In this document: positions 1-64,000 of the stretch, piece by piece | Layout of the letters: the number at the start of each line of letters is the position of its first letter | Numbering within the stretch: position 1 is the first letter of the stretch | Source: Candidatus Woesearchaeota archaeon | GTDB lineage: Archaea > Nanobdellota > Nanobdellia > Woesearchaeales > DSVV01 | Direction: 5' to 3' | Length of the DNA stretch: 64,000 bases | Assembly: GCA_016219865.1 (NCBI GenBank) | Contig: JACRKF010000021.1 | Location: 2,224-66,223, forward strand | Notes under the pieces: generated by a model | What the model saw: only the letters and a program-made list of their open reading frames with translations | Database searches by the model: none | What the model was told of the DNA's origin: nothing | Translations under genes and position numbers: made by a program

Positions 1-14
1 CAATATAAAGTTTT

Positions 15-1019
15 TCACACAACTTGCTTTTTCTTCACAACCTTTTTTACTTCTTCAACAATATATTTTGCAGTCAATCCATATTTATCCAGCAACGCAG
101 CAGAAGTTCCAGACTCCCCGAATGTGTCTTCAACTGCAACATATCCAGCAGCAAAATGCAAATTACGCTCAGCAAGCAATTCCAACACAGCCCCTCTTAA
201 TCCACCTGTTTTCTGATGTTCTTCTGCTGTCACAACTGCTTTTGTTTTCTTCACAGAATTAACAATAGTTTCAGCATCAATTGGTTTAATTGTATGATTA
301 TTAATAACATCAACAGAAATACCTTCAGCAGCCAACATTTCTGCTGCTCGCAATGCTTCTGCAACCATTATTCCGCATGCAATCACAGTTGCATCCTTTC
401 CTTCTCGCAGCAAAAGCGCTTTTCCTATTTCAAATGGCGTCTGCTCAGTTGTATACACCAAAGTTTTCTCACGAGAAAATCTCATATACACAGGTCCTTT
501 ATATTTTGCTATAGCAAGCGTTGCTTTTTTTGTTTCTAAAGCATCACTTGGAACAATAACAACAAGATTTGGTAAAACCCTTGTAATAGCAATATCTTCT
601 AATGCTTGATGCGTTGCTCCATCTTCGCCAACAGTTAATCCTGCATGAGAACTGCAAAGTTTAACATTTGCTTTGCTATAACAAATGCTTACACGCAATT
701 GATCCCAATTTCTTCCAGGAGAAAAAACCGAAAAAGAGCTTGCAAACGGAATTTTCCCAGCTAACGCTAATCCAGCAGCAACTCCAGCTAGATTCTGTTC
801 TGCAACACCAACTGCAATATATCTTTCAGGATATTTCTCTGCAAACCAATTCATTCTTACAGATTCTGTCAAGTCAGCGCATAATCCAATAACATTTTTA
901 TTTTTCTCTCCTAATTCCAAAAGACCTTTTCCATAGCCATCTCTTGTTGCAACTTTCTCAGCTTTGTTAAGATCTTCCACTAAAAATAATTTTTTGTTTA
1001 AGTTCATAATTTCACTCAT
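15..1019 (-). CDS. transketolase, C-terminal (pyrimidine-binding) subunit
   Basis: The 334-aa product has the VGEDGATHQ and ALR...PN motifs of the transketolase C-terminal half. The adjacent N-terminal subunit overlaps by 4 bp, the split arrangement typical of archaea. ATG start at 1019. Confidence 0.85.
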   Translation of the reverse strand: MSEIMNLNKKLFLVEDLNKAEKVATRDGYGKGLLELGEKNKNVIGLCADLTESVRMNWFAEKYPERYIAVGVAEQNLAGVAAGLALAGKIPFASSFSVFSPGRNWDQLRVSICYSKANVKLCSSHAGLTVGEDGATHQALEDIAITRVLPNLVVIVPSDALETKKATLAIAKYKGPVYMRFSREKTLVYTTEQTPFEIGKALLLREGKDATVIACGIMVAEALRAAEMLAAEGISVDVINNHTIKPIDAETIVNSVKKTKAVVTAEEHQKTGGLRGAVLELLAERNLHFAAGYVAVEDTFGESGTSAALLDKYGLTAKYIVEEVKKVVKKKQVV

Positions 1020-1918
1020 TGATCGCTTTCATTAATTCTCTCTCTTTCTGCTTGCAATTCTTTTAAAGCTGACTCTGCTTCTTCTTTCTTAGGAGGTCTG
1101 CCATGCCATTCATATTTGTTTTCCATAAAACTTATTCCTTTACCTGGCGCAGTTTTTGCAATAATAATGCTTGGTCTTGTAGTTTTATCTCTGTTTTTAA
1201 GCACATTCTCAAGTGTAATAACAACTTCCTGCATATTATTGCCATTCATCTCATACACATTGCAATTAAATGCCTCTAATTTTTGCCGCAATGGTTCAAG
1301 AGGCATTAAATTTTCAACATAGCCGTCAATTTGAATATTATTTCTATCAATTATCCCTATAAAATTATTCAGCTTTTTATTTCCAGCAAACATCAATGCT
1401 TCCCATAATTGTCCTTCTTGATGTTCTCCATCACTCATCAAACAGAAAATAGTAAAATCTTTCTTATCCATTTTTGCAGCATAAGCATAACCTGCTGCAA
1501 TTGAAACACCCTGCGCTAATGGTCCAGATGAATTTTCTAATCCAGGCAAATCTAATTTATTTGGATGTCCCTGCAGACGAGAATTCAATTTACGCAATGT
1601 TAACAATTCCTTTTCTGGAAAATATCCTGCATTTGCCATGCACGCATATTGCGCAGGACAGATATGGCCATTAGACAGAATTAATCTATCTCTTTCTTCA
1701 AACTGAGGATTAGCTGGATCATGATTAAGAATCTTAAAATAAAGTGCTGTAAAAATATCTGCCATTCCTAATGAACCAGCAGTATGGCCAGAATTTGCAG
1801 TAAAAAGCATTTTGATAATGTCTTGCCTAATTTTGTTAGCAATTAACTTTAATTCTTTTGCAGTAATCTCTTTATTTTTTTTAATAAACATTTTTTTCGA
1901 TGCTTCTATTCTTTGCAT
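1016..1918 (-). CDS. transketolase, N-terminal (TPP-binding) subunit
   Basis: Carries the GHTAGSLG, SNGH and SDGE..EG TPP-binding motifs. The ORF-track start at 1939 is TTG; the first ATG, at 1918, is used here. Confidence 0.85.
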   Translation of the reverse strand: MQRIEASKKMFIKKNKEITAKELKLIANKIRQDIIKMLFTANSGHTAGSLGMADIFTALYFKILNHDPANPQFEERDRLILSNGHICPAQYACMANAGYFPEKELLTLRKLNSRLQGHPNKLDLPGLENSSGPLAQGVSIAAGYAYAAKMDKKDFTIFCLMSDGEHQEGQLWEALMFAGNKKLNNFIGIIDRNNIQIDGYVENLMPLEPLRQKLEAFNCNVYEMNGNNMQEVVITLENVLKNRDKTTRPSIIIAKTAPGKGISFMENKYEWHGRPPKKEEAESALKELQAERERINESDQ

Positions 1919-1988
1919 AACAAAGCTATTAATTGACAAATATTTAAATGTATTTGAAAATTATTAGACTCAAATTAAATTGATTGCT

Positions 1989-2022
1989 AAAATCGCGCAG
2001 CATTGCAATGCTGCGTGATTTT
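1989..2022. promoter_or_regulatory. 34-bp GC-rich near-perfect palindrome in a divergent intergenic region
   Basis: The sequence aaaatcgcgcagcattgc|gcaatgctgcgtgatttt has 17-bp arms with one mismatch. It sits between the transketolase start and the Zn-ribbon/EF-1beta starts. Confidence 0.4.
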
Positions 2023-2071
2023 AAAAGTAAAACTTTTTAAATAGGTCATAAAACCAATGGTATATAGTTAA

Positions 2072-2263
2072 TTGAATTATGGAGGAATTATAATGGCAAA
2101 ACTTACATGTGTTTCAACAGGATCAGAAGTTACTAATCAAATAGGTTCAGTTACTTTCTCTTGCCCAAGCTGTGGAAAAATTAAAATAACAAGATCGCAG
2201 TATGCTAGGGAGATTGCAGCGCAATATAAATGCAGCGGCTGTGGATTTACTGGACCAAATTGA
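2072..2263 (+). CDS. small Zn-ribbon protein (two CxxC pairs)
   Basis: The 63-aa product contains CPSCG and CSGCG. A GGAGG motif lies upstream. It sits immediately upstream of aEF-1beta, as in many archaea. Confidence 0.6.
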   Translation: MNYGGIIMAKLTCVSTGSEVTNQIGSVTFSCPSCGKIKITRSQYAREIAAQYKCSGCGFTGPN

Positions 2264-2318
2264 ATTATAATAAAAATAATTAATTATGATAAGAATAATT
2301 AACAAGTGAGGAATAAAC

Positions 2319-2594
2319 ATGGCAGATGTTATCGTAACTTTTAAAGTGATGCCTGAATCACCTGAAGAAGATTTAAAACATATTGAACAGGAAGCAAAGA
2401 AATTGATTGAGAAACATGACGCAATTCTAGGAAAAGTTGAGATTAAACCAATTGCTTTTGGATTAAATTCATTAAATCTTATAATGGTAATGGATGAAAA
2501 CAAAGGTTCAACAGAAGAACTGGAAAAGAAAATATCAGCAATTAAAGGAGTAATCTCTGTTGATGTTATTGACGTGCGAAGAGCAGTTGGATAA
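2319..2594 (+). CDS. ef1b: translation elongation factor aEF-1 beta
   Basis: The 91-aa product begins MADV..FKVMPESPEEDL and ends with ...SVDVIDVRRA, which are hallmarks of aEF-1beta. ATG start preceded by GTGAGG. Confidence 0.9.
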   Translation: MADVIVTFKVMPESPEEDLKHIEQEAKKLIEKHDAILGKVEIKPIAFGLNSLNLIMVMDENKGSTEELEKKISAIKGVISVDVIDVRRAVG

Positions 2595-2638
2595 ATCCTA
2601 ACAAAGATTATTTGTTATTTGTCAAGAATTATTATTAT

Positions 2639-3850
2639 TTATTTTTCTGAGGTATTAAATTCTGATATTATTTTTGTTATTACATCAATAGGAGCAGTTG
2701 TTTTTATAGCATATTCATTAAAATGTGTTCTTACAGCTTTAAATCCATTCTGTTTGCAGTTCTTAACAATTAGATCAAATTTTGGAATTTGTTTGAGATT
2801 ATTCTTTTTTACAAGAGCATGGATATCATAAAATCCAACTATATTAATTGTAGATTCTTCTTTAATAAGCTGTAAAAGCTTAAGTAATTCTGTTTCTTCC
2901 TTATACAATTTATTTCTCATAACATTATCTAAAATTGCTTTTACTGTTTCTTGTTTATTAATTTCCCCAACCCAACATGGACCTGCATACTGCATTTGTT
3001 GATTGCAATCATCATTTTTAGAATCATCATTTCTAGAATCTGTTTTAGAATCAACTTTACAATCAATATTATTAAAATGATTTATATCTATTTTCATGCA
3101 TTTATTGCAACAAAGAACATATTTGTGCTGTTTATTGATTGCATCTGCCTTTTCTTTTCCTTTCTCGCAGACAAAGAATATTCGCATATAATGCTGTGCG
3201 CTATAACTCAGTATTGGTGTTAATGCTTTTTCATATTGACTTGCAATCAATTGCGCTTTTCTGATCAATATTCTTATTCCTATTTCATGCATCAATTCAT
3301 TCCGCATTGGTTTTGCCCAATACTTTCTTTTGCAAGCGTTTTCAAATGTTCCAGCTAATGCGCTAGTATCAGTTGCAGTTACAGCTAATATTCCATCTCT
3401 TGCAAGCCGTTTTATTGACGAATCAATAAATGGATTTGGAGAACCAAAAGGATCAATATCAATATAATCAAATCCTTTCCCGTCTAATAATGCTTTATTT
3501 GCATCATTGCATGAAACGGTAATTTTATCTTTTGAAGCATTAAAATCTAAATGATTAAGTTTTAAATTCTCCTTAATTAATTCAACAGCATTCTCACTGC
3601 AATCATTTACTAAGATATTTTTGATTTTTCTCGCAGGAAGCTCTTTAATCAACCTGATGCTTCTAATTCCTGACGCTGCAAGAATATCTGCAACTTGGAG
3701 ATGATTTCTCTTCTGCGCTCTCAATAATTCAATAGTTATATCTCTATTCATCTTCATGACAGGATTATAAAACACTGGAAGCTCTTTTGAAACTTTCTGC
3801 TCAGAATAAATCTTGCAAAAAACTTTTCCTTCTTTGATTTTTTTCTCCAT
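2639..3850 (-). CDS. trm1: tRNA (guanine26-N2)-dimethyltransferase Trm1
   Basis: Motifs VFYNPVM, LDAF/AASGIRSIR and DIDPFGSP are present. There is a Cys-rich insertion (CCNKC...C). The ORF-track start at 3907 is TTG; the ATG at 3850 (MEKKIKEG...) fits Trm1 N-termini. Confidence 0.85.
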   Translation of the reverse strand: MEKKIKEGKVFCKIYSEQKVSKELPVFYNPVMKMNRDITIELLRAQKRNHLQVADILAASGIRSIRLIKELPARKIKNILVNDCSENAVELIKENLKLNHLDFNASKDKITVSCNDANKALLDGKGFDYIDIDPFGSPNPFIDSSIKRLARDGILAVTATDTSALAGTFENACKRKYWAKPMRNELMHEIGIRILIRKAQLIASQYEKALTPILSYSAQHYMRIFFVCEKGKEKADAINKQHKYVLCCNKCMKIDINHFNNIDCKVDSKTDSRNDDSKNDDCNQQMQYAGPCWVGEINKQETVKAILDNVMRNKLYKEETELLKLLQLIKEESTINIVGFYDIHALVKKNNLKQIPKFDLIVKNCKQNGFKAVRTHFNEYAIKTTAPIDVITKIISEFNTSEK

Positions 3851-3897
3851 AAAACAAAAAAAGATCTCATTGCTAATAAATTTTCTTATTTTTTGAT

Positions 3898-3943
3898 GAA
3901 ATTGCAAAATAGAATTGTGTTCACAATTTTATTTTGCAATTTC
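3898..3943. promoter_or_regulatory. 46-bp near-perfect palindrome about 50 bp upstream of trm1
   Basis: The arms are gaaattgcaaaatagaattgtg and cacaattttattttgcaatttc, with a single mismatch. It is a likely operator-type site in the divergent promoter region. Confidence 0.4.
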
Positions 3944-4182
3944 ATATTGGAAACATTTATATATAAGCTTCACCATAAAAATATTTAGAAAAAATTCTAT
4001 TATGTTTTTTCTAAATAAAGAGGTGAATTAAATGGCAGCAAAGAAAAAAAAATCAGGCGCTAAAAAGAAAAAGAAAAGATAATTTTTCTTTTTTTTCTTT
4101 TTTTATCATATATCGCAATTTTAGATCAAAACAACAGATAGTTCTTAGTAAAATTTTTATATAACACTTTTTTCCACTTACT

Positions 4183-5103
4183 ATGCTTGAAAATACCTCA
4201 GAATATCCAATATTTAAGTCAGTAAATGAATTATTAGACAATTCTGCTGAAAATATGGCAGATAGAATCATCTCTGCCGGCATTAAACAGAAAATAGAAA
4301 ACATATTTGCTTTGCTTAAAGGATTGCAGCACAAAACAAAAGTATATGTCGCTTTTTCAGGAGGAGTTGATAGTTCATTGATTCTCAAGCTTGCGCATGA
4401 TGTTTTAAATGAGAAAGTTATTGCAGTTACAGGAATTTCTTCTTCAGTTGCGAAAAATGAGATTGAGATTGCAGCAAGTATATCAAAGACTATTGGAACA
4501 CAGCACATTTTCCTCAATACAAATGAGATGAATGATGAAAATTATTTAAAAAATCCAACAGATCGTTGTTATTATTGTAAATCAGAGCTTTACAAACAAT
4601 TATCTTTATACATAAACAAGGAGAAAGTCACTGATTTTATAATTCTTGACGGCGCAAATTTTGATGACTTGCAGGATTTTCGCCCAGGAACAAAAGCTGC
4701 AAAAGAATTTCAGGTTAGAAGCTTGCTTCAAGAAGCAGAAATGACAAAAGAAGAGATTCGTTTAGTCTCCCATTTATTGCATATTCAAGTATGGGATAAA
4801 CCATCTACGCCATGTTTATCTTCTCGTGTTGCATTTGGTGAAAGAATAACTTCAGAAAAACTTAGTAATATTGAAAAAGCAGAGAATCTAATCCATTCTC
4901 TTGGAATAAAACAAGTTCGTGTAAGATATCATGCAAATTCAATTGCAAGAATTGAAATAGATCCTCTTGATTTCCGAAAAATATTTGAACATTATGAATC
5001 TGTATCAAAAGCGCTAAAACAACTTGGGTTCCAATGCATTACAGTTGATTTAGAAGGATATAAAAGGGGAAACTTGCATTTATTAAATAATAATAATAAA
5101 TAG
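4183..5103 (+). CDS. larE: PP-loop ATP pyrophosphatase, LarE-like sulfur-insertion protein
   Basis: The PP-loop VAFSGGVDSSL is present, along with a conserved Cys motif DRCYYCK. It lies upstream of larB and larC. Confidence 0.65.
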   Translation: MLENTSEYPIFKSVNELLDNSAENMADRIISAGIKQKIENIFALLKGLQHKTKVYVAFSGGVDSSLILKLAHDVLNEKVIAVTGISSSVAKNEIEIAASISKTIGTQHIFLNTNEMNDENYLKNPTDRCYYCKSELYKQLSLYINKEKVTDFIILDGANFDDLQDFRPGTKAAKEFQVRSLLQEAEMTKEEIRLVSHLLHIQVWDKPSTPCLSSRVAFGERITSEKLSNIEKAENLIHSLGIKQVRVRYHANSIARIEIDPLDFRKIFEHYESVSKALKQLGFQCITVDLEGYKRGNLHLLNNNNK

Positions 5104-5202
5104 ATAAAAAACCTAATTACAGATTCCCTATGTCAGAATTGCCAATATCAGAAGATCTTACAAAAAGATTTATTTTTGTAAGATTTTCTAAGAAGTGATA
5201 AA

Positions 5203-5988
5203 ATGAACATTCAACAACTATTAAAAGATTATAAAAAAGGAAAACTGTCTCATAACAAGTTACTATTTCACCTCAAAGAGTATCCTTTTGAAGATTTAGG
5301 ACACACCAAGATAGATCATCACAGAGAGTTGCGCGCAGGCTTTCCTGAAGTAATCTTTGGAAAAGGAAAAACATCAGAACATTTATTCTCAATAATTGAA
5401 AGATTATATCTTAAAAGAGCAGTGATTATCATAACAAAAATCGAGCAAGATATAGCGCAGCAGATTCAGAGAAAATATGATTCTGTTGAATATCACAAAC
5501 TAGCAAAAACGCTTGTTATCTATAATGAATTAAATTTTTCAATAAAATTGAAAAATTTAAAAAAGAAAAAAACACTTAAGACAGGGATTTTAATAATTAC
5601 AGCTGGCACATCGGATATTCCAATTGCTGAAGAAGCTGCAGTTATCTGTGAACAAATGGATAATAAAGTAGAGAAATTATATGATATAGGTGTGGCAGGA
5701 TTGCATCGTTTGCTAGCAAATAAGCAAAAGATATTTGATGCAAAAGTAATTATTGTAATCGCAGGCATGGAAGGAGCATTAGCAAGCGTTATTGCTGGAT
5801 TAGCTAATTGCCCTGTTATAGCTGTGCCAACAAGCATTGGCTACGGCGCAAATTTTAAAGGATTAGCAGCATTATTATCAATGCTCAACTGCTGCTCACC
5901 TGGCGTTACTGTTGTCAACATTGATAATGGCTTTGGCGCAGGCTATGCAGCAAGTAAAATATTGAATGTTAATAAGAGAAAAATTTAA
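5203..5988 (+). CDS. larB: nickel-pincer cofactor biosynthesis protein LarB (PurE-like carboxylase/hydrolase)
   Basis: There is a PurE-like C-terminal domain (ITAGTSDIP...VIAGMEGALASV). The lar gene neighbourhood supports the call. Confidence 0.7.
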   Translation: MNIQQLLKDYKKGKLSHNKLLFHLKEYPFEDLGHTKIDHHRELRAGFPEVIFGKGKTSEHLFSIIERLYLKRAVIIITKIEQDIAQQIQRKYDSVEYHKLAKTLVIYNELNFSIKLKNLKKKKTLKTGILIITAGTSDIPIAEEAAVICEQMDNKVEKLYDIGVAGLHRLLANKQKIFDAKVIIVIAGMEGALASVIAGLANCPVIAVPTSIGYGANFKGLAALLSMLNCCSPGVTVVNIDNGFGAGYAASKILNVNKRKI

Positions 5989-6016
5989 ATAGTCTTATTA
6001 TATAATAGTATATAAT

Positions 6017-6283
6017 ATGAACAAACCAATTATTTTACATAGCCCAACATTAGAATCTGTTTTTATGGTAGAAGAAACAATACAAAAATATAGCCAAGAA
6101 TGTGGCAAGTATCAATTATGGAAAAAATTACCAAAAAAAATGATGTATCAGACATTCCAGATAATTTTAGATTATCTTGAACAATCAGGAAAAATAATCA
6201 TAGATAAAGATGGTTGTATAATTTGGACTTTTAATCCAGAAAGAATCAAGAAAATCTTAAAAGAGGATTTGATTATACGATGA
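6017..6283 (+). CDS. putative antitoxin (small protein overlapping a downstream RelE/ParE-like gene)
   Basis: The 88-aa ORF overlaps the next ORF in the 4-bp ATGA arrangement. No recognisable motif. Confidence 0.35.
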   Translation: MNKPIILHSPTLESVFMVEETIQKYSQECGKYQLWKKLPKKMMYQTFQIILDYLEQSGKIIIDKDGCIIWTFNPERIKKILKEDLIIR

Positions 6284-6615
6284 ATAAAGAGATTTCTGTT
6301 GCATTTATTACCCCTAACATAAAAAAAGAATGGGAAGCTCTTAAAGAAGGAAAATTTGAAGATAAGGAACTTTACAAATTTATTGATAGGGCGATTGATG
6401 ATCTAAAGGTAAATCCAACATGTGGTATAAAAATCGCCAAGAACTTATGGCCAAAAGAATATATCCAGAAATATGAAGTAAGTAACCTCTGGAAATATAA
6501 TCTTCCTAATGCATGGAGATTAATTTACACTATAGAAAGTGATGAAGTAAGAATTGTAAATGTAATTCTCGAATGGTTTAACCATAAAGAATACGAAAAA
6601 CGTTTTAAATATTAG
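6280..6615 (+). CDS. RelE/ParE-family type II toxin-like protein
   Basis: The C-terminal WRLIYTIESDEVRIVNVILEWFNHKEYE matches the RelE/ParE pattern (R.iY....v.il.i.H.k.Y). Confidence 0.5.
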   Translation: MNKEISVAFITPNIKKEWEALKEGKFEDKELYKFIDRAIDDLKVNPTCGIKIAKNLWPKEYIQKYEVSNLWKYNLPNAWRLIYTIESDEVRIVNVILEWFNHKEYEKRFKY

Positions 6616-6650
6616 TTTAAATATAATTTTTACGAACAAAGTGAGTAAAA

Positions 6651-7427
6651 ATGACTAAAAATAAATTATACATTGATTGCCCATCTGGAATTGCAGGTGA
6701 TATGTTTATTGCCGCTTGCATTGATTTAGGTGTTAGTATAAACTATCTTCAAACAGAACTGAAAAAACTAAAGATTGACAAATTCTCAATAGCTGCAAAA
6801 ACTGTTGATAAAAAAGGGATTACTGCAAAACATCTTGAAGTAACTATTGAAAAAAATAATCATGAAAACCATCACCATGATGAAAATCATCATCATGAAC
6901 GCCATCTCTCTGATATCAACAAACTTATTGATGAAAGCTCATTATCTACTGGTGTAAAGATGCTTTGCCAAAAGATATTTCACAAACTTGCTTCAGCAGA
7001 AGCATTTGTGCATAACACAACAATTGATAAAGTTCATTTTCATGAAATTGGCGCAATGGATTCAATTATTGATATCATCGGCGCAGCTATTTGTTTGCAA
7101 CAGCTTGGAATAGATGAAGTGCATTGCTCAGAGATACCAATACCTGCTGGCAAGATTATTTGCGATCATGGTGAAATCTCAAATCCAGCTCCTGCAACTC
7201 TCAAACTATTGGAAGGTTTTGAAACATACAAGGTAGATATAAAAAAAGAAATAATAACACCAACATGAGCAGCATTGCTGAAAACACTGGTAAAAGAACA
7301 AAAAGATTTTGAAATGTTTGAAAAAGAGATGAAAGTTAAAAACATCAAGATAATTAAAAAAGGATATGGCGCTGGCGCAATGGATTTAAAAAAACCAAAT
7401 GTACTACGATTGTTATTACTGAGATAA
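6651..7427 (+). pseudogene. larC: LarC (nickel insertase) N-terminal domain interrupted by an in-frame TGA at 7266-7268; the frame stays open for 52 more codons
   Basis: LYIDCPSGIAGDM, a His-rich stretch (HENHHHDENHHHERH) and HFHEIGAMDSIIDI are classic LarC features. The TGA falls on the conserved Gly of TPT-G-AALLKTLV. After the TGA the sequence still reads AALLKTLV...GYGAGAMDL in frame. Confidence 0.7.
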
Positions 7428-7466
7428 GATTACGCCTATAGCGTAATCTTATCTCAGTAATAACAA
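7410..7466. other. 26-bp perfect inverted repeat with a 5-nt loop (strong stem-loop)
   Basis: tgttattactgagataagattacgc-ctata-gcgtaatcttatctcagtaataaca. It overlaps the end of the larC read-through frame and lies upstream of the GalT-like gene. Confidence 0.5.
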
Positions 7467-7499
7467 ACTATTTTAAACCACAATGCCTTAATTCAGAAA

Positions 7500-8441
7500 A
7501 TGGGAGAGCTTCGCAAGGATTATGTGCTAGAAAAATTTGTAATTATTTCAGATACTCGTAAGGATAGACCGCATGACTTTCATAAGCAACAAAACACACA
7601 AGCAGCTCCAACAAATAAAATCTGCAGTTTCTGTCCAGGAAATGAACTTCTGACAACCAAAGAGATCATGCATATTGAAAAAGATAACAAATGGATTATG
7701 CGAGTTATTCCAAACAAATTCCCAGCATTAGAATTAAAAGGGAAATCGCAGATTACGACAGATAATCAATATTATACATATTCTGATAATTATGGGCAAC
7801 ATGAGATTATTATCGAAACAAACAAGCATGGAGAACAGATATATGATTACAGCAGAGAACACTTCATTAAACTGCTGCATTTGTATAAAGCAAGAATTCT
7901 TGTATTAAACAATAATGAAAAAATTGAATATGTGCAAGTGATAAAAAATCACGGCAAAGATGCAGGCGCAAGCATTGAACATTCTCATTCACAAATATTT
8001 GCTTATAATATGATTCCCATAACTATTCAACAAAAAGAAAAAGCGTGCAAAGATAACTGCGCTTATTGTGAGATTATTTTGCGAGAGAAAGATTCCTACA
8101 GACGATGTTTTGAAAACAATTCGTTTGTTGCCTTTACACCTTATGCATCAAGATTTGCCTATGAAATCATCATATTTTCAAAACAACATAAGCTTTCGTT
8201 AATTGACTTTAGTGATGCAGAAATTAAAGAATTAGCTGAGATCATGCAAAAAATTCTGGCAAAACTCAAAGAGCTTGGGCAAGACTTTAATTTCTATTTC
8301 CAGAATGGAATTAAAAATATGCATTTCCATGTTGAATTTACTCCACGAATAAACATCTTTGCTGGCTTTGAGTTTGCAACAGAAACAGTGATCAATACAA
8401 TCTATCCAGAAGATGCAGCGAAATGGTATCGAGGAGAATAA
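7500..8441 (+). CDS. galactose-1-phosphate uridylyltransferase-like nucleotidyltransferase (GalT/HIT superfamily)
   Basis: A CSFCPGNE Zn motif and an HSHSQIF (H-x-H-x-Q) active-site-like motif are present. 313 aa. Confidence 0.7.
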   Translation: MGELRKDYVLEKFVIISDTRKDRPHDFHKQQNTQAAPTNKICSFCPGNELLTTKEIMHIEKDNKWIMRVIPNKFPALELKGKSQITTDNQYYTYSDNYGQHEIIIETNKHGEQIYDYSREHFIKLLHLYKARILVLNNNEKIEYVQVIKNHGKDAGASIEHSHSQIFAYNMIPITIQQKEKACKDNCAYCEIILREKDSYRRCFENNSFVAFTPYASRFAYEIIIFSKQHKLSLIDFSDAEIKELAEIMQKILAKLKELGQDFNFYFQNGIKNMHFHVEFTPRINIFAGFEFATETVINTIYPEDAAKWYRGE

Positions 8442-8490
8442 CTTTTTATTGCGTTACAGTTATCATTTTTGATGATTATGTGCTAATATA

Positions 8491-9309
8491 ATGAATTTTA
8501 AAGCCATAAAATTCGACAAAGATATCATTATTGATAATTATATAAAAACAAAAAGTTTAAATATCAACTATTTATATTATAGACTTATGCAAGCAATAAC
8601 ATTCCTCAAAAACGTAGAACATCTTCACAAACCTGTTTTTTCATTGCAAGATGCAGCAAAAATGATTGAGAAAAAAAAAGGATATGCACGTCTTTATCTT
8701 TATCGTTTGAAAAGAAAAGAATATATCAAAGAAATTGAAAAAGGGAAGTATAGTATTTCAGATGACATCTATGAAATTGCCTCAAATGTTGTATTTCCTT
8801 CATATATCTCATTCTTGAGCGCATTTTCTCTATATGGTTTAACAACACAAATACCAAAGAGGATACAAATTATTGCAGCAAAACCAAAAAAAGAATTAAT
8901 AGTTGATGATTCAACTATTGAATTTATTACATTTAAGAATAAGAATATTTTTGGATATGAAAGAACAAAGATTGGAGTTCATTATGGCATGATTGCAGAA
9001 AAAGAAAAAGCAATAATTGATGCATTATACTTACCGCAACATTGCCCAATCAGTGAAACATTTGAAGTGCTTAAGAATAAAGAATTTGACATCGACAAAT
9101 TAGTTGATTATGCTCTGCAGATGGATTCAATAATATTATTAAAAAGACTTGGTTATCTTTTAGAATTAGTAGAATTTAACATTTTTGAAAAAGTAAAACA
9201 TAAGTTAAATCAACGTTATGATCTTTTGAATCCATTTCTCCCTGCTTCAAATAAAGAATGTATAAAATCTATGAAATGGAAACTAATTATAAATGAGGTG
9301 CTTGAATGA
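8491..9309 (+). CDS. AbiEi-like antitoxin / transcriptional regulator (type IV TA)
   Basis: wHTH-like N-terminus. 4-bp overlap with the AbiEii gene. Confidence 0.5.
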   Translation: MNFKAIKFDKDIIIDNYIKTKSLNINYLYYRLMQAITFLKNVEHLHKPVFSLQDAAKMIEKKKGYARLYLYRLKRKEYIKEIEKGKYSISDDIYEIASNVVFPSYISFLSAFSLYGLTTQIPKRIQIIAAKPKKELIVDDSTIEFITFKNKNIFGYERTKIGVHYGMIAEKEKAIIDALYLPQHCPISETFEVLKNKEFDIDKLVDYALQMDSIILLKRLGYLLELVEFNIFEKVKHKLNQRYDLLNPFLPASNKECIKSMKWKLIINEVLE

Positions 9310-10058
9310 TACTGCGAAATCAATTAGGAAAATATGCGCAGATGCTTAACTATGATCTTGGACAGACAGAAAAAGATTATCTGCAGCATTTGTTTTTATT
9401 TTTTCTATCACAACATGATACAACAAACCTTGTGTTCAAAGGCGGAACAGCATTGCAGAAAGTATATGGTTTGAATAGATTTAGCATTGACCTTGATTTT
9501 ACTGCTAAAGAAAATAACATTGACTTCAAGATGTTAATAGAGAAAATTGCAAAGAAAATAACAGATTTTGGTTATAACTGCAAAGTGCAAGAGATAAAGA
9601 CAATTGGAAAAACATTTGTGATAAAAATACAAGGCCCTCTTTATCAAAACAGTCAAGTAAGCACTTGCACATTGCGTATTGAAGTTAGCTTTCGTGAATC
9701 ACTTTTGCTTCAACCAATCCTAAAAGAGATCATTCCATCATACACTGATTTACAACCCTATACTATCCTTGTCATGCAAACAGAAGAGATATTAGCAGAA
9801 AAAGTGCGTGCAATTATGACACGAAACAAACCAAGAGATATATTTGATCTTCATTTCTTGCTGCTGAAAAACACAGCTTTCAATATTGAGTTTATCAACA
9901 AGAAACTAGATTATTATAAGGAAAAATACAATAAAAAAGCATTTTTACAAAAGATAAAAGAAAAAGAGAAAATATGGAATCATGAAATGAAGCAGTATAT
10001 TAGAAATCTACCTTCATTTGAATCTATTGAAAAAGAGATCATAAAAAGAGTCTCTTAG
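9306..10058 (+). CDS. AbiEii/AbiGii-family nucleotidyltransferase toxin
   Basis: The LVFKGGTALQKVYGLNRFSIDLDF motif is typical of DUF1814 (AbiEii). Confidence 0.8.
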   Translation: MILRNQLGKYAQMLNYDLGQTEKDYLQHLFLFFLSQHDTTNLVFKGGTALQKVYGLNRFSIDLDFTAKENNIDFKMLIEKIAKKITDFGYNCKVQEIKTIGKTFVIKIQGPLYQNSQVSTCTLRIEVSFRESLLLQPILKEIIPSYTDLQPYTILVMQTEEILAEKVRAIMTRNKPRDIFDLHFLLLKNTAFNIEFINKKLDYYKEKYNKKAFLQKIKEKEKIWNHEMKQYIRNLPSFESIEKEIIKRVS

Positions 10059-10140
10059 GTTATCATTTTTGATAACTTGACGACATAATTATAAGATATC
10101 TTAATAATAGAGAATAAAATAGTTAAAATAAAAGAAAAAA

Positions 10141-10758
10141 TTAAACTACAGCTTCTTCCTTTTTGTTATCCTGGATTAATCTCCTGATAACAGCTCGTAG
10201 ATAATTAGTTAATGTTGTAAGATTTCCAATCTGTTTAGTATTTGGTGTAGGAGTTCTTCCAAAGAATTCTTCAATTTTTAAGAATCCTTGTTCCAATGCT
10301 CTTACATAATTTCCTTCATCAGCCAAAATCTTAGCAAAAGTTTTATTATTCTTGATAACTTCTGCTTTTGATTCTGCAGATATTTCAAATTTAACTAATT
10401 TCTCTAACTGTAATGTCTCATTTTTTATTTGTTGCAAATCAATCATTACTGGAGCATATGCTGCTGCAGTTCCCTTTGATGCTGCTTTTTTAATATCTGA
10501 TTGCAGTTTCTGATATTTTCTGTCAAGATCTATTAAAAGTGCTTCTTCAACTCGATCAATCTTTTTTTCTTTATCTGAATCCTTCTTCCTTTCTGCCCAT
10601 TTTTTTCTTACAGAATCCATATTTTCTTGAAGAGTTCCGCCGCCGCCAGTCATGTTCGCAATCATGCGAAAGATTTCTATAAGTAGTAATACGAGTAATG
10701 CAACATAAAAAAAGTTTACAAAACTACCCATTACACCAACTATTGCATCTGAAGCCAT
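10141..10758 (-). CDS. hypothetical membrane-anchored coiled-coil protein
   Basis: N-terminal transmembrane helix, a Gly run (GGGG), then coiled-coil. Start/stop overlap with the upstream membrane protein. Confidence 0.5.
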   Translation of the reverse strand: MASDAIVGVMGSFVNFFYVALLVLLLIEIFRMIANMTGGGGTLQENMDSVRKKWAERKKDSDKEKKIDRVEEALLIDLDRKYQKLQSDIKKAASKGTAAAYAPVMIDLQQIKNETLQLEKLVKFEISAESKAEVIKNNKTFAKILADEGNYVRALEQGFLKIEEFFGRTPTPNTKQIGNLTTLTNYLRAVIRRLIQDNKKEEAVV

Positions 10759-11273
10759 TATAAACCACCTCCAATAGCTGTAGTAATAATATTAAGTAAT
10801 GCCCATGTAAAGATAATAATACCCATTCTTATCAAATTCCAATACCACGGTGCTGCAGGCAAATACCAAAGTATTGCAATTAACGCTCCAATTGGCACTG
10901 CAAATACAAGCAATGCAATAACTGTTGTATATGTTTCACCCATTGCAATCAATAATGCTTGGGGAAAGAACAAGACAGTCATTATTGAAATAAGTAATGC
11001 AAGAACTAATGCTAATCTATTATTAAAATTAGGAATAAGATGCGCTGCTACAAATAAAACAGTAAACACCAAGAAAAATAAAATGATTCTCATAGCTACA
11101 AGTAAACCAGTATCACCTGTTATAGTAGTGCCACCTAACCATTCCCTTAAAAAATCAGCAACACCACTAAGTGCCGCACCAGGTCCAGGTACTGCTGCTA
11201 ATACAATTCCACTAAAAACAAACATTAATGTAAGAAGCAAACTAATTGACAAAACTTGTTTTTTGTGCAACAA
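10758..11273 (-). CDS. hypothetical polytopic membrane protein
   Basis: Four or five hydrophobic segments. Locally higher GC than surroundings. Confidence 0.5.
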   Translation of the reverse strand: MLHKKQVLSISLLLTLMFVFSGIVLAAVPGPGAALSGVADFLREWLGGTTITGDTGLLVAMRIILFFLVFTVLFVAAHLIPNFNNRLALVLALLISIMTVLFFPQALLIAMGETYTTVIALLVFAVPIGALIAILWYLPAAPWYWNLIRMGIIIFTWALLNIITTAIGGGL

Positions 11274-11512
11274 CTAAAACACCTCAATTTTTTTATGATT
11301 ATTAATATAGTCAATGCACCAAATAATCAAATATTTAATAGTGCATTTACTATATAATTAAAGTAAACATTATTCGATAATCAATTTGCTTTAACTATAT
11401 CATAAATAATAATAAATGTTTATTTTTTTACTACTATATAAACCTTTCTAAAATAAAAAATTTCTGGTAAAAGTATTTATTATTTTGAGGACTAGGAGGT
11501 TGTGATTCTGAT

Positions 11513-12772
11513 TCACTCTTCCAACAACCACTTCCAAACAGGCTTTACAATAATGGTTTTGCTTTTATGATGTATTATTTCCTCATTCTCCATCGTAAGA
11601 ATCATCCCTTCATTTAATTGGTATTTCCTCATGCAATCAAGCAGTCCAACAATTTCTCTTTCTTTTACTGCTGAATTATCTAATGCAAATGCAACCTGTA
11701 TAGCTGCATTTATATTTAATCCATGTTTTGTAACAAAATCACATTCTTTTTTCTCTAAGTGATAATAAATCTCTTTATTTTTTCTGAGCAGGTGAACAAA
11801 TATTAGATTTTCTAATCTTCTTCCTTTATTTTCAGAAAAATTAAAAGCAACTGTTTTCAAAAAGCTATTATCAATCGTATAAATCTTTGATGATGATACT
11901 TTTTGTTTTGCTAAAGAATAATCAAATCGATCTATTTTATATAATATGAATACATCATGAAGATAATCTATATAATTCTTAACAGTACTCAGACTTTTAA
12001 TTCCTGTAACCTTTTTTAGTGTTGAATATGAATATATACGTCCTATGTTTGAGAGTAGAAATACTATTAGGTCTTTTAATTCTTTTATCTCTTTTATCTT
12101 ATATCTCTGCAGCACATCCTTATTAAGTATATCTTCAAAATATTGCCGTGATAATTCTACATCATCATTCTTTATAATTAACGGAAAACCACCTTTTTCA
12201 AAATAATCCAAGAAAAGACTAAAGACCTTAGTTTTCTCTAAAGTCCCAAATTTATCCACATCAATCTTGCCAAATTGCTTTAACCGCAAATATTCTTTAA
12301 ATGAAAATGGCAGTAGTTGTATTACCTTATTCCTTCCCGTAAGATGTGTTGCAATTTCCGAACTTAATAGATCAGAATTTGATCCTGTGACGAATACTTT
12401 ATTTCCTTGTGAATATAAATTATTAACCCATTTCTCCCAATAAAGTATATTTTGAACTTCATCAAGAAAATATATTATAGTATTTGTCCCATAAAGCTCT
12501 ATTGCAATCTCTTCAATGTGATGAAAATTCTCAGTACTAAAATCTACAAATCTAACATCATCAAAATTAAGGAATAGTTTTATGCCTTTTGTCTTTTCAG
12601 ATATTAATTTTAGTAATGAACTCTTCCCAGATCTTCGTATTCCAGAAATTATTATAATTTCATTTCCCTTTAGAGCATATTCAAGAGAGATATCCCTATC
12701 AACGAGATCAAGTTTATTACTAAATAATTGTTGTTGATCTAAAATCAGCTCCCTTAATTTACTTTTGTCCAT
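11513..12772 (-). CDS. AAA+ ATPase, DUF4143 family
   Basis: Walker A GIRRSGKSSL. Architecture common in archaeal COG1373 proteins. Confidence 0.7.
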   Translation of the reverse strand: MDKSKLRELILDQQQLFSNKLDLVDRDISLEYALKGNEIIIISGIRRSGKSSLLKLISEKTKGIKLFLNFDDVRFVDFSTENFHHIEEIAIELYGTNTIIYFLDEVQNILYWEKWVNNLYSQGNKVFVTGSNSDLLSSEIATHLTGRNKVIQLLPFSFKEYLRLKQFGKIDVDKFGTLEKTKVFSLFLDYFEKGGFPLIIKNDDVELSRQYFEDILNKDVLQRYKIKEIKELKDLIVFLLSNIGRIYSYSTLKKVTGIKSLSTVKNYIDYLHDVFILYKIDRFDYSLAKQKVSSSKIYTIDNSFLKTVAFNFSENKGRRLENLIFVHLLRKNKEIYYHLEKKECDFVTKHGLNINAAIQVAFALDNSAVKEREIVGLLDCMRKYQLNEGMILTMENEEIIHHKSKTIIVKPVWKWLLEE

Positions 12773-12865
12773 TTAAAGAAGGTTATCTTGTTCATTTATA
12801 AAGCTTTCGCCATTAACTGATAAGTTTTTATAAATAGTGTTCTTTAGAGCATGATTAATTAGAGA

Positions 12866-14332
12866 TTACCCCTTCAGCACACCCAATGGCACCAATTTCG
12901 CTACAATCTTGCCAATTCCTGCTTCATGTGACACTCGCACAACTTCATCAACATCTTTATAGACAGCAGGAGCTTCCTCAGATAAACCTTTCCATGATGC
13001 AGCTTTAATATGAATATTTCTTTTCTCAAGCTCATTCTTTATTTGCTCTCCTTTGAATAATTTATTGGCTGCATTTCTGCTCATCACTCTTCCTGCGCCA
13101 TGAGGAGTGCTTGCAAATGTTTCTTGCATTGCTTTGTCAGTGCCAACTAATACATAAGATCCAGTACCCATGCTTCCAGGCAATAATATTGGTTGCCCAG
13201 TTTTCTGATAATCTTCAGGCAATTCTTTATGATTTGGCCCAAATGCTCGCGTTGCGCCTTTTCGATGCACATAGAGCTTTGTAGCAACATCATCTATAAT
13301 ATACTCTTCAACTTTGACAATATTATGAGCTACATCATAGATTGTTTTCAATTCCACATTTTTGCCATTAAATTCTGTTCCAAATACTTTAGTAAAAGAC
13401 TTTCTAATATTATAAACCATCAATTGTCTGTTGCACCAGCCAAAATTTGCTGCAGCTGACATTGCTTTTAGATAATCTTGCGCAATAGGAGAACTTGTTG
13501 GCGCATACGCCAAATCTTTCTCTGGCAATTTTGCAACCAACTCAGGAAGTTCATTCTCAATTCTTCGAAGAAAATCAGTGCAAACTTGATGCCCTAATCC
13601 TCTGCTGCCTGAATGAATCATCACAACAATCTGCCATTTATGATAAATTCCAAAAGCTTTTGCTATTTTCTCATCAAAAATTTCATCAACAATCTGTATT
13701 TCTAAAAAATGATTGCCTGCGCCAAGCGTCCCAAGCTGATTCTTTCCTCTTTTCTTAGCTGTTGGTGAAACCTTGCTTGCATCTGCTTGTTTCATTTGCC
13801 CATATTCTTCACAATGATCAATATCATGCTGTGTTGCATAACCATGCTCTTTTGCCCATTCCAATCCGCCATTAAGAACTTCATCTAATTCTGCATGTGT
13901 TAAATGCACATTTGATTCACTTCCAACACCGCAATGCACATTCTGAAATAAAACATCTAATAATTCTTTGATTCTTGGCTCAACATCTTCTTTTGTTAAT
14001 TGTGTTGAAAGAAGACGAACGCCGCAATTTATGTCAAAGCCAACTCCGCCGGGAGAAATACAACCATTATCAACAGGAAAAGCAGCAACGCCGCCAACAG
14101 GAAAACCATATCCTTGATGCGCATCTGGCATAATTAAAGCATTTTTTTGTATGCCTGGCATCTCTGTCATATTTTTTGCTTGCATTATTGCATTATCTTT
14201 GACAAGATTCTCCATCAATGCTTCAGATGCAAATATTCTCACAGGCACACTCATTGAATTTCGCTGCTCAAGCTCATATAGATAATCATTCACTTTCTTG
14301 ATTTTCATTCCTGATACTTCAAACTTTTTCAT
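12866..14332 (-). CDS. rtcB: RNA-splicing ligase RtcB
   Basis: Carries GAGNHFLEIQ, HSGSRGLGHQV and PHGAGR motifs. 488 aa. Confidence 0.95.
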   Translation of the reverse strand: MKKFEVSGMKIKKVNDYLYELEQRNSMSVPVRIFASEALMENLVKDNAIMQAKNMTEMPGIQKNALIMPDAHQGYGFPVGGVAAFPVDNGCISPGGVGFDINCGVRLLSTQLTKEDVEPRIKELLDVLFQNVHCGVGSESNVHLTHAELDEVLNGGLEWAKEHGYATQHDIDHCEEYGQMKQADASKVSPTAKKRGKNQLGTLGAGNHFLEIQIVDEIFDEKIAKAFGIYHKWQIVVMIHSGSRGLGHQVCTDFLRRIENELPELVAKLPEKDLAYAPTSSPIAQDYLKAMSAAANFGWCNRQLMVYNIRKSFTKVFGTEFNGKNVELKTIYDVAHNIVKVEEYIIDDVATKLYVHRKGATRAFGPNHKELPEDYQKTGQPILLPGSMGTGSYVLVGTDKAMQETFASTPHGAGRVMSRNAANKLFKGEQIKNELEKRNIHIKAASWKGLSEEAPAVYKDVDEVVRVSHEAGIGKIVAKLVPLGVLKG

Positions 14333-14405
14333 AAAAAAATCCTCCTTTCAGTCGTATTTTTTTAAACTCAGGATTATGACTTCATGTACTTAAGACAACT
14401 AGCAT

Positions 14406-14858
14406 TTATATGTCCACGACAACCTGCACTATCCATAACCCATTTTTTTGTTCTTTAATTATCATATCATTATATGTAATTGCTTTCAATGAACCATGCG
14501 CATCATAAGCTTTATAGGAATCTCCCTTAACAATTGCTTTCAATGTATACATTTCAAACTTTTTTGTGATTGTTAATGAATCAACATAGCTTACAATAAG
14601 ACCTTCAGTATCTAATAATATAACAAACTGATCAAGAAAATCAAATAATAATGTATCCAACTTTGGCGCTTTTATTTCAATTTCTTTTCTAACTACTTGC
14701 TTAACCTTTTTAATATCAGTAAGCATATTATACATTGCTAGCACAGCATTAGCAAATGCTTCTTCTAAAGTTTTGCCATATGCTTGAAATTTAGCTTCAG
14801 AAGTATGATCAAGATATTTAAACTTAGGTACTGCGCTGTTTGGTTCCATTATCTCCAT
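14406..14858 (-). CDS. archease (RtcB activator)
   Basis: The N-terminal FKYLDHTSEAKFQAYG matches archease. It sits immediately upstream of rtcB. Confidence 0.85.
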   Translation of the reverse strand: MEIMEPNSAVPKFKYLDHTSEAKFQAYGKTLEEAFANAVLAMYNMLTDIKKVKQVVRKEIEIKAPKLDTLLFDFLDQFVILLDTEGLIVSYVDSLTITKKFEMYTLKAIVKGDSYKAYDAHGSLKAITYNDMIIKEQKNGLWIVQVVVDI

Positions 14859-14926
14859 AATACTATTGTTTTAGATGGTGATTTAAAAAGTTTTATGTTT
14901 CTATATTTTAGTTTTAGAAGAAAAAA

Positions 14927-15775
14927 TCATTTCAAACCTAATTGTTCTTTAGTCTTTGCATTAAGAACATGCAACCCATCCAAATGTTGATCCATATTGA
15001 AATCATAAGGAAATGAGTTCTCTAATAGCTCTTCAACTAACAGTTTACTCTTACTGTTTAATTGACTTGATGTTATTTTTATTCTGTCTAAAGCAGCATC
15101 CATGGTTATTTCATGAGTAGATACATAATATAAAACAGCCCGTAACCCTGAATAAACATACCTAACCTCAGCGCCACTAGCGCGATTTCTGCGATGCACA
15201 CAAGTCTCTTTTAACACTTTTAAAATATCCAATGTCTGAGCAACTTCAACATATTCACAGGTACCCAAATCTTTAAGCATCTGTAATTCATAAAACTTTC
15301 TAAGGTAACTATCTACCCTCTCTTCATAATTTTTAAATTCCTTACCATCCGAATAATAATTATAGGGTTCTTTAATACGATCTGGAAATATCTCTGCCAA
15401 TCCTGGAGCAATTTTAAAAGCATCTTTTCGAATCTTTTCTCTATGACATTCTAATTTATCTGTAAGCTCCCTCATCTTGGAAGAATAACTTTCTTCTAAG
15501 ATAACTCTTCTTTCTTCAAGTTGATGTAATTTTAAAGCATAATCTTTCTCTAAGTCAGTTCTTCTTTTCTGTAAACTATCCATAACTGTTTGTTCATATG
15601 ACGCCAATTTAAGTTCTAATGAACCAACAAGTTCTCTTAATTTCTCTTCTGCAGCTCTTTTTGATTCATCTAAAGATTGTTGTAAAACAGCATCATTTAG
15701 AGTTCTTAAACTAGATTCCATTTCTTGTATAAAAGTAGTTAAAGAAGTTCTGCTGAGATCAAGCGATTTAATCAT
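14927..15775 (-). CDS. hypothetical coiled-coil protein
   Basis: 282 aa, largely helical/coiled-coil. Co-directional with, and 8 bp from, the upstream ORF. Confidence 0.4.
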   Translation of the reverse strand: MIKSLDLSRTSLTTFIQEMESSLRTLNDAVLQQSLDESKRAAEEKLRELVGSLELKLASYEQTVMDSLQKRRTDLEKDYALKLHQLEERRVILEESYSSKMRELTDKLECHREKIRKDAFKIAPGLAEIFPDRIKEPYNYYSDGKEFKNYEERVDSYLRKFYELQMLKDLGTCEYVEVAQTLDILKVLKETCVHRRNRASGAEVRYVYSGLRAVLYYVSTHEITMDAALDRIKITSSQLNSKSKLLVEELLENSFPYDFNMDQHLDGLHVLNAKTKEQLGLK

Positions 15776-15782
15776 TTCCTCT

Positions 15783-16346
15783 CTAATGTTTGAACACTAA
15801 TTGATAATATTTCTTTGAGAAATAAGCGTTTGCAATCATAGGTATGCCTGTTGCATTAGCAACTGCTATTACTAATTGTTTCTCATTTTCAACAGTATAT
15901 TGCTGCTCTAGAATCAATCTTTCCAATTGATCTACTACAATTCCAATATCTTTAGAACATATTGGTTTCTTTTTAGTAGGAAGTTTATATAAATGTGAAA
16001 GCTTTATTTCATTATCACAAAAAACTAATAAAGTACTTGTTTTCGCTGAGAATAATCCATTTTTTGTTGTACTATATTGGATACTAACATAACTAATTAA
16101 TGATTCTTTTGATAATTGTAAATCTAAGCTTATAAGTTTTTCATTTGCAACAGAATCAATTGCAGGTTCCTGAGGAGTTATATCAACTAAACGTAAACAT
16201 GCATTAAGATAGTCCTTAAAATTATCTAATTTGACGATTAAACCACTAATATCTGCAGGTAGAGTTAGAATCTGATCAATACCAATTGATTCTAACTTTC
16301 CAATATATGGAGCTGCAATAGCTTCCGGACTTGATTGCTTTGCCAT
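15783..16346 (-). CDS. hypothetical protein
   Basis: 187 aa with no recognisable motif. First gene of the co-directional block leading into archease-rtcB. Confidence 0.4.
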   Translation of the reverse strand: MAKQSSPEAIAAPYIGKLESIGIDQILTLPADISGLIVKLDNFKDYLNACLRLVDITPQEPAIDSVANEKLISLDLQLSKESLISYVSIQYSTTKNGLFSAKTSTLLVFCDNEIKLSHLYKLPTKKKPICSKDIGIVVDQLERLILEQQYTVENEKQLVIAVANATGIPMIANAYFSKKYYQLVFKH

Positions 16347-16571
16347 AAAAGAATAGAAAATTGGAGTAATTTAAAAATGTTTTGATAAATACTACTGGTC
16401 AGTAATTGTAAAAAACTGAGAACCATAAATCTATAGATTGTGAAATTTCATCACTCAATCTTAAAAGGAGAGGAATTAAGAAATTCTTTGATGATTGTAT
16501 TCTTTTCTTGAATCCTATAATAGCTATGCCAGTACTTTTGTTTGTATTTTTATCAACTCTTTCAAAATTAT

Positions 16572-17144
16572 CTAAACAAAATTATCCCTATGTTCCATAT
16601 GCAACAATTCTTTCCTCTTATCATTTCCACCAACTTTCTTGCATTCTGCGCAACTATTTAGTTTATAACATTTATCAGTTGCAATTGTTTCAAGATCTAT
16701 CTTAAATAAAAAGTCATTTGTTGCAGAAACCACAAAACTAACATTAATATCTGAAATTGTTGCATTTGTTCTAAGATATTCATTAATTATTTCATCTGCT
16801 TTTTGCAAACTTTCATTAATAAAAAAGACAGAAACATTATTTTTGCCAGATATAACAAATCCATTTACAAAAAACGCGCATTTTCGCAAAAATTCTAGTG
16901 TGCTATTTGGATTAGTAGCTGTAAAATCAACTCTTGACAAAAACAAATTAGTTTTTGAGAAACTCATACCAGTATCAAAATTAAGAACACCTTTTGTCTT
17001 TAATTTTTGTATTCTTGCATTTATTGAAGGTTGTGATAGTTTTAATTTTTCAGCGATTTCATTCTGAGAAATAAAAGGATCTTTCATAAAAAAAGTTAAT
17101 ATCTTAATATCCTTATCATCAACTCCAAGACGTTCTTTTAACAT
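16572..17144 (-). CDS. winged-helix (Lrp/AsnC-type HTH) transcriptional regulator
   Basis: N-terminal DKDIKILTFFMKDPFISQNEIAEKLKLSQPSINARIQKL. Confidence 0.6.
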   Translation of the reverse strand: MLKERLGVDDKDIKILTFFMKDPFISQNEIAEKLKLSQPSINARIQKLKTKGVLNFDTGMSFSKTNLFLSRVDFTATNPNSTLEFLRKCAFFVNGFVISGKNNVSVFFINESLQKADEIINEYLRTNATISDINVSFVVSATNDFLFKIDLETIATDKCYKLNSCAECKKVGGNDKRKELLHMEHRDNFV

Positions 17145-17307
17145 AATCTAACCACCACTTAATTAATCAAAACTAAACTGATAAAAGTTGAGTTAACTGA
17201 TAAAATATAAGTTAATAATAATCAAATATACCCTATTATATAAATTTTCTTATAGATGATAACAAAAAGCTTTATAAAGTTGGCTAAATTCATTTTGATT
17301 GAGACAT

Positions 17308-17562
17308 ATGGTAAAATTCAAATTAGAACACAACAGACCAGATTGCATTGGCTGCGGTGCATGCGCTGCAATTTCGCCAGAGTACTGGGAAATGCACGAA
17401 GATGGTAAATCTGACATCAAAAAGTCTATTAAAAGACCAGATGGTTGGGAAGAAAGGGATATTGAAGAGCAAGAATTTACAGCAAACAAAGATGCAGCAG
17501 ATGCATGTCCAGTAAATGTTATTCATATTCGCAATTTGCAGACAAATGAGAAGATAATCTAA
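17308..17562 (+). CDS. small ferredoxin-like protein (CxxCxxC...C)
   Basis: CIGCGAC...C pattern. The ORF-track start is TTG; ATG at 17308. Confidence 0.6.
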   Translation: MVKFKLEHNRPDCIGCGACAAISPEYWEMHEDGKSDIKKSIKRPDGWEERDIEEQEFTANKDAADACPVNVIHIRNLQTNEKII

Positions 17563-17571
17563 AGGTTTTTT

Positions 17572-18144
17572 ATGACAAAACAATTGATTCACAAAGACAT
17601 GACTTTAGGAGAAGTCGTTGAAAAATATCCGCAATGTGTGCAAGTTATGCTTGATTATGGATTACACTGTGTTGGTTGCCATGCATCTACATGGGAAACT
17701 TTAGAGCAAGGCACAATGGGTCATGGAATGAGTGATGATATGTTTCAAGAGATGCTTCAAGAATTAAACAAAACAGCTGGCCAAACGCCTGAAAAAAAAG
17801 TATCTTCAACTTCGGCAAAAGAAACATTGACAAAAGAAACATTAATTGTTACAGACAAAGCAGCTGAGAAAATTGTGCAATTAATGAAAAATGAAGGCAA
17901 AGAAAATTCTGTTTTGCGAGTTCAAGTTATTCCTGGAGGATGTTCAGGAATGAATTATGATTTGGCATTTGATGAAGGACCTCAAGAAGGAGATATAGTT
18001 ATTGAAAAATATGGAATTATGATTTGCATTGATGAAGAAAGCTTAAGCCATATGAAAGGAGCAACTATTGACTTTGTTGATTCATTGCAAGGTTCTGGAT
18101 TTAAAATAAACAATCCTGAAACTAAATCAGACTGCGGTTGTTGA
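17572..18144 (+). CDS. DUF1858-domain / HesB-IscA (A-type Fe-S carrier) fusion protein
   Basis: N-terminal YGLHCVGCHAS (DUF1858). The C-terminal GGCSG...CGC matches the IscA/ErpA signature. Confidence 0.7.
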   Translation: MTKQLIHKDMTLGEVVEKYPQCVQVMLDYGLHCVGCHASTWETLEQGTMGHGMSDDMFQEMLQELNKTAGQTPEKKVSSTSAKETLTKETLIVTDKAAEKIVQLMKNEGKENSVLRVQVIPGGCSGMNYDLAFDEGPQEGDIVIEKYGIMICIDEESLSHMKGATIDFVDSLQGSGFKINNPETKSDCGC

Positions 18145-18188
18145 AACAGCTTTAGTTAAAAGAAATTTAGATAAATAGTGAGAAAAAT

Positions 18189-18455
18189 ATGGATAAGATT
18201 AACAATATAAAAGAATTAAAAGACAAAGCAAGACTTCTTAATCCAGCCGTAAGAATAGGAAAATCTGGGATTACTGAAAATCTTCTAAAAGAAATTCGAT
18301 TTCAACTAGAACAAAAAAAACTTATAAAGATAAAATTATTAAGCGCAGCATTATCACAGATGGAAAAAAAGAAAACAGCAGATTTAATAGCAGAAGAAAC
18401 AAATGCAAATATAGTGCAGATAATAGGCAATTGCGTAATTCTGGCTAAAAGATAA
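18189..18455 (+). CDS. YhbY/CRM-domain RNA-binding protein
   Basis: VRIGKSGITENLLKEI...IVQIIGNCVIL matches the CRS1/YhbY domain. Confidence 0.75.
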   Translation: MDKINNIKELKDKARLLNPAVRIGKSGITENLLKEIRFQLEQKKLIKIKLLSAALSQMEKKKTADLIAEETNANIVQIIGNCVILAKR

Positions 18456-18502
18456 TCTTAGAAAACTTATCGTAGTTAACCTCTTTTCGTAATTCCTGAA
18501 TT

Positions 18503-18540
18503 AGTATTTGCTGAATGAGTGAAGCGAATTCGCAAATACT
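18503..18540. repeat. 38-nt hairpin repeat, family B (copy 1, reverse orientation)
   Basis: agtatttgctgaatgagtgaagcgaattcgcaaatact. Related copies at 22411 and 25509. Confidence 0.7.
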
Positions 18541-18608
18541 AAATAAATACTAAAAATATATAAAGTAGAAATTCTTAGTAAAGTAAAAAAACTAAAAAAG
18601 GGGTAATT

Positions 18609-20108
18609 ATGAGTGAAGGAAGCTCTGATGGTTCAGAATTACTAAAAAGATTTGACTTCAAGGATAAAAAAGGGGAAGCTGATGAAGAAGATATAGAACT
18701 TGGCAGGGATAATGCTGGACAATATATTACAGGTAAGACTGGCTATCCAAAGCCTCTGAAAAGATATAGAATCATTTATCAAGTATTTAATCAATCAATA
18801 GAAGAAACATATTTCTGGCTTTTAGAACATCTTCGTCATGATCAAGGATTCCATGATATTATAAAGATTACAGACACATTTACTGCATCAGAACATTCTG
18901 CTTTTTTCGGAAGCGCTCAGCAAAGAATTGGTTTGCAGCAGGATAAAGTATCGCAATTTCTCGCAACTATTGGAAAAATGATTAAAGAATTATTTCAATT
19001 AGTGCGAGAATTAAGAATATTAGATGAAAGATTGCAATATTACAACGATAGTTATACAGAAAGCAAAAGCAGGGAAAGCGCAGAGATAACATTAAAAGGA
19101 ATCTGGATTGACTTAGTAGAACAAGGTTCAAAAAATCCTGCATCTGTTTATGGTATGGCAAGAGAATTGCAATTTACAACATTGCCTGATTTATTCTTTT
19201 CAATCCACCCGCGAGAACCGGAAGATGTTGATGAGATGATTAATGCTCTTGACTTTAATAAAAAAGTAAGAGAAGTTCTTAAAAGAAAATTACGAACATA
19301 TTTAGATTGGAAAAAAGCAACATTTAGTGAGTTAAAGAATAGAAGAATCTTCACAATAAAATATTTGCGGCAGCACTTTGAAATAATAAAAATGTACATC
19401 AGCTGGGTTAAACCATATCTCAGAAACATTCGTCGTCTGGAATTAAGTGATAAAACAAAATCTCCTGATTTAATTGCTGCATTCGAAGGTTCAATAATTG
19501 AAATAGAAATATTATGCCAAAAAATGCCAGTTGAACTAACTACAAATAGAATGGAGCGAAGAAATAAAAAGATAAAATCAGTCGTTCTCTTGACAATCAT
19601 GTACAGAAGCAAGCCGTCATTATCTTATCAACAAGAATATCAGCGAGGCCCAATTCATGTAGGATTAACTGATATTACATTGCGTACTTATGCTTGGGAA
19701 GATAAAGAAATACAGAATTACATCAAAATGAGAGAAAAAGAAGATTTAGAATTATTAAAATCTGTAGATTCTTCTGTAAAAACAGCAATGGAAGCATTAG
19801 GAGATGAATTAGAACGATACTTAAAAGAAGCAGGTGATGAAACTGCTTTTGAAAAGAAGAAAGATGAACATCATGAAAAGAAAAAAAAATCATTCATTGA
19901 AAGTTTTCTAGGAACATTTATTTCATTCAAATCCTCTTCATCTCATGGTAAAAAAGATAGTCATGGAAAAGGAGATAGTCGTAATGAAATAAAACTGCCA
20001 GAACCTATGTTAGATACAGAAAAAGATACTGCAAAACGAGCAGCTGGTGACGCAATCTGGCAAACTTACAAAAACTATAAGAAGAAGGAGAAATTACTCA
20101 ATTGGTAA
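18609..20108 (+). CDS. hypothetical protein (499 aa) with a K/E-rich low-complexity C-terminus
   Basis: Strong RBS (AAAGGGGT). No recognisable motif. Confidence 0.5.
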   Translation: MSEGSSDGSELLKRFDFKDKKGEADEEDIELGRDNAGQYITGKTGYPKPLKRYRIIYQVFNQSIEETYFWLLEHLRHDQGFHDIIKITDTFTASEHSAFFGSAQQRIGLQQDKVSQFLATIGKMIKELFQLVRELRILDERLQYYNDSYTESKSRESAEITLKGIWIDLVEQGSKNPASVYGMARELQFTTLPDLFFSIHPREPEDVDEMINALDFNKKVREVLKRKLRTYLDWKKATFSELKNRRIFTIKYLRQHFEIIKMYISWVKPYLRNIRRLELSDKTKSPDLIAAFEGSIIEIEILCQKMPVELTTNRMERRNKKIKSVVLLTIMYRSKPSLSYQQEYQRGPIHVGLTDITLRTYAWEDKEIQNYIKMREKEDLELLKSVDSSVKTAMEALGDELERYLKEAGDETAFEKKKDEHHEKKKKSFIESFLGTFISFKSSSSHGKKDSHGKGDSRNEIKLPEPMLDTEKDTAKRAAGDAIWQTYKNYKKKEKLLNW

Positions 20109-20122
20109 ACTGATGAAAACAA

Positions 20123-20689
20123 ATGACTGATGAAAAACAGAAACAAACAACATTAAGCAGAGAAGAATTATTAGCATTATCACCTGAGGAAAGAATAGCA
20201 AAATTAAAACAGTTTGAAGACGAGAGGAAGAAAAATCTTGATAAAGAAATCGCTGAGGCAAAAAAGGTTTTAGAAGACACAGAAAGAGAAATAAAACAAA
20301 AAAAAGATCAGCAATTAACTGATGAATTGATGCGAAGAAAAATTCTCGAGGAAAAAGCGCAACTGCAAAAGTCACTAGAAGAAACAGTTAGACAAGAATC
20401 TCCTCAGCGAAAAGAAGATCTTCCCCAACAAGCTGAATACAAAACAAATGTTAATTACATGGTTGATATGTACACTAATTTAAAAAACATTTTAGATACA
20501 GGATTACCGCTTAATCCATATGAACGAGCAAAAGTTGAAGACATTTACAATATTATGAACCAACTTGCCAATCAAAATCCTCATGAAAATGCAGACAGAC
20601 AGACAATTGATGACATTACACATGCAACAAAAAGAATAATTAAAACATTGCTTGGCGATTATCAGAGCAATGTGAAGTATAGTCCTTAA
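20123..20689 (+). CDS. hypothetical coiled-coil protein
   Basis: 188 aa, charged coiled-coil N-terminal half. Confidence 0.5.
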   Translation: MTDEKQKQTTLSREELLALSPEERIAKLKQFEDERKKNLDKEIAEAKKVLEDTEREIKQKKDQQLTDELMRRKILEEKAQLQKSLEETVRQESPQRKEDLPQQAEYKTNVNYMVDMYTNLKNILDTGLPLNPYERAKVEDIYNIMNQLANQNPHENADRQTIDDITHATKRIIKTLLGDYQSNVKYSP

Positions 20690-20716
20690 ACTTTTGTTTC
20701 ACAAAAATTTATAAAT

Positions 20717-21337
20717 ATGAATACGATAAAAAGAGTTATTATGAATGAAAAAAGGAAAGCAAGCAAAAAGAGAAATAAAAAAGCCCAAACATGGTCATTA
20801 GAAGTATTTATGGCAATGATGATTTTCCTTATTGCAACTGTTATGTTTTATGCTGTTATTTTTACAGCGCCAAAACACAAAGAATTAACAAAAGAAGCTG
20901 AATTAATAACTAAATCAATTGATACAAATGAATTATTTGAAGACGGGATGTTAACGCAAGAAGAAGCTGAAAAACTGTCAGGTAAAACATGCAATGAACT
21001 AAAACAAATGGTCAACACTAACAAGAAAATCTGTATTTATTTTAAAGATCAAAGCGGCAATATAGTTCCATTATCCGCAGAATATAATGTAATTGGCTGT
21101 GATGGCATTACAGTTGGAAGCATTGAATGCACAGCTCCAAAACAATCAAATGCATGCGATGACGGTGTTCAAAATGGAGACGAAGAAGGAATTGATTGCG
21201 GTGAAATCTGCGGCAATGAATGCGCGCAAGCGCCTGCAACACCTGAAGATACTCCTATCCCTTGTGAAGAGGATTACGAATGTCCTTCTGGCATGATATG
21301 CGATACTGTATCAACATGGATATGCGTAGCTGCATAA
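20717..21337 (+). CDS. putative archaeal type IV pilin-like (class III signal peptide) protein with a Cys-rich C-terminal domain
   Basis: A basic N-terminus followed by KKAQ-TWSLEVFMAMMIFLIATVMF resembles a prepilin/DUF361 signal. The C-terminus carries 12 Cys (CDDG..CGEICGNEC..CEEDYECPSGMIC). Confidence 0.5.
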   Translation: MNTIKRVIMNEKRKASKKRNKKAQTWSLEVFMAMMIFLIATVMFYAVIFTAPKHKELTKEAELITKSIDTNELFEDGMLTQEEAEKLSGKTCNELKQMVNTNKKICIYFKDQSGNIVPLSAEYNVIGCDGITVGSIECTAPKQSNACDDGVQNGDEEGIDCGEICGNECAQAPATPEDTPIPCEEDYECPSGMICDTVSTWICVAA

Positions 21338-21637
21338 ATTTTATGTGCAACTCTTCAATAGACTTAAATGGGAAAGACGGTTTTTTATATGCAGATTCAA
21401 ATCAATTTCTTCATCGTGCAACTGCTTTATTGTTGCGAAATCAATTCAATCAAAGAATGAAATACAAAAGCTATGCTTATGGAGATATTCTAGTTCCAGA
21501 AAAAGTAGATAATTGTGGTTTGCCAAGAAGACTATATATCAATCAACAGAGATTAATTGGATAAAAAAGAGAATGATAATAATAATAATATAAAAAAAGA
21601 ATAAATAAAAAATCCAAGAAAATTGCAATTGAATTTT

Positions 21638-22216
21638 TTATCGCAGCAACCTATCATTTGCTCGATTGCTTGGTCTTACTTTCTCAGCGCCAACACCTTT
21701 TCTATGCATGCCTCTTCCTCGCCTTGCAGCAGAAGTTAAGCCTCGATAGACTCTTCCTGTGTGTTGTTTTTCTGCAATCCATGACAATTTATGATCTGAT
21801 TTAATTGCAGGATGATTTTTATCAATTACAATTACTTCAAACCAATAATAATCTCCATCTTTAGCAACCCAATAACTGTTAAGCACTTCACAATTAGGAT
21901 ATTTATCTGCTGCTCTTTCTTCAGCTATTCTTTGATAACTTTTTTTCAGAACCATATGCATGCCAAATCGTTTTGGTTTTCTTCCGCCATCTGGTTTTGG
22001 TTTCCAATGGCCTCCTCGCTGCACTCTTTGACGAACAACAAGAATTCCTGGTTTTGCTCTATAACCTAAAGAACGAGCTCTATCCAGCCTAGTTGGCCTT
22101 TCAATTCTAAATGTTGCAGGTTCTCGTCTCCATTCAACAAGCCTTTGCTGCATCACTTGTTTTATTGTATCATCTGGTTTTTTCCAAGCTTCTCTGATAT
22201 ATTGGTATAATCCCAT
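21638..22216 (-). CDS. rpl15e: 50S ribosomal protein L15e
   Basis: [14 protein letters not shown]... matches L15e. The ORF-track start is TTG; ATG at 22216. Confidence 0.9.
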
Positions 22217-22308
22217 TTTCTTTGCCTCCAATTACTTGCTATTATCTATATATCTATATTATAGAGTGCAATCGCCTAACATATTCGACATGTTCGGATT
22301 GCCCAACT

Positions 22309-22339
22309 GAGAAAATTTTGCAAAAATGCAAAATTTTCT
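22309..22339. repeat. palindromic repeat, family A, copy (agaaaattttgca-aaaa-tgcaaaattttct)
   Basis: 13-bp arms. Flanked by the attgcccaactga motif shared with other copies. Confidence 0.7.
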
Positions 22340-22410
22340 TTAATCTTCAGGTAAGCAACTACCCACATTGATTATAATAGTATAGATTTAAGGTTTATTT
22401 ATAAATATTT

Positions 22411-22448
22411 AGTATTTGCGAACTCACTTCGTTCGTTCAGCAAATACT
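22411..22448. repeat. 38-nt hairpin repeat, family B (copy 2)
   Basis: agtatttgcgaactcacttcgttcgttcagcaaatact. It abuts the stop of the 22448..22774 gene. Confidence 0.7.
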
Positions 22449-22774
22449 TAAAATAACCTAATCGAAAACAAATACAAAAACGCAGCCCAAACCACTACAA
22501 TGATAACAACCTGCAATATCCAAGCAAGAAATGCGCGAAAATAACTTAAATCAAACATTATAGTATAGACAAATAAAAGAGCAAATAAAGATATAACCAA
22601 TGAATAGATGGGAGTAAAATAAATATTTATTGCAAATGTAAGAACAGCTACTATAATATTAACAATTACTACCCTTAATAATGTAGAATGTCCAGATAAC
22701 ATTTTCACAGCTAAATTTAAAGGAATTGCAGAAAGCGCAAATACTAATATTAACCAGAGCAATGTATCAATCAT
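22448..22774 (-). CDS. hypothetical small membrane protein
   Basis: 108 aa, 3-4 transmembrane helices. Confidence 0.5.
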   Translation of the reverse strand: MIDTLLWLILVFALSAIPLNLAVKMLSGHSTLLRVVIVNIIVAVLTFAINIYFTPIYSLVISLFALLFVYTIMFDLSYFRAFLAWILQVVIIVVVWAAFLYLFSIRLF

Positions 22775-22807
22775 AAATAAACAAATTATTGTTATAATAT
22801 AAATAAT

Positions 22808-23320
22808 TTATTGATTTTTTTTCTTAAAGTGAGAGATAATATCTTGCGTAAGTGATTGATGACTATAAATTAAATTATAGAATTGAGTTGCGCCTGCATT
22901 GATTGCTGCATCTTTTGCAACAAGATGCTGCCCAGAAAAACTATAAAATAAATTTGTATTATAAGAAGTTGCAAATATTGTTGTATCTTTATTTACTGAA
23001 TAAGGTTTTCTTAATTCTTCAATGAAATATTTCCCCATTTTCCAATTTTCTTTAGAATCAGATATTTCTCCAAGAATCTCATCAATTACAGGATTATTAT
23101 TATATTCTCCTGGTAAGACTGACATATTTAAAACAATTAAATTTACTTTCTCAACAAGAAGTGTGTCAAGAACAGGATAAACTGCTTCATGAAATGTTGG
23201 TCTAATTTTATGCTTTGCAAGATCTGCAACAATCTCATCTAGATTAGCATGGTCATAATCTAACCACGGAAAGAAAATAAGTCTTCGTAATTGTGGTGGA
23301 AATTTCAATACTTTTCCCAT
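22808..23320 (-). CDS. hypothetical protein
   Basis: 170 aa. Downstream of the PAC2-family gene on the same strand. Confidence 0.45.
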   Translation of the reverse strand: MGKVLKFPPQLRRLIFFPWLDYDHANLDEIVADLAKHKIRPTFHEAVYPVLDTLLVEKVNLIVLNMSVLPGEYNNNPVIDEILGEISDSKENWKMGKYFIEELRKPYSVNKDTTIFATSYNTNLFYSFSGQHLVAKDAAINAGATQFYNLIYSHQSLTQDIISHFKKKNQ

Positions 23321-23364
23321 AATGATTCCCCCAAATCGAGAGAATTTTGTAAAATTCTCTTCAA

Positions 23365-24231
23365 TTAACCAATATAATTAGCATCAGTTGATAATTGTTG
23401 TTTTAATTTATTTACAGCTGATTGTTTAGAAACTTCTTCTAATTCTTTTGTTGTTTTTAACATTTCTTCTTCCAGATCTTTAATTTCTTTATCTAATTTT
23501 TTGATATCTATTTCTAATGATAATTTCTTATTTAAAATAGTAAGAATTTCCTTAGCTCCTGCTATTCCCAATGACATAGGATGCGCAAGTGTTTCTGCAA
23601 GAAGTGTTGCTGCTGGAACTTTCTTTTTTCCAGCCATTCCTAAAAGAACACCAGATACACCAATAATAGGCCCAATAATCCCATACAATTTGTTTTTTGC
23701 AGCTGTTCCTATTACATATTTCTGGATAATCTCTTTATTATTGCCAGTGCAATAAACTTGCGGTGGATTACTTACTTCCATAAGACCAACTCCGCCAAGC
23801 GTAATTATTTCTGTGCCTTTGAATTTCAGAAGAAGATCTATAATAGCATCACAAAACTCATAGCAACTTTCTTCATCAATTGGTTGAATATCTCCTGTTA
23901 AAATAATAAGATCATTAGTCTTTCCTTTTTTTGTAAAACGTTTGTAATAAATTTCAATTGTAGGTAATTCTATAAGATTATTTTCATTAACAAATACTGA
24001 ATGAGGAAACTTATAAGAGAAGACATCATATATTTTTACAGCTTTTAATTGCTCTACAATAAAATCAGCTGTAACCTTGCCAACATTACCTATGCCAGGC
24101 ATACCTTCTATAAGAATTGGATTTTTAAGTTCTGGAATCTTTCCTATTTGAGTAAATTTCCAAGTCATTATAATCATCTCATTTAAATTGTCCAAATATA
24201 CAGATTGCCACTCAACCCGAATTACACTCAT
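23365..24231 (-). CDS. PAC2-family (proteasome assembly chaperone-like) protein
   Basis: ILIEGMPGIGNVGKVTADFIV and IILTGDIQP match the PAC2 family. It occupies the conserved position downstream of nop10. Confidence 0.7.
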   Translation of the reverse strand: MSVIRVEWQSVYLDNLNEMIIMTWKFTQIGKIPELKNPILIEGMPGIGNVGKVTADFIVEQLKAVKIYDVFSYKFPHSVFVNENNLIELPTIEIYYKRFTKKGKTNDLIILTGDIQPIDEESCYEFCDAIIDLLLKFKGTEIITLGGVGLMEVSNPPQVYCTGNNKEIIQKYVIGTAAKNKLYGIIGPIIGVSGVLLGMAGKKKVPAATLLAETLAHPMSLGIAGAKEILTILNKKLSLEIDIKKLDKEIKDLEEEMLKTTKELEEVSKQSAVNKLKQQLSTDANYIG

Positions 24232-24282
24232 GTCCGAACTGCCTAATGCTATAATTGTCTAAAAACAGCAGTTTCTGGAAAA

Positions 24283-24456
24283 TTATAAGATATTATTATC
24301 AACCAATTGCTGTTTTTTTATTTCCCTTCTATATTTTGCGTATTTATCCTCAGGAGAATATTTTGCTGGCTTCATATCAATTGCTTTTTTGCCGCAATTG
24401 CATAATTGCTTTATAGTATATGTTTTGCAGATAGGACATCGTAGTATATGTTTCAT
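24283..24456 (-). CDS. nop10: H/ACA RNP subunit Nop10 (57 aa; absent from the ORF track)
   Basis: Hand translation gives MKHILRCPICKTYTIKQLCNCGKKAIDMKPAKYSPEDKYAKYRREIKK. A CPxC...CxCG zinc ribbon plus SPEDKY..KYR matches Nop10. It directly follows aIF2alpha, as in most archaea. Confidence 0.85.
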   Translation of the reverse strand: MKHILRCPICKTYTIKQLCNCGKKAIDMKPAKYSPEDKYAKYRREIKKQQLVDNNIL

Positions 24457-24468
24457 GATAAAACCTTT

Positions 24469-25254
24469 TTATTTTGTTTCAGCGCGGATAAATTCATATT
24501 GAGAATTGATATTCTTTGTGGATTTTTTGACAATTTCGAGCATTTCTTTGATGATTGCTTCAGCTTTTTTATAGTCATCTTGTTTAACAATTATTTTGTA
24601 TATTCCAGCGCCAGCATATTTTATATCCACTGCTTTTTTCCCATATTCAGTCAATTTTTGGAATAGATGTGTGATGATCTCTAGACCATTGCTTTCATAA
24701 GTCTTAAAATGAAGATCTCCCTTGATTGTAACTTCAGGTTGCTTGATTCTTTGCTTAACTGTTTCAACAAGAATCTTTTCATATTCTTTTGGTATGTTTA
24801 ATTCTTTTACATCAACAATTTCAGCAACAATTTGCTCAAAGAATTTATGCAGATAACTATATTTTTTAAAAATAGGTGTTGCAATATGTTCATAAACTTG
24901 CCTTACATCGCGTTTTGTTGTATGCGCAACAACTTCTATAATTTTCTCTGCAATCTGCTCTAATTTCATCTCGTTTATCTTTGTTTTTCGCTGCATATCA
25001 GTTACTCTGCGCAATGATAAATCAATATGACCGCGTTCTTGATCAATTCTAAGAACCATGCAAACGACAACTTTGCCTTCTTTAATGTATTCATTGATAT
25101 TCCTAATTCTGCCAGCTGCAACTTCGCTAATATGAATCATTCCTTTAAGATCATATTCATCTATTGTTGCAAATACAGAATGATATTGAATCTTTGTAAT
25201 AGTGCACATCACTATTTCATATTCTTGAGGTAAATCTTTCTTTCTATAGAACAT
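24469..25254 (-). CDS. eif2a: translation initiation factor aIF2 alpha subunit
   Basis: An S1 domain (EYEIVMCTI...GMIHISEV) and a central helical domain are present. The ORF-track start is TTG; ATG at 25254. Confidence 0.9.
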   Translation of the reverse strand: MFYRKKDLPQEYEIVMCTITKIQYHSVFATIDEYDLKGMIHISEVAAGRIRNINEYIKEGKVVVCMVLRIDQERGHIDLSLRRVTDMQRKTKINEMKLEQIAEKIIEVVAHTTKRDVRQVYEHIATPIFKKYSYLHKFFEQIVAEIVDVKELNIPKEYEKILVETVKQRIKQPEVTIKGDLHFKTYESNGLEIITHLFQKLTEYGKKAVDIKYAGAGIYKIIVKQDDYKKAEAIIKEMLEIVKKSTKNINSQYEFIRAETK

Positions 25255-25267
25255 TATTTTTACTCCT

Positions 25268-25453
25268 TTATTCAAGCACTTCTAATACTCGTGCTTTTAT
25301 CTTTGATTTTCCGCCTGTTGGTTCTACTAAAACCTTTTCACATACTAAGCATTTCACCATTGTTGCGCTTTTTCCAAATGTAATCTGCTCATTTTTACAT
25401 TTAGGACATCGTATTTTTACAAATTTACTGTTTGGTTCACGTACTAATAACAT
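25268..25453 (-). CDS. rps27e: 30S ribosomal protein S27e
   Basis: CPKCKNEQ...CLVCEKVL is the C4 zinc finger of S27e. 61 aa. Confidence 0.85.
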   Translation of the reverse strand: MLLVREPNSKFVKIRCPKCKNEQITFGKSATMVKCLVCEKVLVEPTGGKSKIKARVLEVLE

Positions 25454-25508
25454 ATTCTTAACCTCCTAACAATATAGTATAAGAATAAGAGGTGATATAA
25501 AAAGTTAT

Positions 25509-25546
25509 AGTATTTGCGAACTCGCTTCGCTCGTTCAGCAAATACT
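25509..25546. repeat. 38-nt hairpin repeat, family B (copy 3)
   Basis: agtatttgcgaactcgcttcgctcgttcagcaaatact, about 30 bp downstream of the MutS-like gene end. Confidence 0.7.
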
Positions 25547-25577
25547 ATAATCAGGCAATTCGGAATAAAGATAAAAT

Positions 25578-27515
25578 CTAGCGTATCCTGCTTTTAGCAG
25601 CCTGAAACACATGCTCAGGGAGAACACTTTGAACTGAGATGATACCATAATGCAGACCAATTGCTTCTGCTGGCGCTTCTTGCTTTGTATAACTAAATCC
25701 ATTGCCATTAGAACTCAAAGGAAATAAAGAAACTTGTACTGATGAATTTACCCCTAAGTCTCTAAGATTAGGAAAATGTGTTGGAAGAATTGCGCGAACA
25801 CCTTTATTGAGAAAAGTGTTTTCTGCAATTGCATATAAGATTGCTGCGCCGTCATCTGCTCTTGTTGCAGTTCCCTATTCATCTAATACCACAAGACAAT
25901 ACGATTCACAACCTGTAATCTGCTCATACAGCTCTTTGATTGCTTGTTTTTCAGCAGCAAAACTGCTTTTAATATTTGTTCCTACTTGCCTATGCCTTAC
26001 AAATATTCTTTCATGGATTGAGATTGTAGCAGAACTTGCTGGGACATATAATCCAGCCTGCGCAAAATTCACAAGTATTGCAGCCATATCAGCATAGATT
26101 GACTTTCCTGCTTCATTTGGACCTTCAACTATCTCAACAAGAGTATCGTGATTAAGATAGACGCTATTTGGCATTGGTTTGGAAACATGAAGGAAAGGAT
26201 TTAGGCCATTTTCAATATTGATTATCCTTTCTTCTTTTGGAACAATTGTAGACCTTACCCTTTTTTTTTCTTTAAAAAATTTTGCTAATCCTGCATACAA
26301 AGCAATCTCTTTTTCAATTTTTTTAAAAGAAGTTGTAATATATCTAAATTTCTCGAGGGAATTACGTTCCCCAAATAGATGATATAACTCTTTAGCATCT
26401 TTTGGATCTGCTGCTATAATCTCTTGCAACTTCTTTTTTAATGAAGAAATTCCTTTCTCTTCATTCTTCATTATATGATCCACAGCTCTCTGTATACGAC
26501 CAAGTTGCGGAACATCAGCATCAGTAAGATCTGGAAATGAGATGCTTTCCAGATTTTGAACAACATTTTTTACATTTTTCATAAATTGTTCATAACAAAA
26601 TTGAGCAACATCTTTAGCTTCTTCTGGATCAAAGAGATAGGTTCCACCATCTCTTGATTGGATATTACCCATCCTATGACCATGTTTAGAATGTTTATTC
26701 ATAAATCCTATCCCTGCTTTTCCTTTATAGCACTGAAATAGATCCATGACAGACCAAAGAAGAGCTTTCATAGTAGAATCGAGAGAGATGCAATCATTTT
26801 TTGTCAAAGATTTTAAAAGATCGTCATTAACCATAAAATAATTGATTGCGTCAGTTCGTTGAGCAATAAGATTTCTGTCAGTCAATGGATTAAGCACCCA
26901 ATCAGCAAGTTGAGGTTTGTCTAGATCATATCCTGAAAATAATGCATTAAGCAATCGTGGAGTTGGTTTTTCCATAGTAAAGAAATAACCAAATGTCTTT
27001 TCTGTATCACCACCATAAAGCGCATTATAACTTTCATGATCAAGAACTGCACTATGTAAAAAACTAAGCGAATCATCTTTAGGTAAACTCCCTTTTACTA
27101 ATTGAGGATGCTTTGTATATGATAGATCAATCTCATCAACAAGAACAACAATATTGCCATATTTAACAGAATCCATATTAATTTTAGGCGCAATCACTAT
27201 ATCTGCAGATTCAAGACGAGCTTTGTATCTTTTTGGATCAAGAGAAAACTTTTCAAGAGGAATACTGGACATCCTCATTTTTGTTTGAACAAGAGCCTTG
27301 TAAAGAGAAAGTGCTTCCTTTATATGAACAGGGATATGATCATCACGACGTGAATCATACTTTCCATAATTAAGAGAATCGAGATCATGTTTCCCATTAA
27401 CTTTTGAAGCAATAGTCCCTACAAAAACTGCGCTTAGATTATGATGCAATTCACTCCTTAACTCAAGAATTTTAGCTCCAGTTTCTAATGTTTGTATTTC
27501 CTCTTCAAGCGTCAT
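25578..27515 (-). pseudogene. MutS-family ATPase (domain V) interrupted by an in-frame TAG at 25875-25877; read-through would give about 645 aa
   Basis: Walker A GPNEAGKS. The sequence reads ...SYCLVVLDE-[TAG]-GTATRADDGAAILYAIAE...THF, which matches MutS LLDE-I-GRGTSTyDG...TH. No MutS domain I (GDFYELF) is present. Confidence 0.7.
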
Positions 27516-27552
27516 AAAACAAAGTATTGTAAGAAGCTTTTTAAATTTGATT

Positions 27553-28191
27553 ATGAACCAAAAACAAATGCTCCAATTACTCCAGCTTTTTACAAAAGGA
27601 TATGATAATAACTTTTCTTATCTTATCTATGATGAACAATCAAGAGAAGCTGCTGTCATCGACCCATGCGGAGAAATACAGTTGATTGAAAAAGAGATAG
27701 AAAAAAACAAGCTGCAGCTTAAATACATCATCAATACTCATTCTCATTTTGATCATATTGAGAAAAATAAAGAGATAAAAGCAAAATACAACTGTATAAT
27801 ATTGATGCATGAGCATGAGAAATATCCAGCAGACAAGAAACTGAAACACAACGAAATAATCTTTCTTAGTAAATCAAAGATAACAGTTCTCAACACATCA
27901 GGACACACACAAGGAAGCATCTGCTTATTTTTCGAGAATCAAGAACATAAATACTTGATTACAGGCGATACCTTATTTGTCAACACAATCGGCAGGATGG
28001 ATTTTGAAGGAGGAAACAAATCATTAATGTATGATTCTTTGTACAACATAATTCTTCAATTAGATGAAAACACAATCATTCTTCCAGGGCATGATTATGG
28101 ATTGATGCCAATGGATACTTTGAAAAAACAAAAAGAAAACAATCCATTTCTTAAATGCAAAAATAAAAAAGAATTTGTTGGAAGGTTTTGA
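27553..28191 (+). CDS. MBL-fold metallo-hydrolase (glyoxalase II-like)
   Basis: HSHFDHI, GHTQGS and HDYG motifs. The ORF-track start is TTG; ATG at 27553. Confidence 0.75.
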   Translation: MNQKQMLQLLQLFTKGYDNNFSYLIYDEQSREAAVIDPCGEIQLIEKEIEKNKLQLKYIINTHSHFDHIEKNKEIKAKYNCIILMHEHEKYPADKKLKHNEIIFLSKSKITVLNTSGHTQGSICLFFENQEHKYLITGDTLFVNTIGRMDFEGGNKSLMYDSLYNIILQLDENTIILPGHDYGLMPMDTLKKQKENNPFLKCKNKKEFVGRF

Positions 28192-28255
28192 TGACCACCC
28201 TAGAGTGATTAAAATAACGAAACATTTATAAACTAGCCAATCTTCAACATATTCT

Positions 28256-28447
28256 ATGCCATTTAAAGACCTATTAGGACTAGGGAACAGCGATTATACA
28301 GATGATGAGATACTTGATAGAATATGCGAAGCTAAGAAGAAAAAAGAGCAAACAATTAATTTTAAGGATAATGATGGAAAACTGATTGAGATTAGTTTAA
28401 AACAAACACAATTTTTTGAATGTGGAATTATGGATGGTAATGCTTAA
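28256..28447 (+). CDS. hypothetical small protein
   Basis: 63 aa, no motif. May be spurious. Confidence 0.3.
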   Translation: MPFKDLLGLGNSDYTDDEILDRICEAKKKKEQTINFKDNDGKLIEISLKQTQFFECGIMDGNA

Positions 28448-29137
28448 TTATTTCTTCGCAACATACACAGCCATATTATTAAACTGCCAAACTAAATTAA
28501 TTTCTTTAAATCCAACAGTTTTAAGAAGCTTGAACTGTTCACTTAATCTCATAGGTTTATCATCAATAAATGCATGTTTTAGCCAAACTTGCAGTTCATT
28601 GCCTGAAAGATTATTTTCAAGATAATTTTTATAAATTTGTTTATATTCTTCATTTATCTGTTGATCTTCTGCTTCAATAAAATCACCATTCACAAAAACT
28701 CCATTATTTTTTAACCCAGTATATATTTTCTCAAATATCAACTTTTTCTGCTCATGTGATGAATTGTGGATTGCCACAGCAGAAACAATAACATCAAATT
28801 GTTTGTCAAAAACCATTGTATTGAAATCATCTTTTCGTAGATCAATTCTATCAATATATGCCATTAAGTTTTTCCGAGCATTTTGTATCATTTTATGAGA
28901 AAAATCAACTCCAGTTATTTTTGCTAATGGAAATTTCTTGAATAGTAAAAGCATTCCATGTGCTGTACCAGAACCAAGATCTAATATATCCAGATTACTA
29001 TGAGAATGATACTGCAAAGAATCAACAATTACTTCATGCAATTCATCATTCTTCATTACAACACAATCTGCAATAATATCATAATCATCAATCGTTTTTG
29101 AAAAATGGATATTGATTGGATTGTTTTGGTCTTCCAT
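28448..29137 (-). CDS. class I SAM-dependent methyltransferase
   Basis: Motif I ILDLGSGTAHG. Confidence 0.75.
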   Translation of the reverse strand: MEDQNNPINIHFSKTIDDYDIIADCVVMKNDELHEVIVDSLQYHSHSNLDILDLGSGTAHGMLLLFKKFPLAKITGVDFSHKMIQNARKNLMAYIDRIDLRKDDFNTMVFDKQFDVIVSAVAIHNSSHEQKKLIFEKIYTGLKNNGVFVNGDFIEAEDQQINEEYKQIYKNYLENNLSGNELQVWLKHAFIDDKPMRLSEQFKLLKTVGFKEINLVWQFNNMAVYVAKK

Positions 29138-29222
29138 AGAGTAAGAATAATCTTGTGGATTATAAAGATTTTTAATCTGATAATTCTTCTACTAAACACT
29201 CTCTGCCAAAATTGCCCAACAT

Positions 29223-29262
29223 GGAGAATTTTGCAAGAATTGTTATTCTTGTAAAATTCTCC
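29223..29262. repeat. palindromic repeat, family A, copy (ggagaattttgcaagaat-tgtt-attcttgtaaaattctcc)
   Basis: 18-bp arms with one mismatch. It abuts the mutL stop codon. Confidence 0.7.
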
Positions 29263-30960
29263 TTACTCTTTCCTCTTAAACTTCTTCTCAAGTTCATACA
29301 ATGAATAATGTATTATTGCTGGACGTCCATGCGGGCAAGTGAATTTATTTTCGCATTGAAACAATTCTTCCAGAATTCTATAGATCTCTGGAAATTCTAA
29401 TACATCATGCGCTTTTACTGCGCTTCTGCAAGCTGCTCGTGCTATTCTCTCCTCCTTAATTTCCTCAATTTTCACCGTTTCGCCAAGATTTAATTCATCA
29501 ATAACATCATAGATTAATTGTTTCTGTTGTGTTCTTCCAAAAACAGAAGGTAATGAGCGAAGCAGATAACTATCATTACCAAATAACTCAAGATTAAACC
29601 CAGTGCTTTGCAGCAATTCAATATTCTGCTCTATAATAACGCGTTCATTTGGTGTTACATGCAACACAATTGGTGTTAATAATTGCTGCGCATGTATATG
29701 CTTATCTTTGCATTCTTGCAAGAATTTCTCATACATAACTCTTTCATGCGCTGCATGCTGATCAATCAGAAGCATTCCTTTTTCATCTTCTGCAATGATA
29801 AATGTATTATGTATCTTTCCAATTAATCGTATATTCAACACTTGTTTTAAAGGTAATAAAGACGGCGCTTGCGTGAATGCAGTTTGATATTCAATAAACT
29901 GCCCTGCTGAGGACAATATAAGTTTTGCATCAATCTCTTTTGGTCTTGATTCAATCACTTCCGGAATCAAATTTTCTTCAACTAAGCAATCGATAACTGC
30001 TTTCTTTATTGCTTCATAGATTAAATATTCTTTATCAACTCTGACAATTGATTTTGAAGGATGCACATTAACATCAACTTTCTGCGGCAGAATAGTTATA
30101 TTTAAAATAAAGATCGGATGCCTTCCATGAAACAAGAAAGTGCCATAACCATCATAAACAGCTTTGTTAAGAACATAATTTTTAATATACCTTTTATTAA
30201 TGTACAAGCTTTGATATTCTTTATCTGTCCTTGCTGCATTTGGCTTGCCGATATAACCATTAATCTCAACATCGCCATTTGCAAAGTTAACAGCCAGAAA
30301 CTCTTTTGTTAAATCTCTGCCATATATTGTTATAATATTATTCAGCAGATCTGTTGTAGACGGTGAATTAATAATTGTCTTCCCATTATGCGTCAACAGA
30401 AAATGCATCTCTGGATGGATTAATGCATAACGAGTAATGATATCAATAATATGATTAAATTCCACTGCAATTCCTTTCAGATGTTTTTTTCGCGCAGGAA
30501 CATTGTAAAAAAGATCAGAAACAGCAATCATTGTGCCTTGTTTTGCGCTGACATATTCCTGCTTTAAAACAATGCCATTTTCAACTGTTATTGAAACACC
30601 AACATCATTTTCTTTTGTTTTTGTTATCATTTCAAGCTTAGCAATTGAAGCAATACTTGCTAATGCTTCTCCTCGAAATCCAAGAGTTGTAATCTGAAAC
30701 AAATCCTGAAGATTATTTAATTTTGATGTAGTATGGCGCTGTATACTCATCACAACATCATCTTTCTCAATACCTGATCCATTGTCACTCACTTTAACAA
30801 GAGATTTCCCGCCTTCAATAACTTCAATGGAAATATGTGTTGCTTCTGCATCAATTGCATTCTCAACCAATTCTTTTACAACAGAAGCAGGTCTTTCAAT
30901 AACTTCTCCAGCTGCAATCTTATTTATTAAATCTTTATCAAGTTCTTTTATTTTACTCAT
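29263..30960 (-). CDS. mutL: DNA mismatch repair protein MutL (with endonuclease motif)
   Basis: GHKL motifs ELVENAIDA, DNGSGI and GFRGEAL are present. The C-terminal DQHAAHERVMYEKF is the DQHAxxExxxxE nicking motif. Confidence 0.9.
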   Translation of the reverse strand: MSKIKELDKDLINKIAAGEVIERPASVVKELVENAIDAEATHISIEVIEGGKSLVKVSDNGSGIEKDDVVMSIQRHTTSKLNNLQDLFQITTLGFRGEALASIASIAKLEMITKTKENDVGVSITVENGIVLKQEYVSAKQGTMIAVSDLFYNVPARKKHLKGIAVEFNHIIDIITRYALIHPEMHFLLTHNGKTIINSPSTTDLLNNIITIYGRDLTKEFLAVNFANGDVEINGYIGKPNAARTDKEYQSLYINKRYIKNYVLNKAVYDGYGTFLFHGRHPIFILNITILPQKVDVNVHPSKSIVRVDKEYLIYEAIKKAVIDCLVEENLIPEVIESRPKEIDAKLILSSAGQFIEYQTAFTQAPSLLPLKQVLNIRLIGKIHNTFIIAEDEKGMLLIDQHAAHERVMYEKFLQECKDKHIHAQQLLTPIVLHVTPNERVIIEQNIELLQSTGFNLELFGNDSYLLRSLPSVFGRTQQKQLIYDVIDELNLGETVKIEEIKEERIARAACRSAVKAHDVLEFPEIYRILEELFQCENKFTCPHGRPAIIHYSLYELEKKFKRKE

Positions 30961-30990
30961 AATAAAAAGGAGAACGAAGAATGATTTAAA

Positions 30991-32379
30991 TTAATTGTGA
31001 TTTAATACCTGATTCAGATTATGGTTGCCTTTATCACTAATACCATATCTTTCTCTAACAATTCTTTCTTCTCTATCAGTTAAGCGAGATAATAGTTGTT
31101 TTAATCTAAAACTATCATCTTTTACAAGAGCAGAATCATCAGCTGAAACTGATGCTGTATTCTCAAGCACATCATAATAAGTCATTTCTTTTCCTGTACC
31201 AACGGCATCATCAAGTGAAGTAAGTGTTAATCGTTTTTTGTATTCATCATATGTTTTTTCATCAAGATACTTCCTTTTGCCTGTTATTTCCATCTCATAC
31301 TCTAAATCTTCAAAAGTTCTATGCTTTCTTTCTATCTCTCTATAAGTTGCTGCAAATTTCTCTTGCGCATGCACAGGAGTGCGTATAGTCTTATTCTGAT
31401 CTATAATTGCGCGAGTTACTGCTTGCTTTATCCACCATGTTGCATATGTTGAAAATTTATATCCTCTCTGCCCATCAAATTTTTCTACTGATTTCATTAA
31501 TCCAGTATTTCCTTCTTGAATTAAATCAGAAAGAGTCATATTGTCCAATAAATGAGTGTATTTCTTCGCAATTGAAACAACAAGACGAAGATTTGCATTA
31601 ACAAATTTATTGCGAAGTGAGAAATATTCTCTAAGATCTCTGCCTATGGAAATAAGATCCTCCTTGTAAGCATTATGTATTCTAAATGCTCTTGCATTCC
31701 CAGCTAAAGAATCACCTAATTTATTTTCATAAAACTCCATATAATGACAAGCTGCTGCCTTAAACAAAGAATATGAATTAAAATAAAATGAAGGATCAAC
31801 ACCAAAATCAATGATCTCTTTAAGAAATTCTTTTCCATACTCTACTTTTCTAGCAACAGATGGAATTATTCTGCCATATTTCAACCTTTTTTCACCCAAT
31901 ACCGGGATAATTTCTAAATAAAAGCTTTCAACTGCTTTACGCATTTGATCATATACATTACCATCTTTTTCTACCTCGCCTTTATCAGTTACTTGTTCTT
32001 CATCTTCATTACTTTCTTGAATATAACCCTGTTGTTCAGCATCGCCATTATCAACTTTCTGTTTAGAAATTGCATAAGCAACTCTTTTCTCTAAACGAAA
32101 AACTTTTAACAATGGTTGAAGAACATATTCTGGATTTATACCATAAACTTTTCCGATAAAAGAACTTCTCACTTCACGAAGTCTTTGGGAAAGATTAATT
32201 TCTTCATCTCTTGTTAGTAATTTAATTGCGCCCATACTTTTCATATAAGTAGAACAAGAATCTGAATCAATAAGTTCAGAACCATTAGGCCGAGAATCAC
32301 CTGGAATATAAATACCCTCTGCATAATCATCTAATCCTAATGCATGAATTCTATTCTCCAACCCCACAATCTCTTCCAT
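30991..32379 (-). CDS. bacterial-type sigma-70 family protein (regions 1.2, 2, 3, 4.1), apparently lacking the region 4.2 recognition helix
   Basis: Region 2 [11 protein letters not shown]...[41 protein letters not shown] is nearly identical to the RpoD consensus. Region 1.2 ([16 protein letters not shown]) and region 4.1 ([15 protein letters not shown]) are present. The ORF ends right after NLNQV. Confidence 0.8.
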
Positions 32380-32414
32380 TATATCCCCAAATATAAAGGA
32401 GATTAGATGAGTAT

Positions 32415-33509
32415 TTAATGATTATTATTTTTAACACGTTCAAATTCCTTTAGATAATGCTTTGCAATCTCAGCATCATGAATAATAATTATATTTTCAT
32501 CATTATTTTCATCGCCATTTTTTGTGGGATTATAACTGCCTGTAATTACAACACTTTCATCTACAATGAAAACTTTATGATGCAGTTTGTATTTATTATT
32601 ATCAAAAATAACTGAGATATTTGCATCTTTTAATTTCTGATACTCAGTAAACTGGTTATTTTGTGATTTATCAAAAACACCTTCAATAACAATGCCTTGC
32701 TTTGATTTCTGAAGTAATAAATTCCCAATATTATCAGACGTAAAAGAAAAGACCATAAAATAAATGCTTTCATTTGCTTTTTCAAGAGTTTCAATAACTT
32801 TTTGTTCACATTTATCCTCAGGACAGAAATGATTATCAATTTCAATTAATGTGATATTTAATATTGTATTTAAGAAGTTACTTTGATTAAGCATAATGCG
32901 AGGATACTTCACTTTTTCTCCTTTCCCAAACTCCCCATTCCATAATTCTCTAAATTCATCATTATAATTCTCAGCAATCTTCAAAGAGTTTATAACAACT
33001 AGATTATTGTCATTTTTATAAATATCATTATCAGTTGGATTCATGCTTCCAGTAAATACTCTCAAATTATCAAACACGCAGAACTTATTATGCATCAACT
33101 GATTGCCATCATCAAACTTAAATACATTGCCTTGAAGGTTTTCTTTATTATCATTATCAACTACAACTCTTACAAAAACATTCTGTTGCGCTTTCTGCTG
33201 CAAAGCTTGCAGAATATCTTGATTGTCAAGATCGTACAATGCGCAGCTAATCGACGCATTTGCTGAGTTTATTAGCTCAACAACTTTCTCAAGACAATTT
33301 TGTGTTTGACAGAAATAAACATCAATTGAACCATTATCAAAGACAGGAATTATTTGTTTTTGTGCTTCTTTTATAGAATCCTCAGTTATTGCATCAGTGC
33401 TTCCATCGTGTATAAATATTGTTTTAAAAAGTGTGATTATTGCTGCTGTTAGAAATATCAAAACGATAAATATAATAAAAAAACGCAGCCAGAATGATGC
33501 CGTCTTCAT
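32415..33509 (-). CDS. phospholipase D-family protein with two HKD motifs and an N-terminal TM helix
   Basis: The two HKD motifs are HNKFCVFD...GSMN and HHKVFIVD...GSYN. A transmembrane helix spans residues about 8-28. Confidence 0.75.
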
Positions 33510-33901
33510 TTTTTAAACTTCCTGATTAGCAAGTGCAAATCCAGAATTATCTGCTTTGCTTCACTTTCACTTGCTTTTTTGCCGTAATAATTGATTCCAT
33601 TTCTTATCTTACGCAATTTGTCAAACAAATCAGCTTCATAAGATAAATGAAGAACTTCCTTTAGAAATGATGTATAACATTCATGATTGTAAATTTTATA
33701 GCCTTTTTCCAATGCAAGAGCTTCTAAACTTTCTCTTAATGCATCATACAAGAGAGTAATCTTTCCAATATAATATTTATCAGCTAATGCTTCAGCCGAT
33801 TGTATCTTCATCTCAGCAATTTCCCTTGTTGAAAGTATTAGATTTTTATCTTCTTTAACATCTTTGACTATTCTTTTATTAATACATTCTTTCCAATCCA
33901 T
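33506..33901 (-). CDS. HEPN-domain protein (partner of the upstream MNT)
   Basis: R-x4-N/H-type HEPN motif (LRKIRNGINYYG). The ORF-track start at 33916 is GTG; ATG at 33901. Confidence 0.6.
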   Translation of the reverse strand: MDWKECINKRIVKDVKEDKNLILSTREIAEMKIQSAEALADKYYIGKITLLYDALRESLEALALEKGYKIYNHECYTSFLKEVLHLSYEADLFDKLRKIRNGINYYGKKASESEAKQIILDLHLLIRKFKK

Positions 33902-33902
33902 T

Positions 33903-34415
33903 TTACCAACTTCCACTTAAAGTATATCCATTAAGTATATTATGGAGAAGTTCTTTGTTTGTTACATTCTCCATCCTATGAAATTGCATTACTTGTATTT
34001 CTCTTTTTAGAATTTTTTCATATTTTTTTAGATCTAGTTTCTTATCAGTTGGTGTAAAAACAGCAATATCTATATCTGAATCTGATCTTGCCTCTGCTTT
34101 TGATAACGAACCAAAAAGTATAATGACTGGATTTAGCAGTTCATTTTCGAAATAATCAAGCATTCCTGATTTTTCAAGAATAGATCTCCAATAGAGCCTT
34201 GATAAATCAATAAAGAACTGAGAGTCTTTATTTGCATAATAATATATATACAATTTATCTACTTCCTTTTTTAAGATTTTCTCGATAAAGAAAGTATCAA
34301 GAAGTTTAGATGCTGTTGGTGGACTTATCTTTTGCATTCTTGCATATTCTCTGACATTGATTCTCCTATAATTATCTTCCATAAACGATTTCAATCTGTT
34401 AATTATTTCTAACAT
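33903..34415 (-). CDS. minimal nucleotidyltransferase (MNT) with an N-terminal wHTH
   Basis: GSLSKAEARSDSDIDIAVF matches the GS-x9-DxD nucleotidyltransferase motif. Confidence 0.75.
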   Translation of the reverse strand: MLEIINRLKSFMEDNYRRINVREYARMQKISPPTASKLLDTFFIEKILKKEVDKLYIYYYANKDSQFFIDLSRLYWRSILEKSGMLDYFENELLNPVIILFGSLSKAEARSDSDIDIAVFTPTDKKLDLKKYEKILKREIQVMQFHRMENVTNKELLHNILNGYTLSGSW

Positions 34416-34729
34416 GTGTTAAAGTATGCAACACTAGTATTTAAATTTATTGTTAAAATAAGTAAACACTTGTTAAATACAATTTACACATAAGATTTAT
34501 AAATAATCTATGGTTTCTATTTCTTGGTGATAATTTTGGAAAGAAGTTCATATAAAATAAATGAAAGATTAGATTTAGAATTAAATGGAATATTAGAACA
34601 ACCAGAAAGAATATCTCAGAGAACTCGCATCAAGAATTGATATCAAATATATTAGTTCAGCGCCAAAGAGCCAACCAAATCAATAGCAATTATACATTTA
34701 CTATTCTTTATTTTTTAAGATAAAACTAG

Positions 34730-36508
34730 CTATATCTCCTTCACCATATACGCACCTTCTAGATGATACCCTAACTTCTTATAATATCCTCGCGTGCCAA
34801 CTGCAGAGATTACGACAATCTTATTTTTTCTATTCTGCCGCGCAATCTCCTCAGCTTTCTGCATCAGTTTTTTGCCAATGCCCTTATGCTGCACAACAGA
34901 TTCTTCGACAGCAGTATCGCCGATTGCCTCTGCTTCTCCATAGACATGCAATTCTCTGATTAATGCAGACGTTTTTGTAATCTCTTTCCTCAAAAATTGT
35001 GAAGGAAACCTTAACCGAACAAACCCCAACAGAATATCCTGCTTTTTGTCCTCATAAGAAATAAAAAACTCTTTGCCATTGCTTGCTTCATATTCTTCAA
35101 CAAGAATCTCTGGATTTCTTGGCAATAATCCCTTTTTATTATACACATGTCCAACTTCTCTGCAGCGAATACAATGACAAACAGGATTTAACTCATCAAC
35201 ATATTGCCGTAAATTTGTTCTATCAACGCCGCCATCTATCATTTTTGTAGGAATATCTCGCTGCACTCGCATGATTCTGCAATATCTTGCAACAAATGGT
35301 TTAAACTCAGCAATCAATTGCGCAGCATCTTTTGTAGTCAAAGGAACAAATCTACCCTCTTGCCATAGTTTATACAACTCAGTGCCTTTAAACACCATGC
35401 ATGGATAAATTTTCAACATGTCTGGCTTATAATCAGAATTGTTAAAGAGCTGTTTCATTCCAGCAAGATCCATCTTTTTTGTTGTTTCAGGCAATCCAGG
35501 CATATAATGAAAGTTTAATTTAAACCCAAGATCTTTTAAGATTCTAACTGCTTCAATATTATCTGCAACAGTATTTCCTCGTTTAATATATTTTAAAACA
35601 TTATCATAAACACTCTGCACGCCAATCTCTACTCGCGTGCAACCAAGCTCTAGCATAAAATTAGCTTCATCGAGCTTTGCGCAATCACTTCTTGTTTCTA
35701 ATGTTATGCCAACACATTTGATAAAAGAAGTTTGATTTCTCTCCTTTTCTTTCGCAAGTGTTGTCTCACCCTTAAGTTTCAAAAGTTTTTCCTGAATATT
35801 CTTTGTTCTCTGCTTGTCACCAACTGCTCCAGGCAATTCAAAAAACTTCCTAAACTTTACAACATCAAATCTTTTTTTTGCAAAAAAAAGATTTGAGAAA
35901 TCATTCATAGCTTTGAATGCATAGGTAATAAATTGCTCTTGATATTTTCTAGCAAAACTTGTAAATGTGCCGCCCATAACAATCAACTCAACTTTATCAA
36001 AATTATGACCAAGCACAACATATTGTTCTAACCTATTAAAAACTTGCAGATAACTGTCATAATTATTACGAATACCTCTCATAGTGCTTGGCTCATGTCC
36101 TGTATAAGATTTTGGCACAGTTCCAAATGGCGAATTAGGCCCGCCAGGACAATAGATGCATTGCGCTTGTGTCGGACAAGCATATGGCGCTGACATGATT
36201 GCTGCAACACTTACTCCTGAAATTGATCGCGTTGGTTTTGTCTGCAAATGTTTAAGATTAGGCAAATCTTTAGCAGGAGCTTCAAGCAATATCTGGATAT
36301 TAGTTGGAGGAGCTTTAATGCCATATTTTTTGCAGAGTTTGTTTTTTAAAGAATTAATCTTATCTTGATTGAGTGATTTCTGTTTAAGAGTTTTAAGCAG
36401 CTCTTTATAGAATGCAAACTTGTTTTGCTTGTTCTTCTTTAGTTGAACAAGAGTTATCTTTTCTACGTTGTTATTGCCATTATTATTATTGTTGATTTGC
36501 TGTAACAT
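34730..36508 (-). CDS. elp3: tRNA uridine(34) acetyltransferase Elp3 (radical SAM + GNAT)
   Basis: Radical-SAM motif CIYCPGG. The C-terminal GNAT carries GIGKKLM. The N-terminus has an Asn-rich extension. Confidence 0.85.
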   Translation of the reverse strand: MLQQINNNNNGNNNVEKITLVQLKKNKQNKFAFYKELLKTLKQKSLNQDKINSLKNKLCKKYGIKAPPTNIQILLEAPAKDLPNLKHLQTKPTRSISGVSVAAIMSAPYACPTQAQCIYCPGGPNSPFGTVPKSYTGHEPSTMRGIRNNYDSYLQVFNRLEQYVVLGHNFDKVELIVMGGTFTSFARKYQEQFITYAFKAMNDFSNLFFAKKRFDVVKFRKFFELPGAVGDKQRTKNIQEKLLKLKGETTLAKEKERNQTSFIKCVGITLETRSDCAKLDEANFMLELGCTRVEIGVQSVYDNVLKYIKRGNTVADNIEAVRILKDLGFKLNFHYMPGLPETTKKMDLAGMKQLFNNSDYKPDMLKIYPCMVFKGTELYKLWQEGRFVPLTTKDAAQLIAEFKPFVARYCRIMRVQRDIPTKMIDGGVDRTNLRQYVDELNPVCHCIRCREVGHVYNKKGLLPRNPEILVEEYEASNGKEFFISYEDKKQDILLGFVRLRFPSQFLRKEITKTSALIRELHVYGEAEAIGDTAVEESVVQHKGIGKKLMQKAEEIARQNRKNKIVVISAVGTRGYYKKLGYHLEGAYMVKEI

Positions 36509-36537
36509 AATTATATAAAAAACAAGAAGGATTTATA

Positions 36538-37176
36538 ATGATAACCAAAAAAAGAAAGGTTTATATAGTTCCAACCCATAACTATAGTTATATGGAGAAT
36601 CCGCATAGTTTCAAAACAATACAGTTGTTATATAATGAAACCGCAGAAAAAAGAATATTAAGAAGACTTTTTCTTGATCCTAATAAAGAGTTTAGTTTAT
36701 CTGATCTTGCAACGCAGTCTTCTATGCGAAAAGAAAACATTGGAAAGATTTTAAAACATTTTGAAAAGAATGATTTGATCACAATAGCAAGACTGAAAAC
36801 AATTTGGCAGATACGTGCAAACCAGCAAAATAGCTTATTTATAAGAATGAAGATAGTCCATAATTTGCAGAACATTTACAATTCAGGTTTAGTTGACTTT
36901 CTGAATGAATATTACAACAATCCAAAAGCAATTGTCCTCTTTGGAAGTTATAGGAAAGGTGAAGATATTTCAACATCAGACATTGATATTGCAGTCGAGG
37001 ATGATTCAATTAAAGAATATAAGATACTTGAATTAAAAGAACTGAAAGAAATAGAAAAACATCTGCAAAGAAAAATACAGGTTCATTTATTCAATAGAGC
37101 AGATATAAACAAGAATGTATTCAGCAATATTGCCAATGGCATTGTGTTATTTGGTTTTTTAGAGGTTAATCTATGA
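36538..37176 (+). CDS. nucleotidyltransferase (MNT) with an N-terminal wHTH
   Basis: LFGSYRKGEDISTSDIDIAV. 4-bp overlap with the next gene. Confidence 0.7.
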   Translation: MITKKRKVYIVPTHNYSYMENPHSFKTIQLLYNETAEKRILRRLFLDPNKEFSLSDLATQSSMRKENIGKILKHFEKNDLITIARLKTIWQIRANQQNSLFIRMKIVHNLQNIYNSGLVDFLNEYYNNPKAIVLFGSYRKGEDISTSDIDIAVEDDSIKEYKILELKELKEIEKHLQRKIQVHLFNRADINKNVFSNIANGIVLFGFLEVNL

Positions 37177-38009
37177 GACAAGAAATGATTGATATTTTGG
37201 TTAAGAGAGGAGCATTACGAATAAAACAAACAGATGAAGAAAAGATAAAATCATTAGTTAGCTCAATTATAAGAGATGTTAAAGTTGCAAAAAGTATTCC
37301 AATAAACAACGAAAGTACAAGAGTGATCTTCCGAGAGATGTATGAAGCTATCCGCCAGCTTGGCGATGCAAGATGGTGGAGATTAGGATATGAACCATTG
37401 AATCATGAAGTCAGTATGGAGATTCTGCAAAAGATAGATATAACTGAGAATTTCAAATTAAACTTTCTGAACCGATTTAAACATATCAGGCATGATGTTA
37501 ATTATCGTGGCTGCCAAGTCACAATAGAACAAGTGCAACAGATCTTAGATTTTTGGAATAGCTGCAGTAAAGAGATAATTGACAGCATTCTCAGCTTAAA
37601 GATTCTTTTCATCTGCAAAGCAAATGTTGGCAGAAGCCAGATGGCAACTGCTTTTTTTAATTCACTTTCAAAGAAAAACAAAGCAATTGGCGTTGGAACG
37701 CATGTTGGTGAAAACGCTGGAAAACCATTGCACGAATTTGTTATAAAATGTATGGCTGAAGAAAGTTATGATTTATCCAAGAATACTCCGCAACAATTAA
37801 CAGAAGAAACTGCTAACACTGCTGACAAAATAATTGTAATAACAGAAAAAGAAAATCTTCCCATATATTTGAAGAATAATCCAGAAATTGTTTCTAAAAT
37901 TGTTTTCTGGGATATTCCTGATGCAAAAGATAAGACCTATAAGTTTCATTGCAAAATACGAGATGAGATTAAAGAATTAGTTGAAAAGTTAGTAGAAGAG
38001 ATTGGATAG
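37173..38009 (+). CDS. HEPN-like N-terminal domain fused to a low-molecular-weight phosphotyrosine phosphatase / ArsC-like domain
   Basis: The N-terminal R-x-x-H motif (RFKHIRHDVNY) is HEPN-like. The C-terminal ILFICKANVGRSQMA is a C-x5-R(S) P-loop. Confidence 0.6.
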   Translation: MRQEMIDILVKRGALRIKQTDEEKIKSLVSSIIRDVKVAKSIPINNESTRVIFREMYEAIRQLGDARWWRLGYEPLNHEVSMEILQKIDITENFKLNFLNRFKHIRHDVNYRGCQVTIEQVQQILDFWNSCSKEIIDSILSLKILFICKANVGRSQMATAFFNSLSKKNKAIGVGTHVGENAGKPLHEFVIKCMAEESYDLSKNTPQQLTEETANTADKIIVITEKENLPIYLKNNPEIVSKIVFWDIPDAKDKTYKFHCKIRDEIKELVEKLVEEIG

Positions 38010-38058
38010 AAGTTTAGTAGAAAAGATTCAATAGAAACCGATAGATTTTAAAAATAAC

Positions 38059-38476
38059 TTATACCTTCACACCCAACTTCTTCAAATCATCTTTCAATTG
38101 CTCTGCATCCTGAAAAAGTATTCCATGGATACCAACTGCATTTGCGCCATCAACATATTTCTGCATGTCATCAATAAAAACAGTTTCTTCTGGTTTGCAA
38201 TTAATTTTTTGCAGAGCAATTTTATAAATTTCTGGCTGTGGTTTTACAAAGATAATCTTGCGGCAGTGGTTTATTCAACAGCTGCTGTATTCTCTGCCAA
38301 ACCTCTTCTTCATCAATCAACCCTCGTTGAAATGCTTTATCGTTCAGTGCTTTATCATAAGCTTGTTTTGCAGTTTCTAATGAAACATTAAAAGAATGAG
38401 CAATTTCTTCTGTAACAATATAATCAGTTTTATTTACTACAACTCCACCCATGTCAAAGATAACAGCTTTTATCAT
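38059..38476 (-). pseudogene. HAD-superfamily hydrolase disrupted by a frameshift
   Basis: The N-part, complement(38222..38476), reads MIKAVIFDMGGVVV (motif I). The C-part, in another frame at complement(38059..38274), reads KPQPEIYKIALQKINCKPEETVFIDD...ANAVGI (motifs II/III). The two frames overlap around 38225-38275. Confidence 0.6.
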
Positions 38477-38544
38477 TCTTTTTTGAATTCTTTAGTTATT
38501 TATTAATTTTCTGCAAGATTTCCCCTGCTCGAATTGCCTGGCTA

Positions 38545-38573
38545 GGAGAATTTTGCACTTTTGCAAAATTCTC
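38545..38573. repeat. palindromic repeat, family A, copy (ggagaattttgca-cttt-tgcaaaattctc)
   Basis: Left flank cgaattgcctggctag resembles the flank of the 43120 copy. It lies inside a doubtful 78-aa ORF (38496..38732). Confidence 0.7.
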
Positions 38574-38755
38574 TTGATTATCTTCTTTTACCTTCTTTCG
38601 TAGTTCTATGTACTTTTTCCATTCTAAATAAACATCATCATTGCTTTTTGATTTATTTTCATCATGGATGCATTGTTCTTGATTTTCATTGTTGAATTGT
38701 TCTTCTTGATTGATATCTTCCACAATAATCACACTCTTATCTTAGTTTAACATTA

Positions 38756-41455
38756 CTATTCTACTTGACTATTATTATTATTATTTAAATATTTCTTTAC
38801 TATCTTAACAATCTCTCCAAACCACAACACTGAAGATGAAACAACAATAATCATAACCCAATCTTTTATTGAAAGTGGCACAACACCAAATGCTTTGCTT
38901 AAAGGTGTATAAAGTAATAATAATTGCAAAGAGATTGATAATGCAATTGCTAACCAAAGCCATTTATTCTGAAATAATTTAGTTGTAAATAGTCTTTCTT
39001 CATATGCTTTCCAGTTAATTACATTAAACATTTGAAACATAACAAAAGTAGTAAATGCAACAGTCACTGCATACATATACACAGGATCAGTTCTTTCAAC
39101 TGAAGCAAAAAAGGACCAATTATTCTTAACTAGAATATATAAGAACAAAGCAAGTGTGCCAAGAGTCATAATAATGCCTGAGAAAAACATATAAGAAGCG
39201 CGGTTTAATGAAATAATATTCTCGGTTTTCTTACGTGGTTTTTGCTGCATTATATTTGGATTGCCTGGCTCAATCCCAAGAGATAACGCAGGAGGTCCAT
39301 CAACACTAAGATTGACCCATAATAATTGCAAAGGTAATATTGGCAATGGAAGAAGAAATATAATACTTACTACAATTAATATTATAGCGCCGATATTTGT
39401 TGATAATTGATAACTGATAAAACGTCTTATATTATTATAAATATTTCTTCCTTCTTCAACAGCATTGACAATTGTTGTAAAATTATCATCTACCAACACC
39501 ATGCTTGATGCCTCTTTACTTACATCTGTGCCTGTAATTCCCATTGCAATACCGATGTCTGCTTTTTTAAGAGCAGGAGCATCATTCACACCATCACCTG
39601 TAACTGCAACAACTTCGCCTTTCTTTTTCAATGCCTCGACAATTTGAAGTTTATGTTCTGGATTAACCCGCGCAAAAATAGAAATATTGTTTAACAACTC
39701 AGGAATGTTCTGAACAGATAATTTTTTCCCAGAGATTGAATCACTTTCTATCCCAACTTGTTTTGCTATGGCTTTTGCAGTTATCTCATCATCTCCTGTA
39801 ATCATAATTACTCTAATACCTGCAGAATTACATCGCGCAATTGCATCTTTTACTTCTTCACGAGGTGGATCAATCATTGCCTGCAGACCAAGAAAAGTAA
39901 GTGAAGTTTCTGTATCATTCTCAGTTATCTCATCTTTTGCATCTAATTCTTTATAGGCAAACGCAAGAACACGCATTGCATCTTTAGCAAATAGTTTATT
40001 TGCTTCAATTATCTTTTGTTTTTCTGAAGCTTTCAATGGTTTGATGAGATCATTTTTTTTTATATGCGTGCATAATTCAAGGAGAATATCAGAAGCTCCT
40101 TTAACAAAAGCAATCTTCTTCTTGCCAACATGATGGATAGTTGTCATCATTTTTCGTGTGCTATCAAAACCAATCTCAGCAACACGCTTATATTCATGAA
40201 CAAGAGATTGTTGCTGCAATCCTAATTTTCTAGCTGCAACAAGCAAGCATCCTTCAGTAGGATCACCGATAACTGTTACGATTCCATCTTTCATTTCAAG
40301 ATGCGAATCATTGTTTAATATCCCTGTTGTTAAAAGAAGTCTAATTTCTTCTGAAGGAACTTTTTTATTCTCAGATATAAATTCTCCAGCACTCTCATAA
40401 CCATCCCCAGTTACTTCAACAATCTTCCCATTGCAATATAATCTTTTAACAGTCATCTCATTCTTTGTTAATGTACCTGTTTTATCTGTGCAAATAACTG
40501 TTGTGCTTCCAAGAGTTTCAACACTTGCAAGTTTTCGCATCAATGCATTTTTTTTCAATAATCTCTGCGTGCCAAATGCTAATGATATTGTAACAACAAT
40601 TGGCAACCCTTCAGGAACTGCAGCTACACCTAACGCAATAGCTGTCATTAACATATTAAGAAACTCACCTGAAGTATAAAATCCTATTGCAAATATTAAA
40701 ACACAGAGGATTATTGTAGTTATGCCTAAGATTTTTCCAAATCGATTGATATTTTCTTGCAAAGGTGTTGATGGTGTTTCTTCTTCTGAGATAAGTTCTG
40801 CGATTCTTCCAATTTGTGTCTGCATTCCAGTTGCAGTTACAATTGCTTTACCTCTTCCTTTTGTTACAATTGTGCCTGAGAACACCATATTGCATTGATC
40901 CCCTAATCCAGAATCATCTTCGCAAAGAGCAAGATTTTTATGTACAGGCAATGATTCTCCTGTCAAAGAAGCTTCTTGCGTTTCAAGATTAACAACTTCA
41001 ATTAAACGAGCATCAGCTGGCACCTTATCACCTGTCTCCAAGAGAATAATATCACCAGGTAAAACATGAGAAACCATAATAATCTGTACTTTCCCATCCC
41101 GTAAAACTTTCGCTTGTAAACTTGCAAGTTTCTTTAATGCTTCAATTGATTGTTCTGCCTTATATTCCTGAATAAAACCAACAGTTGCATTAATTATAAG
41201 AATTCCAAGTATTACAAAAGCATCTATCATATGATTCATAAAAAAAGAAAGTATTGCTGCGCCAAAAAGAATATAAATCACAACATTCTTGAATTGCATC
41301 AAAAATAAGAAAAAAGGATTAACTTTTTTTTTAGCCTGCAATTCATTAAAACCATGTTTTTTTAGACGTGTTTCAACTTCTATAGCTGACAATCCATTGC
41401 CATCTGCTTGTAATTCTTTATACACATCCTCTATTTTCTGATTATAAAAGTACAT
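38756..41455 (-). CDS. P-type cation-transporting ATPase (type IIA, Ca2+-ATPase-like)
   Basis: DKTGTLT, TGD and VAVTGDGVNDAPALKKADIGIAMG motifs, with 10 transmembrane helices. Confidence 0.9.
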   Translation of the reverse strand: MYFYNQKIEDVYKELQADGNGLSAIEVETRLKKHGFNELQAKKKVNPFFLFLMQFKNVVIYILFGAAILSFFMNHMIDAFVILGILIINATVGFIQEYKAEQSIEALKKLASLQAKVLRDGKVQIIMVSHVLPGDIILLETGDKVPADARLIEVVNLETQEASLTGESLPVHKNLALCEDDSGLGDQCNMVFSGTIVTKGRGKAIVTATGMQTQIGRIAELISEEETPSTPLQENINRFGKILGITTIILCVLIFAIGFYTSGEFLNMLMTAIALGVAAVPEGLPIVVTISLAFGTQRLLKKNALMRKLASVETLGSTTVICTDKTGTLTKNEMTVKRLYCNGKIVEVTGDGYESAGEFISENKKVPSEEIRLLLTTGILNNDSHLEMKDGIVTVIGDPTEGCLLVAARKLGLQQQSLVHEYKRVAEIGFDSTRKMMTTIHHVGKKKIAFVKGASDILLELCTHIKKNDLIKPLKASEKQKIIEANKLFAKDAMRVLAFAYKELDAKDEITENDTETSLTFLGLQAMIDPPREEVKDAIARCNSAGIRVIMITGDDEITAKAIAKQVGIESDSISGKKLSVQNIPELLNNISIFARVNPEHKLQIVEALKKKGEVVAVTGDGVNDAPALKKADIGIAMGITGTDVSKEASSMVLVDDNFTTIVNAVEEGRNIYNNIRRFISYQLSTNIGAIILIVVSIIFLLPLPILPLQLLWVNLSVDGPPALSLGIEPGNPNIMQQKPRKKTENIISLNRASYMFFSGIIMTLGTLALFLYILVKNNWSFFASVERTDPVYMYAVTVAFTTFVMFQMFNVINWKAYEERLFTTKLFQNKWLWLAIALSISLQLLLLYTPLSKAFGVVPLSIKDWVMIIVVSSSVLWFGEIVKIVKKYLNNNNNSQVE

Positions 41456-41537
41456 ACTCGATAATTAATTAGAATTCATATAAAAAACTATCTTTTAGTA
41501 GTATGGAATAATATACTCTATAATTATCTTTCTACAA

Positions 41538-42224
41538 TTATCCTTTATTCACAGCTTCTGCAAATGCCTGCAATGCAGCTTCATATTGCTCAAAATAGGG
41601 TAATATCTTATCCAATCTTCGTTGCGCTTCTCTTATCTCTTGAACACTGCCAGATAATTGTTGAGGAGATAATGATTGCCTACTTGAAGTTTTGCTTTGC
41701 AGTTCATAGTGCAACTCAATTGACCAATAATTATATTTCACATCTCCTTTTCTTTCTTCTGCTGCAAGAAAATCCATAACAGAAGCTTTTGGTGCAGCAT
41801 ATACCAAAAGATTAGACAACTTATCACCAAGATCATCATTATCCCATATATATGCATATGATGTTTCAGGAGTTAATTGTATAGATAATTGAGAGAGTTG
41901 GCTCATAGGATCTGCAAGAGAAAATACAAATTCATCAAATATTTGAAAAATTGGTTTACCTTTAGTATAAATTATATCAGTTCCTACCTTCTCAAAGAAT
42001 GGAGCAACATTTTTTGAATCATTACCTTGATACAATGTTCTATTATCAAAACGCGCAAGAACATATGGATGTACTTCTGTTATATCTGACAATTTACAAA
42101 CCACATAAAGAAAATTATTTGCTGGATGTGGTTGGTATAAAAAAGTATTAGGTTGTTGTCCAGTCACTTCAGCAAGAATTATTTCAAGTATTTGAAGCGG
42201 TGTATTTGGTGTATTTTCAGACAT
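41538..42224 (-). CDS. hypothetical protein
   Basis: 228 aa, no motif. Confidence 0.45.
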   Translation of the reverse strand: MSENTPNTPLQILEIILAEVTGQQPNTFLYQPHPANNFLYVVCKLSDITEVHPYVLARFDNRTLYQGNDSKNVAPFFEKVGTDIIYTKGKPIFQIFDEFVFSLADPMSQLSQLSIQLTPETSYAYIWDNDDLGDKLSNLLVYAAPKASVMDFLAAEERKGDVKYNYWSIELHYELQSKTSSRQSLSPQQLSGSVQEIREAQRRLDKILPYFEQYEAALQAFAEAVNKG

Positions 42225-42259
42225 AAAGTGATTATGGTGAACTACTATTTAAAATTATT

Positions 42260-42406
42260 TATTCAGAGTATGTGTTTAGCACCCTAAGGTCGAAATTCAA
42301 TCGATTTCTCAACGAGAGCGTCGCGAGGGGATGCTCCATCCGGGAACGCAGCTCCTTAGGAAATCCCGTCGAGAATTTCGAAGGTGCTAAACACATACTA
42401 TTCAGA
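42260..42406. mobile_element. GC-rich 131-bp element with perfect 16-bp terminal inverted repeats flanked by an 8-bp direct repeat (tattcaga). MITE-like insertion, or alternatively a structured ncRNA
   Basis: The structure is tattcaga|gtatgtgtttagcacc...ggtgctaaacacatac|tattcaga. The core has nested complementary segments (tcgaaattc/gaatttcga, cgaggggat/atcccgtcg, ctaagg/ccttag) and is about 55% GC in an about 30% GC genome. Confidence 0.4.
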
Positions 42407-42530
42407 TAATATTCTCGAGTTTGTTTCACTCACTCAGAAAATAATACTCTTATACTTAAATTAATAAAGAACTTATATGCGCATAGGAAAAGACAAGATT
42501 TAAATTAACCTATTAAATAGTATTTTCTGT

Positions 42531-43769
42531 ATGAACGAAGTGAATACGAAAATACTTAAGATCAACAAAACACCCTGGCATTCATGGTGCACTGGAAAGA
42601 TTTCAAAAGGCTGCGCATATTGTGTGCAAGGAAGAAAGTTAGTGTTATTTATCACAGGATTATGCCCGCAAAGATGTTTTTATTGCCCTGTAGGAGAACA
42701 AAAGTTTGGCAATGATGTTGTATATGCTAATGAATGGAAATTAGAAGATCCGAACAATCCTGTTGAATTAATAAAAGAAGCAGAACTAACGCAAGCAAAA
42801 GGCGCTGGAATTACTGGCGGAGATCCATTGATGAATATTAAGAGATGCTGCAATTATATCCAATTATTAAAAAAAAAGTTTGGAAAAGAATTTCATATTC
42901 ATTTATACACGCCATTGAAATTAGTAACAAAAGAAAGATTACAAAAACTATCTGCTGCTGGACTTGATGAGATAAGGTTTCACCCTGATTTAGATGATAA
43001 TTCTTTATGGAACAGGATTAAAATTGCAAAAAAGTACAGATGGGAAATTGGTATAGAGATTCCAGCAATTCCCGGATATGAAAAAAAAACAATGAGACTG
43101 ATTGATTACATTATTTTTGCAGACTCCCTATTGCCCGAATTGCCTAATGAGGAGAATTTTGCATTTTTGCAAAATTCTCCAAACAAAGTATCATTCATCA
43201 ATCTTAATGAACTTGAACTTTCAGATACTGAAACAAAACATTATACATTGCCAACAAAAGGGTTTAAGGCAAAAGATAATATTAGTTATGGTGTAAAAGG
43301 AAGCAAAGAGATGGCAATAAAAATGCTGGAATATGCTAAAGAAAAAGGATTATCTGCGCATTTTTGCACTGCAAGACTAAAAGATGGTATACAAGTCAAG
43401 AAAAGATTACAAATTAGAGCAGAAAACATTAAATTACTATTTGATGAAAAAACAGAAGATGGAACATTACTGCGCTGCTGCATATACCTCCCAGAACTTG
43501 CGCCAGGAATGAATTATAGAGAAAAACTAAGAAACGCTGATAAAAATGATTTTATTGAAAAACTAACAGTTATTCGCAATAAATTATTAGAAACTTTAAC
43601 ATTAAGTGAAAAAGAAATAGTTATTGATTCAAACAAATGCAGATTAATCATTCCAAGAAGTGTTGCAAAACAATATGCAAATAAAATAAAGAAATATAAT
43701 TTACTTCCAGCATTAGTTGAAGAATATCCTACTCAAGATGGATTTGAGGTTGAGATTGAATTTTTGTAA
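42531..43769 (+). CDS. radical SAM domain protein
   Basis: The CPQRCFYC (Cx3Cx2C) motif is preceded by a CAYC motif. The gene contains an in-frame copy of the family A repeat at 43120-43180. Confidence 0.7.
   Translation: MNEVNTKILKINKTPWHSWCTGKISKGCAYCVQGRKLVLFITGLCPQRCFYCPVGEQKFGNDVVYANEWKLEDPNNPVELIKEAELTQAKGAGITGGDPLMNIKRCCNYIQLLKKKFGKEFHIHLYTPLKLVTKERLQKLSAAGLDEIRFHPDLDDNSLWNRIKIAKKYRWEIGIEIPAIPGYEKKTMRLIDYIIFADSLLPELPNEENFAFLQNSPNKVSFINLNELELSDTETKHYTLPTKGFKAKDNISYGVKGSKEMAIKMLEYAKEKGLSAHFCTARLKDGIQVKKRLQIRAENIKLLFDEKTEDGTLLRCCIYLPELAPGMNYREKLRNADKNDFIEKLTVIRNKLLETLTLSEKEIVIDSNKCRLIIPRSVAKQYANKIKKYNLLPALVEEYPTQDGFEVEIEFL
43120..43180. repeat. palindromic repeat, family A, copy inside a coding sequence (ggagaattttgca-tttt-tgcaaaattctcc, plus the conserved left flank cagactccctattgcccgaattgcctaatga)
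   Basis: It is read in frame as ...DSLLPELPNEENFAFLQNSPNK... within the radical SAM protein. Confidence 0.7.
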
Positions 43770-43793
43770 ATGTTTGTTATAAATCAGTAGATG

Positions 43794-44831
43794 CTAAGTT
43801 CTTAACATCTCTTGATGCACTATCCTTTCAGCAGCTTCGTACATTGTTTCACCTTCTAAACTTATTTGTCGAAGTCTTTTCTGAATAATCTCTTGAATTT
43901 TATTATTAGCATAATCAAAGCTCTTACCAATTACTTCACAAATAGCTAAAACTTGCGCGCCAATATTAACTACATAATCTGGCGCAAAAACAATTCCTCT
44001 CTCTTGCATTTGCTTGATAGACTGTAAACCATTAGCTAGAGGATTATTAGCTGCGCCAATAACCAAATAACAGTTTAATTTGCCAATGTTTTCTGCTGTT
44101 AAAACATCTCCGCAAGCATTAGGTGAGAATATATCACATTTGACAGTATAAATCTCTTCAGGACTTACAACTCTTGCATTATATTTATCCATAACATATT
44201 TCAATCTATCAGAATTAACATCAGTCACAATAACTTCTGCTCCTTCTTCAAATAATCTTCTAACCAAATCAGATCCAACACTTCCAACACCCTGAACAGC
44301 AATTATCTTATCTTTCAAACTATTAGTTCCATATTTTTGTTGACAAATTGTTTTCATAGCAACAATTACGCCATATGCAGTTGCAGCTCCTCCGTCACCT
44401 AATCTAGTAGATGAAAGTCCATCAACATATTGAGTTTGTTCTGCCATATATTCCAAATCATCAGGATATATATTCATATCACAGCCAGTTTGAAATCTGC
44501 CATTAAGAGATTGAACAAATCTCCCATAGCTTCTAAACATTTCACGAGTTTTTTGTATTACAGGATCTCCAATAATTACTCCTTTTGCTCCGCTATAACC
44601 TCCATTATCTTCATCACCTATTACAACACATTTTTTGGTCATAGCATTTGCTAATTTTATAGCATCTTTTATTCCTTCATCTGCAGAAGAGTAACTCTTC
44701 ATTCTAGTTCCACCATTACCTCTATTATGATAGATTGTATTAAGAGCAATAACAAAAGTACAACAAGAGCCAGCATCATATTGGATATGTAATTCATTAC
44801 AATTATTTTGTTTAAGCCAGTCTATTATCAT
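43794..44831 (-). CDS. NAD(P)-dependent amino-acid dehydrogenase-like protein (Glu/Leu/Phe/Val DH family-like)
   Basis: Rossmann motif IIAVQGVGSVGSDLVRRL. An upstream GG.K-like motif (YSGAKGVIIGD) is also present. Confidence 0.5.
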   Translation of the reverse strand: MIIDWLKQNNCNELHIQYDAGSCCTFVIALNTIYHNRGNGGTRMKSYSSADEGIKDAIKLANAMTKKCVVIGDEDNGGYSGAKGVIIGDPVIQKTREMFRSYGRFVQSLNGRFQTGCDMNIYPDDLEYMAEQTQYVDGLSSTRLGDGGAATAYGVIVAMKTICQQKYGTNSLKDKIIAVQGVGSVGSDLVRRLFEEGAEVIVTDVNSDRLKYVMDKYNARVVSPEEIYTVKCDIFSPNACGDVLTAENIGKLNCYLVIGAANNPLANGLQSIKQMQERGIVFAPDYVVNIGAQVLAICEVIGKSFDYANNKIQEIIQKRLRQISLEGETMYEAAERIVHQEMLRT

Positions 44832-45617
44832 TTAAATCACTCTCTCAGTTGTTATTGTTCCTCTTCGTTGCAGTTCCTTTTTTAGAGAAACATACCAGTC
44901 ATCTCCAAGAATATTGTATCTCTTACAAAGAGAATCAATTTCATTCTGCTTTTCAACAGTAGGATCCTTTAGCATCTCTAAGCATACTCTTGGCTCTAGG
45001 TTAGCCAATGGAACAATATATCCATCAACTCCTTTAGATTGATAACAAAGATGTTCCCATCCCTGAAATACAGAAACACCTAACCTAAAATCAACTAACT
45101 TCTTAGTAAAATCTGCTGAGCCACTAGCTTCCTTTATTCCGACAATATTTCCTAATTTGCAAATCCTTGCAATTGTTTCATATTCTATTGAATTTCCTGA
45201 AATTGCTTTTTCGTTATAGATAAATACAGAAACACCAACTTTTTTTATTAGTTGAAAATGTTGATAGATTTCATCCTGAGAGATATCTTTTTCAAATGGA
45301 GTAGTTACTACAACAGCGTCAACACCCAATATTTGCGCTTTTCTTGCTTTTTCTACAACTTTTTCTGTTGTTTTATACTCTACTCCTGCCAAAACAGACA
45401 TACCCAAAGAATGTTTAATAGTGAATCTGATCATGTCTTCCCATTGTTTATTATTTAATGCCCAGCCTTCTCCTGAACTTAATGTTGGCATTAATGCAGT
45501 AGAATATGGTCTAACAAAATCGACAAGATTTTTTACACTTTGTTCGCAGATATTTCCATTATAATCTACTGGAGTGACTAATGGGGGGATTATTCCTGAA
45601 TACATCTTCATTTTCAT
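44832..45617 (-). CDS. DapA/N-acetylneuraminate-lyase-family (class I aldolase) protein
   Basis: The N-terminal GIIPPLVTPVDYNGNI resembles the DHDPS/NAL family. Confidence 0.6.
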   Translation of the reverse strand: MKMKMYSGIIPPLVTPVDYNGNICEQSVKNLVDFVRPYSTALMPTLSSGEGWALNNKQWEDMIRFTIKHSLGMSVLAGVEYKTTEKVVEKARKAQILGVDAVVVTTPFEKDISQDEIYQHFQLIKKVGVSVFIYNEKAISGNSIEYETIARICKLGNIVGIKEASGSADFTKKLVDFRLGVSVFQGWEHLCYQSKGVDGYIVPLANLEPRVCLEMLKDPTVEKQNEIDSLCKRYNILGDDWYVSLKKELQRRGTITTERVI

Positions 45618-46588
45618 TCACCTCTTACTTCTTGTTCCCATTCTGTTTTACATTCGCAGCTTAATCTCTCTAATTCAGACAAATCCTGAGTTCCATTGAA
45701 TTTCTTTAGAGCTTCAACTACTTTTGAATTACAGTTGTTACAATTACTTGAAAATCTATTTCCTGATAAATCTTCATCAAACATGCCAACAAAAATAGAA
45801 TTTGGCTGATAATTTGCTAATTCAATAGTTCTTTTAATTATCTCAATTGTAGTCCACAATTTAGGCAATTGATATTCTCCTCTCAAATACTGCGCTTCAA
45901 GTTCAGTTCGTTCTGGAATAAACATTGGCTTGAATGCAACTCTTGCCTTAATTCCTCTCTCATTCGCAATTCTGTAAACATAATCAGCGGTTTGAACAGC
46001 ATCTTCTACTGCTTCAGCTTCTGTCAAAGTTGGAGATTTAATCATGACATAAGCCAAAAGCTGTGAATCCGTATTTCTGCAGATATCTGCAAATTTTTCA
46101 AATCCTTTCTTGCTTAAACCTTTTCTCAATACTTTATTTCTGATATTATCGTCTGCACTTTCAAGTCCAATTGCTAATTCAATTATCTGATCTCCCCTAA
46201 GATATCTTTTTGATTCTCTAACCTTTTCTTCAGTAAGATAATGAATTCTAGTTTCAACCATTACTGAATCAACTAGTAGTTTGCTTACTTCAGAAAACAA
46301 GTAATTTCTTGATTCTGGAGACAATTCCCTATCATTATAAAATGAACCTGCTGTAGGAAAATCTATCCTTCTTATATCTGAGAAATTTACTCCTGCTATG
46401 CCATTCTGATATTGTTTTTTAATATTTTGTAATTTAATATTTCTGCCAGCATTATTATCAAAACCGCACATAGTGCATAGGTTGTACTCGCAAGGAGGAG
46501 TCCTTAAGACAAGCATTAATCTATTTGTTTGCTCTCCATCCTGATAAAGTGCTGATATTGTTTTGTAAGCAATATAATCGTTTTTCAT
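45614..46588 (-). CDS. radical SAM-like protein (Cx4Cx2C), archaeal uncharacterised family
   Basis: PPCEYNLCTMCGF. The ORF-track start is GTG; ATG at 46588. 4-bp overlap with the downstream gene. Confidence 0.55.
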   Translation of the reverse strand: MKNDYIAYKTISALYQDGEQTNRLMLVLRTPPCEYNLCTMCGFDNNAGRNIKLQNIKKQYQNGIAGVNFSDIRRIDFPTAGSFYNDRELSPESRNYLFSEVSKLLVDSVMVETRIHYLTEEKVRESKRYLRGDQIIELAIGLESADDNIRNKVLRKGLSKKGFEKFADICRNTDSQLLAYVMIKSPTLTEAEAVEDAVQTADYVYRIANERGIKARVAFKPMFIPERTELEAQYLRGEYQLPKLWTTIEIIKRTIELANYQPNSIFVGMFDEDLSGNRFSSNCNNCNSKVVEALKKFNGTQDLSELERLSCECKTEWEQEVRGE

Positions 46589-46708
46589 TTTGTTCACGCC
46601 CTAATCAACTTATTATTATAGATAAGTAGTGACACAGCAGTTATATTAATCTTTGTCGTACTAGTATGGTACGAAATATTTAAATAATAGTTAATTTATA
46701 ATAAAGAA

Positions 46709-47467
46709 ATGGACACTGATATATTACGGAAAATAGGCTTAACTGAGAATGAGATTAAAATATATCTCAATTTACTCAAAACAGGTTTAAGTACAGCATA
46801 CGATATTGGCAAGAAAACTGGAATCTATCGAGTACACGTTTATGATAAACTTGAACAACTAATGGATAAAGGCTTAGTTACTCATGTATATAAGGGAGCT
46901 AAGAAATATTTCCAAGCCACCCATCCTAGTAAAATCAAACATTATCTTGAAGATCAAAAAAGAGTGTTAGAAGTGCAAGAGCAAGCAGTAGATTCTATTC
47001 TGCCTGAATTAGAGGCTATGACTAAAATTTCTAAAGAAGACACTTTTGTAGAAGTCTTTAAAGGAAATGAGGGATTAAAATATTTTCTTAAAGATATTAT
47101 TAAAACAAAAAAAGAAGTATTAATAACTGGAATTGATGATCAAAAATATCAAGAGGCGCTTCCCATATTTATGAAACAATATTTTCGAGATCTTCGCAAT
47201 AACAATATTAACGAGAGAGTTATAACTTTAAAGAAATTAGGTGTTTTCTTATTCGAGAAAGAACTAGCCCCAACTACGCATTATAGATTTTTAGAAGATA
47301 AACAATTTAATCCCACTAATACTTTTGTATATGGCAATAAAGTGGTTATTGTTGCATGGGGAACTCCTGTCATGGCTGTTATGATAAAAAATAAAACCAT
47401 TGCCAAAACGTACCAAAATCATTTTGAACATTTATGGAATGCCGCATCAAAAAAAGTAAAACTATGA
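46709..47467 (+). CDS. TrmB-family transcriptional regulator
   Basis: The N-terminal wHTH LTENEIKIYLNLLKTGLSTAYDIGKKTGIYRVHVYDKLEQLMDKGLV is typical of TrmB. Confidence 0.75.
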   Translation: MDTDILRKIGLTENEIKIYLNLLKTGLSTAYDIGKKTGIYRVHVYDKLEQLMDKGLVTHVYKGAKKYFQATHPSKIKHYLEDQKRVLEVQEQAVDSILPELEAMTKISKEDTFVEVFKGNEGLKYFLKDIIKTKKEVLITGIDDQKYQEALPIFMKQYFRDLRNNNINERVITLKKLGVFLFEKELAPTTHYRFLEDKQFNPTNTFVYGNKVVIVAWGTPVMAVMIKNKTIAKTYQNHFEHLWNAASKKVKL

Positions 47468-47468
47468 T

Positions 47469-47792
47469 TCACTGTTTAATCTGCTTAATATGCGTATTAA
47501 CAAAATACTCCAAACAATCAATCTCGCAAAATGAGCCTTTTCTCCTAAAATCATCAGGACCAAACATCAAAGTAAATGTTGATTCTTTTCCTTTCAGATC
47601 ATTGCCGCATACAGCGCAAAACTGTCTTTTTTGATTTTCAATTGTTTTAATTCTATCATCAATCATTTTCTGAAGAACTAATGCGCCATTTTTAAGATCA
47701 TGCTGCACTTTATACAAATCTTCATCTTCAATGCAAGTAATTGCCTCATTTATCTTCAACTTCATAAAATCCACCTCTTTTTTTAATTGCAA
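47469..47792 (-). CDS. hypothetical Zn-ribbon protein
   Basis: CAVCGN...CEIDC. 107 aa. Confidence 0.4.
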   Translation of the reverse strand: MQLKKEVDFMKLKINEAITCIEDEDLYKVQHDLKNGALVLQKMIDDRIKTIENQKRQFCAVCGNDLKGKESTFTLMFGPDDFRRKGSFCEIDCLEYFVNTHIKQIKQ

Positions 47793-47798
47793 AATCAG

Positions 47799-49070
47799 CT
47801 AGATTTCAATAATCTCTCCTAACTTTGGAACTATTGCTTTAACACTTTTAGGAACTGTTTTTGCTAATGCTAAACATGATTCTTTATCTCCATGATTGCA
47901 AATAACTTTCTTTGGTTTTAAAGCAGTAATTATCTGAATAAGCTCTTTTTTTCCAGCATGCGCAGAGAAATCAAATTGTTCTATTGAGCATTTCACTGCT
48001 AATCCAATGCCGTCAATAAATGCTTTTTGCTGGTCTAATAATAGTCTGCCATTGCAACCTTCCGCTTGAAACCCAGTCAATAATATTGCTGTCTTTGGAT
48101 CATTGTATAGAAATTTAATATAATCTAACACAGGACCACCTGCAACCATTCCAGATGTTGTAATAAAAATACCTTGTTCTTTTGTAATATCAATACGATG
48201 TTGATAACTTTTTACATACTGCACTATTTTCAATGCTTTGCGCAGTGCAACGCTATTATTTATTGAATCAGGATCTGAAAGAAGTGTATCAGTTACTTTT
48301 CTAGCCATACCATCTAAATATATTGGCACCATGAAATTCTGCTTAGATAAAAATATCACTAATTCTTGCGCGCGCGCAACAGAAAATGTTGGAATAATCA
48401 CTTTTCCACCTTTCTTAATTGTATCTTTTATTATTTGTAAAAATCTAGCTTCAGTTTCTGCTCTATTTTTGTGATCTCTGTCGCCATATGTTGATTCGCA
48501 AATCATAACATCAATCTTTTGTTTTAATTGCTGATGAAAATGCAAGCCATTTGTTAAACGTGTAGTTAATGTATTGATATCTCCTGTATAAAGAATTGTT
48601 TTGCCGTCAATTTCTAAAAGTATTGAACTGCTTCCAGGAATGTGACCGGCATCAAGAAATGTGCAAGAAAGATCTCCTTGCTTAAATTGTTTATTATAAT
48701 CAACAATTGTCATAAGACTCATTATTTTAGTAATATTTTCTTCAGTATATGCAGGATCTTTCACAGACAACATTTCAATATGAATAGAATCATTCAATAA
48801 TATCTTTGTTATTTTCTTTGTTGTTTTTGTGCAATAAATGCTGCAGTTTAATCCATTATGATTTAACAAAGGCAATGCGCCTGTATGATCAAGATGCGCA
48901 TGACTTAAAAATACAGCTTGAATCTGACGAGGATCAATTAGATTAATAAGCGGATATTCCTGTCCATTCTGACTAATTTTAATTCCAGCATCCAGAAGAT
49001 ACTTATCATTAACTAGAATACACGACCTGCCAACTTCTTCAGCGCTGCCTAAAAATTGAATTGTCACCAT
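47799..49070 (-). CDS. MBL-fold beta-CASP ribonuclease (aCPSF2 / RNase J-like)
   Basis: HAHLDHTGALP MBL motif. The beta-CASP region is present. About 420 aa with no KH domains. Confidence 0.8.
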   Translation of the reverse strand: MVTIQFLGSAEEVGRSCILVNDKYLLDAGIKISQNGQEYPLINLIDPRQIQAVFLSHAHLDHTGALPLLNHNGLNCSIYCTKTTKKITKILLNDSIHIEMLSVKDPAYTEENITKIMSLMTIVDYNKQFKQGDLSCTFLDAGHIPGSSSILLEIDGKTILYTGDINTLTTRLTNGLHFHQQLKQKIDVMICESTYGDRDHKNRAETEARFLQIIKDTIKKGGKVIIPTFSVARAQELVIFLSKQNFMVPIYLDGMARKVTDTLLSDPDSINNSVALRKALKIVQYVKSYQHRIDITKEQGIFITTSGMVAGGPVLDYIKFLYNDPKTAILLTGFQAEGCNGRLLLDQQKAFIDGIGLAVKCSIEQFDFSAHAGKKELIQIITALKPKKVICNHGDKESCLALAKTVPKSVKAIVPKLGEIIEI

Positions 49071-49318
49071 CTTTTTTACCTTAAAATAATTTACTTATTT
49101 TAAAATAATTCACTGCGTAAATTATTTTATCATCATGAACTACGAATTGCATACAAAGATGCCAATTGTATATTAATTGCGGGAAAGTATACGATATACG
49201 CTTTCATATAATAAGATATTATTGTAAGTACTGATTTATAATGGTTTTGAATTTTTTATAGTTATTGGGACAATAATTTTGATTTTTGATTATCAAGAAG
49301 TAATAATTTATCATTATT

Positions 49319-49348
49319 AGAGAATTTTTCTTCTCAGAAAAATTCTCT
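49319..49348. repeat. palindromic repeat, family A, variant copy (agagaatttttc-ttctca-gaaaaattctct)
   Basis: 12-bp arms sharing the GAGAATTTT/AAAATTCTC ends. It lies in the divergent promoter region between the RNase and psd. Confidence 0.55.
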
Positions 49349-49388
49349 TACCGAAAGCTTTATTAAAATAGAACATAATAATCAGAGA

Positions 49389-50084
49389 ATGCTTACTGAC
49401 ATCCTATTGATTGGTATTTCTTCATTAACAGCAATAGTGTTAGCATTCTACATCTTCTACAAATTCTATTTCCTTAGAAATCCAAAAAGAACTGTTCCAA
49501 AAGGAAATAACATTGTAAGCCCAGCTGATGGAAAGATTGTAAAGATTATAAAAGTATCTTCAAGTAAGACAGATAACAAAAATAAGACAAACAAATCTAA
49601 AACTGAACATCTTACAATAACAAAAGGAATGTTTGGCAAAATCAAAACATTAATTGAAGATGTCGATAAAGAATGTTATTTAATCCAAATAATGCTTACT
49701 CCTTTTGATGTGCATTACCAACGAGCTCCAATTGATGGGACAGTAACAATTGTTTCATACACAGAAGGAAAGTTTCAGAATGCTGTAAAAGATGCAGCTT
49801 CATTGCGTTGCTTGGAAAATGAAAAGAATGAAATGGTATTCACGCAAAAACTCACAAATAAAAACAAAAAGTTCTCAGTTAAAGTAATACAAATAGCTGG
49901 AGTATTAGCAAGAAGAATTGTTTGCTTTGTACGCGCTGGAAAAGAAGTTAAAAAAGGTGAAGAAATTGGTCTAATCACATTAGGAAGTCAAGTAAGCTTA
50001 ATTATTCCAAGCAATTGCAGTTTAAAGATAAAAGAAGGTCAATATATATATGGCGGAAAAACAATAATTGCAGATATTAAATAA
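49389..50084 (+). CDS. psd: phosphatidylserine (archaetidylserine) decarboxylase proenzyme
   Basis: PFDVHYQRAPIDG (PSD motif) and the LGSQ self-cleavage site (G-S) are present. Confidence 0.8.
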   Translation: MLTDILLIGISSLTAIVLAFYIFYKFYFLRNPKRTVPKGNNIVSPADGKIVKIIKVSSSKTDNKNKTNKSKTEHLTITKGMFGKIKTLIEDVDKECYLIQIMLTPFDVHYQRAPIDGTVTIVSYTEGKFQNAVKDAASLRCLENEKNEMVFTQKLTNKNKKFSVKVIQIAGVLARRIVCFVRAGKEVKKGEEIGLITLGSQVSLIIPSNCSLKIKEGQYIYGGKTIIADIK

Positions 50085-50133
50085 GAATTTAGAAAATAAA
50101 TAGAAATAATAGAATAAGAAAAAGTGATAAAAT

Positions 50134-50694
50134 ATGAAAAGTAGGATAGAATCAAGAAACATGCAGGACCCGCAAGAGATCAGAATCCACAAGCTCATTA
50201 AATTTGCAGATTTCTTCACATTATCAAATGCAGCTGCAGGAATGTTTGCAATAATATTTTCAATACAAAAAGAATTTGCATTTGCAGCACTTGCATTGCT
50301 CGCTGCAGTATTATTCGATTACCTTGATGGGAAAATTGCAAGATTTTCACAAAAACAAAATACATTAGGGAAAAATCTTGATTCATTAAGCGATGCAGTT
50401 TCCTTTGGCATTGCTCCGACAATATTTGGCTATATGCAAGGTTTAAACAATTTTTTCAGCATCATCATTCTGATTTTCTTCACATTATGCGGCGTATTGC
50501 GATTAGCTCGATTTAACATATTAGAACTGAAACATTTTATAGGAATTCCAATAACTGCAAGCGGTATTGTATTCCCAGTATTATATTTTCTTACAGCATA
50601 TTTCTCAATACCTTTCAGCAACGCATTTATTTACATTTATCTTTTGTTAGGGATACTCATGATATCATCATTTCGAATTCCTAAATTAAAGTAA
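50134..50694 (+). CDS. pssA: CDP-alcohol phosphatidyltransferase (archaetidylserine synthase-like)
   Basis: DYLDGKIAR...G...D...D matches the CDP-OH phosphotransferase motif. Multiple transmembrane helices. Confidence 0.75.
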   Translation: MKSRIESRNMQDPQEIRIHKLIKFADFFTLSNAAAGMFAIIFSIQKEFAFAALALLAAVLFDYLDGKIARFSQKQNTLGKNLDSLSDAVSFGIAPTIFGYMQGLNNFFSIIILIFFTLCGVLRLARFNILELKHFIGIPITASGIVFPVLYFLTAYFSIPFSNAFIYIYLLLGILMISSFRIPKLK

Positions 50695-50717
50695 AAAAAA
50701 AGAGGTAAGAATAAAAC

Positions 50718-51212
50718 ATGGAATTAACAACAACTATTTTTGAATTAGTTACAAATATCTACATCATCAATTGTTTTTTTGCTGTATTAGTTGTGCAATT
50801 AATAAAGACAATTACTGCATCAATTGAACAAGGAAAATTGCATCTTGTAAGCTTTTTTGAAACAGGAGGAATGCCTAGCTCGCATTCTGCTTTAGTAACA
50901 GCATTAACTTTCTCATTATTTTTATATCAAGGAATTACACCTTTATTTGTTGTAAGCCTGGTATTCTCTGCAATAATCATAAGAGATTCATTTGGCGTGC
51001 GAAAATCAGTTGGAGACCATTCAATGACATTAAATCAGATTATTTTGATGATAAACAAACAATGGAAAGAAAGAAAAAATACAAGACAAATGAAAACAAA
51101 ACTTGATGTAGTATCAGTAATTAAAGGTCATACATTATTGCAAGTGATAATTGGAATATCATTCGGGATAATTATTCCATTATTAATTCATTATATCTTT
51201 ATTTCATTATAA
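50718..51212 (+). CDS. DUF212-family membrane protein (divergent PAP2 / acid-phosphatase-related)
   Basis: ETGGMPSSHSA and RDSFGVR motifs. Confidence 0.7.
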   Translation: MELTTTIFELVTNIYIINCFFAVLVVQLIKTITASIEQGKLHLVSFFETGGMPSSHSALVTALTFSLFLYQGITPLFVVSLVFSAIIIRDSFGVRKSVGDHSMTLNQIILMINKQWKERKNTRQMKTKLDVVSVIKGHTLLQVIIGISFGIIIPLLIHYIFISL

Positions 51213-51245
51213 TATTATTTACTATGAATATTAGGTGAACTAATT

Positions 51246-51809
51246 ATGTCAGAAACAATAACCACAATAACTCAATTAATCGTGAAAAGTCTTTACCTAT
51301 TCATACCAGCTATTGTTGCAAATAGCATGCCAGTATTTGTAAAGAAAGTTAATTTTCTTAATTATCCTATTGATTTTGGCAAAGAATACAAAGGAAAAAG
51401 AATCTTTGGAGACCATAAAACTTTTCGTGGATTCTTTTTCGGAATACTTGGAGCAATATTAATTATATTATTGCAACAATATCTTGCAAAGTATCCTTTT
51501 TTTGCTGAACTTACTCTTGTTGATTTCTCAAAAGTAAATGCATTATTATTTGGATTTCTGATAGGACTAGGAGTATTAACAGGAGATGCAGTCAAAAGTT
51601 TCTTTAAACGAAGAGCAGATATTGCGCCAGGAAAATCATGGATTCCATTTGATCAACTTGACTTGATAATTGGCGGATTAATATTCATAAGTTCTGTATA
51701 TTTGCCGCCATTAAAAGTGATAATATTTGCATTCATTGTAGGACCATTATTGCATATAGGATTTAATTTACTAGGTTATTACCTAGGTATAAAAAAGAAT
51801 AAATTATAA
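51246..51809 (+). CDS. carS: CDP-archaeol synthase
   Basis: FGDHKTFRGF and GDAVKSFFKRR motifs of the CarS (DUF46) family. Polytopic membrane protein. Confidence 0.75.
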   Translation: MSETITTITQLIVKSLYLFIPAIVANSMPVFVKKVNFLNYPIDFGKEYKGKRIFGDHKTFRGFFFGILGAILIILLQQYLAKYPFFAELTLVDFSKVNALLFGFLIGLGVLTGDAVKSFFKRRADIAPGKSWIPFDQLDLIIGGLIFISSVYLPPLKVIIFAFIVGPLLHIGFNLLGYYLGIKKNKL

Positions 51810-51816
51810 GATTATT

Positions 51817-53073
51817 TTATACATGAAACTGCTTTGTCTGCAAATCAACAGCATCAAGGTTCTTTTCAAAATCATCTAATTCCTGACGCATAACATTTAT
51901 TTTTTTAGAGAATGCATCAAGCATGTGTTGAACATCATCTTTAGTCATGCTGTTTTGCTTCAATCGCGCAATATCATTAAGCATTATATCAATATCCTCC
52001 TCTTTATGCTTTCTATGATGCAATGAAAATATATCTTTTTCTATATCACTTAATCTCTGTTTTAATTGCTCATTTTCCTTAGCAAGATCATCAGCTGCCA
52101 TCTTCAGTTTATTAATAAAGTTTCCGGAAACAATTGTTTCTTCCATTGCTTTTACTTTTTTATGGAGTTGATTATTATATATAGCAATTTCATCAAAATC
52201 ATGACGTAGATCACTCATTTTATCATAGATCTGAAGATTATTTTTATCATTGAGTTTTTGGTATTGTTCAGTGATTAGTTTCAGAACTTCTTTTTTTGCA
52301 GTGCTTTGTTCTTTGTTATCCATTAGTTGTTTATTAAGAGCATTTAATTTATTGATAAAGATATCAACATTATTTGAGACTAAAGACAGCTGTTTTTCTG
52401 CTGTTTCTAAAGCTGCTTTTAGTTTTTCATAGTCTGCATTTTTCTTTTTTGTTTCACTTTCATCATGTTTCAATGCTTTTTGAATATGCTGCAAGTTTGC
52501 ATGTAATTCATCAAAGTCAAAACGAAGTGACTTTATTTTTTCATTTGACTGTATACTATTTCTTTTAAAATTTTCATCATATTTCTGATTAAGAAGTGAC
52601 ATTGCATCTTTTTCAGTCATAAAACTCTTTTCAACATCTTGCATATCAACAGATTCATTTAAAAGAACATCTTGTTGTTTCTTCATCTTTAAAAATTGTT
52701 GTTTCATCTCTTTAAATGATAATGAGAATTCTGTTAATTCCTTGATTTCCTTGGAATATCCTGATAATTGCTGTTGCTGCAGCTTTTCCTGTTGGTCTTG
52801 CAGTTTTACTTTTTCAAGAATTTGTTGCAATAATTTATTTTGTTTCTTCAGTTCCTCATTAAACATAGAACTAATTTTTTGTTCATATTGTAGAAGTGAC
52901 TTATCAAGATTCATAAAAATCTCAGATTTTAGTTCATCATATGAAGGAGAAACTGCATTTATTTCTTGAGCGATTATAATCTGCTTTTTAAGAAGCTCCA
53001 TATCATTTCTAACTGCTTTAAAAGAGAGAGTAAGTCTTCTCTCAATATTTTCAGGTAACATTGCTTCTTCCAT
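51817..53073 (-). CDS. hypothetical long coiled-coil protein
   Basis: 418 aa, heptad-rich throughout. Confidence 0.5.
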   Translation of the reverse strand: MEEAMLPENIERRLTLSFKAVRNDMELLKKQIIIAQEINAVSPSYDELKSEIFMNLDKSLLQYEQKISSMFNEELKKQNKLLQQILEKVKLQDQQEKLQQQQLSGYSKEIKELTEFSLSFKEMKQQFLKMKKQQDVLLNESVDMQDVEKSFMTEKDAMSLLNQKYDENFKRNSIQSNEKIKSLRFDFDELHANLQHIQKALKHDESETKKKNADYEKLKAALETAEKQLSLVSNNVDIFINKLNALNKQLMDNKEQSTAKKEVLKLITEQYQKLNDKNNLQIYDKMSDLRHDFDEIAIYNNQLHKKVKAMEETIVSGNFINKLKMAADDLAKENEQLKQRLSDIEKDIFSLHHRKHKEEDIDIMLNDIARLKQNSMTKDDVQHMLDAFSKKINVMRQELDDFEKNLDAVDLQTKQFHV

Positions 53074-53101
53074 TGCCCAACACCCATTTATTTAAATTTT
53101 T

Positions 53102-54298
53102 TTAATGTTTAGCGCTTTCTTCCAACGCAATCAATGCAGGCAATTTTTCTCCTGAGAATAATGCTAATGCTGCCCCGCCTGCTGTTGATAAAAGAGTAAT
53201 CTTATCTGCAATACCTAATTTCTCTAATGCTGCGCTGCTATCACCGCCGCCTATAATGACTGTTGCATCTAATGTTGACAGATATTGAGCTATTTTCTTT
53301 GTTCCTTGTGAAAATTGTTCAATCTCATATACTCCTAACGGTCCATTCCATAAAACAGTTTTCGCTGTTGATAGATGCGCAATAAAATTATCAGTTGTCT
53401 TCTTACCAATGTCTAAAGCCAACATTTTCTCAGGAATCTTTGTGCAATCAACTGATTGAGATTTTGCTGTTGCATCTATTTTATCTGCAATTACAACATC
53501 AATAGGCAGGATAATCTTATTTTTGTATTGTTCTAATAACTTTCGCGCTTCTTCTAATTGTGAAGCATCAACAACAGAATTGCCTACTTCATAACCAAGC
53601 ACTTTGTAGAAAGTAAATATCATTGCTCCTGCTAAAAGGACTTTGTCAACTTTTGGCAGGATATATCTTATTACTGGAATCTTTGTTTCTAACTTAATGC
53701 CGCCAATAATTGCAACAAAAGGATGTTTTGGATTGTTTAAAGCAGCAGTAATTGTACTAACTTCTTTTTCAAGATGCAATCCAGCAGATGATGATAAGAA
53801 CAATGGCAAAACTGACATTGAAGCTGAATCTCTATGAGAAACTGAAAAAGCTTCATTAACATATACATCAGCATTTGCTGCTATTCTCTGCGCAAAAGAA
53901 TATCTTATATTCTTATCATCAGATTCTTCCTCCGAGTAAAATCGTACATTCTCTAAAAGAATTATTTCTCCCTGCTTCATTGCAGAGATTTGTTTTTCAA
54001 CTATCTTTCCTATGCAATCATCTAGTTTTTTTACAGGTTTGTTCAATAAACAAGATAATTCTTTCGCAACAGCATCGCAACGTAATTTCTCAACTGCTTT
54101 TCCTTTTGGTCTTCCAAGATGTGTGAGAAGAATAATCTTTGCTTTTTTTTTCAGAAGATATTGTATTGTTGGCAATGATTCTTTAATTCTTGAATTATCA
54201 ACAACATTTCCTTTATCATCTAATGGAACATCATAGCCAACTCTGACAAGAACTCGTTTATTAGTTACATCCATCTTTTTTAGTGTGCAAAATTTCAT
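53102..54298 (-). CDS. pgk: phosphoglycerate kinase
   Basis: KRVLVRVGYDVPLD at the N-terminus, and a C-terminal GGGDS...AGG-type motif. The true start may be the internal ATG at 54274. Confidence 0.9.
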   Translation of the reverse strand: MKFCTLKKMDVTNKRVLVRVGYDVPLDDKGNVVDNSRIKESLPTIQYLLKKKAKIILLTHLGRPKGKAVEKLRCDAVAKELSCLLNKPVKKLDDCIGKIVEKQISAMKQGEIILLENVRFYSEEESDDKNIRYSFAQRIAANADVYVNEAFSVSHRDSASMSVLPLFLSSSAGLHLEKEVSTITAALNNPKHPFVAIIGGIKLETKIPVIRYILPKVDKVLLAGAMIFTFYKVLGYEVGNSVVDASQLEEARKLLEQYKNKIILPIDVVIADKIDATAKSQSVDCTKIPEKMLALDIGKKTTDNFIAHLSTAKTVLWNGPLGVYEIEQFSQGTKKIAQYLSTLDATVIIGGGDSSAALEKLGIADKITLLSTAGGAALALFSGEKLPALIALEESAKH

Positions 54299-54413
54299 TT
54301 CATCACTCTTTTCTTCGCAAAAATAAGTTGCAAAAGGATATAAGTCATAAAAAATGACTCAATAACAAAAAAAGATTTAAAAATTGTAAAAAATCTTTGA
54401 TTTTTTACAATTT

Positions 54414-54869
54414 TTATTCAATTAATAATCTTACCTTATCAGGATCATATATCCAATCACTTGCTAATCTTTCTGTAGCTTTATAATACTTTACAATACG
54501 CTTAATCTTTGATTCAGTCAATTGCAAACCTCGTTTTGCTACCATGTCCTTTTTATTTTGCTCTAAATGCTTTTTTAACATAATACTATTCTTAATTAAC
54601 GCAAGCAAATCTTCAGGTAATGCGCCTTGTAATTTCTTTTCATCTAAGAATTGCGTTATGCTTTTATTTAACAACACTCTTACACTAGGAACACCATAAG
54701 TATCTCTTAAGATAATTCCTATTTGTGAAGGAGTATTTTTTTCTTTTGCAAGCTTTACAATAAGCATCTCAACTTCTTTTGGTTTATACCTAACCCAGCT
54801 TGGAATTGTTTTTTTCTGAGGTCTTTTTGAACCTGATTTTCCATGTTTTCCTGAATACATTCTTCCCAT
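54414..54869 (-). CDS. rps15: 30S ribosomal protein S15 (S13e)
   Basis: MGRMYSGKHGKSGSKRP...IPSWV matches archaeal S15/S13e. Confidence 0.9.
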   Translation of the reverse strand: MGRMYSGKHGKSGSKRPQKKTIPSWVRYKPKEVEMLIVKLAKEKNTPSQIGIILRDTYGVPSVRVLLNKSITQFLDEKKLQGALPEDLLALIKNSIMLKKHLEQNKKDMVAKRGLQLTESKIKRIVKYYKATERLASDWIYDPDKVRLLIE

Positions 54870-55078
54870 ATTTTTTTCCTCCGTAAAAAAAATAAAAATA
54901 GGTTATATTTTTATTCTTTAAATTGAGATTTAGGAGAATAAGATTTCTTATTCTTCAAAATTGTTCATGAAGTGAACAATTTTGTTCTTTATCTCCAGTA
55001 TAAGCAAGCCTAGACAAGCTTATCTCTCGAATGAGAATAAGAATAATTGTTGGTTTATAAAGTTTTTGTGAAATAAAA

Positions 55079-55225
55079 TAGCCCCGCTCGGATTCGAACC
55101 GAGGTCTTCGGATTTCTGTATCAGATGCTATATCAAAGACATCTAATTCCAAAGTCCGAAATGATTGGCCACTACACTCCGCAAAATCTTTCTCAGTTAT
55201 CTTGAAAAGACTCTTCTACGGGGCT
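55079..55225 (-). tRNA. tRNA-Gln(UUG) candidate, about 147 nt, apparently containing two introns
   Basis: On the minus strand there is a 7-bp acceptor stem (AGCCCCG/CGGGGCU) and a perfect T-arm CUCGG-UUCGAAU-CCGAG. The anticodon stem UCGGA/UCCGA flanks CUUUGG|about 35-nt insert|A, consistent with a canonical 37/38 intron. A second insert of about 36 nt lies between U8/A9 and a D-arm-like GUAGUGGCCAAUC. No encoded CCA. Confidence 0.7.
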
Positions 55226-55299
55226 ATCCAATCATTTCCGAGCCAAGCTATTGCTAGTGAGAAAATTAGTGGTATTTAAATTTAACTACAAGAAAACGC

Positions 55300-56055
55300 T
55301 TATTCCCACATTTTCAACGCTTCTTCTTCCATAAAATGCATTTTCGCTGGTATTATCAAACAATGCAGAGCTTTGCCAAAATCAACAGAAAGCAGTTCTT
55401 TCACAGTTCCAACTTTAATAAGATTATCACTTCCAATACGAGCGCAGCCAATCGCAAGCGTTTTCTCATTGATAACTTTCTGCTTTTTTTTCTGCTCAAT
55501 CTCTAACAGATATTCTAATGCTTGATTCACAGTCATATATTTATTCTCTTCTGGTTTCAAATCAAGCAAGAACAATGTATGCATTCCATTCTTTTTGTTA
55601 ATTTTTAGTACATCATAGCAGGTTTCTGGTTTAAAATTATCCTGTGGAAATGGTATAGATGTTGTTTTGCCAAATTTATATAACTGCAACCCAACAATGC
55701 CGATTGCTGTAAGAATTGAAGTATTATGGATAACAATACATTCTATTTTTTCCTTTTTTGCGCGAAGCAAAATATCAATATGCGTTGTTGCAGACATTGG
55801 ATCTCCAACAACAAGCAATGCAACATTCTTCTTCTTTGCTTCTTCAATTATCTTGTTTTGTTCTTGTTCAACATCAATTCTTTTTGCTAAAACTATTTTT
55901 CGACCATAAAATTTCTCCAGATCTAATTGTGAACACTGCAACAAAGAAGTATAACTTTCTAAATAAACAACATCTGCTTTTTTAACTGCTTCTAAACCTT
56001 TTACAGTTATATCTTTTTCATTGCCTAATCCTAAACCGACTATTGTTAATACCAT
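55300..56055 (-). CDS. dph5: diphthine synthase
   Basis: MVLTIVGLGLG...VVYLE tetrapyrrole-methylase fold. The ORF-track start is TTG; ATG at 56055. Confidence 0.85.
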   Translation of the reverse strand: MVLTIVGLGLGNEKDITVKGLEAVKKADVVYLESYTSLLQCSQLDLEKFYGRKIVLAKRIDVEQEQNKIIEEAKKKNVALLVVGDPMSATTHIDILLRAKKEKIECIVIHNTSILTAIGIVGLQLYKFGKTTSIPFPQDNFKPETCYDVLKINKKNGMHTLFLLDLKPEENKYMTVNQALEYLLEIEQKKKQKVINEKTLAIGCARIGSDNLIKVGTVKELLSVDFGKALHCLIIPAKMHFMEEEALKMWE

Positions 56056-56260
56056 TATCAAAAGAAAAGAAAATAACTATATAAATGTGCTTGATGAAAA
56101 AAAATTTGCAGAGCAAAATTTTTTATATAAAAAGAAAAAAAGATCCCTGCAAGGGACCAAAAAGTGCCTTCATCGTTTTCTAAAGTGTTGGGGGTGAAAA
56201 GAGATGAAGGCAAGAAAATAGTTGCCTAAAGACATATTGGGGTATTATGAAGTGAAGTAT

Positions 56261-57373
56261 TTATCTCAATACTTCAATACCTAATTCGTCGTTAATCTCA
56301 TGAAATTCAGCTCTTTGTTTTGAAACATTTGCTGATATTCTGTCAGATTTTCCAACAATCCATGGTGATTTAACTCCTGTAACAATTGTCATGACAGTTA
56401 GTTTTCCTTTCATATCTTCACTAACTCTTGCTCCCCAGATACAGTTTGCATCATCATCCATTGTTTCTGTTACAAGTTCACCAACTTTGTTGATTTCTTC
56501 TAATGTTAAGTCAGGACCACCTGAAATGTGGATTAAAGCTCCTGTTGCTCCTTCATAGCTAATATCTAATAATGGATTGCTTAATGCTCCTTTAACTGCT
56601 TCATCTACTCTATTATTTGTATCAGAAGCTCCTACTCCAATAGCAGCAACACCGCCATTTGTCATAATTGCTTTTACATCAGCAAAGTCTAAGTTTACTA
56701 ATGATGGAATTGCGATTGTTTCAACAATTCCTTTAATCATTGTTGATACTAATTCATTAGCAACTGCAAATGCTTGTTGTATCGGCAAATTTCCAGCAAT
56801 TTGCACTAATCGATTATTATCAATTACAATAACAGTATCTGTTACTTCTCGTAATTGCTGCAATCCAAATTCAGCTTTATCAACTCTTGCTCTTTCTATT
56901 TTGAATGGCATTGTTACAGTACCAATTACAATAGAACCAGTATCTTTTGCAACTTGCGCAACAATTGGAGCTGAACCTGTGCCAGTTCCTCCACCCATTC
57001 CTGCGCAAACAAAAACCATATCTGAACCTTTTAGTACTTCTTTTATTTCTTGTATTGATTCTTGCGCTGATTCAGCTCCTTTTTGAGGAAATCCTCCACA
57101 GCCCAATCCTCTAGTAATATCACGTCCAATTAAGAACTTTTTATCAGCTTCTGTAATATCAAGATGCTGTTTATCTGTGTTACATGCAATAATTTCTGCG
57201 CCCTTTACTCCTTTTCTATACAGCCAATTGACCATATTATTTCCTGCGCCGCCGCAGCCAATTACCTTAATATTTGCCTGACCAACAACAATGTCAGAAT
57301 AGTCGTTAGAACCCATTGTATTTTTTGATGCAAAATCCATACTATACCCCTCCCCTTTTTTGTCTTTACCCAT
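56261..57373 (-). CDS. ftsZ: cell division GTPase FtsZ
   Basis: [12 protein letters not shown] and GGGTGTG tubulin signature motifs. Confidence 0.9.
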
Positions 57374-57740
57374 TTTTAGTACTTATTTAAGTACTTGATT
57401 AATAAATAGATACTAAAAACTATATATTGCTTAATATAGTTAACACTACAAAAATGTTTATATAGTAGTATATTCATTAATCTTCTTAGAATTCAGATTC
57501 GACACATACGCCAATATGTTTTCGAATACGCCAATTATTAAATGATACAAACGCCAATTGAATTGAGTTTCGCCAAAAACTTAATTTCAATTAATTTTTA
57601 TTTCATTTCTAATGAGTTAACTTATATTTAAAGATTTCTATTGTAAAAACTATATATTAATTTTAAATATCCGATTTCTCGACGAGAAAAAGAAGAAAAA
57701 TTTGAAAGAAAAAGGTAATGAAAAAGAAAAGAATTTGATT

Positions 57741-57766
57741 GGAGAATTTTGCTTTGCAAAATTCTC
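57741..57766. repeat. palindromic repeat, family A, copy (ggagaattttgc-ttt-gcaaaattctc)
   Basis: It lies in the divergent region between ftsZ and an MNT gene. Confidence 0.65.
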
Positions 57767-57839
57767 TTATTTATCTTTTGGTATTCTTGCATTTATGCTT
57801 TGAGCAAGTTCTGGAAGATTTGTTAATGTGTAACATATC

Positions 57840-58433
57840 ATGAAAACCAAAACATTTTTAAATTTGATTAGCTTTACCCTAACTAAAATGAAGAAAGCAG
57901 ATAATATCTTAGAAATATTCTTTAATTACCCTACAAAACAGTGGCATTTTGAAGATATAGTAAGAACAGCAGCAATTAGTAGGCCGCAAGCCACAGGATG
58001 GTTAAAAAAGTTCATCAAAGAAAAAATCATCATAAGAATAAAACAAAAAAGAAGAATGCCATATTACATTGCAAATTATCAAAATGCACAATATCAGATT
58101 AAAAAACGATTATATGCATTAGATAATTTTGAAAAAAGTGGCTTTTTAGAGCATCTTACAACACTCCCAAAAGCAAATAACATTATTCTTTTCGGTAGTT
58201 TTAGCAGATGGGATTGGAATGATGAAAGTGACATTGATATTTTTGTATATGGCAGTACAGAAGGCTTTGATATGAGTTATTACAGAAAAAGACTAGGAAG
58301 AGAGATTCAATTATTCATATGTAAAGATGAAGAACAATTGCAAAAATATAATTCTGCTCTCTTGAGGAATATCATAGAGGGTTATCTGATTAAAGGTGAT
58401 TTACAATTTATTGAGGTAAAACCACATGTATAA
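57840..58433 (+). CDS. nucleotidyltransferase (MNT) with an N-terminal wHTH
   Basis: LFGSFSRWDWNDESDIDIFV. Confidence 0.65.
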   Translation: MKTKTFLNLISFTLTKMKKADNILEIFFNYPTKQWHFEDIVRTAAISRPQATGWLKKFIKEKIIIRIKQKRRMPYYIANYQNAQYQIKKRLYALDNFEKSGFLEHLTTLPKANNIILFGSFSRWDWNDESDIDIFVYGSTEGFDMSYYRKRLGREIQLFICKDEEQLQKYNSALLRNIIEGYLIKGDLQFIEVKPHV

Positions 58434-58659
58434 TGAAAGAACGCAAAAAAGTATTTATACAATTTGCAATCAAGAAGGGTCATTTGTACCGATTGCAAAG
58501 CTTGACAAAGATTTAATAAAAATAATGCTGCAAGTGGCATTGCTTGATTTTGAAGCTGTCAAAGACTGGAAAAAGAATTCACCTAAAGATGGAAAACAAT
58601 GGAATGCTATTTACAAGATTCATTATGAGCAGAATGGAAAGAGATTGAATTTCAGATAA
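58426..58659 (+). CDS. small hypothetical protein overlapping the MNT gene (possible cognate partner)
   Basis: 77 aa, 8-bp overlap, no motif. Confidence 0.3.
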   Translation: MYNERTQKSIYTICNQEGSFVPIAKLDKDLIKIMLQVALLDFEAVKDWKKNSPKDGKQWNAIYKIHYEQNGKRLNFR

Positions 58660-58715
58660 ATCTGTATATTAACACATTAAAGAAAACTATTGAAGAGAGA
58701 TTGAAGTAAAATTCT

Positions 58716-59690
58716 CTAATGATACGCAGGCATCCAAGATTCATAGCTCATAATCAGATGCTCGTGATTTCTGATAACATGGGGAAATAACTGCCGCAAT
58801 TCATTGATGATTTTATTAAAGTGCAGATAACTTTCAACAGCAAATTCAAACTCAACTTCCCAAGGAGCTAAACTTCTGATATAATAAAGTGAATTAGGAT
58901 GGTTCTTCATCCATTCAAATAATGCATTCTCATCTTTTTTCGTCAATGACTTAAAATAAATAATTGCTTTAAAGAATTCTAATCCTAATTTGTTGAGGTC
59001 AACTGCAATCCTATAAGATAAGATAATTTTATTCTGTTCCATCTTTTTTATTCTTGTACGGACAATCTCTATTGAAGAATTTACTTTTCGCGCTAATTGC
59101 AAAAGAGGGATGCGCGCATTATTTGTAAGCACAGAAAGTATCTTGGAATCTAATGCATCCATAGTATAATCCTTGGTCTCACCACCAAAAAGAACACAAT
59201 CTCCTGATGTCTCATTGAGAAAGAATTTTTTGTTATACTGCCGTGTATCAACCATTGTTCCTAAAACTTTAGTGATGATCAGATGTTTCCATCGTGAAAA
59301 CAAAATATTAACTTTTTCAAAGTATTCTGTCGTCGATTTTGAAACAATTGCAAAAACACAATCAAAAGCGCCATCGCAGATGCCATACCAATAGATATCT
59401 TTATTATTTTTGAGTTCATGAAAGAACTTCTCACGTTCTGCAGAAATATTTTCTAATTTCAGATAGACTTTAAACATATAATAACCAAGAATGTTTGGAT
59501 TAATAGAAGTGATGAAACCTGTGATGATGCCTTTGTTTACCAATTGTTGTATCCTGTACTTTACAGCTTCACGTGATTTTTTTACTTTCTTTGCCAGTTG
59601 TGTTGTAGAGATTCTGCAGTTCTTATCTAATTCTGATAATATTTTTCTGTCAACCAGATCTAACTTTATTTTCTCCATTTTTATTACCAT
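58716..59690 (-). CDS. tandem Lrp/AsnC-type HTH transcriptional regulator
   Basis: Two HTH_AsnC-like segments (DRKILSELDKNCRISTTQLAKKV and DSKILSVLTNNARIPLLQLARKV). Confidence 0.6.
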   Translation of the reverse strand: MVIKMEKIKLDLVDRKILSELDKNCRISTTQLAKKVKKSREAVKYRIQQLVNKGIITGFITSINPNILGYYMFKVYLKLENISAEREKFFHELKNNKDIYWYGICDGAFDCVFAIVSKSTTEYFEKVNILFSRWKHLIITKVLGTMVDTRQYNKKFFLNETSGDCVLFGGETKDYTMDALDSKILSVLTNNARIPLLQLARKVNSSIEIVRTRIKKMEQNKIILSYRIAVDLNKLGLEFFKAIIYFKSLTKKDENALFEWMKNHPNSLYYIRSLAPWEVEFEFAVESYLHFNKIINELRQLFPHVIRNHEHLIMSYESWMPAYH

Positions 59691-59775
59691 ATTATGTCAT
59701 ATTATATAAATATTTCTATTAAATGGTTAAATATAGTTAGAAAGTTTAATATCAGTGAGAAGTATCTACTAATAG

Positions 59776-61167
59776 ATGGTTAAACATATCTTGTTAATCC
59801 GACCAGAATATCCATACGGCAAGCCGCAGCTATGGATGCCGACTGATTTGTACAAAATAGCTGCGCGTTTCGAGAGTGTTGGAATAGAAGCAACTGTTGC
59901 AGACAGAAACATTGAACAGCTGCCAGAGAATATTGAGCAATTTGATTTTATTGGGATTGCTGCATTTGGAACCCCCTATATTCCGTCATCGCTTAATATT
60001 GCTAAAGATGTATTTTCTAAGACAGGAAAAAAACCAATTTTAGGAGGGCAGATCATTGAACAATTATCAGTGTCTGAATTTTCAAGGATATACGGCAAAA
60101 ATTCTTTGCAAAGCAGAAATGATAATAACACGCAGCAGATAGTTGGAGTAAGAGCACTCCCTGCTGTTGGAGAAGTGAATATTAAAGAACAGTTGGAAAA
60201 AGTTCCTCCTGAAAAGCTCAAACAATATTTGCAGAATGAATTTAGCCTCTATGTTTCACAAGGATGCAAGTATGCGTGCAACTTCTGCACTGCTGTGCGC
60301 AGACGCGGAAAGAAAAGAGTAAGAGAGACATTCAGTACAACAGTTGGAGAAGATCTAGATGCAATATTGCTAAAAACTGCACAACTTGATATGAAACAAG
60401 TAAAGATTTATCTCTCACCTCTTGATGCATTTCAAAACCCAGCAGATTTCAAAAAAAAACTTGAAGAGATTATTGCAGTAAAGAAAAGATATGATGTTCA
60501 ACTGCAATTGCGGGTATTGAGCAGAATTGATTCATTCATTAATGCATTGCAGGCAGAACCTTATTTAGCTGAACTTGTTCAATCTGCTGGCATCTCTATC
60601 ATTGGTTTTGGCGTTGATGGTAGCACAGAAGAAGTCTGGAGATCACAGCATAAAGGATACAAAAGCTTGAGACAAGTTGATGAAGCATTTTCTCAATCAA
60701 AAAAATTAGGGATTACTCCAGAAGCTTTGCTTGTCATGGGTTATCATTCTTCAGGTAAACAAAAAGGTGATACTAAAGAAAGTTTGCAAAAAACAGTCAG
60801 TTATGCTATTAATAGGGCAGAAGAATTAGGAGTTGTTGCGCGCCCGCATATTGCAAAAGATTTTGTTCCAGGAAATGATGGTTGGAATGCAATACAATGG
60901 CAAGCGCAAAAAGAGATTATCCTCAATGATCCAAAATTATTCAAGAATTTAGATTTTGTTGCATTTGCTTCTGAATTAACGCATCCAGATCCTGAATTCA
61001 GAGCTCTGGTAAACGATGCATACCTGCAGATTATTAAGAGACTTACTCCACAAGGATTATGCACAACATCGCCGTTGCAACCATATATGGTTAGCAATTC
61101 TTTTGTCGCAGAAGCATGGAATAAAGCTGTTGATATGTATAATAAAGAAATTCCGTTTGACAGATAA
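59776..61167 (+). CDS. radical SAM protein with an N-terminal B12-binding-like domain
   Basis: CKYACNFC (Cx3Cx2C). 463 aa. Confidence 0.6.
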   Translation: MVKHILLIRPEYPYGKPQLWMPTDLYKIAARFESVGIEATVADRNIEQLPENIEQFDFIGIAAFGTPYIPSSLNIAKDVFSKTGKKPILGGQIIEQLSVSEFSRIYGKNSLQSRNDNNTQQIVGVRALPAVGEVNIKEQLEKVPPEKLKQYLQNEFSLYVSQGCKYACNFCTAVRRRGKKRVRETFSTTVGEDLDAILLKTAQLDMKQVKIYLSPLDAFQNPADFKKKLEEIIAVKKRYDVQLQLRVLSRIDSFINALQAEPYLAELVQSAGISIIGFGVDGSTEEVWRSQHKGYKSLRQVDEAFSQSKKLGITPEALLVMGYHSSGKQKGDTKESLQKTVSYAINRAEELGVVARPHIAKDFVPGNDGWNAIQWQAQKEIILNDPKLFKNLDFVAFASELTHPDPEFRALVNDAYLQIIKRLTPQGLCTTSPLQPYMVSNSFVAEAWNKAVDMYNKEIPFDR

Positions 61168-61203
61168 TTTAAGAATTTTGAAAAACTAAACGAAGCGAAT
61201 TTT

Positions 61204-61458
61204 TCAAAATTCTTTATAAATATTTTTTCTGTGACCTATTTTAATTACTAGAACAATTAATTTTTTATTATCAATATCAACAATAAGACGATAATCTCCA
61301 ACCCTAAGTTTATACGCAGATTCTCCTACAAGTTTTTCAACATATGTTTCAGGTCTTATTCTTACTCTTTCTAATTTAATAATAATTCTCTCTTGTAAAT
61401 CTCGATGTAATTTAGATAACTGTTTTTTTGCATTATCAGTAAATTCTATTCCGTACAT
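61204..61458 (-). CDS. RelE/ParE-family type II toxin
   Basis: YRLIVDIDNKKLIVLVIKIGHRKNIY matches the canonical RelE C-terminus. Confidence 0.75.
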   Translation of the reverse strand: MYGIEFTDNAKKQLSKLHRDLQERIIIKLERVRIRPETYVEKLVGESAYKLRVGDYRLIVDIDNKKLIVLVIKIGHRKNIYKEF

Positions 61459-61676
61459 TATAGTCCAAACTCCTTTTTAACAGATTCTAAACTATATGTT
61501 TTTCCTTCTTTTGCTTGTTTTCTGCCTAATTCTATTTCTCTTTTTGTTTCTTCATTAATTTCCATTGTATCTTCTAATAAATCCCATATGACCTCTTCAT
61601 AAGTTTCTCTTTCAGAAAATTTTCGCTTCTGCAATCGTAGCTGCAGTTCTCCACTGATTTGTATTGTTGTTGCCAT
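61458..61676 (-). CDS. putative antitoxin for the RelE-like toxin
   Basis: 72 aa. 1-bp overlap, upstream of the toxin. Confidence 0.5.
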   Translation of the reverse strand: MATTIQISGELQLRLQKRKFSERETYEEVIWDLLEDTMEINEETKREIELGRKQAKEGKTYSLESVKKEFGL

Positions 61677-61749
61677 AACATACTATAGTCTACTGTAATA
61701 TATAAATTTTTCCATCAACAATATAAATCCTAATCTCCACAACAACTGG

Positions 61750-62424
61750 ATGAAGCAAATCACAAACATTTCCAAGATTATCTTTGCATTAATACAAGAG
61801 AAATCATTAGGAAAGACAGTTCTTATGAAGATCTTAAAAGGATCAAAAGAGAAGGATATTCTTGCAAACAATTATCATCTCAATAAATGTTTTGGAGCAT
61901 TGTATTGGCTTTCTGAAGAAGAGATTACCTGTATTCTTGACAAACTTTTGAAAGAGGATTATCTAAGATATATGAATATTAGTGATGGATTAGGAGTAGA
62001 TTTTCCTGTATTTAAGATTCATCTCACAGAAAAAGCAAGTGTTGCAATAGACACAAACAAAGATATACCTTTCGGAATACCTGAAGATATCTTTACCAAA
62101 TATCATAAACTAAGTGAAACAATTATGGAAACATATAAACTATTCAAGATAAATAGATCAGTTGAAGACGTTGCTCTTAAGAGGAACCTCAAGATTAATA
62201 CAATCTACGACCACCTTGAAGATTGTATTTTACATAAGATTGTGGCAATTGAAGAAGTAATCTCGGAAGAAAAAAGAGATAAGATGAAAAATATAATTCA
62301 ACCAAGAGAACACAGGCGATTGAGTGAATTAAAACAGTTATTGCCTAAAGAAATATCATATAATGAGATCAAATGTTATCTTGCATCGCTGCGAGCTAAA
62401 ATGGTGTTAGAGCATGAGAACTGA
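61750..62424 (+). CDS. hypothetical protein with an RQC-like winged-helix N-terminal domain
   Basis: MKILKGSKEKDIL...YLRYM resembles a RecQ-C-terminal wH. Overlaps the next gene. Confidence 0.4.
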   Translation: MKQITNISKIIFALIQEKSLGKTVLMKILKGSKEKDILANNYHLNKCFGALYWLSEEEITCILDKLLKEDYLRYMNISDGLGVDFPVFKIHLTEKASVAIDTNKDIPFGIPEDIFTKYHKLSETIMETYKLFKINRSVEDVALKRNLKINTIYDHLEDCILHKIVAIEEVISEEKRDKMKNIIQPREHRRLSELKQLLPKEISYNEIKCYLASLRAKMVLEHEN

Positions 62425-63142
62425 GAAAATAGTAATCAATAATCAAGAGTATATTGTTGAAATCTATACTGAACAGAGAAATAACGTAACAGTATCAATA
62501 AGAAAAAATAAGATTATCATAAAAGTTCCAATCAGCATTAACAGAGAAGAACAGTTTCGCAATGTTCTTGAGATGAAACAATGGGCTGTGAAAAAAATAA
62601 CAAGAGATCCAGAAAGATTTAAGAAAAGAGAAGAAAAACAATATAGATCAGGCGATATTCTGCAAATAAACAACGAACAGTTTTTACTTGAGATAGGATA
62701 CTGCGACAATAGTTCAAGTTCTGGAAGAATTAGAGAGAACAAGATTGTATTGGACATATCCAGTAGATTAAACGAAGAAATAAAAAGAAAGCATATTATA
62801 GCATTGCTAAGCAGAATTATCGCAAAAAGACGTCTGCCTATCTTAGAAAGGAAGATTCATGAGCTTAACCAACAACATTTCCAAAAGGAGATCAATAGAA
62901 TTTTCTTCAAGAATATGAATTCACGATGGGGAAGCTGCTCAGAAAATGCAAACATTAACATATCAACACGACTTTTGTTTGCGCCAGAGATTGTGCTGGA
63001 ATATGTTTGCATCCATGAATTGGCTCATTTGATTGAACAGAACCATTCATCTAATTTTTGGAATTTAGTGCAGCAAGCAATGCCAGATTATAAAGACCAA
63101 GAACAATGGCTCAAGAAAAACGGAGATTCATGCCAATTTTAA
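62414..63142 (+). CDS. DUF45/YgjP-family (M48-like, SprT-like) metallopeptidase
   Basis: CIHELAHLIEQNHSSNFWNLV...MPDY is the HExxH...NHS.FW signature. Confidence 0.75.
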   Translation: MRTEKIVINNQEYIVEIYTEQRNNVTVSIRKNKIIIKVPISINREEQFRNVLEMKQWAVKKITRDPERFKKREEKQYRSGDILQINNEQFLLEIGYCDNSSSSGRIRENKIVLDISSRLNEEIKRKHIIALLSRIIAKRRLPILERKIHELNQQHFQKEINRIFFKNMNSRWGSCSENANINISTRLLFAPEIVLEYVCIHELAHLIEQNHSSNFWNLVQQAMPDYKDQEQWLKKNGDSCQF

Positions 63143-63237
63143 ATTTCTTATGTCTGGATTACCCAACTGAGAGAGTTCTGATCAAAGCTATATCGCACTT
63201 AATATTTAATTTTTTTGCTTTCGCAAAAGCAAAAAAA

Positions 63238-63939
63238 TTAATGCTTATACTTTCCATGCCTTGATTTCATCTTATCTTTCATTGTAGAAACAGTATGCTT
63301 TATCTTCTCAACAAAACTTGCTGCATGCTTATCAATTGCATGCTTTGTTGCTGCAACTGCTGCTGCAATATTTGGCGAGAACACACCCAGCACAGTATGG
63401 ATGTTTTTGATTCTATTATGATATCTTTGTAAGTAAACAAGATTTTCAATTTTATATTTTTGCGGCATTGGCACAACTTCATCAGGATAGCCAAGTGTAA
63501 TAATCGCATGCGGTCGTGCATAATCAGGAATACTTAAAATTCTCTTTAATGCAACTTCATCAAAAGCTCCAACCCAGCAAGCGCCTAAGCCATAATGATG
63601 CGCAGCTAGCAACATATTTTCACATCCTGCTGCAACATTCTGGATAGTATAAAGACGTTCTCCCCGCAAACCATAGAATTGTTTTGGACGCTTTGTCTCA
63701 GCGCATGCTACAATAATAACAGGAGCTTGCTCCATCCAATATTGCTGCAATGATGCTTCTGCTATTGCTTTTCTCTTAGATTCATCTGTAACAACTATAA
63801 ACCGAAATTCCTGCAGATTGCCTGCTGTTGGAGCTAATGTGCCTGCTTCAACAACTCTTCCAACTAGTTCCCATTCTACTGGAATATCGACGTATTTCCT
63901 GATAGAACGTCGCGTATAGATGCACTCAAGAGTATCCAT
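63238..63939 (-). CDS. nitroreductase-family protein
   Basis: The N-terminus RRSIRKY...P...NLQ matches the nitroreductase fold. It carries a basic C-terminal extension. Confidence 0.8.
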   Translation of the reverse strand: MDTLECIYTRRSIRKYVDIPVEWELVGRVVEAGTLAPTAGNLQEFRFIVVTDESKRKAIAEASLQQYWMEQAPVIIVACAETKRPKQFYGLRGERLYTIQNVAAGCENMLLAAHHYGLGACWVGAFDEVALKRILSIPDYARPHAIITLGYPDEVVPMPQKYKIENLVYLQRYHNRIKNIHTVLGVFSPNIAAAVAATKHAIDKHAASFVEKIKHTVSTMKDKMKSRHGKYKH

Positions 63940-64000
63940 TCCATTATTTCTGGAAAGAGGAGTTTATATATGTTACGAAAATTTTTCTGAAAAGAAAAAT

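Follow-up and report, generated by a model that had tools for sequence, protein, structure and literature searches.

LarC (PF01969, TIGR00299) is the pyridinium-3,5-bisthiocarboxylic acid mononucleotide nickel insertase. It consists of two parts: LarC1, with a His-rich nickel site and an acidic pocket, and LarC2, with a CTP site (PMC13510736). Residue E187 lines the LarC1 pocket of the M. thermoacetica protein, and its Ala variant loses activity (PMC13510736). The LarC protein of L. plantarum is produced by programmed frameshifting, which joins larC1 and larC2 (PMC13510736). Split larC1/larC2 genes of this general kind are also found in Bacillaceae and in two contigs compared below (L083 and L084), and the separate LarC1 protein in these systems is ~240-275 aa long and ends with PNVLR plus a few residues. 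Split LarC1/LarC2 genes are common, and are already known and named: stand-alone LarC2 proteins of ~130-150 aa are numerous, and 'LarC2' exists as an NCBI product name.

Two kinds of system are relevant to a stop codon inside such a gene. In an ordinary prokaryotic nonsense pseudogene, one conserved residue is replaced by an in-frame stop, the relatives are intact and no other signal is present. In genetic code 25, which is used by Gracilibacteria and Absconditabacteria, UGA is read as Gly and is found where homologs have Gly.

The window analyzed here is a stretch of 64,000 nucleotides from a metagenome-assembled genome of a Candidatus Woesearchaeota archaeon (contig JACRKF010000021.1). It has ~31% G+C and carries archaeal markers, including RtcB, archease, the ribosomal proteins L15e, S27e and S15, aIF2-alpha and CDP-archaeol synthase. 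Near its start is a cluster, larE-larB-larC1, that would serve nickel-pincer nucleotide cofactor synthesis and in which LarC would be a stand-alone LarC1 of ~240-260 aa. The association of larB and larE with larC1 is present, in an order common to the window and to contigs L001, L079, L081 and L083; in L001, L079 and L081, as in the window, the order extends to tRNA-m2,2G methyltransferase, larE, larB and larC1, with no larC2 following. The features of the locus are:

4183..5103, forward strand: larE (PP-loop ATP pyrophosphatase, sulfur insertase), intact, 306 aa; PP-loop Pfam matches; syntenic with a 313-aa gene in L001
5203..5988, forward strand: larB (AIR-carboxylase-like), intact, 261 aa; Pfam AIRC match, E 3e-19; 82% amino acid identity to L001
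6017..6615, forward strand: two-gene toxin-antitoxin-like pair, 88 aa and then a 111-aa ParE/YoeB-like protein; weak ParE_toxin and YoeB_toxin matches; ATGA overlap at 6280-6283
6651..7265, forward strand: larC1 before the stop (residues 1-205); Ni_insertion profile positions 1-191 of 375, E 4e-68
7266..7268, forward strand: in-frame TGA at the Gly206 position (TPT-G-AA), placed by alignment; codon GGC in relatives
7269..7427, forward strand: larC1 after the stop, 52 codons and TAA; Ni_insertion profile positions 203-234, E 2.7e-4
7410..7466, no strand assigned: hairpin of a perfect 26-bp stem and a 5-nt loop, with the TAA of the read-through frame in the left arm
7413..7442, forward strand: 30-nt lineage-specific insertion, an inverted copy of the ancestral 3' end of the gene; a gap in the L001 alignment
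7500..8441, forward strand: GalT-like HIT-family nucleotidyltransferase, the downstream neighbour; present in L001, not in L079 or L081

The larC1 reading frame is interrupted. An ORF at 6651-7268 starts with ATG and runs for 205 codons to the terminator TGA at 7266-7268 (the codons around it are ATA ACA CCA ACA TGA GCA GCA TTG). Past the TGA, the frame continues for 52 sense codons until TAA at 7425-7427, giving a read-through product of 258 aa. The 205-aa ORF is identical in sequence to an NCBI protein, 'LarC family nickel insertion protein [Candidatus Woesearchaeota archaeon]', so that NCBI has already annotated it as a short LarC family protein. The Ni_insertion profile match covers residues 6-205 of the product, the match of the continuation covers 7269-7424, and PDB 12bi matches query residues 6-256 with E 4e-44, the end of the read-through product aligning with the end of the LarC1 domain. 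Around FEMFEKEMK lies a lineage-specific insertion of 9 residues that the protein P0002 also has. The stretch after the TGA has 73% amino acid identity to the C-terminus of the closest homolog, that of L001. Because of this identity, and because 52 open codons have a probability of ~0.015 at the base composition of the sequence (our own estimate), the open frame after the stop is not a matter of chance.

In an alignment of 15 sequences, including 14 homologs, the TGA stands at Gly206 of the motif E-x-x-TPTGAA, in which T203, P204, T205 and A207 never vary and the conservation of G206 is 90% or higher. The site is occupied by Gly in all 14 homologs and never by Cys or Sec. At the DNA level, the codon is GGC in each of the three closest relatives with readable DNA, L001, L081 and L079, whose proteins are respectively 71%, 65% and 60% identical to that of the window. 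None of the best 120 database homologs is truncated at this position. Two short homologs, P0079 and P0047, were considered as further cases of the same stop and set aside, since TPTGAAL is intact in both and their ends have other causes. An earlier sequence-only reading of this DNA had described a LarC gene interrupted by TGA precisely at the conserved Gly of TPTGAA, with a read-through product of about 258 aa, and the profile, structure and alignment results bear out each of these points. It had also proposed a change from GGA to TGA, which is likely as the last step, GGA being the most frequent Gly codon of the window (442 of 971), even though the three relatives have GGC. The change from GGC to TGA requires two nucleotide substitutions, as would be expected at a dS of ~0.7-1.5, with GGA as the presumed intermediate.

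The residues that define the LarC1 active region lie on the near side of the stop. The window protein was mapped onto that of M. thermoacetica (Mt) through the PDB 12bi alignment, with chain numbering minus 18. The Mt histidines H72, H108, H116, H118 and H160 correspond to H85, H121, H129, H131 and H173, and the Mt acidic residues D15, E104, E119, D124, D128 and E187 to D17, E117, E132, D137, D141 and E200; all are present in the window, and R84 is also the counterpart of a named Mt residue. D17, E117, H121, H131, E132, D137, D141, H173 and E200 are invariant in the 15-sequence alignment. Every mapped residue of the His cluster and acidic pocket falls within residues 1-205, before the TGA. The stop comes six residues past E200, the counterpart of Mt E187, and it removes about one fifth of the LarC1 domain (52 residues), including the conserved GYGAG and PNVLR segments. 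Truncation at this point should therefore hurt the protein, and the 205-residue product is most likely inactive, judging from the position of the stop in the domain.

Comparison with L001 provides a measure of the age of the lesion. The part of larC1 before the TGA has a dN/dS of 0.21 (194 codons) and the part after it 0.11 (52 codons). The values for larE, larB and the GalT-like neighbour are 0.27, 0.11 and 0.06, respectively. Both larE and larB are under purifying selection, and in larC1 the sequence beyond the stop was constrained by purifying selection through essentially the whole divergence of the two lineages. The value of 0.11 after the TGA leaves three readings: the stop arose very recently, it is not real, or it is read through.

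The sequence-only reading pointed to a second gene of the window with an in-frame stop at a conserved residue, and a second interrupted gene is indeed present:

25578..27515, reverse strand: MutS-like gene interrupted in frame by TAG (25875-25877); MutS_V profile positions 2-85 precede the stop, and positions 88-182 come after it

This gene has MutS_III and MutS_V and lacks MutS_I, and its TAG immediately follows the Walker-B sequence VVLDE and aligns with the Leu of DE-L-GRGT in Msh3. Its only close homolog, P0218, is intact (635 aa) and has Trp at the site of the stop: the codons are GAA TAG GGA in the window and GAA TGG GGG in P0218, so that one G-to-A change suffices. The truncated MutS-like ORF is the NCBI protein HZA96_02320, from the same contig. 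No further gene in the window is split by an in-frame stop with a coding-like continuation, and gene lengths agree over the 20 kb that are syntenic with L001. The two lesions involve different stop codons, different ancestral residues and different types of substitution, and they have no common mechanism of recoding. The sequence-only reading had asked whether the two stops had a systematic cause, either recoding or a decaying lineage; the latter description holds only in the weak sense that two of 70 genes have fresh nonsense lesions, and the former is not supported. For a normally selected genome, a count of two such lesions in 64 kb is somewhat high. One idea is that a broken MutS paralogue accompanied by a second fresh nonsense lesion might reflect a mutator background. 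The MutL gene next to the MutS-like gene is intact (29263-30960).

The 3' end of larC1 carries a second peculiarity, a perfect hairpin over the end of the read-through frame, and this too had been correctly described from the sequence. Its arms (7410-7435 and 7441-7466) are 26 nt long and 100% complementary, with no internal loop or bulge, and the predicted folding energy is -38.7 kcal/mol (z -12.3). It begins 142 nt 3' of the TGA and covers the TAA at 7425-7427. No other hairpin in the window is as long, and the arm sequence is unique there. The ancestral end of the gene, GTA ATC TTA TCT CAG TAA, is still in frame at 7443-7460, and the L001 gene ends TTT TCA CAG TAA TAA and lacks the 30-nt insertion. 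The insertion changed the last residues from VILSQ to LLLR and made the stem. The simplest origin for the hairpin would be an inverted duplication by template switching, and the comparison with L001 shows it to be evolutionarily young.

Shorter hairpins were also noted at or over gene 3' ends elsewhere in the window. These are perfect or near-perfect stems of 15-18 bp at 54378-54416, 29223-29262, 63206-63241 and 61171-61214, and they belong to S15, MutL, a nitroreductase and a convergent gene pair. Their presence suggests that hairpins at gene ends are a general feature of this genome, with a plausible, putative role at the 3' end similar to that of a terminator.

Whether the larC1 UGA could be translated depends in the first place on how the codon is used elsewhere. 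The annotation places 70 genes in the window under the standard code, with a coding density of 88.6% and 18,860 codons. The terminal stops are TAA in 43 genes, TGA in 15 and TAG in 12. Glycine is specified by 971 GGN codons, and there are 133 TGG codons, against one in-frame TGA in the 18,860. Six of the TGA stops lie within 4-nt ATGA/GTGA overlaps with the start codon of the next gene (at 1016, 6280, 9306, 33506, 37173 and 45614). Matches to complete or nearly complete Pfam models are found in TGA-terminated genes as follows:

Transketolase_C: residues 199-320 of 334, profile positions 1-124 of 124
Fe-S_biosyn: residues 91-190 of 190, profile positions 3-108 of 110
ParE toxin: residues 4-81 of 84, profile positions 1-89 of 89
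HTH_40: residues 125-211 of 224, profile positions 2-89 of 89

No tRNA genes and no Rfam-recognisable RNA genes are present in the 64-kb window. UGA is a true stop in this organism.

These results leave almost no room for a genome-wide reassignment of UGA, either to Gly as in code 25 or to Trp as in code 4. A reassigned UGA would be unused as a stop and would appear in frame in many conserved genes; the window instead has 15 of 70 genes that are terminated by TGA, several of them just where their Pfam models end or in ATGA overlaps, and under the standard code all the other genes have open frames. The host is a Woesearchaeota archaeon, not a member of the Gracilibacteria or Absconditabacteria, and the likeness to code 25 comes down to a coincidence at one site, a TGA on a conserved Gly. 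The sequence-only reading had proposed a survey of UGA as Gly, and had held that many genes ending normally with TGA would make larC1 a plain pseudogene; the survey of the window gives this outcome, and recoding as a systematic cause is further contradicted by the TAG of the MutS-like gene. A UGA at a conserved Gly is thus no evidence for code 25 on its own, and the TGA-ended genes of a single window are enough to settle the matter. A special decoding of this one UGA, by insertion of selenocysteine with the hairpin as a 3'-UTR SECIS or by programmed or leaky read-through, would yield a full-length LarC1 and is quite improbable. The frame downstream of the TGA is conserved, as is the downstream part of the other stop-bearing gene, and a strong hairpin does occupy the position of a 3' UTR. 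However, archaeal SECIS elements have an internal loop, whereas the stem here is perfect over 26 bp, lies over a stop codon and overlaps the coding end, and it arose as an inverted copy of the end of the gene, which L001 does not have. A permissive Rfam scan of 7100-7600 returned no SECIS; its only matches, all far below threshold, were chance ones of the hairpin to miRNA precursors from plants and animals. Selenocysteine also sits poorly with a site that is Gly, not Cys or Sec, in the aligned homologs, and read-through with the GGC codon of three relatives. No stimulatory structure is found in the 80 nt past the UGA: the 91 nt around and after it (7255-7345) fold no better than shuffled sequences (z -0.29). 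The UAG of the MutS-like gene would moreover call for a second mechanism. A broader proposal is that the lineage may tolerate or suppress stops, through leaky termination or suppressor tRNAs, and so make both full-length LarC1 and full-length MutS-like protein. Stop tolerance, if true, would explain the unrelaxed constraint after both stops, and a low dN/dS after both is equally expected from read-through, yet we consider this proposal a long shot. A frameshift of the L. plantarum type, in which truncation would be part of the mechanism that joins larC1 to a downstream larC2, is scarcely credible at this locus. It has a precedent in the way L. plantarum LarC is made (PMC13510736) and in the split larC1/larC2 pairs of the Woesearchaeota-like contigs L083 and L084, but tblastn finds no LarC2-like sequence in any frame of the window, the next gene encodes the GalT-like HIT protein, and the stop falls inside the LarC1 domain rather than at its end. 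The larC1 gene is neither a case of recoding nor a new kind of LarC.

The best explanation, to which we assign a probability of roughly 0.65, is an ordinary young nonsense lesion that has made a fresh pseudogene of a stand-alone LarC1 gene, and we infer that the stop is real in the cells. By this explanation a single recent substitution, most simply GGA to TGA, would have struck the near-invariant Gly of TPTGAA, and ordinary termination at the UGA would end translation at residue 205 with the loss of the last 52 LarC1 residues. The same gene would have gained an inverted duplication of 30 nt of its 3' end, producing the hairpin; a toxin-antitoxin pair would have been inserted upstream of it; and the MutS-like gene would have undergone an independent nonsense change from TGG to TAG. 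The lesion resembles those of ordinary pseudogenes in being a single stop at a conserved residue with intact relatives and no other signal. It differs from them in being very young, without relaxed constraint downstream, and in that its inactivity is deduced from the truncation. The main rival, which is unlikely but has to be taken seriously, is that the TGA is a sequencing or assembly artefact, or a minor allele of the population, in the consensus of a metagenome-assembled genome, and that the real gene has GGA and encodes an intact LarC1 of 258 aa. It would account for the 52 downstream codons that are still in frame and conserved (dN/dS 0.11), for the retention of all functional residues and for the intact state of larE and larB. 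An independent assembly of one sequencing run also breaks inside larC1, which hints at low or uneven coverage. This assembly, the Logan contig L091 from run SRR12113407, is the only independent contig found. It encodes an identical LarB protein and is identical to the window up to position 6791, including the toxin-antitoxin pair, and there it ends, 141 nt into larC1 and before the TGA. Coverage of the larC1 region in SRR12113407 seems poor, and exact-protein look-ups for the same population found none of the 205-aa ORF, the GalT-like protein and the AbiEi protein on record. A scan of JGI metagenomes with an exact pattern, with N at the variable base, gave 0 matches, and protein-seeded scans of species-representative genomes and metagenomes gave no relative above 44% identity. 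A real mutation is nevertheless favoured, because two random consensus errors that both create stops are very improbable in 64 kb (by our own estimate only a few percent of coding substitutions make stops), because both lesions lie in dispensable accessory genes and none in an essential one, and because the larC1 locus has undergone other genuine, lineage-specific rearrangements, namely the 30-nt inverted duplication and the insertion of the toxin-antitoxin pair, which L091 confirms. Whether a fresh nonsense allele or an error in one base, the larC1 allele itself matters little, being that of an accessory cofactor gene in an uncultured DPANN archaeon.

Two observations about this part of the locus may be added. 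The break in L091 lies ~60 nt upstream of the His-rich coding stretch of larC1. The toxin-antitoxin pair stands between larB and larC1 only in this genome, with no gene at that place in L001, L079 or L081; its presence on the independent Logan contig confirms the insertion.

A more general question is raised by the missing LarC2. Profile and PDB matches, the His cluster, the acidic pocket and the clustering with larB and larE all mark the window gene as a LarC; it differs from the described protein in the TGA at Gly206, in the FEMFEKEMK insertion and in having no LarC2 in the ORF or in the 64-kb window. A tblastn search of all frames of the window with 94 LarC C-termini found no LarC2 domain (best E 0.018), and the window ORFs scanned against Pfam include no match to the lactate-racemase family. 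The sequence-only reading had remarked that the gene carries only the N-terminal domain. The absence of the CTP domain is borne out by tblastn, but it does not mark this copy as defective: the four Woesearchaeota homologs closest to it, of 237-251 aa, are also LarC1-only, and the nearest homologs (251, 242, 237, 241 and 238 aa) end at the same point. In L083, a more distant Woesearchaeota contig (46% identity), a separate larC2 ORF of 144 aa directly follows larC1, and L084 has the same arrangement; in these two contigs (L083 8001-9182, L084 5186-6390), larC1 genes of 241-262 aa and larC2 genes of 129-144 aa are 20-27 nt apart. The window and its three closest relatives differ from these split systems in having no larC2 after larC1, and the comparison shows a split larC1/larC2 form older than the LarC1-only arrangement of the clade to which the window belongs. 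P0155 was considered as a stand-alone LarC2 of the P0002 lineage and rejected, because it comes from another organism with adjacent larC1 and larC2. The clade may make the nickel-pincer cofactor with a LarC1-only insertase and no LarC2 CTP domain in the genome. This LarC1-only cluster in a small Woesearchaeota clade can be set against recent structural work, which argues that activity requires LarC2 and the linker; it is the only mildly interesting residue of the analysis and may interest workers on the nickel-pincer cofactor.

The GalT-like neighbour was considered as a partner of LarC1 and dropped, since its conservation is limited to the window and L001 and does not extend to L079 or L081. 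A link between this protein and the missing nucleotide-dependent function of LarC2 is conceivable, though unsupported. Its counterpart at L001 10796-11776 has 87% amino acid identity to it, and the pair has the dN/dS of 0.06 given above.

Two further features of the window are of some interest. A 462-aa ORF on the reverse strand (30991-32379), directly upstream of MutL, matches Pfam Sigma70_r2 (E 1.7e-18) and Sigma70_r1_2; this bacterial-type ORF with sigma-factor regions, on an archaeal contig, may belong to a block that came from bacteria. Toxin-antitoxin and defence-like modules are dense for 64 kb, with examples at 8491-10058, 33903-34415, 36538-37176, 57840-58433 and 61204-61676, and they include AbiEi/AbiEii, three Polbeta/NTP_transf_2 (MNT-like) nucleotidyltransferases and a ParE pair.

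Follow-up and report, generated by a model that had tools for sequence, protein, structure and literature searches.

Small covarying hairpin repeats beside promoters, gained or lost between Woesearchaeota relatives: candidate palindromic DNA elements

The DNA analysed here, hereafter the window, is a stretch of 64 kb from a Woesearchaeota MAG (DPANN). A 38-mer occurs three times in it with no more than 3 mismatches, once on the minus strand and twice on the plus strand, as a preliminary description had reported; 100 dinucleotide-preserving shuffles give no match (0/100). A covariance model (R1) recovers two more copies at 42.4-42.56 kb, making five per 64 kb, every one of them intergenic or overlapping ORF ends. 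The same model finds about 10 further copies in related contigs; copies also occur in contigs of JAGVYW01. The copies, a short relative and the genes upstream of or abutting copies 1-3 are:

6623..6655, minus strand, short relative of the repeat (20 bits)
18189..18455, plus strand, YhbY/CRM-domain gene, upstream of copy 1
18503..18540, minus strand (the consensus strand is the minus strand), copy 1 (68.1 bits)
22411..22448, plus strand, copy 2 (67.9 bits)
22448..22774, minus strand, 108-aa membrane ORF, whose stop codon abuts copy 2
25509..25546, plus strand, copy 3 (69.6 bits)
25579..27515, minus strand, MutS-like gene with domains III and V, upstream of copy 3
42406..42447, plus strand, copy 5, degenerate (34 bits, E=4e-5)
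42517..42558, minus strand, copy 4 (54 bits, E=7e-10)

Copy 4 represents a subfamily with the outer stem AGTATTTTC/GAAAATACT and the inner stem GTAT/ATAC. Copy 5 converges with it and lies directly after a GC-rich structured element of 134 nt. The short relative has an 8-bp stem and an apex as in the main family (TCACTTTGTTC). The MutS-like gene contains an in-frame TAG (25875-25877), at a position occupied by Trp in a homolog, and its true end is at 25579-25581.

In a common orientation, the consensus of the first three copies reads AGTATTTGC-GAAY-TC-RY-TTC-RY-TC-RTTC-A-GCAAATACT. The element is about 38-44 nt long across the family and combines a 20-nt inner module conserved in sequence with an outer A/T-rich stem of 9-12 bp conserved only in pairing. 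The inner module is composed of a 4-bp stem (GAAY/RTTC), a 2x2 TC/TC internal loop, 2 bp, a TTC triloop and one bulged A. On the opposite strand, the internal loop becomes a tandem G.A (GA/GA) loop, the triloop becomes GAA and the bulge becomes T, and the apex of this purine strand is d(RY-GAA-RY), of the mini-hairpin type. Every copy folds as predicted, whether treated as DNA or RNA, and the full copies have z-scores of -4.1 to -6.0.

The preliminary description regarded GAAT...ATTC in copy 1, against GAAC...GTTC in copies 2 and 3, as a paired change that points to selection on secondary structure. The aligned copies confirm this change and contain a second compensatory pair, AC/GT in copy 2 against GC/GC in copy 3. 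In an ungapped MAFFT alignment (A1), 97.9% of the cells pair and 8 of 16 pairs have changed on both sides. The stems are also kept in the larger alignment of 15 copies (A2), in which 95.4% of the cells pair and two-sided changes are seen in 12 of 16 pairs. The observed pairing and covariation values are reached by none of 500 shuffles, and slid-partner controls pair in just 23-47% of cells. Substitutions affect 6 of 115 cells at unpaired internal positions and 90 of 476 paired cells (Fisher p=1.2e-4), and conservation is much higher in the bulge, the 2x2 internal loop and the triloop than in the stems. The covariation supports selection on the hairpin fold well, and more strongly than in the preliminary description. 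Template switching can yield compensatory changes in DNA palindromes, so covariation alone is no proof of selection. The outer stems vary among loci, so that many copies are old and not recent transpositions.

Wobble pairs are typical of RNA helices. In this family, G-U-type pairs are nearly absent, with 1 one-sided (wobble) change against 39 two-sided cells on the consensus strand. Two cells are C.A and would form wobbles if the other strand were folded; in copy 1, the one C.A cell is a U.G wobble when read on the opposite strand. The few strand-asymmetric cells contradict one another, two favouring the purine strand and one the other. Because wobbles are nearly absent, both strands stay Watson-Crick, as expected for DNA, and the element probably acts as a DNA rather than an RNA strand. 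RNA stability counts the other way: the purine-apex strand folds as RNA with -15.4 to -18.7 kcal/mol, 2-3 kcal/mol more stable than the other strand.

Copies 1-3 each lie 0-47 nt past a stop codon and have one common orientation relative to their genes. Copy 1 lies 47 nt after the stop of the YhbY/CRM gene, copy 2 shares its last base with the TAA stop (22448-22450, minus strand) of the 108-aa membrane ORF, and copy 3 follows the true stop of the MutS-like gene by 32 nt, in agreement with the reported distance of less than 50 bp. On the promoter side, copy 1 precedes the TATA-like box (18554-18565) of a gene for a 499-aa protein by about 13 nt. L15e has its upstream TATA box TTTATAAATA (minus strand, about 22396-22405) about 5 nt from the other end of copy 2, and the S27e-aIF2alpha-Nop10 cluster has its TATA box (CTTTTTATATC, about 25494-25504 on the minus strand) about 4 nt from copy 3. 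The majority of copies are found 4-15 nt upstream of the TATA box of the next gene. TTTAWATA begins 3-12 nt downstream in 5 of 8 same-sense copies, for which the chance is about 1-2% at a random intergenic position. The copies occupy a narrow slot from the upstream stop codon to the BRE/TATA of the next gene, sometimes supplying start or stop codons, and of these two landmarks it is the downstream promoter that their position follows more closely.

The suggestion that the repeat is always at gene 3' ends holds for copies 1-3 but not for the wider family. The ATG of a radical-SAM gene (annotated at 42531 in the window) is overlapped by copy 4 and, in L021, by the ortholog of this copy; both lie between divergent genes and downstream of the TATA box of the radical-SAM gene (about 42497-42506 in the window). 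The short relative abuts the LarC start codon. Nor is orientation fixed across the family; relative to the flanking genes it is mixed, about 8 to 5. Some copies lie in an intein ORF. All three close pairs are convergent (42406/42517 in the window, 2964/3255 in L007 and 2570/3301 in L002), with spacers of 70, 250 and 690 nt, respectively. The genes flanking the copies are functionally unrelated.

The closest relative genome, represented by contig L014 (JAGVYW010000033.1; 92% amino-acid identity for the 499-aa protein), is collinear with the window over 5.3-33.4 kb, and none of copies 1, 2 and 3 is present in it. The copy 2 site is a clean empty site with flanks about 97% identical, in which the 44-nt block of the window replaces GTTAATC and the TATA box is kept; the L014 ortholog of the 108-aa membrane ORF ends in TGA and has no hairpin. 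Copies 1 and 3 are located at the edges of gene-sized indels. The YhbY/CRM gene and copy 1 are both missing from L014, copy 1 being about 16 nt from one junction of this insertion. The whole MutS-like gene is missing together with copy 3, which lies at the edge of this 2.1-kb segment, 0-4 nt from one junction. Most other indels between the window and L014 carry no copy, and a MutS-like homolog at 53% identity has no hairpin. The short relative has an orthologous copy in L014 at 930-960 (apex TCACTTCGTTC), and that of copy 4 is kept in L021, a relative with 78% amino-acid identity, a retention that host function and selfish spread fit equally. Given their absence from the 92% relative, the copies behave as insertions or deletions; from one close relative to the next, each element comes or goes as a discrete unit. 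Elsewhere, the L002 pair flanks a gene for a 199-aa metallophosphoesterase, two direct copies in L012 bracket three-gene PIN toxin-antitoxin (TA) modules, and L003 and L005 have the hairpin and one flank in common and differ on the other side.

The reading favoured here, with about even confidence, is that the hairpins are REP/MITE-like palindromic DNA elements of very small size, scattered as one family through the intergenic regions of a lineage of Woesearchaeota (DPANN). The element would act in the form of one folded strand, most likely DNA that is extruded as a hairpin or cruciform. A protein acting in trans, such as a transposase, recombinase or primase-like factor, would recognise the unpaired nucleotides of the element, or these would serve fast fold-back. 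Location in a 3' UTR would then be a by-product of where insertions are tolerated.

REP/REPIN elements are bacterial and are mobilised by RAYT (TnpA_REP). The present repeat resembles them as a 20-40-nt imperfect palindrome found in intergenic regions, often just past stop codons and in both orientations, with compensatory changes within the family, presence/absence differences among relatives and inverted pairs, the latter recalling the frequent REPIN/BIME doublets. However, its stems are A/T-rich and not G+C-rich, its conserved part is the apex with the bulge, and its host is a DPANN archaeon. The GTAG or CGTC tetranucleotide conserved at one end, a criterion for REP (PMC3733652), is absent from A1 and A2, the flanks of the repeat being (T)TA/(A)TA. 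RAYT subclasses have not been reported from Archaea (PMC6006769). No RAYT, integrase, Y1 transposase or other transposase, recombinase or HUH gene was seen among the window ORFs scanned, which are a part of all window ORFs, and the window contains no IS. The likeness to MITEs, including archaeal ones and the Stowaway/IS630 type with TA duplication, lies in the non-coding nature, the outer stem as a terminal inverted repeat, the indel polymorphism and the TA...TA that flanks most copies. These TA...TA flanks also belong to the palindrome in most copies, and the empty site in L014 is a 7-nt replacement with no clean target-site duplication. In contrast to MITEs, the repeat is only about 40 nt long, below their usual sizes, it has no autonomous partner within the window, and its ends vary while its centre is conserved, the opposite of MITEs with transposase-read ends. 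One Woesearchaeal genome is among the archaea densest in MITEs (PMC11602168).

The 20-nt inner hairpin is also found in 13 IMG/VR contigs, compared with 3 for a reversed control pattern. These viral contigs are unrelated, and 6 of 9 independent matches are fully complementary (expected, 1 in 8). The same apex recurs in L035, where at least five hairpins carry it on stems that are unrelated. The purine-strand apex of copy 3 and L011 is exactly GCGAAGC; as DNA, mini-hairpins of the d(GCGAAGC) type have exceptional stability, and they are found repeatedly at origins of replication and transcription (PMC13037366). The RY-GAA-RY apex on the purine strand thus resembles the mini-hairpins of phage and plasmid origins and N4 promoters, where the motif marks priming or promoter hairpins (PMC13037366). 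Here, however, it lies inside a dispersed repeat and is flanked by tandem G.A pairs, and the copies show no origin or primase context.

It is rather unlikely that the hairpin is an RNA-level 3'-UTR element, transcribed with the upstream gene as a terminator, 3'-end stabiliser, processing site or protein-binding motif. The stop-codon distances and common orientation of copies 1-3 fit such an element, as do the better RNA folding of the transcribed (purine-apex) strand and the sole odd cell of copy 1, which is a U.G wobble on that strand. A conserved loop and bulge on covarying stems are the classic signature of a protein-bound RNA hairpin, and copies are found between EF-2 and EF-1alpha (L011) and 10 nt past an Lrp gene (L009). 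However, the mixed orientation of the family, the scarcity of G-U pairs and the absence of copies from the 92% relative despite conserved flanking genes and promoters argue against it. Furthermore, gene starts are the location of the copies at 42517 (with the L021 ortholog) and 6623, which are at the promoter or downstream of it, so that a sense transcript would hold only half of the hairpin. A terminator scan flags none of copies 1-3 and none of the eight same-sense copies as terminator-like, and a T run of at least 5 follows the hairpin in only 2 of these 8, so a hairpin plus oligo-T terminator is rejected. Rfam has no match at the gathering threshold over the whole window and no relevant match at E<=1 over 18.3-25.7 kb and 42.15-42.65 kb. 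The earlier suggestion of a 3'-end, terminator-associated or small-RNA element therefore survives only in part and weakly. Because the repeat comes and goes and sits in the gap between stop codon and promoter, it is probably not a dedicated 3'-end RNA element, although in 3' UTRs it may secondarily serve as an RNA 3' hairpin.

Somewhat less probable is a recombination module that shuffles gene cassettes, either PeSL-like or used like attC/dif, with hairpin(+promoter) units as crossover points for single-gene indels. PeSLs cause gene insertions and deletions between related T4-type phages (PMC2839356, PMC4122927). Like them, the present repeat is a stem-loop beside promoters in short intergenic regions and is found at indel junctions between close relatives, as the MutS-like and YhbY insertions, the loci L002 and L012 and the flank exchange between L003 and L005 illustrate. 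However, a preference for the slot just upstream of TATA would place copies beside any gene indel junction without further cause, and copy 2, inserted on its own, has the same promoter-proximal position. The inserted genes of the window have one copy and not two flanking direct copies, the indels and the MutS-like homolog without a hairpin count against a module, the promoter lies outside the repeat (TATA is present at the empty site), and the host is a cellular archaeon. With attC and IS200-IS605 (PATE) hairpins, which are used as single-stranded DNA, the repeat shares a structure that would be read rather than the sequence, a conserved extrahelical base and, as for attC, a place at the 3' end of cassette genes. 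In contrast to attC, it lacks R''/R' cores (RYYYAAC/GTTRRRY), measures 38-44 nt instead of 57-141 nt and forms no arrays beside intI, its copies being scattered among core genes in mixed orientation with two direct copies only in L012. An integron attC is rejected, as GCGAAC/GTTCAGC misfit the core sites and the GAAT/ATTC copies lose GTT. The close pairs are inverted whereas IS200/IS605 ends are direct, which comes in addition to the lack of a Y1 transposase noted above. A CRISPR repeat is also rejected, the copies being 3-17 kb apart or in inverted pairs with no regular array.

A bolder and still more doubtful proposal is that the hairpin is a structure-specific site, read as extruded ssDNA directly upstream of archaeal promoters, at which a putative recombinase- or primase-like enzyme moves single genes into and out of core clusters, with the 20-nt module common to archaeal and bacterial viruses. 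The moved genes would be YhbY, the MutS-like gene, a phosphoesterase and TA modules. If true, DPANN archaea would possess a cassette system that targets promoters and is independent of integrons.

A double-stranded operator or upstream activating site, at which a dimeric transcription factor binds an inverted repeat just upstream of BRE/TATA, is very improbable: the tight spacing from TATA boxes, the conserved inner inverted repeat TGCGAAY...RTTCAGCA and the use of both orientations, as expected of a near-palindromic site, speak for it, but the outer stem varies freely yet stays complementary, which a sequence-reading duplex binder would not need, conservation is highest in the asymmetric bulge and the non-palindromic apex, the flanking genes form no regulon-like set, and some copies lie downstream of TATA, inside the intein ORF or in viral contigs.

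Gene gain and loss and the organisation of intergenic signals are little understood in DPANN archaea, whose genomes are tiny and tightly packed. The palindromic family favoured here is a well-defined repeat with strong covariation that marks recent indels between close Woesearchaeota relatives, occupies a fixed place relative to promoters and has an inner module that recurs in viral contigs. It offers a tractable handle toward the enzyme that reads it, and can be used for strain typing and for the role of DNA mini-hairpins at archaeal promoters or replication sites. Even if the element is only a selfish palindrome, the family corrects a tempting annotation as a terminator or sRNA.

The window carries three copies of a 38-nt hairpin, located exactly where the preliminary description had placed them. 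They differ from one another at no more than three positions, and 100 shuffles of the sequence give no match. A search of the window and related contigs with R1, a covariance model of the hairpin family, adds two further window copies as well as more elsewhere.

Hairpin copies in the window
18503-18540, minus strand: copy 1, 38-nt hairpin
22411-22448, plus strand: copy 2, 38-nt hairpin
25509-25546, plus strand: copy 3, 38-nt hairpin
42517-42558, minus strand: copy 4, additional copy found by R1 (54 bits)
42406-42447, plus strand: copy 5, additional copy found by R1 (34 bits)

In a common orientation, copies 1-3 read AGTATTTGC-GAAY-TC-RY-TTC-RY-TC-RTTC-A-GCAAATACT and consist of an outer stem of 9 bp, one bulged A, an inner stem of 4 bp, a 2x2 TC/TC internal loop, 2 bp and a TTC triloop. 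The paired change noticed earlier in copy 1 (GAAT/ATTC for GAAC/GTTC) is real, a second compensatory pair separates copy 2 from copy 3, and the single C.A cell of copy 1 is a U.G wobble on the opposite strand. Computed folding predicts that the hairpin forms on both strands, at -7 to -12 kcal/mol as DNA and -9.5 to -18.7 kcal/mol as RNA. A stop codon lies within 50 bp upstream of each of the three copies, as had been reported: the stop of the YhbY/CRM gene is 47 nt from copy 1, that of a 108-aa membrane ORF overlaps the end of copy 2, and that of the MutS-like gene, read through an in-frame TAG, is 32 nt from copy 3. The window has a G+C content of 31%, and its genes include L15e, aIF2alpha, S27e, Nop10 and PAC2; exact-protein look-up returned no record for the 108-aa ORF, S27e or P0121. 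The TAG of the MutS-like gene (25875-25877, minus strand) occupies the position of a Trp in the Walker-B region (VVLDE[W]GTATR) of its only homolog, P0242 (53% identity, 635 aa), which has no hairpin. Past the TAG, about 98 further codons are open, to 25579, and the NCBI annotation covers a 546-aa part only. A recent nonsense mutation (TGG to TAG), an assembly error or readthrough could underlie the TAG.

The hairpin belongs to a wider family. A pattern with obligatory AG...CT ends was too strict and matched nothing in the genome contigs; a looser core pattern gave the copies in JAGVYW01. Pattern scans place further copies on contigs L002, L003, L005 and L007 of a JGI metagenome, on L009-L011 and L013 of the GTDB representative JAGVYW01 (RIFCSPHIGHO2_02_FULL_32_12), and on L012, a contig binned as Methanosarcinales. 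The inner 26 nt are near-invariant in these copies; the outer stem differs in sequence between them and pairs over 9-12 bp in every one (for example, TAATTTTTGC/GCAAAAATTA, TAATTTATGC/GCATAAATTA and AAAATCTGC/GCAGATTTT). R1 adds second copies near the known ones in L002, L007 and L012, and an orthologous copy in L021. Weaker relatives carry the same apex on other stems, as at window 6623-6655 and its ortholog in L014 (JAGVYW010000033.1, the closest relative genome). A literature search gave no match to the hairpin sequence itself, and Rfam scans (gathering threshold and E<=1) and tRNA/tmRNA scans gave nothing relevant. The L012 copies lie in an unusual setting: a 1537-aa FG-GAP-repeat ORF (3053-7663, plus strand) includes an intein (Pfam Intein_splicing, aa 201-931), and inside that intein lie both hairpin copies and, on the opposite strand (3898-5580, minus), two three-gene PIN-type toxin-antitoxin modules. 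The plus-strand frame is open over the whole 4.6 kb (frame 1 has two stops, which precede the ORF, as against 87 and 204 in the other frames), and antisense genes within an uninterrupted intein ORF are very unusual. In L003 (1-68) and L005 (90-160), both from one metagenome, the hairpin and right flank are identical and the left flanks differ, which points either to a breakpoint at the repeat, from recombination or a variant, or to two copies having been joined in assembly.

The fold is preserved in the added copies. In A1, an ungapped MAFFT alignment of 9 copies, 97.9% of the cells are paired and 8 of the 16 pairs show two-sided changes; in A2, an alignment of 15 copies, the values are 95.4% and 12 of 16. 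The observed values were reached by 0 of 500 shuffles for either alignment, and slid-partner controls give 23-47% pairing. Substitutions occupy 6 of 115 cells at unpaired internal positions (bulge, TC/TC loop and triloop) as against 90 of 476 at paired positions (Fisher p = 1.2e-4); therefore, constraint falls on the shape of the stems and on the sequence of the unpaired bases. There is one one-sided wobble change on the consensus strand, two C.A cells would be wobbles on the other strand, and many of the two-sided changes are transversions. Because wobbles are almost lacking and transversions are many, both strands stay Watson-Crick, a pattern more in keeping with a palindrome in DNA than with a helix in RNA. 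The few wobble cells are divided on strand assignment, 2 versus 1. Template switching can give quasi-palindromes compensatory changes, and so covariation by itself does not demonstrate selection; the argument for it is that the bulge and the internal loop persist.

The statement that the hairpin is always at gene 3' ends holds for copies 1-3 but not for the family, in which copies also occur at gene starts and between divergent genes. Copies 4 and 5 (42.4-42.56 kb) form a pair between divergent genes; copy 4 overlaps the annotated ATG of a radical-SAM gene, downstream of the TATA box of that gene, as does its L021 ortholog. The last codons and stop of a 1226-aa ORF come from the copy at L007-3255, and window 6623-6655 adjoins the LarC start codon. 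Upstream stop codons lie 0 to 118 nt from the hairpin, and all three close pairs of copies are convergent. Orientation relative to the flanking genes is mixed: the purine-apex strand is the sense strand in the three window copies, L011, L002-2570, L007-2964 and both L012 copies, and the opposite orientation is found in L003/L005, L007-3255, L009 and L002-3301. The most regular feature of the context is a downstream promoter. Almost every same-sense copy has a BRE/TATA-like box that begins 4-15 nt past the hairpin, and a strict TTTAWATA begins 3-12 nt away in five of eight, as against a chance of 1-2% at a random intergenic window position.

Copies 1-3 are all absent from L014, which is collinear with window 5.3-33.4 kb (92% amino-acid identity for a 499-aa protein). 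At the copy 2 site, where the flanks are ~97% identical, the window reads TTTATAAA, then TATTT, copy 2 and T, then AAAATAAC, and L014 reads TTTATAAA, then GTTAATC, then AAAATAAT; the TGA of the L014 108-aa gene is only 5 nt from the TATA box. The hairpin and its outer stem were either inserted alone or precisely lost. For copy 2, insertion of a core into a pre-existing hairpin is rejected, as the empty L014 site has none. A 2.1-kb segment bearing the MutS-like gene has one of its junctions 0-4 nt from copy 3, and the YhbY segment has one of its own about 16 nt from copy 1. Such edges could be accounted for by a role in recombination like that of PeSLs or attC sites, but because copy 2 holds the same promoter-proximal slot without cargo, the edge positions are explicable by preference or tolerance for the slot, and a cassette mechanism is not required. 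Most other window/L014 indels are without copies, and we regard this role as doubtful.

Between window and L014 (~80-84% DNA identity over 5.3-33.4 kb) there are at least eight gene-sized indels or replacements, including TA/Abi modules, an AAA_14 ATPase, a 2.3-kb three-gene block at 14.86-17.2 kb and a 170-aa ORF at 22.8-23.36 kb with its own window-specific hairpin at ~23339-23360. A 64-nt stretch from the TATA box upstream of L15e (22342-22405, minus) is ~97% identical to L014, as against ~82% for the flanking genes, and is a candidate for a conserved leader or a small RNA; the window alone has a perfect 13-bp hairpin after it (22311-22338). Beside MutL, both genomes encode a 462-474-aa archaeal protein (window 30991-32379, minus; L014 19019-20443) with bacterial sigma-70 region 2 and region 4 domains (precomputed Pfam, L014 ortholog). 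Between the LarC-like and GalT-like genes lies a perfect 26-bp inverted repeat with a 5-nt spacer (7410-7466; TTGTTATTACTGAGATAAGATTACGC/GCGTAATCTTATCTCAGTAATAACAA), unrelated in sequence to the hairpin family. Directly adjoining copy 5 is a GC-rich 134-nt element (42269-42397) that begins and ends with the same 5 nt as the hairpin (AGTAT...ATACT). It has a flanking direct repeat (T)ATTCAG, terminal inverted repeats that match perfectly over 17 bp (AGTATGTGTTTAGCACC) and an RNA fold of -58 to -60 kcal/mol on either strand (z about -6.8); it has no Rfam or tRNA match, is single-copy in all sequence compared, and could be a MITE or an unknown ncRNA.

The best-supported reading, to which we give about an even chance, is a palindromic element of the REP/MITE kind that is acquired and lost whole. 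Such an element would be tolerated at sites immediately before promoters, or be directed to them, and its single strand, probably of DNA, would be under constraint to fold. We infer this function; no mobilising enzyme was identified among the window ORFs, as Pfam scans of 40 ORFs and reading of the remaining translations by eye gave no transposase or recombinase. The hairpin resembles REP/REPIN sequences in size, location, inverted pairs and compensatory evolution, but is without the GTAG tag; RAYTs have not been reported in Archaea (PMC6006769). MITEs are abundant in at least one Woesearchaeal genome (PMC11602168); however, the hairpin is shorter than usual for these and conserved in its centre rather than at its ends. 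We place it among the small palindromic repeats. An RNA 3'-end, terminator or small-RNA function, as first proposed, keeps some support from the position and common orientation of the three window copies and from the better RNA folding of the sense strand. However, mixed orientation across the family, copies at gene starts, the lack of T tracts and wobble pairs, and the absence from L014 make it unlikely, although somewhat less so than the recombination role. A duplex operator would leave the outer-stem covariation unexplained and is highly improbable. Tests against attC sites, IS200/IS605 ends, hairpin plus oligo-T terminators, CRISPR repeats and Rfam families show that the hairpin has the hallmarks of none of them. 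Inspection also rejects a K-turn/K-loop (no 3-nt bulge beside tandem G.A), a bulge-helix-bulge splice motif (no paired 3-nt bulges), a hammerhead core (CUGAACGA does not fit CUGANGA), a Cheo box (wrong spacing), the tRNA T-arm, ORB and dif sites, and sequencing adapters.

The inner module extends to viruses. Full-length hairpin patterns have no match in viral scans, and 13 IMG/VR contigs, about nine of them independent, match the 20-mer pattern of the inner hairpin (GAAYTCRYTTCRYTCRTTCA), as against three for the reversed control. Six of the nine independent matches are fully complementary at three degenerate pairs (expected, 1 in 8), and most are intergenic and without the long outer stem. 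Matching contigs include L025, which encodes a phage late sigma factor, and L035, which encodes a collagen-like tail fibre and a serine invertase and bears at least five hairpins with the apex TC-GC-TTC-GC-TC (TCGCTTCGCTC) on unrelated stems (1130-1680). These L035 hairpins form tandem pairs repeating 327 nt apart, a 26-nt inverted repeat is present at 1633-1658/1972-1997, and 1130-1680 may be an invertible or regulatory region. In the viral contig L030 (57% G+C), four tandem Cheo-box-like CGAAC-N4/5-GTTCG palindromes adjoin a 20-nt core hairpin, beside which are two TGTTAGAG..TATAACA palindromes; the region (2238-2316) looks like an operator or origin. The purine-strand apex of the family is RY-GAA-RY, and exactly GCGAAGC in copy 3 and L011. 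GCGAAGC is a DNA mini-hairpin of exceptional stability, known from priming sites and from hairpin promoters (PMC13037366). What is conserved is therefore the mini-hairpin, which in Woesearchaeota is embedded in a longer palindrome. The interest of the family lies in its promoter-adjacent placement, in a mini-hairpin module common to viruses, and in its use as a marker of recent DPANN genome change.

Follow-up and report, generated by a model that had tools for sequence, protein, structure and literature searches.

Attachment to a host is the presumed way of life of DPANN archaea, but few of the molecules behind this contact have been identified. Three neighboring genes in the genome of a Woesearchaeota (DPANN) archaeon, named here A, B, and C, raise the question of whether they encode one surface-filament or adhesion system, as suggested by an earlier note on this DNA, or whether units of different origin have come to lie next to each other. 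The genes were analyzed within the window, i.e., the whole 64-kb stretch of DNA. The reading favored here, which we consider fairly probable, is that two unrelated units make up the locus. A and B would belong to a cytoplasmic module, and C would be a pilin-like protein, processed in the manner of EppA substrates and displayed on a pilus.

Gene models and transcription signals

The description of three co-directional genes with short gaps, from which the single-system proposal started, is exact. Gene A (18609-20108, 499 aa), gene B (20123-20689, 188 aa), and ORF C (20717-21337, 206 aa) all lie on the forward strand, with 14 nt between A and B and 27 nt between B and C. They are real genes rather than chance ORFs, because homologues exist for each of them: more than 1,900 for A and 14 for C, while B is found beside A in 64 of 85 loci. 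The genes and the signals around them are as follows:

18552-18565, + strand: TATA-like putative promoter element of gene A (AAAAATATATAAAG), also present in the relatives L005 and L004
18600-18604, + strand: RBS GGGGT of gene A, 3' of the TATA-like element
18609-20108, + strand: gene A, predicted soluble basic protein (pI 8.8) of 499 aa, from homologues and an AF2 model
20123-20689, + strand: gene B, 188-aa acidic, charged partner of A, from context and sequence
20703-20716, + strand: TATA-like element AAAAATTTATAAAT between B and C, with its 3' end 24 nt 5' of the ATG at 20741
20741-21337, + strand: gene C, candidate type IV pilin-like protein of a Woesearchaeal Epd/EppA-like pilus family, from family, contexts, and motif
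21381-21386, + strand: T6 run 3' of C, possibly an archaeal oligo-T terminator

Going by what is generally known of archaeal promoters, the TATA-like element in front of A may act as its promoter. The element in front of C, AAAAAT[AT]TATAAA, is kept in L005 and L004 at an unchanged distance from the start codon (24-25 nt 5' of it in three relatives), and this conservation suggests a C transcript that is independent of A-B and probably leaderless. The second ATG of C (M9, nt 20741, giving 198 aa) is the likely start codon, in preference to the first ATG at 20717, which directly adjoins the TATA-like element conserved in relatives; the NCBI annotation of C also starts at M9 (198 aa). No RNA genes were found in the 64-kb window.

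Pilin-like features of protein C

Three parts can be distinguished in protein C:

20741-20866, + strand: class III-like signal (leader MNEKRKASKKRNKKA, QTWSLE, and a hydrophobic helix to residue 50), from conservation
20867-21136, + strand: family-wide core domain, residues 51-140, from the alignment
21152-21334, + strand: clade-specific acidic tail, 61 aa with 8 Cys, from alignment and composition

The earlier note regarded C as pilin-like because of its N-terminus, and the quoted stretch KKAQTWSLEVFMAMMIFLIATVMF is indeed present. This reading is now supported by a motif shared by 14 of 15 family members, by a site of the EppA type, [KR][GA]|Q, and by pilin-operon contexts in six of six cases. 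The shared motif, [KR][KR][AG]QTWS[LIV][ED] followed by a hydrophobic helix, includes a Gln at +1 (Q24 in C) that is invariant across the family. In C, the boundary between leader and mature protein reads MNEKRKASKKRNKKA|QTWSLEVFMAMMIFLIATVMFYAVIF, with a short, positively charged leader and an H-domain, and the protein has one hydrophobic segment (residues 30-48). Cleavage is predicted before Q24 (nt 20786). The earlier note had placed the cut after the Gln (KKAQ|), and analogy with known sites shifts it by one residue, to the position after Ala23 (KKA|Q). The EppA peptidase of Methanococcus maripaludis requires Gln at +1, and its substrate sites RAQI and KGQx show that the [KR][GA]|Q type is attested (PMC4371748). 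It is proposed that C would carry a short basic leader, insert into the membrane via its hydrophobic N-terminal helix, and probably be cut after Ala23 (KKA|QTWSLE); the prepilin peptidase would be of the EppA type and encoded at another place in the genome. C could then become part of an Epd-like type IV pilus or be displayed on it.

The same N-terminus might instead belong to an unprocessed type II signal-anchored membrane protein, whose basic N-terminus would stay inside, whose TM helix would remain uncleaved, and whose Cys-rich ectodomain would face outward. The leader, which is strongly basic, and the presence of just one hydrophobic helix would suit this arrangement, and the motif departs from canonical class III cores. 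Trp occupies +3, and the acidic residue is found in all members at +6 (Q1 T2 W3 S4 L5 E6) and not at +5, where EppA substrates and bacterial pilins typically have Glu or Asp. Searches with pilin and class III signal models (Pfam at E<=0.1, NCBIfam at E<=1, including Class_IIIsignal) did not match C, and no peptidase is encoded in the window. However, a simple anchor would not need to keep [GA]-Q-T-W-S invariant at the edge of the membrane among proteins that are 26-43% identical. The leader is also very short (3-5 residues) in most members, and the family heads pilin operons, once beside an EppA-like peptidase. We therefore judge the uncleaved anchor unlikely and continue with the pilin-like reading. 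More generally, no domain match for C was obtained in Pfam, NCBIfam, or PHROGs, and a single weak PADLOC match to PD-T4-6 (E 4e-4) was set aside as probably compositional. The AF2 model of C, built from a 5-sequence alignment (pLDDT 56, pTM 0.29), is too poor for fold comparison.

Most members of the C family have 121-141 aa and end right after the last Cys of the core, in which C106 and C138 are invariant in all 15 proteins and a subset of these also shares C92 and C128. An acidic tail follows, within the family, only in the window protein and in P0122, P0123, and P0124. It consists of three parts, CDDGVQNGDEEGIDCGEICGNEC, a Pro/Thr linker, and CEEDYECPSGMICDTVSTWIC, and contains 15 D/E, no K/R (pI 4.05), and eight Cys, from C147 to C203. 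No relative of the tail was found in the PDB, and a search of ~1 Mb of related DNA for its motif turned up no other protein. A “12-Cys C-terminal domain” had been described for C. The C-terminus is Cys-rich and acidic, as stated, but the 12 Cys are those of the whole protein, four in the core (C92, C106, C128, and C138) and eight in the tail. It is proposed that C gained this acidic 8-Cys module and that the module is exposed on the filament or the cell surface; because of such a gained, surface-exposed module, C is plausibly a “modular” minor pilin or adhesin.

Pilin operons headed by the C family

Outside the window clade, a C-family gene stands at the head of a pilin operon in all six informative contexts (L085, L087, L088, L089, L091, and L093). 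Each of these operons opens with the C-type gene, a C paralogue, a KRG|YFF pilin, and a K[KR][GA]|FFF pilin. In the three with a sufficiently long contig (L085, L087, and L088), genes for a wHTH protein, a coiled-coil protein, T2SSE, and two T2SSF follow. The L085 operon adjoins a gene for a 378-aa EppA-like peptidase with Arc_PepC, both Asp motifs, and ~9-10 hydrophobic segments. EppA itself is a large 9-TM peptidase, tied to systems that have a single ATPase and a pair of PilC-like genes (PMC4371748; PMC4858521). A radical SAM gene of the window (42531-43769) was considered as an orthologue of the radical SAM gene of the pilin operons and proved not to be orthologous.

In the lineage of the window, one copy of the pilin gene that leads such operons lies downstream of A-B, with a putative promoter of its own. 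The earlier note had advised looking for a prepilin peptidase; none is encoded in the 64-kb window, which also lacks T2SSE and T2SSF, and the same three were absent within 10 kb of C in L090. As the window and the neighborhood of the L090 C contain no pilus machinery, the processing and assembly of C are putative in this genome.

Protein A

The second unit begins with A, in which two regions deserve separate description:

18873-19016, + strand: most conserved stretch of A, residues 89-136, from invariant columns
19839-20105, + strand: C-terminal part of A, a Lys-rich linker and a terminal helix, from alignment and model

A is among the best-conserved function-unassigned proteins of its clade, and it has no Pfam family, PDB relative, or Foldseek match. 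None of its homologues carries a Pfam domain; they form 660 clusters at 50% identity and are spread over at least 395 species genomes, with 51–92% identity. The alignment of 53 sequences contains 75 invariant columns. The family is specific to Woesearchaeota/Nanobdellota, and a 2026 Nanobdellota preprint mentions uncharacterised conserved markers without identifying the A family. Homologues of A were absent from the viral contigs searched, no informative domain fusions occur among the longer homologues, and a recurring weak match to DUF5751 led nowhere. The remark that the 499-aa protein has no recognizable domain thus stands (no match in Pfam, NCBIfam, PHROG, or PADLOC). Modeling followed by a Foldseek search, suggested in the same place, gave an AF2 model with pLDDT 77.8 and no match, and the A profile found no PDB sequence even at E<=10. 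In the model, an N-terminal alpha/beta domain is accompanied by two very long helices, a long sheet of three strands, and a flexible tail rich in Lys. Neither a signal peptide nor a TM segment was found in A or in B, and both are predicted to be soluble proteins.

The most conserved stretch comprises an invariant low-pLDDT loop, ASExSxFFG (pLDDT <50 at residues 93-101), and then RLGLQQDKVSQFLATIGKMVKELFQLVRELR, which contains a weak DivIVA-like motif. This motif allows another view of the module, in which A would be a DivIVA-like membrane-binding or curvature-sensing scaffold, B its coiled-coil partner, and their role one in division or polarity together with FtsZ. Weak PF05103 matches fall in one region of A in 21 of 53 family members, although these 53 tests are mutually non-independent. 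Hhalign pairs residues 105-136 of A with residues 16-47 of DivIVA, including G-x-x-x-D-x-V-x-x-F-L-A-x-[IV] (P 0.004), but its probability is 8% over 32 columns, and this match is the best picked from ~25,000 Pfam models. The invariant, exposed FFG loop preceding the motif, the long helices, the very high conservation of A, and the presence of an FtsZ gene in the window would all be consistent with such a role. However, DivIVA, GpsB, and Wag31 in the PDB are not matched by the A profile at E<=10. In addition, the motif is internal, at residues 105-136 of 499, after the alpha/beta domain and inside a helix in the model. A DivIVA domain was not assigned to A, the best member reaching E 0.0092 and the window protein 12.7 bits against a cut-off of 28, with the hhalign value given above. 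The DivIVA-like role is accordingly regarded as improbable.

In the C-terminal part of A, the disordered Lys-rich linker (residues 411-464) contains a short motif with the family consensus DPFxSxxKGFGE, and the conserved terminal helix ends in an invariant Trp. With a hydrophobic moment of 0.2-0.45, this helix is not strongly amphipathic. Membrane targeting through it was considered and dropped, both the hydrophobic moment and the hydrophobicity being low.

Protein B and the partner T

Where B is detected beside A, it lies downstream, on the same strand, and often overlaps the stop codon of A. Its N-terminus carries the conserved motif LSPEERIKxLK. B had no match in Pfam, NCBIfam, PHROG, PADLOC, or the PDB; it is probably a coiled coil, a reading drawn from composition and alignment. 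When B was compared with the coiled-coil and wHTH proteins of the pilus operons, no relationship was found.

A third component, T, is a xylose-isomerase-like TIM-barrel protein of ~720 aa and a conserved partner of A-B in most relatives; the 64-kb window contains no T homologue. Gene orders in 83 loci were ABT (21), ATB (20), AT (17), AB (16), A only (7), TAB (1), and ATTB (1). The T protein of L080 scores 54.3 bits against PF01261, above the gathering cut-off of 31.1 (E 2e-14). A relationship of T to endonuclease IV was not demonstrable (hhalign against E. coli Nfo, 1.4%).

It is proposed that A and B are the tightly coupled lead genes of a cytoplasmic module across Woesearchaeota/Nanobdellota, in which B would serve as an acidic, probably coiled-coil adaptor. 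Our best guess, of low confidence, is that A-B may form a structural or scaffolding complex working with the T enzyme, and not a surface filament. A broader and more tentative proposal is that A-B-T constitutes an undescribed clade-wide Woesearchaeota/Nanobdellota machine, with a fold that has no solved relative and conservation at least equal to that of phylum core markers. It might serve as a scaffold for the cytoskeleton or the membrane and might be functionally coupled to the Epd-like pilus, parts of which have twice been captured beside the A module. With its two defined partners, B and T, A is a well-delimited target for structural and interaction work.

One system or two

If A, B, and C formed a single surface-filament or adhesion system, then A and B would be expected to act as cytoplasmic assembly or anchoring parts for C. 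The co-directional arrangement with short gaps is compatible with this, and three relatives show the same A-B-C order. C adjoins A-B only in the window, in L004/L090, and in L005, however, and C is missing beside A-B in 80 of 83 non-redundant loci. The synteny of the trio, which the earlier note had named as a check, holds in the two closest relatives (A identity 72-92%) and nowhere else among the loci. The separation is also seen from the side of the pilins: no homologue of A or B lies near the six C-family pilin operons, and the MAG that carries the L085 operon has its A-B genes on another contig (L013). The conserved promoter element in front of C is a further argument against a common unit.

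The A module is also associated with pilus genes in a second, independent clade (L037, L039, L041, L066, and L076), in which T2SSE and two T2SSF genes, orthologous to the pilus ATPase and the two platform genes, directly follow A-T. The independent juxtapositions seen number two, which chance could yield in small genomes. Nevertheless, the occurrence of pilus parts beside the A module in two lineages leaves room for some functional link between them. Taken as one system, the three genes make a quite improbable unit, and the earlier proposal is not upheld, given that A and B have no TM segment or signal, that 80 of 83 loci lack C, and that C has a promoter element of its own. Adjacency made the single system an attractive inference, which is corrected here as probably wrong.

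The composite of two unrelated units, preferred here, separates two subjects for further work. A Woesearchaeal pilin family, marked by the QTWS[LI]E motif, is now defined together with its Epd/EppA-like operon. The extra copy of C in one lineage, with its own promoter element and its acidic Cys-rich module, is a testable candidate for a filament-displayed adhesin.

Comparison with known systems

The module of A, B, and T can be compared with known proteins at two points. As in the lipid-binding domain of DivIVA, GpsB, and Wag31 (PF05103; PDB 2WUJ, 6LFA, and 6GQA), a short motif in A precedes a long helix, a similarity that is statistically non-significant. In those proteins the domain is N-terminal, whereas in A the motif is internal to a 499-aa protein with extra alpha/beta domains. 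The T profile matches MJ1311 (PDB 3WQO; E 6e-10) and the D-tagatose 3-epimerases, which are ketose 3-epimerases (E 1e-3). Unlike these proteins, T has ~720 aa and a large insertion that splits the barrel.

The closest likeness of C is to the Epd pilins of M. maripaludis (EpdA-E), with which it shares a short basic leader, a [KR][GA]|Q site, and a hydrophobic N-terminal helix. The C-family operons, with several pilins, one T2SSE, and two T2SSF/TadC-like genes, resemble the “clade 1” archaeal type IV pili (EppA, EpdL, and EpdJ/K), and the large multi-TM A24 peptidase adjoining the L085 operon recalls the EppA system. The differences from the Epd pilins are also clear. C has no detectable similarity to DUF361/Class_IIIsignal, its QTWS[LI]E motif has the acidic residue at +6, and conserved Cys are present in its core domain. 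The window C, moreover, lies apart from the operon and has an additional acidic tail of 61 aa with 8 Cys, and its host is a DPANN archaeon, whereas Epd/EppA are known from a methanogen.

Modular type IV pilins, such as PilB and PilC of Streptococcus sanguinis, combine a pilin core with a grafted C-terminal functional module. Although the module of C is small, acidic, and Cys-rich, with no recognizable domain, and so differs from those of PilB and PilC, the overall plan of C appears to be analogous: a pilin-like N-terminus, a core, and an added C-terminal module that is possibly displayed on the filament and may be adhesive.

Gene arrangement in the window

The three genes lie on one strand exactly where the earlier note placed them, and with the sizes it gave:

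18609-20108 (+): gene A, 499 aa
20123-20689 (+): gene B, 188 aa
20717-21337 (+): gene C, 206 aa

Spacers are 14 nt (A-B) and 27 nt (B-C). The window is AT-rich (GC ~31%), its genes are archaeal in kind (L15e, aIF2-alpha-like, RtcB and archease, ELP3, CDP-archaeol synthase, FtsZ), and the nearest database proteins carry the label Candidatus Woesearchaeota. A and B have no match among the curated families of Pfam, NCBIfam, PHROGs and PADLOC. For C the first three libraries likewise gave nothing, and its single weak PADLOC match (PD-T4-6, E 4e-4) is probably compositional. Other features of the window are:

8491-10058 (+): AbiEi/AbiEii type IV toxin-antitoxin pair
14927-16346 (-): adjacent genes of 282 aa (charged, helical-looking) and 187 aa, no Pfam match, adjoining the archease/RtcB genes
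22448-23320 (-): two small genes, no Pfam match, between L15e and a PAC2-family gene, encoding a 108-aa hydrophobic, probable membrane protein and a 170-aa protein
25875-27515 (-): MutS-like gene, matching MutS domains III and part of V only
29263-30960 (-): MutL
30991-32379 (-): 462-aa protein whose Sigma70_r2 and Sigma70_r1_2 domains are bacterial, though the genome is archaeal, adjoining MutL and the MutS-like gene

A and B belong to a conserved module

A and B belong to a conserved module distinct from C. The homologues of A number more than 1,900, are 52-92% identical across nearly the full length and all lack a Pfam domain; an exhaustive profile search resolved the family into 660 clusters at 50% identity. 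Among species-representative genomes, 395 encode a relative; all of the 80 loci examined carry the label Woesearchaeota, Nanoarchaeota or Nanobdellota or come from TPA bins that are evidently mislabelled. A is absent from viral contigs. An alignment of 53 diverse members has 75 invariant columns; by comparison, a 2026 preprint puts the median pairwise identity of the phylum's core markers at 47.4%, on a different sequence set from that of A. The usual partner of A-B is T, a protein of ~720 aa with a split xylose-isomerase-like TIM barrel (PF01261); among solved structures, MJ1311 and ketose 3-epimerases are closest to it. The window holds no T homologue.

Gene order at 83 non-redundant A loci
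A-B-T: 21 loci
A-T-B: 20 loci
A-T: 17 loci
A-B: 16 loci
A only: 7 loci, mostly truncated contigs
T-A-B: 1 locus
A-T-T-B: 1 locus

B, seen in 64/85 loci, frequently overlaps the stop codon of A and is weakly conserved outside an N-terminal LSPEERIKxLK motif. No transmembrane segments or signal peptides were found in A or B. At the locus of P0049 (JGI 3300072015), A and B are separated by a gene for a 581-aa Ser/Thr protein kinase (Pkinase), and just upstream the same contig has a called gene of 18,490 residues. Several genes recur upstream of A: one for a CRS1/YhbY RNA-binding protein at 29 loci, one for a Na+/H+ exchanger-TrkA_N protein at 45 loci and, also often, those for NAD(P)HX dehydratase and a short NFACT-R protein (examples at L003:1794-4334, L004:2488-4561 and window 18189-18455).

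The TIM barrel of T (e.g., L001:8040-10133) is interrupted by an insertion of ~300 aa. By eye, the conserved T motifs LDTGH and VHLxDN...DDHLAPGQGN are similar to the motifs that supply metal ligands in endonuclease IV, and MJ1311 formerly figured as a predicted EndoIV homologue; a comparison with E. coli Nfo by hhalign gave no support for such a relationship.

The AF2 model of A (pLDDT 77.8, pTM 0.65) begins with an alpha-beta-beta-beta-alpha-beta domain and a low-confidence invariant loop, ASExSxFFG, followed by two helices (47 and 61 residues), a sheet of three long strands and further helices, and ends with a disordered Lys-rich linker bearing a short conserved motif and a terminal helix whose end is an invariant Trp. 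The sole recurring weak Pfam match was DivIVA, in one shared region of 21 of the 53 members, where RLGLQQDKVSQFLATI is similar by eye to FRGYDEDEVNEFLAQV. When profiles were compared, authentic DivIVA, Wag31 and GpsB sequences gave a probability of only 8%, so this likeness is kept as a lead and not as membership. Our working guess is that A-B may be a scaffold in the cytoplasm that cooperates with the T enzyme. Of the findings here, protein A together with B and T holds the most promise of novelty, being a very well conserved, structurally unmatched and clade-specific family.

C and the pilin operons of its relatives

The first search returned 5 relatives of C, and a profile search with a paralogue included raised this to 15, mostly of 121-141 aa and ending just past the last conserved Cys. 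The proposal that C is pilin-like is supported: in 14 of 15 members a short basic leader precedes [AG]-Q-T-W-S-[LIV]-[ED] and a hydrophobic helix. The N-terminus described in the earlier note is class III-like, with a small correction to its predicted cleavage position. The acidic residue stands at +6 instead of +5, the Pfam class III signal model does not match C, and the AlphaFold model (pLDDT 56) is unusable.

The strongest evidence is genomic context. In L085, a locus of a relative, the 121-aa C homologue P0125 is divergent from an adjoining 378-aa Arc_PepC peptidase with both catalytic-Asp motifs and about 9-10 hydrophobic segments. Following P0125 are its paralogue, two canonical class III proteins (HKKG/YFF..., GKRA/FFF...; the slash marks the site), a wHTH protein, a coiled-coil protein, the ATPase T2SSE, two T2SSF platform genes and then an archaellum cluster. 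This pilin-gene order recurs in L087, L088, L089, L091 and L093 (the contig reaching T2SSE and T2SSF in L087 and L088), so that the C family heads a pilin operon in 6/6 informative contexts outside the window's clade. Neither the peptidase, ATPase and platform proteins of this system nor any other of its pilins is encoded in the 64 kb of the window.

A radical SAM/Fer4_12 gene lies amid the pilin genes of two operons (L087:9864-11201, L088:1286-2575), and at L085:3527-8707 three radical SAM genes, an unannotated 463-aa gene and an HxsD-family gene adjoin the EppA-like peptidase; this hints that Cys-containing pilins may be post-translationally modified. Canonical class III N-termini also occur in other proteins of Woesearchaeota (KKG/QAALEFLVTYGW, KKA/MSPLLATVLIIAG, KKG/VSPLIATVLL), which points to several pilin classes in these genomes:

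L063:950-1900 (+): class III-type protein
L090:1780-2253 (+): class III-type protein
L024:110-559: class III-type protein
L079:1115-1555: class III-type protein

Relation of the module to the pilus

The earlier note read A, B and C as one surface-filament system, which we consider improbable. C follows A-B solely in the window and its closest relatives (L004/L090, L005). There is a second, independent juxtaposition: in L037, L039, L041, L066 and L076, orthologues of the T2SSE gene and both T2SSF genes of the C-type operon stand directly after A-T on the same strand (e.g., L037:9992-13336). These five loci are a single clade (A proteins mutually 81-86% identical), and B was not detected near these genes. 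Elsewhere, pilin-like genes near A are sporadic, and in the MAG carrying L085 the module and the pilin operon occupy separate contigs. As a functional link, the two juxtapositions are suggestive at most.

Transcription and tail of C

A is preceded by a TATA-like element of its own and by a ribosome-binding site, GGGGT. Within the B-C spacer is AAAAAT[AT]TATAAA, conserved across the window, L005 and L004 and ending 24-25 nt upstream of the ATG used in L005/L004, which is M9 (nt 20741) in the window. The open reading frame begins at 20717; the spacer element and the relatives' ATG favour M9 as the start. Judged by archaeal promoters in general, the spacing would suit a separate, near-leaderless transcript for C and a product of 198 aa, the length in the NCBI annotation.

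The supposed 12-Cys C-terminal domain is indeed a Cys-rich acidic tail, but only 8 Cys are in its 61 residues (15 acidic, 0 basic), the other 4 being in the central domain. The tail is limited to four family members of the window's clade and has no relative in the PDB; it is a lineage-specific addition on a pilin-like core.

Comparison with known pilins

Taken together, the sequence and context data support C as a putative EppA/Epd-type pilin that stands apart from the operon, has a putative promoter of its own and bears a Cys-rich tail specific to its clade. In Methanococcus maripaludis, the documented site type of EppA-processed pilins is [KR][GA]/Q (EpdA, RAQI; EpdB-E, KGQx), the +1 Gln is needed for processing and EppA is far larger than FlaK (PMC4371748); a 9-TM EppA is tied to 'clade 1' T4P systems (PMC4858521). 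The C family shares this site type with the EppA-processed Epd pilins of M. maripaludis.

Follow-up and report, generated by a model that had tools for sequence, protein, structure and literature searches.

Hairpin repeats in a woesearchaeal genome, probably the modules of a REP/MITE-like mobile element family

Why does nearly the same palindrome recur in promoters, directly after genes and inside a coding sequence of one archaeal genome? The window analyzed here is a 64 kb stretch of the genome of a tiny Woesearchaeota (DPANN) archaeon, and any copy number per genome given from it is an extrapolation from 64 kb. The initial annotation listed six palindromes and two degenerate relatives and left three readings open: a protein-binding operator, an RNA hairpin, or a MITE family whose ends are recognized by a transposase. 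Sequence comparison supports selection for pairing in the stem and also supports the mobile-element option, while it speaks against the operator and against classical transposase-recognized ends. The palindromes probably belong to small, non-autonomous mobile elements without coding capacity, similar to REPs and MITEs, and form the hairpin module of that family. This REP/MITE-like family is new and would be an archaeal counterpart of the bacterial REP/MITE repeats, not a regulator binding site.

All six palindromes and both relatives were present where the initial annotation had placed them, at a level far above chance. The arrangement GAGAATTTTGCA-N(3-6)-TGCAAAATTCTC occurs exactly at 38546-38573 and 43152-43179, with 0 expected from 100 dinucleotide shuffles, and a scan for consensus-like hairpins returned 14 in the window versus 0-2 (mean ~0.7) in 20 shuffles. 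The hairpin family is repeated far beyond chance. Eight clear copies and two to three weaker relatives lie in the 64 kb, and dozens more are found in related DPANN genomes, a pattern of many dispersed 20-40-nt palindromes with stable stem-loops that is shared with REPs. Copies added to the earlier list are 23340-23359 and, less surely, 61171-61214 and 56099-56123. When folded as single-stranded DNA, the copies have energies between -10 and -15.6 kcal/mol (z between -4.2 and -7.7), and the short loop-less copy at 23340 folds more weakly (-6.3 kcal/mol, z -3.4). Rfam covariance models gave no match on the elements, neither at the gathering score nor at E<=1. An independent assembly of SRR12113407, taken from Logan and with 100% identity across 8.6 kb, also contains the 29223 copy.

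The shared 5' flank that had been noticed in several copies is real and extends further than first described. The full unit exceeds the palindrome and is an asymmetric composite of about 55-70 nt. A leader of ~10 nt (A-ATCCNTT) is followed by the conserved, unpaired motif TGYCCGAATTGCC; a spacer of 5-8 nt, in which stop codons are often frequent, then leads to a perfect hairpin that has a 12-18-bp stem and a free loop. The hairpin measures 25-40 bases and usually carries a conserved tail of 25-30 bases, and hairpin-only copies exist too. The tail motif TG[TC][CT]N[GA]NATT[GA]C[CA] was found at six sites in the window. At 5131, 22291, 29204, 38526 and 43132 the hairpin follows after 5-8 nt, and at 63151 it has decayed; no structure was predicted for the tail. 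With 14 copies aligned, drawn from the window and from the relative RIF32, conservation is confined to the stretch that runs from ~30 nt upstream of the hairpin through the hairpin end, so that the conserved unit reaches past one arm only, and no inverted copy of the tail was seen. A search with the tail alone, covering ~164 kb of the window, RIF32 and other relatives, gave 20 matches. Fourteen were followed by a strong hairpin after 5-8 nt and one by a decayed hairpin, and the remaining five are chance matches, four of them in two orthologous coding sequences.

Five composites of 60-70 nt lie in the window, all on the + strand. The composite at 5121..5190 (60.4 bits; -11.7 kcal/mol, z -5.6) sits between two + strand genes, 4183-5103 and 5203-5988, and consists of the tail TGTCAGAATTGCC (5131-5143) and a diverged, fully paired 17-bp hairpin at 5150-5189. 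This copy had been called a degenerate relative, and it is a member of the family, as is the other so named, a decayed + strand composite at 63141..63185 (21.9 bits, no fold) that keeps the tail TGTCTGGATTACC at 63151-63163 and has lost its hairpin. Upstream of the L15e gene, the composite at 22281..22340 (65.9 bits) has the tail TGTTCGGATTGCC at 22291-22303 and the hairpin GAGAAAATTTTGCA/TGCAAAATTTTCT at 22309-22339. A long-stem composite occupies 29194..29263 (63.7 bits), with the tail TGCCAAAATTGCC at 29204-29216 and an 18-bp hairpin at 29223-29262, whose stem (29224-29261) includes one G-T pair; this hairpin lies 1 nt past the TAA of mutL, as had been claimed. The element at 38516..38575 (71.1 bits; tail TGCTCGAATTGCC at 38526-38538, hairpin at 38545-38574) stands in place of the stop codon that a small - strand ORF would have had; this ORF now runs on through the hairpin as ENFAKVQNS. 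The fifth, at 43122..43181 (73.7 bits; tail TGCCCGAATTGCC at 43132-43144, hairpin at 43151-43180), lies within the radical-SAM gene 42531-43769, again in agreement with the initial annotation.

Three hairpin-only copies, listed without strand, lie 20-75 nt upstream of start codons, which bears out the promoter-side contexts described earlier. The loop-less copy at 23340..23359 (GAGAATTTTGTAAAATTCTC; 21.2 bits), missed in the initial annotation, is 20 nt upstream of a 170-aa ORF (22808-23320). The copy at 49319..49348 (28.3 bits, z -7.7) separates divergent genes and is 41 nt upstream of a phosphatidylserine decarboxylase gene, and the copy at 57741..57766 (33 bits), with an 11-bp stem and a 3-nt TTT loop at 57742-57766, is 74 nt upstream of the NTP_transf_2 gene 57840-58433. 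These three stand at the edges of inserted genes, where they could have a second role. A possible relative at 61171..61214 (AAGAATTTTGAAAAA-N14-TTTTTCAAAATTCTT; 29.6 bits; also without strand) overlaps the stop codon of a ParE toxin gene within a toxin-antitoxin insertion, and a weaker relative is found at 56099-56123. The - strand element at 25509..25574 (20.1 bits) combines the tail of the family and its spacer (TTCCGAATTGCC TGATTAT, as read on that strand) with another hairpin (AGTATTTGC-N20-GCAAATACT), which shows that the tail and the hairpin can be exchanged as modules.

Comparison of the copies bore out the claim that arms are conserved while loops vary. The arms of 11-13 bp are conserved at the outer end (GAGAAT...ATTCTC) and variable in the centre, and loop length in short-stem copies ranges from 0 to 6 nt. 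When the copies were checked for covariation, 5 of the 12 stem pairs had changed on both sides with pairing preserved, which points to maintenance of the stem despite base changes. The arms GAAAATTTTGC/GCAAAATTTTC at 22311-22338 are compensated at the third pair, and compensated changes are seen in the 49319 copy as well (GAGAATTTTTCT/AGAAAAATTCTC, within the arms GAGAATTTTTC/GAAAAATTCTC at 49320-49347). The same stem recurs with different tails in distant DPANN genomes, at ~50% protein identity or less, and is also found in CPR bacteria.

Alignment with close relatives shows that an orthologous site may carry a copy in one genome and none in another, and the absences at 29223, 38545, 43151 and 63156, together with small size and lack of coding capacity, are as seen in MITEs. 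The 29223 and 38545 copies are missing from a syntenic contig of RIF32 (MutL 87% identical), the former although the MutL C-termini are identical in both genomes. A second relative, L090 (FtsZ 97% identical), is without the 63156 copy and lacks a ~45-nt segment there. Where a copy is intergenic, its absence from a relative may reflect precise loss there rather than gain in the window. The composite at 22281..22340 is an old copy, because the orthologous RIF32 site retains the tail-like sequence AGATTACCAATAACT, with the hairpin lost. The 43151 copy is found within a 66-nt (22-codon) insertion at ~43110-43175 that encodes IFADSLLPELPNEENFAFLQNS, and the alignments show a clean in-frame insertion into a conserved gene: the 22 amino acids are missing at the exact element site from 15 of 15 aligned radical-SAM homologues, one of them ~80% identical, and the empty site is visible in a DNA alignment with the contig of that homologue. 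In the predicted structure, residues 200-217, inside the insertion, have pLDDT below 50, against a model mean of 84. Larger strain-specific segments were also seen. The 23340 copy is at the edge of a 544-nt segment (22819-23362, with the 170-aa ORF) missing from RIF32. The 57741 copy is inside a 1002-nt NTP_transf_2 segment (57702-58703) that is missing from three relatives and is flanked by a ~12-nt direct repeat, GAAGWAAAATT, the right copy of which resembles a hairpin arm. A ParE/antitoxin segment at ~61168-61700, with the possible hairpin relative at its edge, is missing from L090, and one RIF32 hairpin lies exactly at a synteny break.

The hairpin end typically appears within 5 nt of a stop codon, in the window and in related DPANN genomes. 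Among the DPANN hairpins with an adjacent gene 3' end, 22 of 38 were <=5 nt from the stop, where 4.5 were expected (binomial p ~1e-11), and only 1 of 32 hairpins was <=5 nt from a start codon. In all six composites that abut a stop, the hairpin and not the tail faces the stop, and the hairpin end often supplies the G or GA of a TAG or TGA stop. Across the DPANN loci, 28 copies were between tandem genes, 10 between convergent genes and 4 between divergent genes, with 5 inside ORFs; like REPs, the copies are mainly extragenic, downstream of ORFs, and beside tandem or convergent genes.

This position raises the question of whether the selected role of the hairpin is in RNA, as a 3'-end element that acts after stops in termination, in protection from 3' exonucleases or in slowing the terminating ribosome, the family then being a set of useful 3' modules that mobility happens to spread. 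We regard this as possible but rather doubtful. The excess of hairpins at stops, always on the gene side of the tail, would suit such a role, as would the compensatory changes that conserve pairing and the 22309 hairpin, which is still perfect at a site old enough to be common to RIF32, and bacterial REPs are thought to act in this way (PMC3733652). However, both orientations relative to transcription occur, the 5121 and 43122 composites being read tail first, no T-run consistently follows the hairpin, three hairpin-only copies are upstream of genes and one copy is in a CDS. The RIF32 ortholog of the 22309 copy has also decayed, and most orthologous genes in relatives have no hairpin. The three upstream copies would suit a double-stranded operator for a dimeric regulator, for which AsnC/Lrp-type and TrmB-type proteins encoded in the window (16572-17144, 46709-47467 and 58716-59690) could serve, and the stem sequence, beyond pairing alone, is conserved across distant genomes. 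We nevertheless consider an operator very unlikely. Most copies in related genomes lie at stops rather than at the promoters of a regulon, and one window copy is within a CDS; both half-sites change with pairing kept (five co-varying pairs), which would not preserve base contacts with a protein; the 0-6-nt loops alter the spacing of the half-sites; and copies are gained or lost between close relatives beside unrelated housekeeping genes.

Two other forms of mobility have to be weighed. It is improbable that the palindrome is a minimal classical MITE, in which the two terminal inverted repeats from some insertion sequence, set back to back, would form the arms and a DDE transposase would move them with target-site duplication. 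The arms, with their conserved outer ends and variable centre, have the look of such repeats, some copies have short flanking direct repeats (TAAA...TAAA at the loci L005, L055 and L063), and in a MITE census a Woesearchaeal genome, with ~105 MITEs per Mb, was among the densest of the archaea (PMC11602168). However, the tail is on one side only, and therefore the moved unit is not bounded by two arms; the flanking repeats are inconsistent in flanks that are AT-rich anyway; and no transposase gene bounded by the arms was found in ~700 kb of loci. We likewise give little credence to the hairpins as recombination sites for small gene cassettes, similar to integron attC or to the attachment site of a site-specific recombinase, with the dispersed copies as scars or secondary sites. 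Three family hairpins do mark the edges of strain-specific insertions of small genes (the 170-aa ORF, NTP_transf_2 and ParE/antitoxin), as the RIF32 hairpin marks a synteny break, but the window encodes no integrase or tyrosine recombinase, the five composites were inserted alone without cargo, no cassette arrays were seen, and the stems, unlike attC with its extrahelical bases, are perfect and have no RYYYAAC/GTTRRRY (R''/R') core sites.

The REP/MITE-like element family that we favour has several close parallels among known repeats. Bacterial REPs and REPINs, mobilised by RAYT (the HUH-Y1 protein TnpA-REP), whose gene is usually flanked by REPs, are similarly short near-perfect hairpins of 20-40 nt with a conserved unpaired motif by the foot (PMC3733652, PMC6006769), and bacterial REPs are mainly downstream of ORFs, often supply a TAG stop and are sometimes in frame inside genes (PMC3733652; PMC6006769), as are the copies here. 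REPs are normally species-specific (PMC6006769), whereas the family stem sequence is identical in very distant genomes. Compensatory change that keeps pairing and the lack of coding capacity are shared with REPs as well. Unlike REPs, the present elements are in an archaeon and have AT-rich stems, no inverted doublets (REPINs) were seen, and no RAYT was found in the window or in ~700 kb of loci. The 13-nt TGYCCGAATTGCC stands 5-8 nt off the stem, where REPs have a tetranucleotide, GT[AG]G or CGTC, right at the foot; the bases at the foot vary here, and only two copies, L057 and L062 from CPR, have CGTC directly against the stem. Rickettsia palindromic elements (RPEs), reportedly described by Ogata et al., are 100-150 nt long and many are intragenic. 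The radical-SAM copy resembles them as a palindromic repeat in frame inside a protein-coding gene of a reduced-genome symbiont, probably tolerated as an extra surface segment, here of 22 residues of low model confidence, but the unit is 55-70 nt and, of the ~10 copies in the window, only one lies in a conserved gene. The ends of IS200/IS605 elements, a family present in Archaea (PMC6006769), and PATEs likewise combine a subterminal hairpin with an unpaired sequence close by for recognition or cleavage, and they too show a strand bias in orientation and no obvious duplication of the target. In IS200/IS605 elements the left and right hairpin ends differ from each other, and insertion takes place 3' of a fixed target of four or five nucleotides, whereas one hairpin per unit, no fixed target and no TnpA or TnpB gene were found here; the insertion points vary in the sequence on their 5' side, which sets the unit apart from PATEs also. 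With classical archaeal and bacterial MITEs the family shares small, non-coding, multi-copy, mostly intergenic elements and insertion polymorphism, but its unit is asymmetric, lacks bounding terminal inverted repeats, and comes with no target-site duplication or parent IS that we could find. With integron attC it shares a palindrome, imperfect or perfect, that may act as folded single-stranded DNA, sometimes beside small accessory genes such as toxin-antitoxin or nucleotidyltransferase genes, though most copies are cargo-free beside housekeeping genes.

Since no transposase was found and no target duplication was established, we can only infer how the elements move, and single-stranded hairpin processing, as for REP/IS200, is the mode we favour. 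A Pfam search of the window detected no transposase, HUH/Y1 protein or integrase, no ORF in ~700 kb of related loci matched the Y1 motif (HUH...Y), and no protein family was found to co-occur with the hairpin across loci. Neither a target-site duplication nor a fixed target was established; the radical-SAM junction is ambiguous, with a possible 5-nt CAGAC/CAAAC repeat that needs an extra 6-nt ATTTTT indel, and the other junctions are highly diverged. A trans-acting enzyme encoded elsewhere in the genome would recognize the folded hairpin and the adjacent unpaired motif on single-stranded DNA, in the manner of HUH/Y1 enzymes (RAYT, the TnpA of IS200/IS605) at REPs and IS ends. After insertion, the transcript from upstream would include the hairpin in its 3' end. 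The uniform strand of the window composites would reflect insertion on one replication strand. The argument from orientation rests on few copies, and the tail with the second hairpin type is on the opposite strand. The six family-1 tails of the window are all on the + strand, copies share one orientation per contig in RIF32 (3 of 3, 2 of 2 and 2 of 2), and nearly all of the window has a negative GC skew.

All six palindromes picked out by the initial annotation (hairpins beginning at 22309, 29223, 38545, 43151, 49319 and 57741) and both of those it regarded as degenerate relatives (at 5119-5189 and 63156-63185) are present where it placed them, and they occur above chance. A scan for hairpins with an arm matching the consensus at 7 or more of 11 positions and with at least 10 of 11 positions paired gave 14 sites in the window and 0-2 in shuffled sequences, while the strict pattern matched twice, with 0 matches expected. 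A loop-less copy (23340-23359) and weaker relatives (61171-61214 and 56099-56123) were added to these. Single arms with up to two mismatches occurred 41 times against an expectation of 23; since paired arms make up this excess and single arms are not enriched outside hairpins, a DNA-uptake sequence was ruled out. Folded as single-stranded DNA, the copies have energies of -10 to -15.6 kcal/mol (z -4.2 to -7.7); the decayed copy at 63141 gives no fold.

The shared 5' flank reported with the palindromes is real and forms part of the repeat. An alignment of 14 copies, drawn from the window and a related genome, GCA_018303075.1 (RIF32), shows conservation that begins ~30 nt upstream of the hairpin and does not continue past its end. 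The unit consists of a leader (A-ATCCNTT), then the motif TGYCCGAATTGCC and, after a spacer of 5-8 nt, the hairpin; the tail in these two genomes is GGCAATTCGGAC. A search with the tail motif alone returned 20 matches in ~164 kb, of which 14 are followed by a strong hairpin, one is followed by a decayed hairpin, and five are chance matches, four of these in two orthologous coding sequences. The hairpin is the only structure predicted by RNAalifold, and a second structure within the tail was rejected on this ground. At 5 of the 12 stem pairs both bases have changed in some copies with the pair kept, and stems come in a short form (11-13 bp, loop of 3-6 nt) and a long form (17-18 bp, loop of 4-6 nt). 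Five window composites of tail and hairpin (family 1) scored 60-74 bits with a covariance model, compared with 21-33 bits for hairpin-only copies, and known RNA families gave no match at gathering score or at E<=1. Stop codons are absent from the stem in every frame, which explains the cases in which an ORF reads through it.

Mobility of the family is seen in filled and empty sites. The copy at 43151 sits in a radical-SAM gene whose product is 412 aa long in the window, against mostly 373-399 aa in relatives. An alignment with 15 relatives, one of them ~80% identical, revealed a 22-residue insertion (IFADSLLPELPNEENFAFLQNS) unique to the window protein, and the DNA of the closest relative has an empty site that differs by exactly 66 nt, in frame. 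In the AlphaFold model of this protein (mean pLDDT 84), insertion residues 200-217 have a pLDDT <50 and lie at a helix-strand junction. The hairpin at 29223 starts 1 nt past the mutL TAA, and RIF32, whose MutL is 87% identical and has the same C-terminus, is without this element in a syntenic 21.7-kb stretch. The 38545 element is also missing from RIF32; in the window it has displaced a small ORF's stop codon, and that reading frame continues through the hairpin as ENFAKVQNS. The 22309 copy is common to both genomes, with a decayed hairpin in RIF32, and the remnant at 63156 is missing in a relative with a 97% identical FtsZ. Over the region syntenic with the RIF32 contig L087, four family hairpins are found in the window versus one plus one decayed in RIF32. 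The four filled/empty comparisons gave no evident target duplication. These data show that miniature elements actively remodel these DPANN genomes, which are tiny and gene-dense and in which any repeat is costly.

The position of hairpins relative to genes was surveyed using crude ORF calls in the window and 36 hairpin-bearing DPANN loci, where 28 hairpins lay in tandem, 10 in convergent and 4 in divergent contexts and 5 inside ORFs. Hairpins adjoining a gene 3' end number 38, and 22 of these are no more than 5 nt from the stop codon, where random placement within those intergenic spaces would give 4.5; for start codons the corresponding figure is only 1 of 32. In about half of the stop-abutting cases the stem completes the stop with its initial G or GA (TA/G, T/GA), and the abutting composites have the hairpin side, not the tail, toward the gene in six of six. 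Because the repeat supplies stops and some ORFs read through it, these positions explain odd ORF ends that annotators will meet. Bacterial REPs share both kinds of placement, since their GTAG ends often give a TAG stop and some copies lie within ORFs (PMC3733652). The window's own intragenic copy works like Rickettsia palindromic elements. Stop-codon abutment was not seen in any bacterial group carrying the stem.

The window's six family-1 tails all lie on the + strand, with neighbouring genes on either strand, and copies on any one RIF32 contig all point the same way; the counter-case to the + strand rule is one tail on the - strand, attached to another hairpin type. GC skew is negative over nearly the entire window, and the - strand carries 41 of the 69 ORFs. 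This orientation pattern, in small numbers, is consistent with replication-linked strand-specific insertion, which is known for IS200/IS605 (PMC6006769). The substrates of HUH/Y1 enzymes (REPs and IS200/IS605 ends) have, like the window family, an unpaired conserved motif next to a hairpin; a pairing requirement, no evident target duplication and strand bias are further common traits, as is placement after stop codons and in frame within genes. Given this likeness in architecture, pairing, strand bias and placement, we favour a model in which a trans-acting enzyme would move the element as folded single-stranded DNA. Searches of the window and of ~700 kb of related loci turned up no candidate for the enzyme, and a scan for the HUH...Y motif gave no match. 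Pfam analysis of 60 of the 69 window ORFs detected no transposase, integrase or HUH enzyme, and when 2,559 ORFs of 80 loci were clustered all against all, no protein family travelled with the hairpin; the ORFs lying between hairpin pairs are housekeeping genes. The tail plus hairpin constitute a defined substrate for finding the mobilising enzyme.

Other explanations were weighed against the same observations. A protein-binding operator, one of the options put forward in the initial annotation, does not fit where the copies lie, half-sites that co-vary, or spacing that varies. The mobile-element option raised there does not fit in its classical MITE form, since the tail is on one side only; the bounding inverted repeats of MITEs are lacking, as is the tetranucleotide tag of REPs, which the family otherwise resembles in the way it works. 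As an attC-like recombination site the repeat would be without core sites and without an integrase. A putative role at RNA 3' ends would agree with the stop-codon positions and might exist alongside mobility. Regarding a viral origin, IMG/VR gave 0 matches, and plasmids gave only three partial 19-20-nt matches, on Macrococcus plasmids. The tail-plus-hairpin pattern was found at five loci in JGI metagenomes, every one a RIF32 genome duplicate.

This family is a well-documented archaeal case, in DPANN, of a type of hairpin repeat otherwise characterised in bacteria: the window shows filled as well as empty sites, a copy lying in frame inside a gene, and a strong preference for positions at stop codons. 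In the literature found, REPs and their enzymes figure as bacterial, the papers dealing with bacterial genomes alone or reporting the REP-linked enzymes from bacteria alone (PMC3733652, PMC6006769), and a bulk census places a Woesearchaeal genome among the MITE-densest archaea, with its families not described (PMC11602168). Literature searches by sequence string returned primers and unrelated matches only.

The family also marks the borders of several strain-specific gene insertions. Hairpins edge the segment 22819-23362, which holds a 170-aa ORF with no family match, and the 1002-nt segment 57702-58703, which encodes a nucleotidyltransferase (NTP_transf_2/Polbeta) and is absent from three relatives (L090, L091 and L092). 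The latter is flanked by a ~12-nt direct repeat (GAAGAAAAATTT / GAAGTAAAATTC), the right copy of which is like a stem arm, and the empty site in L090 reads GTGAAAAAATCT. A third segment, ~61168-61700, is an insertion relative to L090 that encodes a ParE toxin (61204-61458) together with its putative antitoxin; the palindrome at 61171-61214 contains the ParE stop codon and final codons, and L090 has two copies of another repeat (GCAGCAGAGYTGCGGRGTATT) instead. In RIF32, a family hairpin (AAGAATTTTGCAAGGCAAAATTCTT, L087:1557-1581) lies exactly at the synteny break with the window, upstream of a P-type ATPase gene. At hairpins such as those of the three segment edges and the synteny break, DNA may therefore also be gained or rearranged.

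Several other repeats were noted. A second palindromic family, AGTATTTGC-N20-GCAAATACT with a CGAGCGAAGCGAG-like sequence in the loop, has copies at 18503-18540, 22411-22448 and 25509-25546 in the window and at L007:3443-3522. The first two are missing at the syntenic RIF32 sites, with a homologous copy elsewhere in RIF32; the second abuts the stop codon of ORF 22448-22774, and the third is joined to a family-1 tail. Compared with RIF32, the window carries 104 additional nt (24182-24288) between the Nop10-like gene and PAC2; this insertion contains three tail-like motifs (TGTCCAAAT.., CCCGAATTAC and TGTCCGAACTGCC) without a family-1 hairpin, and extends the N-terminus of the called PAC2 ORF. 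A perfect 16-bp hairpin (TTAATTTTTTTGCTTT/AAAGCAAAAAAATTAA) at 63206-63241, between convergent genes, is kept at the orthologous L090 and L091 sites with compensatory changes in the outer stem; it may be a 3'-end structure, itself conserved, that has no relation to the mobile family. Two more long palindromes, perfect or nearly so, are present at 7410-7466 (26 bp with a 5-nt gap) and 3896-3945 (24 bp with a 2-nt gap), the latter overlapping the start codon of a tRNA (m2,2G) methyltransferase.

Scanned for exact matches to GAGAATTTTGC-N(1-8)-GCAAAATTCTC, 185,579 species genomes yielded 79 loci, the chance level for stem identity across phyla being an estimate only. About 45 of the 79 come from seven DPANN genomes, with many per genome and lineage-specific flanks. 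These genomes are distant, with a beta-CASP protein ~50% or ~29% identical to that of the window and GC from 30% to 47%. The tail is GAKAACTTTGCATCGT...CGTCGAGC in nzgw46 and gw1851 and CAGCGTGGGGNGGGG in H51, all distant DPANN genomes, and no fewer than three unrelated tails accompany the stem across Woesearchaeota and Nanoarchaeota; tail/hairpin swapping is also seen within the window, at 25509-25574. Four CPR copies have the hairpin as the apex of GTCATTGCGAG...GCAATCC palindromes and bear GGATTRCC motifs resembling the window tail. Homology of these tails is weakly supported, because the CPR copies, at ~36 bits with the covariance model, barely exceed the 27-33 bits of hairpin-only copies. 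An oddity is one stem sequence common to distant DPANN, possibly also to CPR, with exchangeable tail and hairpin modules. If the recurrence is not chance, horizontal exchange between two ultra-small radiations would become testable. We consider it unlikely that the 11-bp stem GAGAATTTTGC/GCAAAATTCTC is an independent sequence-specific module exchanged between lineages and even domains; if it were, a conserved hairpin-recognising enzyme or horizontally moving hairpins would connect ultra-small archaeal and bacterial genomes, and combinatorial tail/hairpin swapping would represent a way for small elements to evolve that is undescribed in REPs.

The bacterial matches are of several kinds. About 10 are singletons, several of which resemble ordinary terminators, and ~19 loci are from Treponema/Spirochaetaceae, rumen Treponema included, amid clusters of other hairpins. 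In one Treponema contig, tandem units repeat every 133 bp (L069:1132-1422), each containing the exact hairpin between two others (GTCGAC..GTCGAT and GGCGAC..GTCGCC). An apparent Lachnospiraceae family was dismissed, as eight of eight matches are one orthologous intergenic locus. That region in the eight species (L015, L024, L034, L035, L037, L038, L073 and L077) holds a variable hairpin array, with GAGAATT...AATTCTC outer stems throughout and inner stems that differ.

The window, a fragment of a DPANN archaeal genome, has ~32% GC along its entire length, carries archaeal housekeeping genes (ribosomal L15e, PAC2, eIF2-alpha, RtcB/archease, FtsZ, CDP-archaeol synthase and S15), and is matched at 100% identity across 8.6 kb by an independent Logan assembly of SRR12113407. 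ARAGORN found no tRNA genes; a 97-nt sub-threshold tRNA match on the - strand (55085-55181; 27.1 bits, the gathering score being 29) might represent an archaeal tRNA with an intron. A 462-aa ORF at 30991-32379, between mutL and a PLD-like gene, has Sigma-70 region 2 and region 1.2 domains in an archaeal host; it is kept in RIF32, where the 474-aa protein adds region 4, and forms, with the mutS-like, MBL, methyltransferase, mutL and PLD genes, a block of bacterial type. The MutS-like ORF (25875-27515) stops within domain V (profile positions 2-85 of 188) and appears truncated; the syntenic RIF32 site is without this entire gene and an adjoining 2-kb segment. An AbiEi/AbiEii-type toxin-antitoxin pair (8491-10058) and three nucleotidyltransferase genes (33903-34415, 36538-37176 and 57840-58433) make the window rich in small accessory modules.
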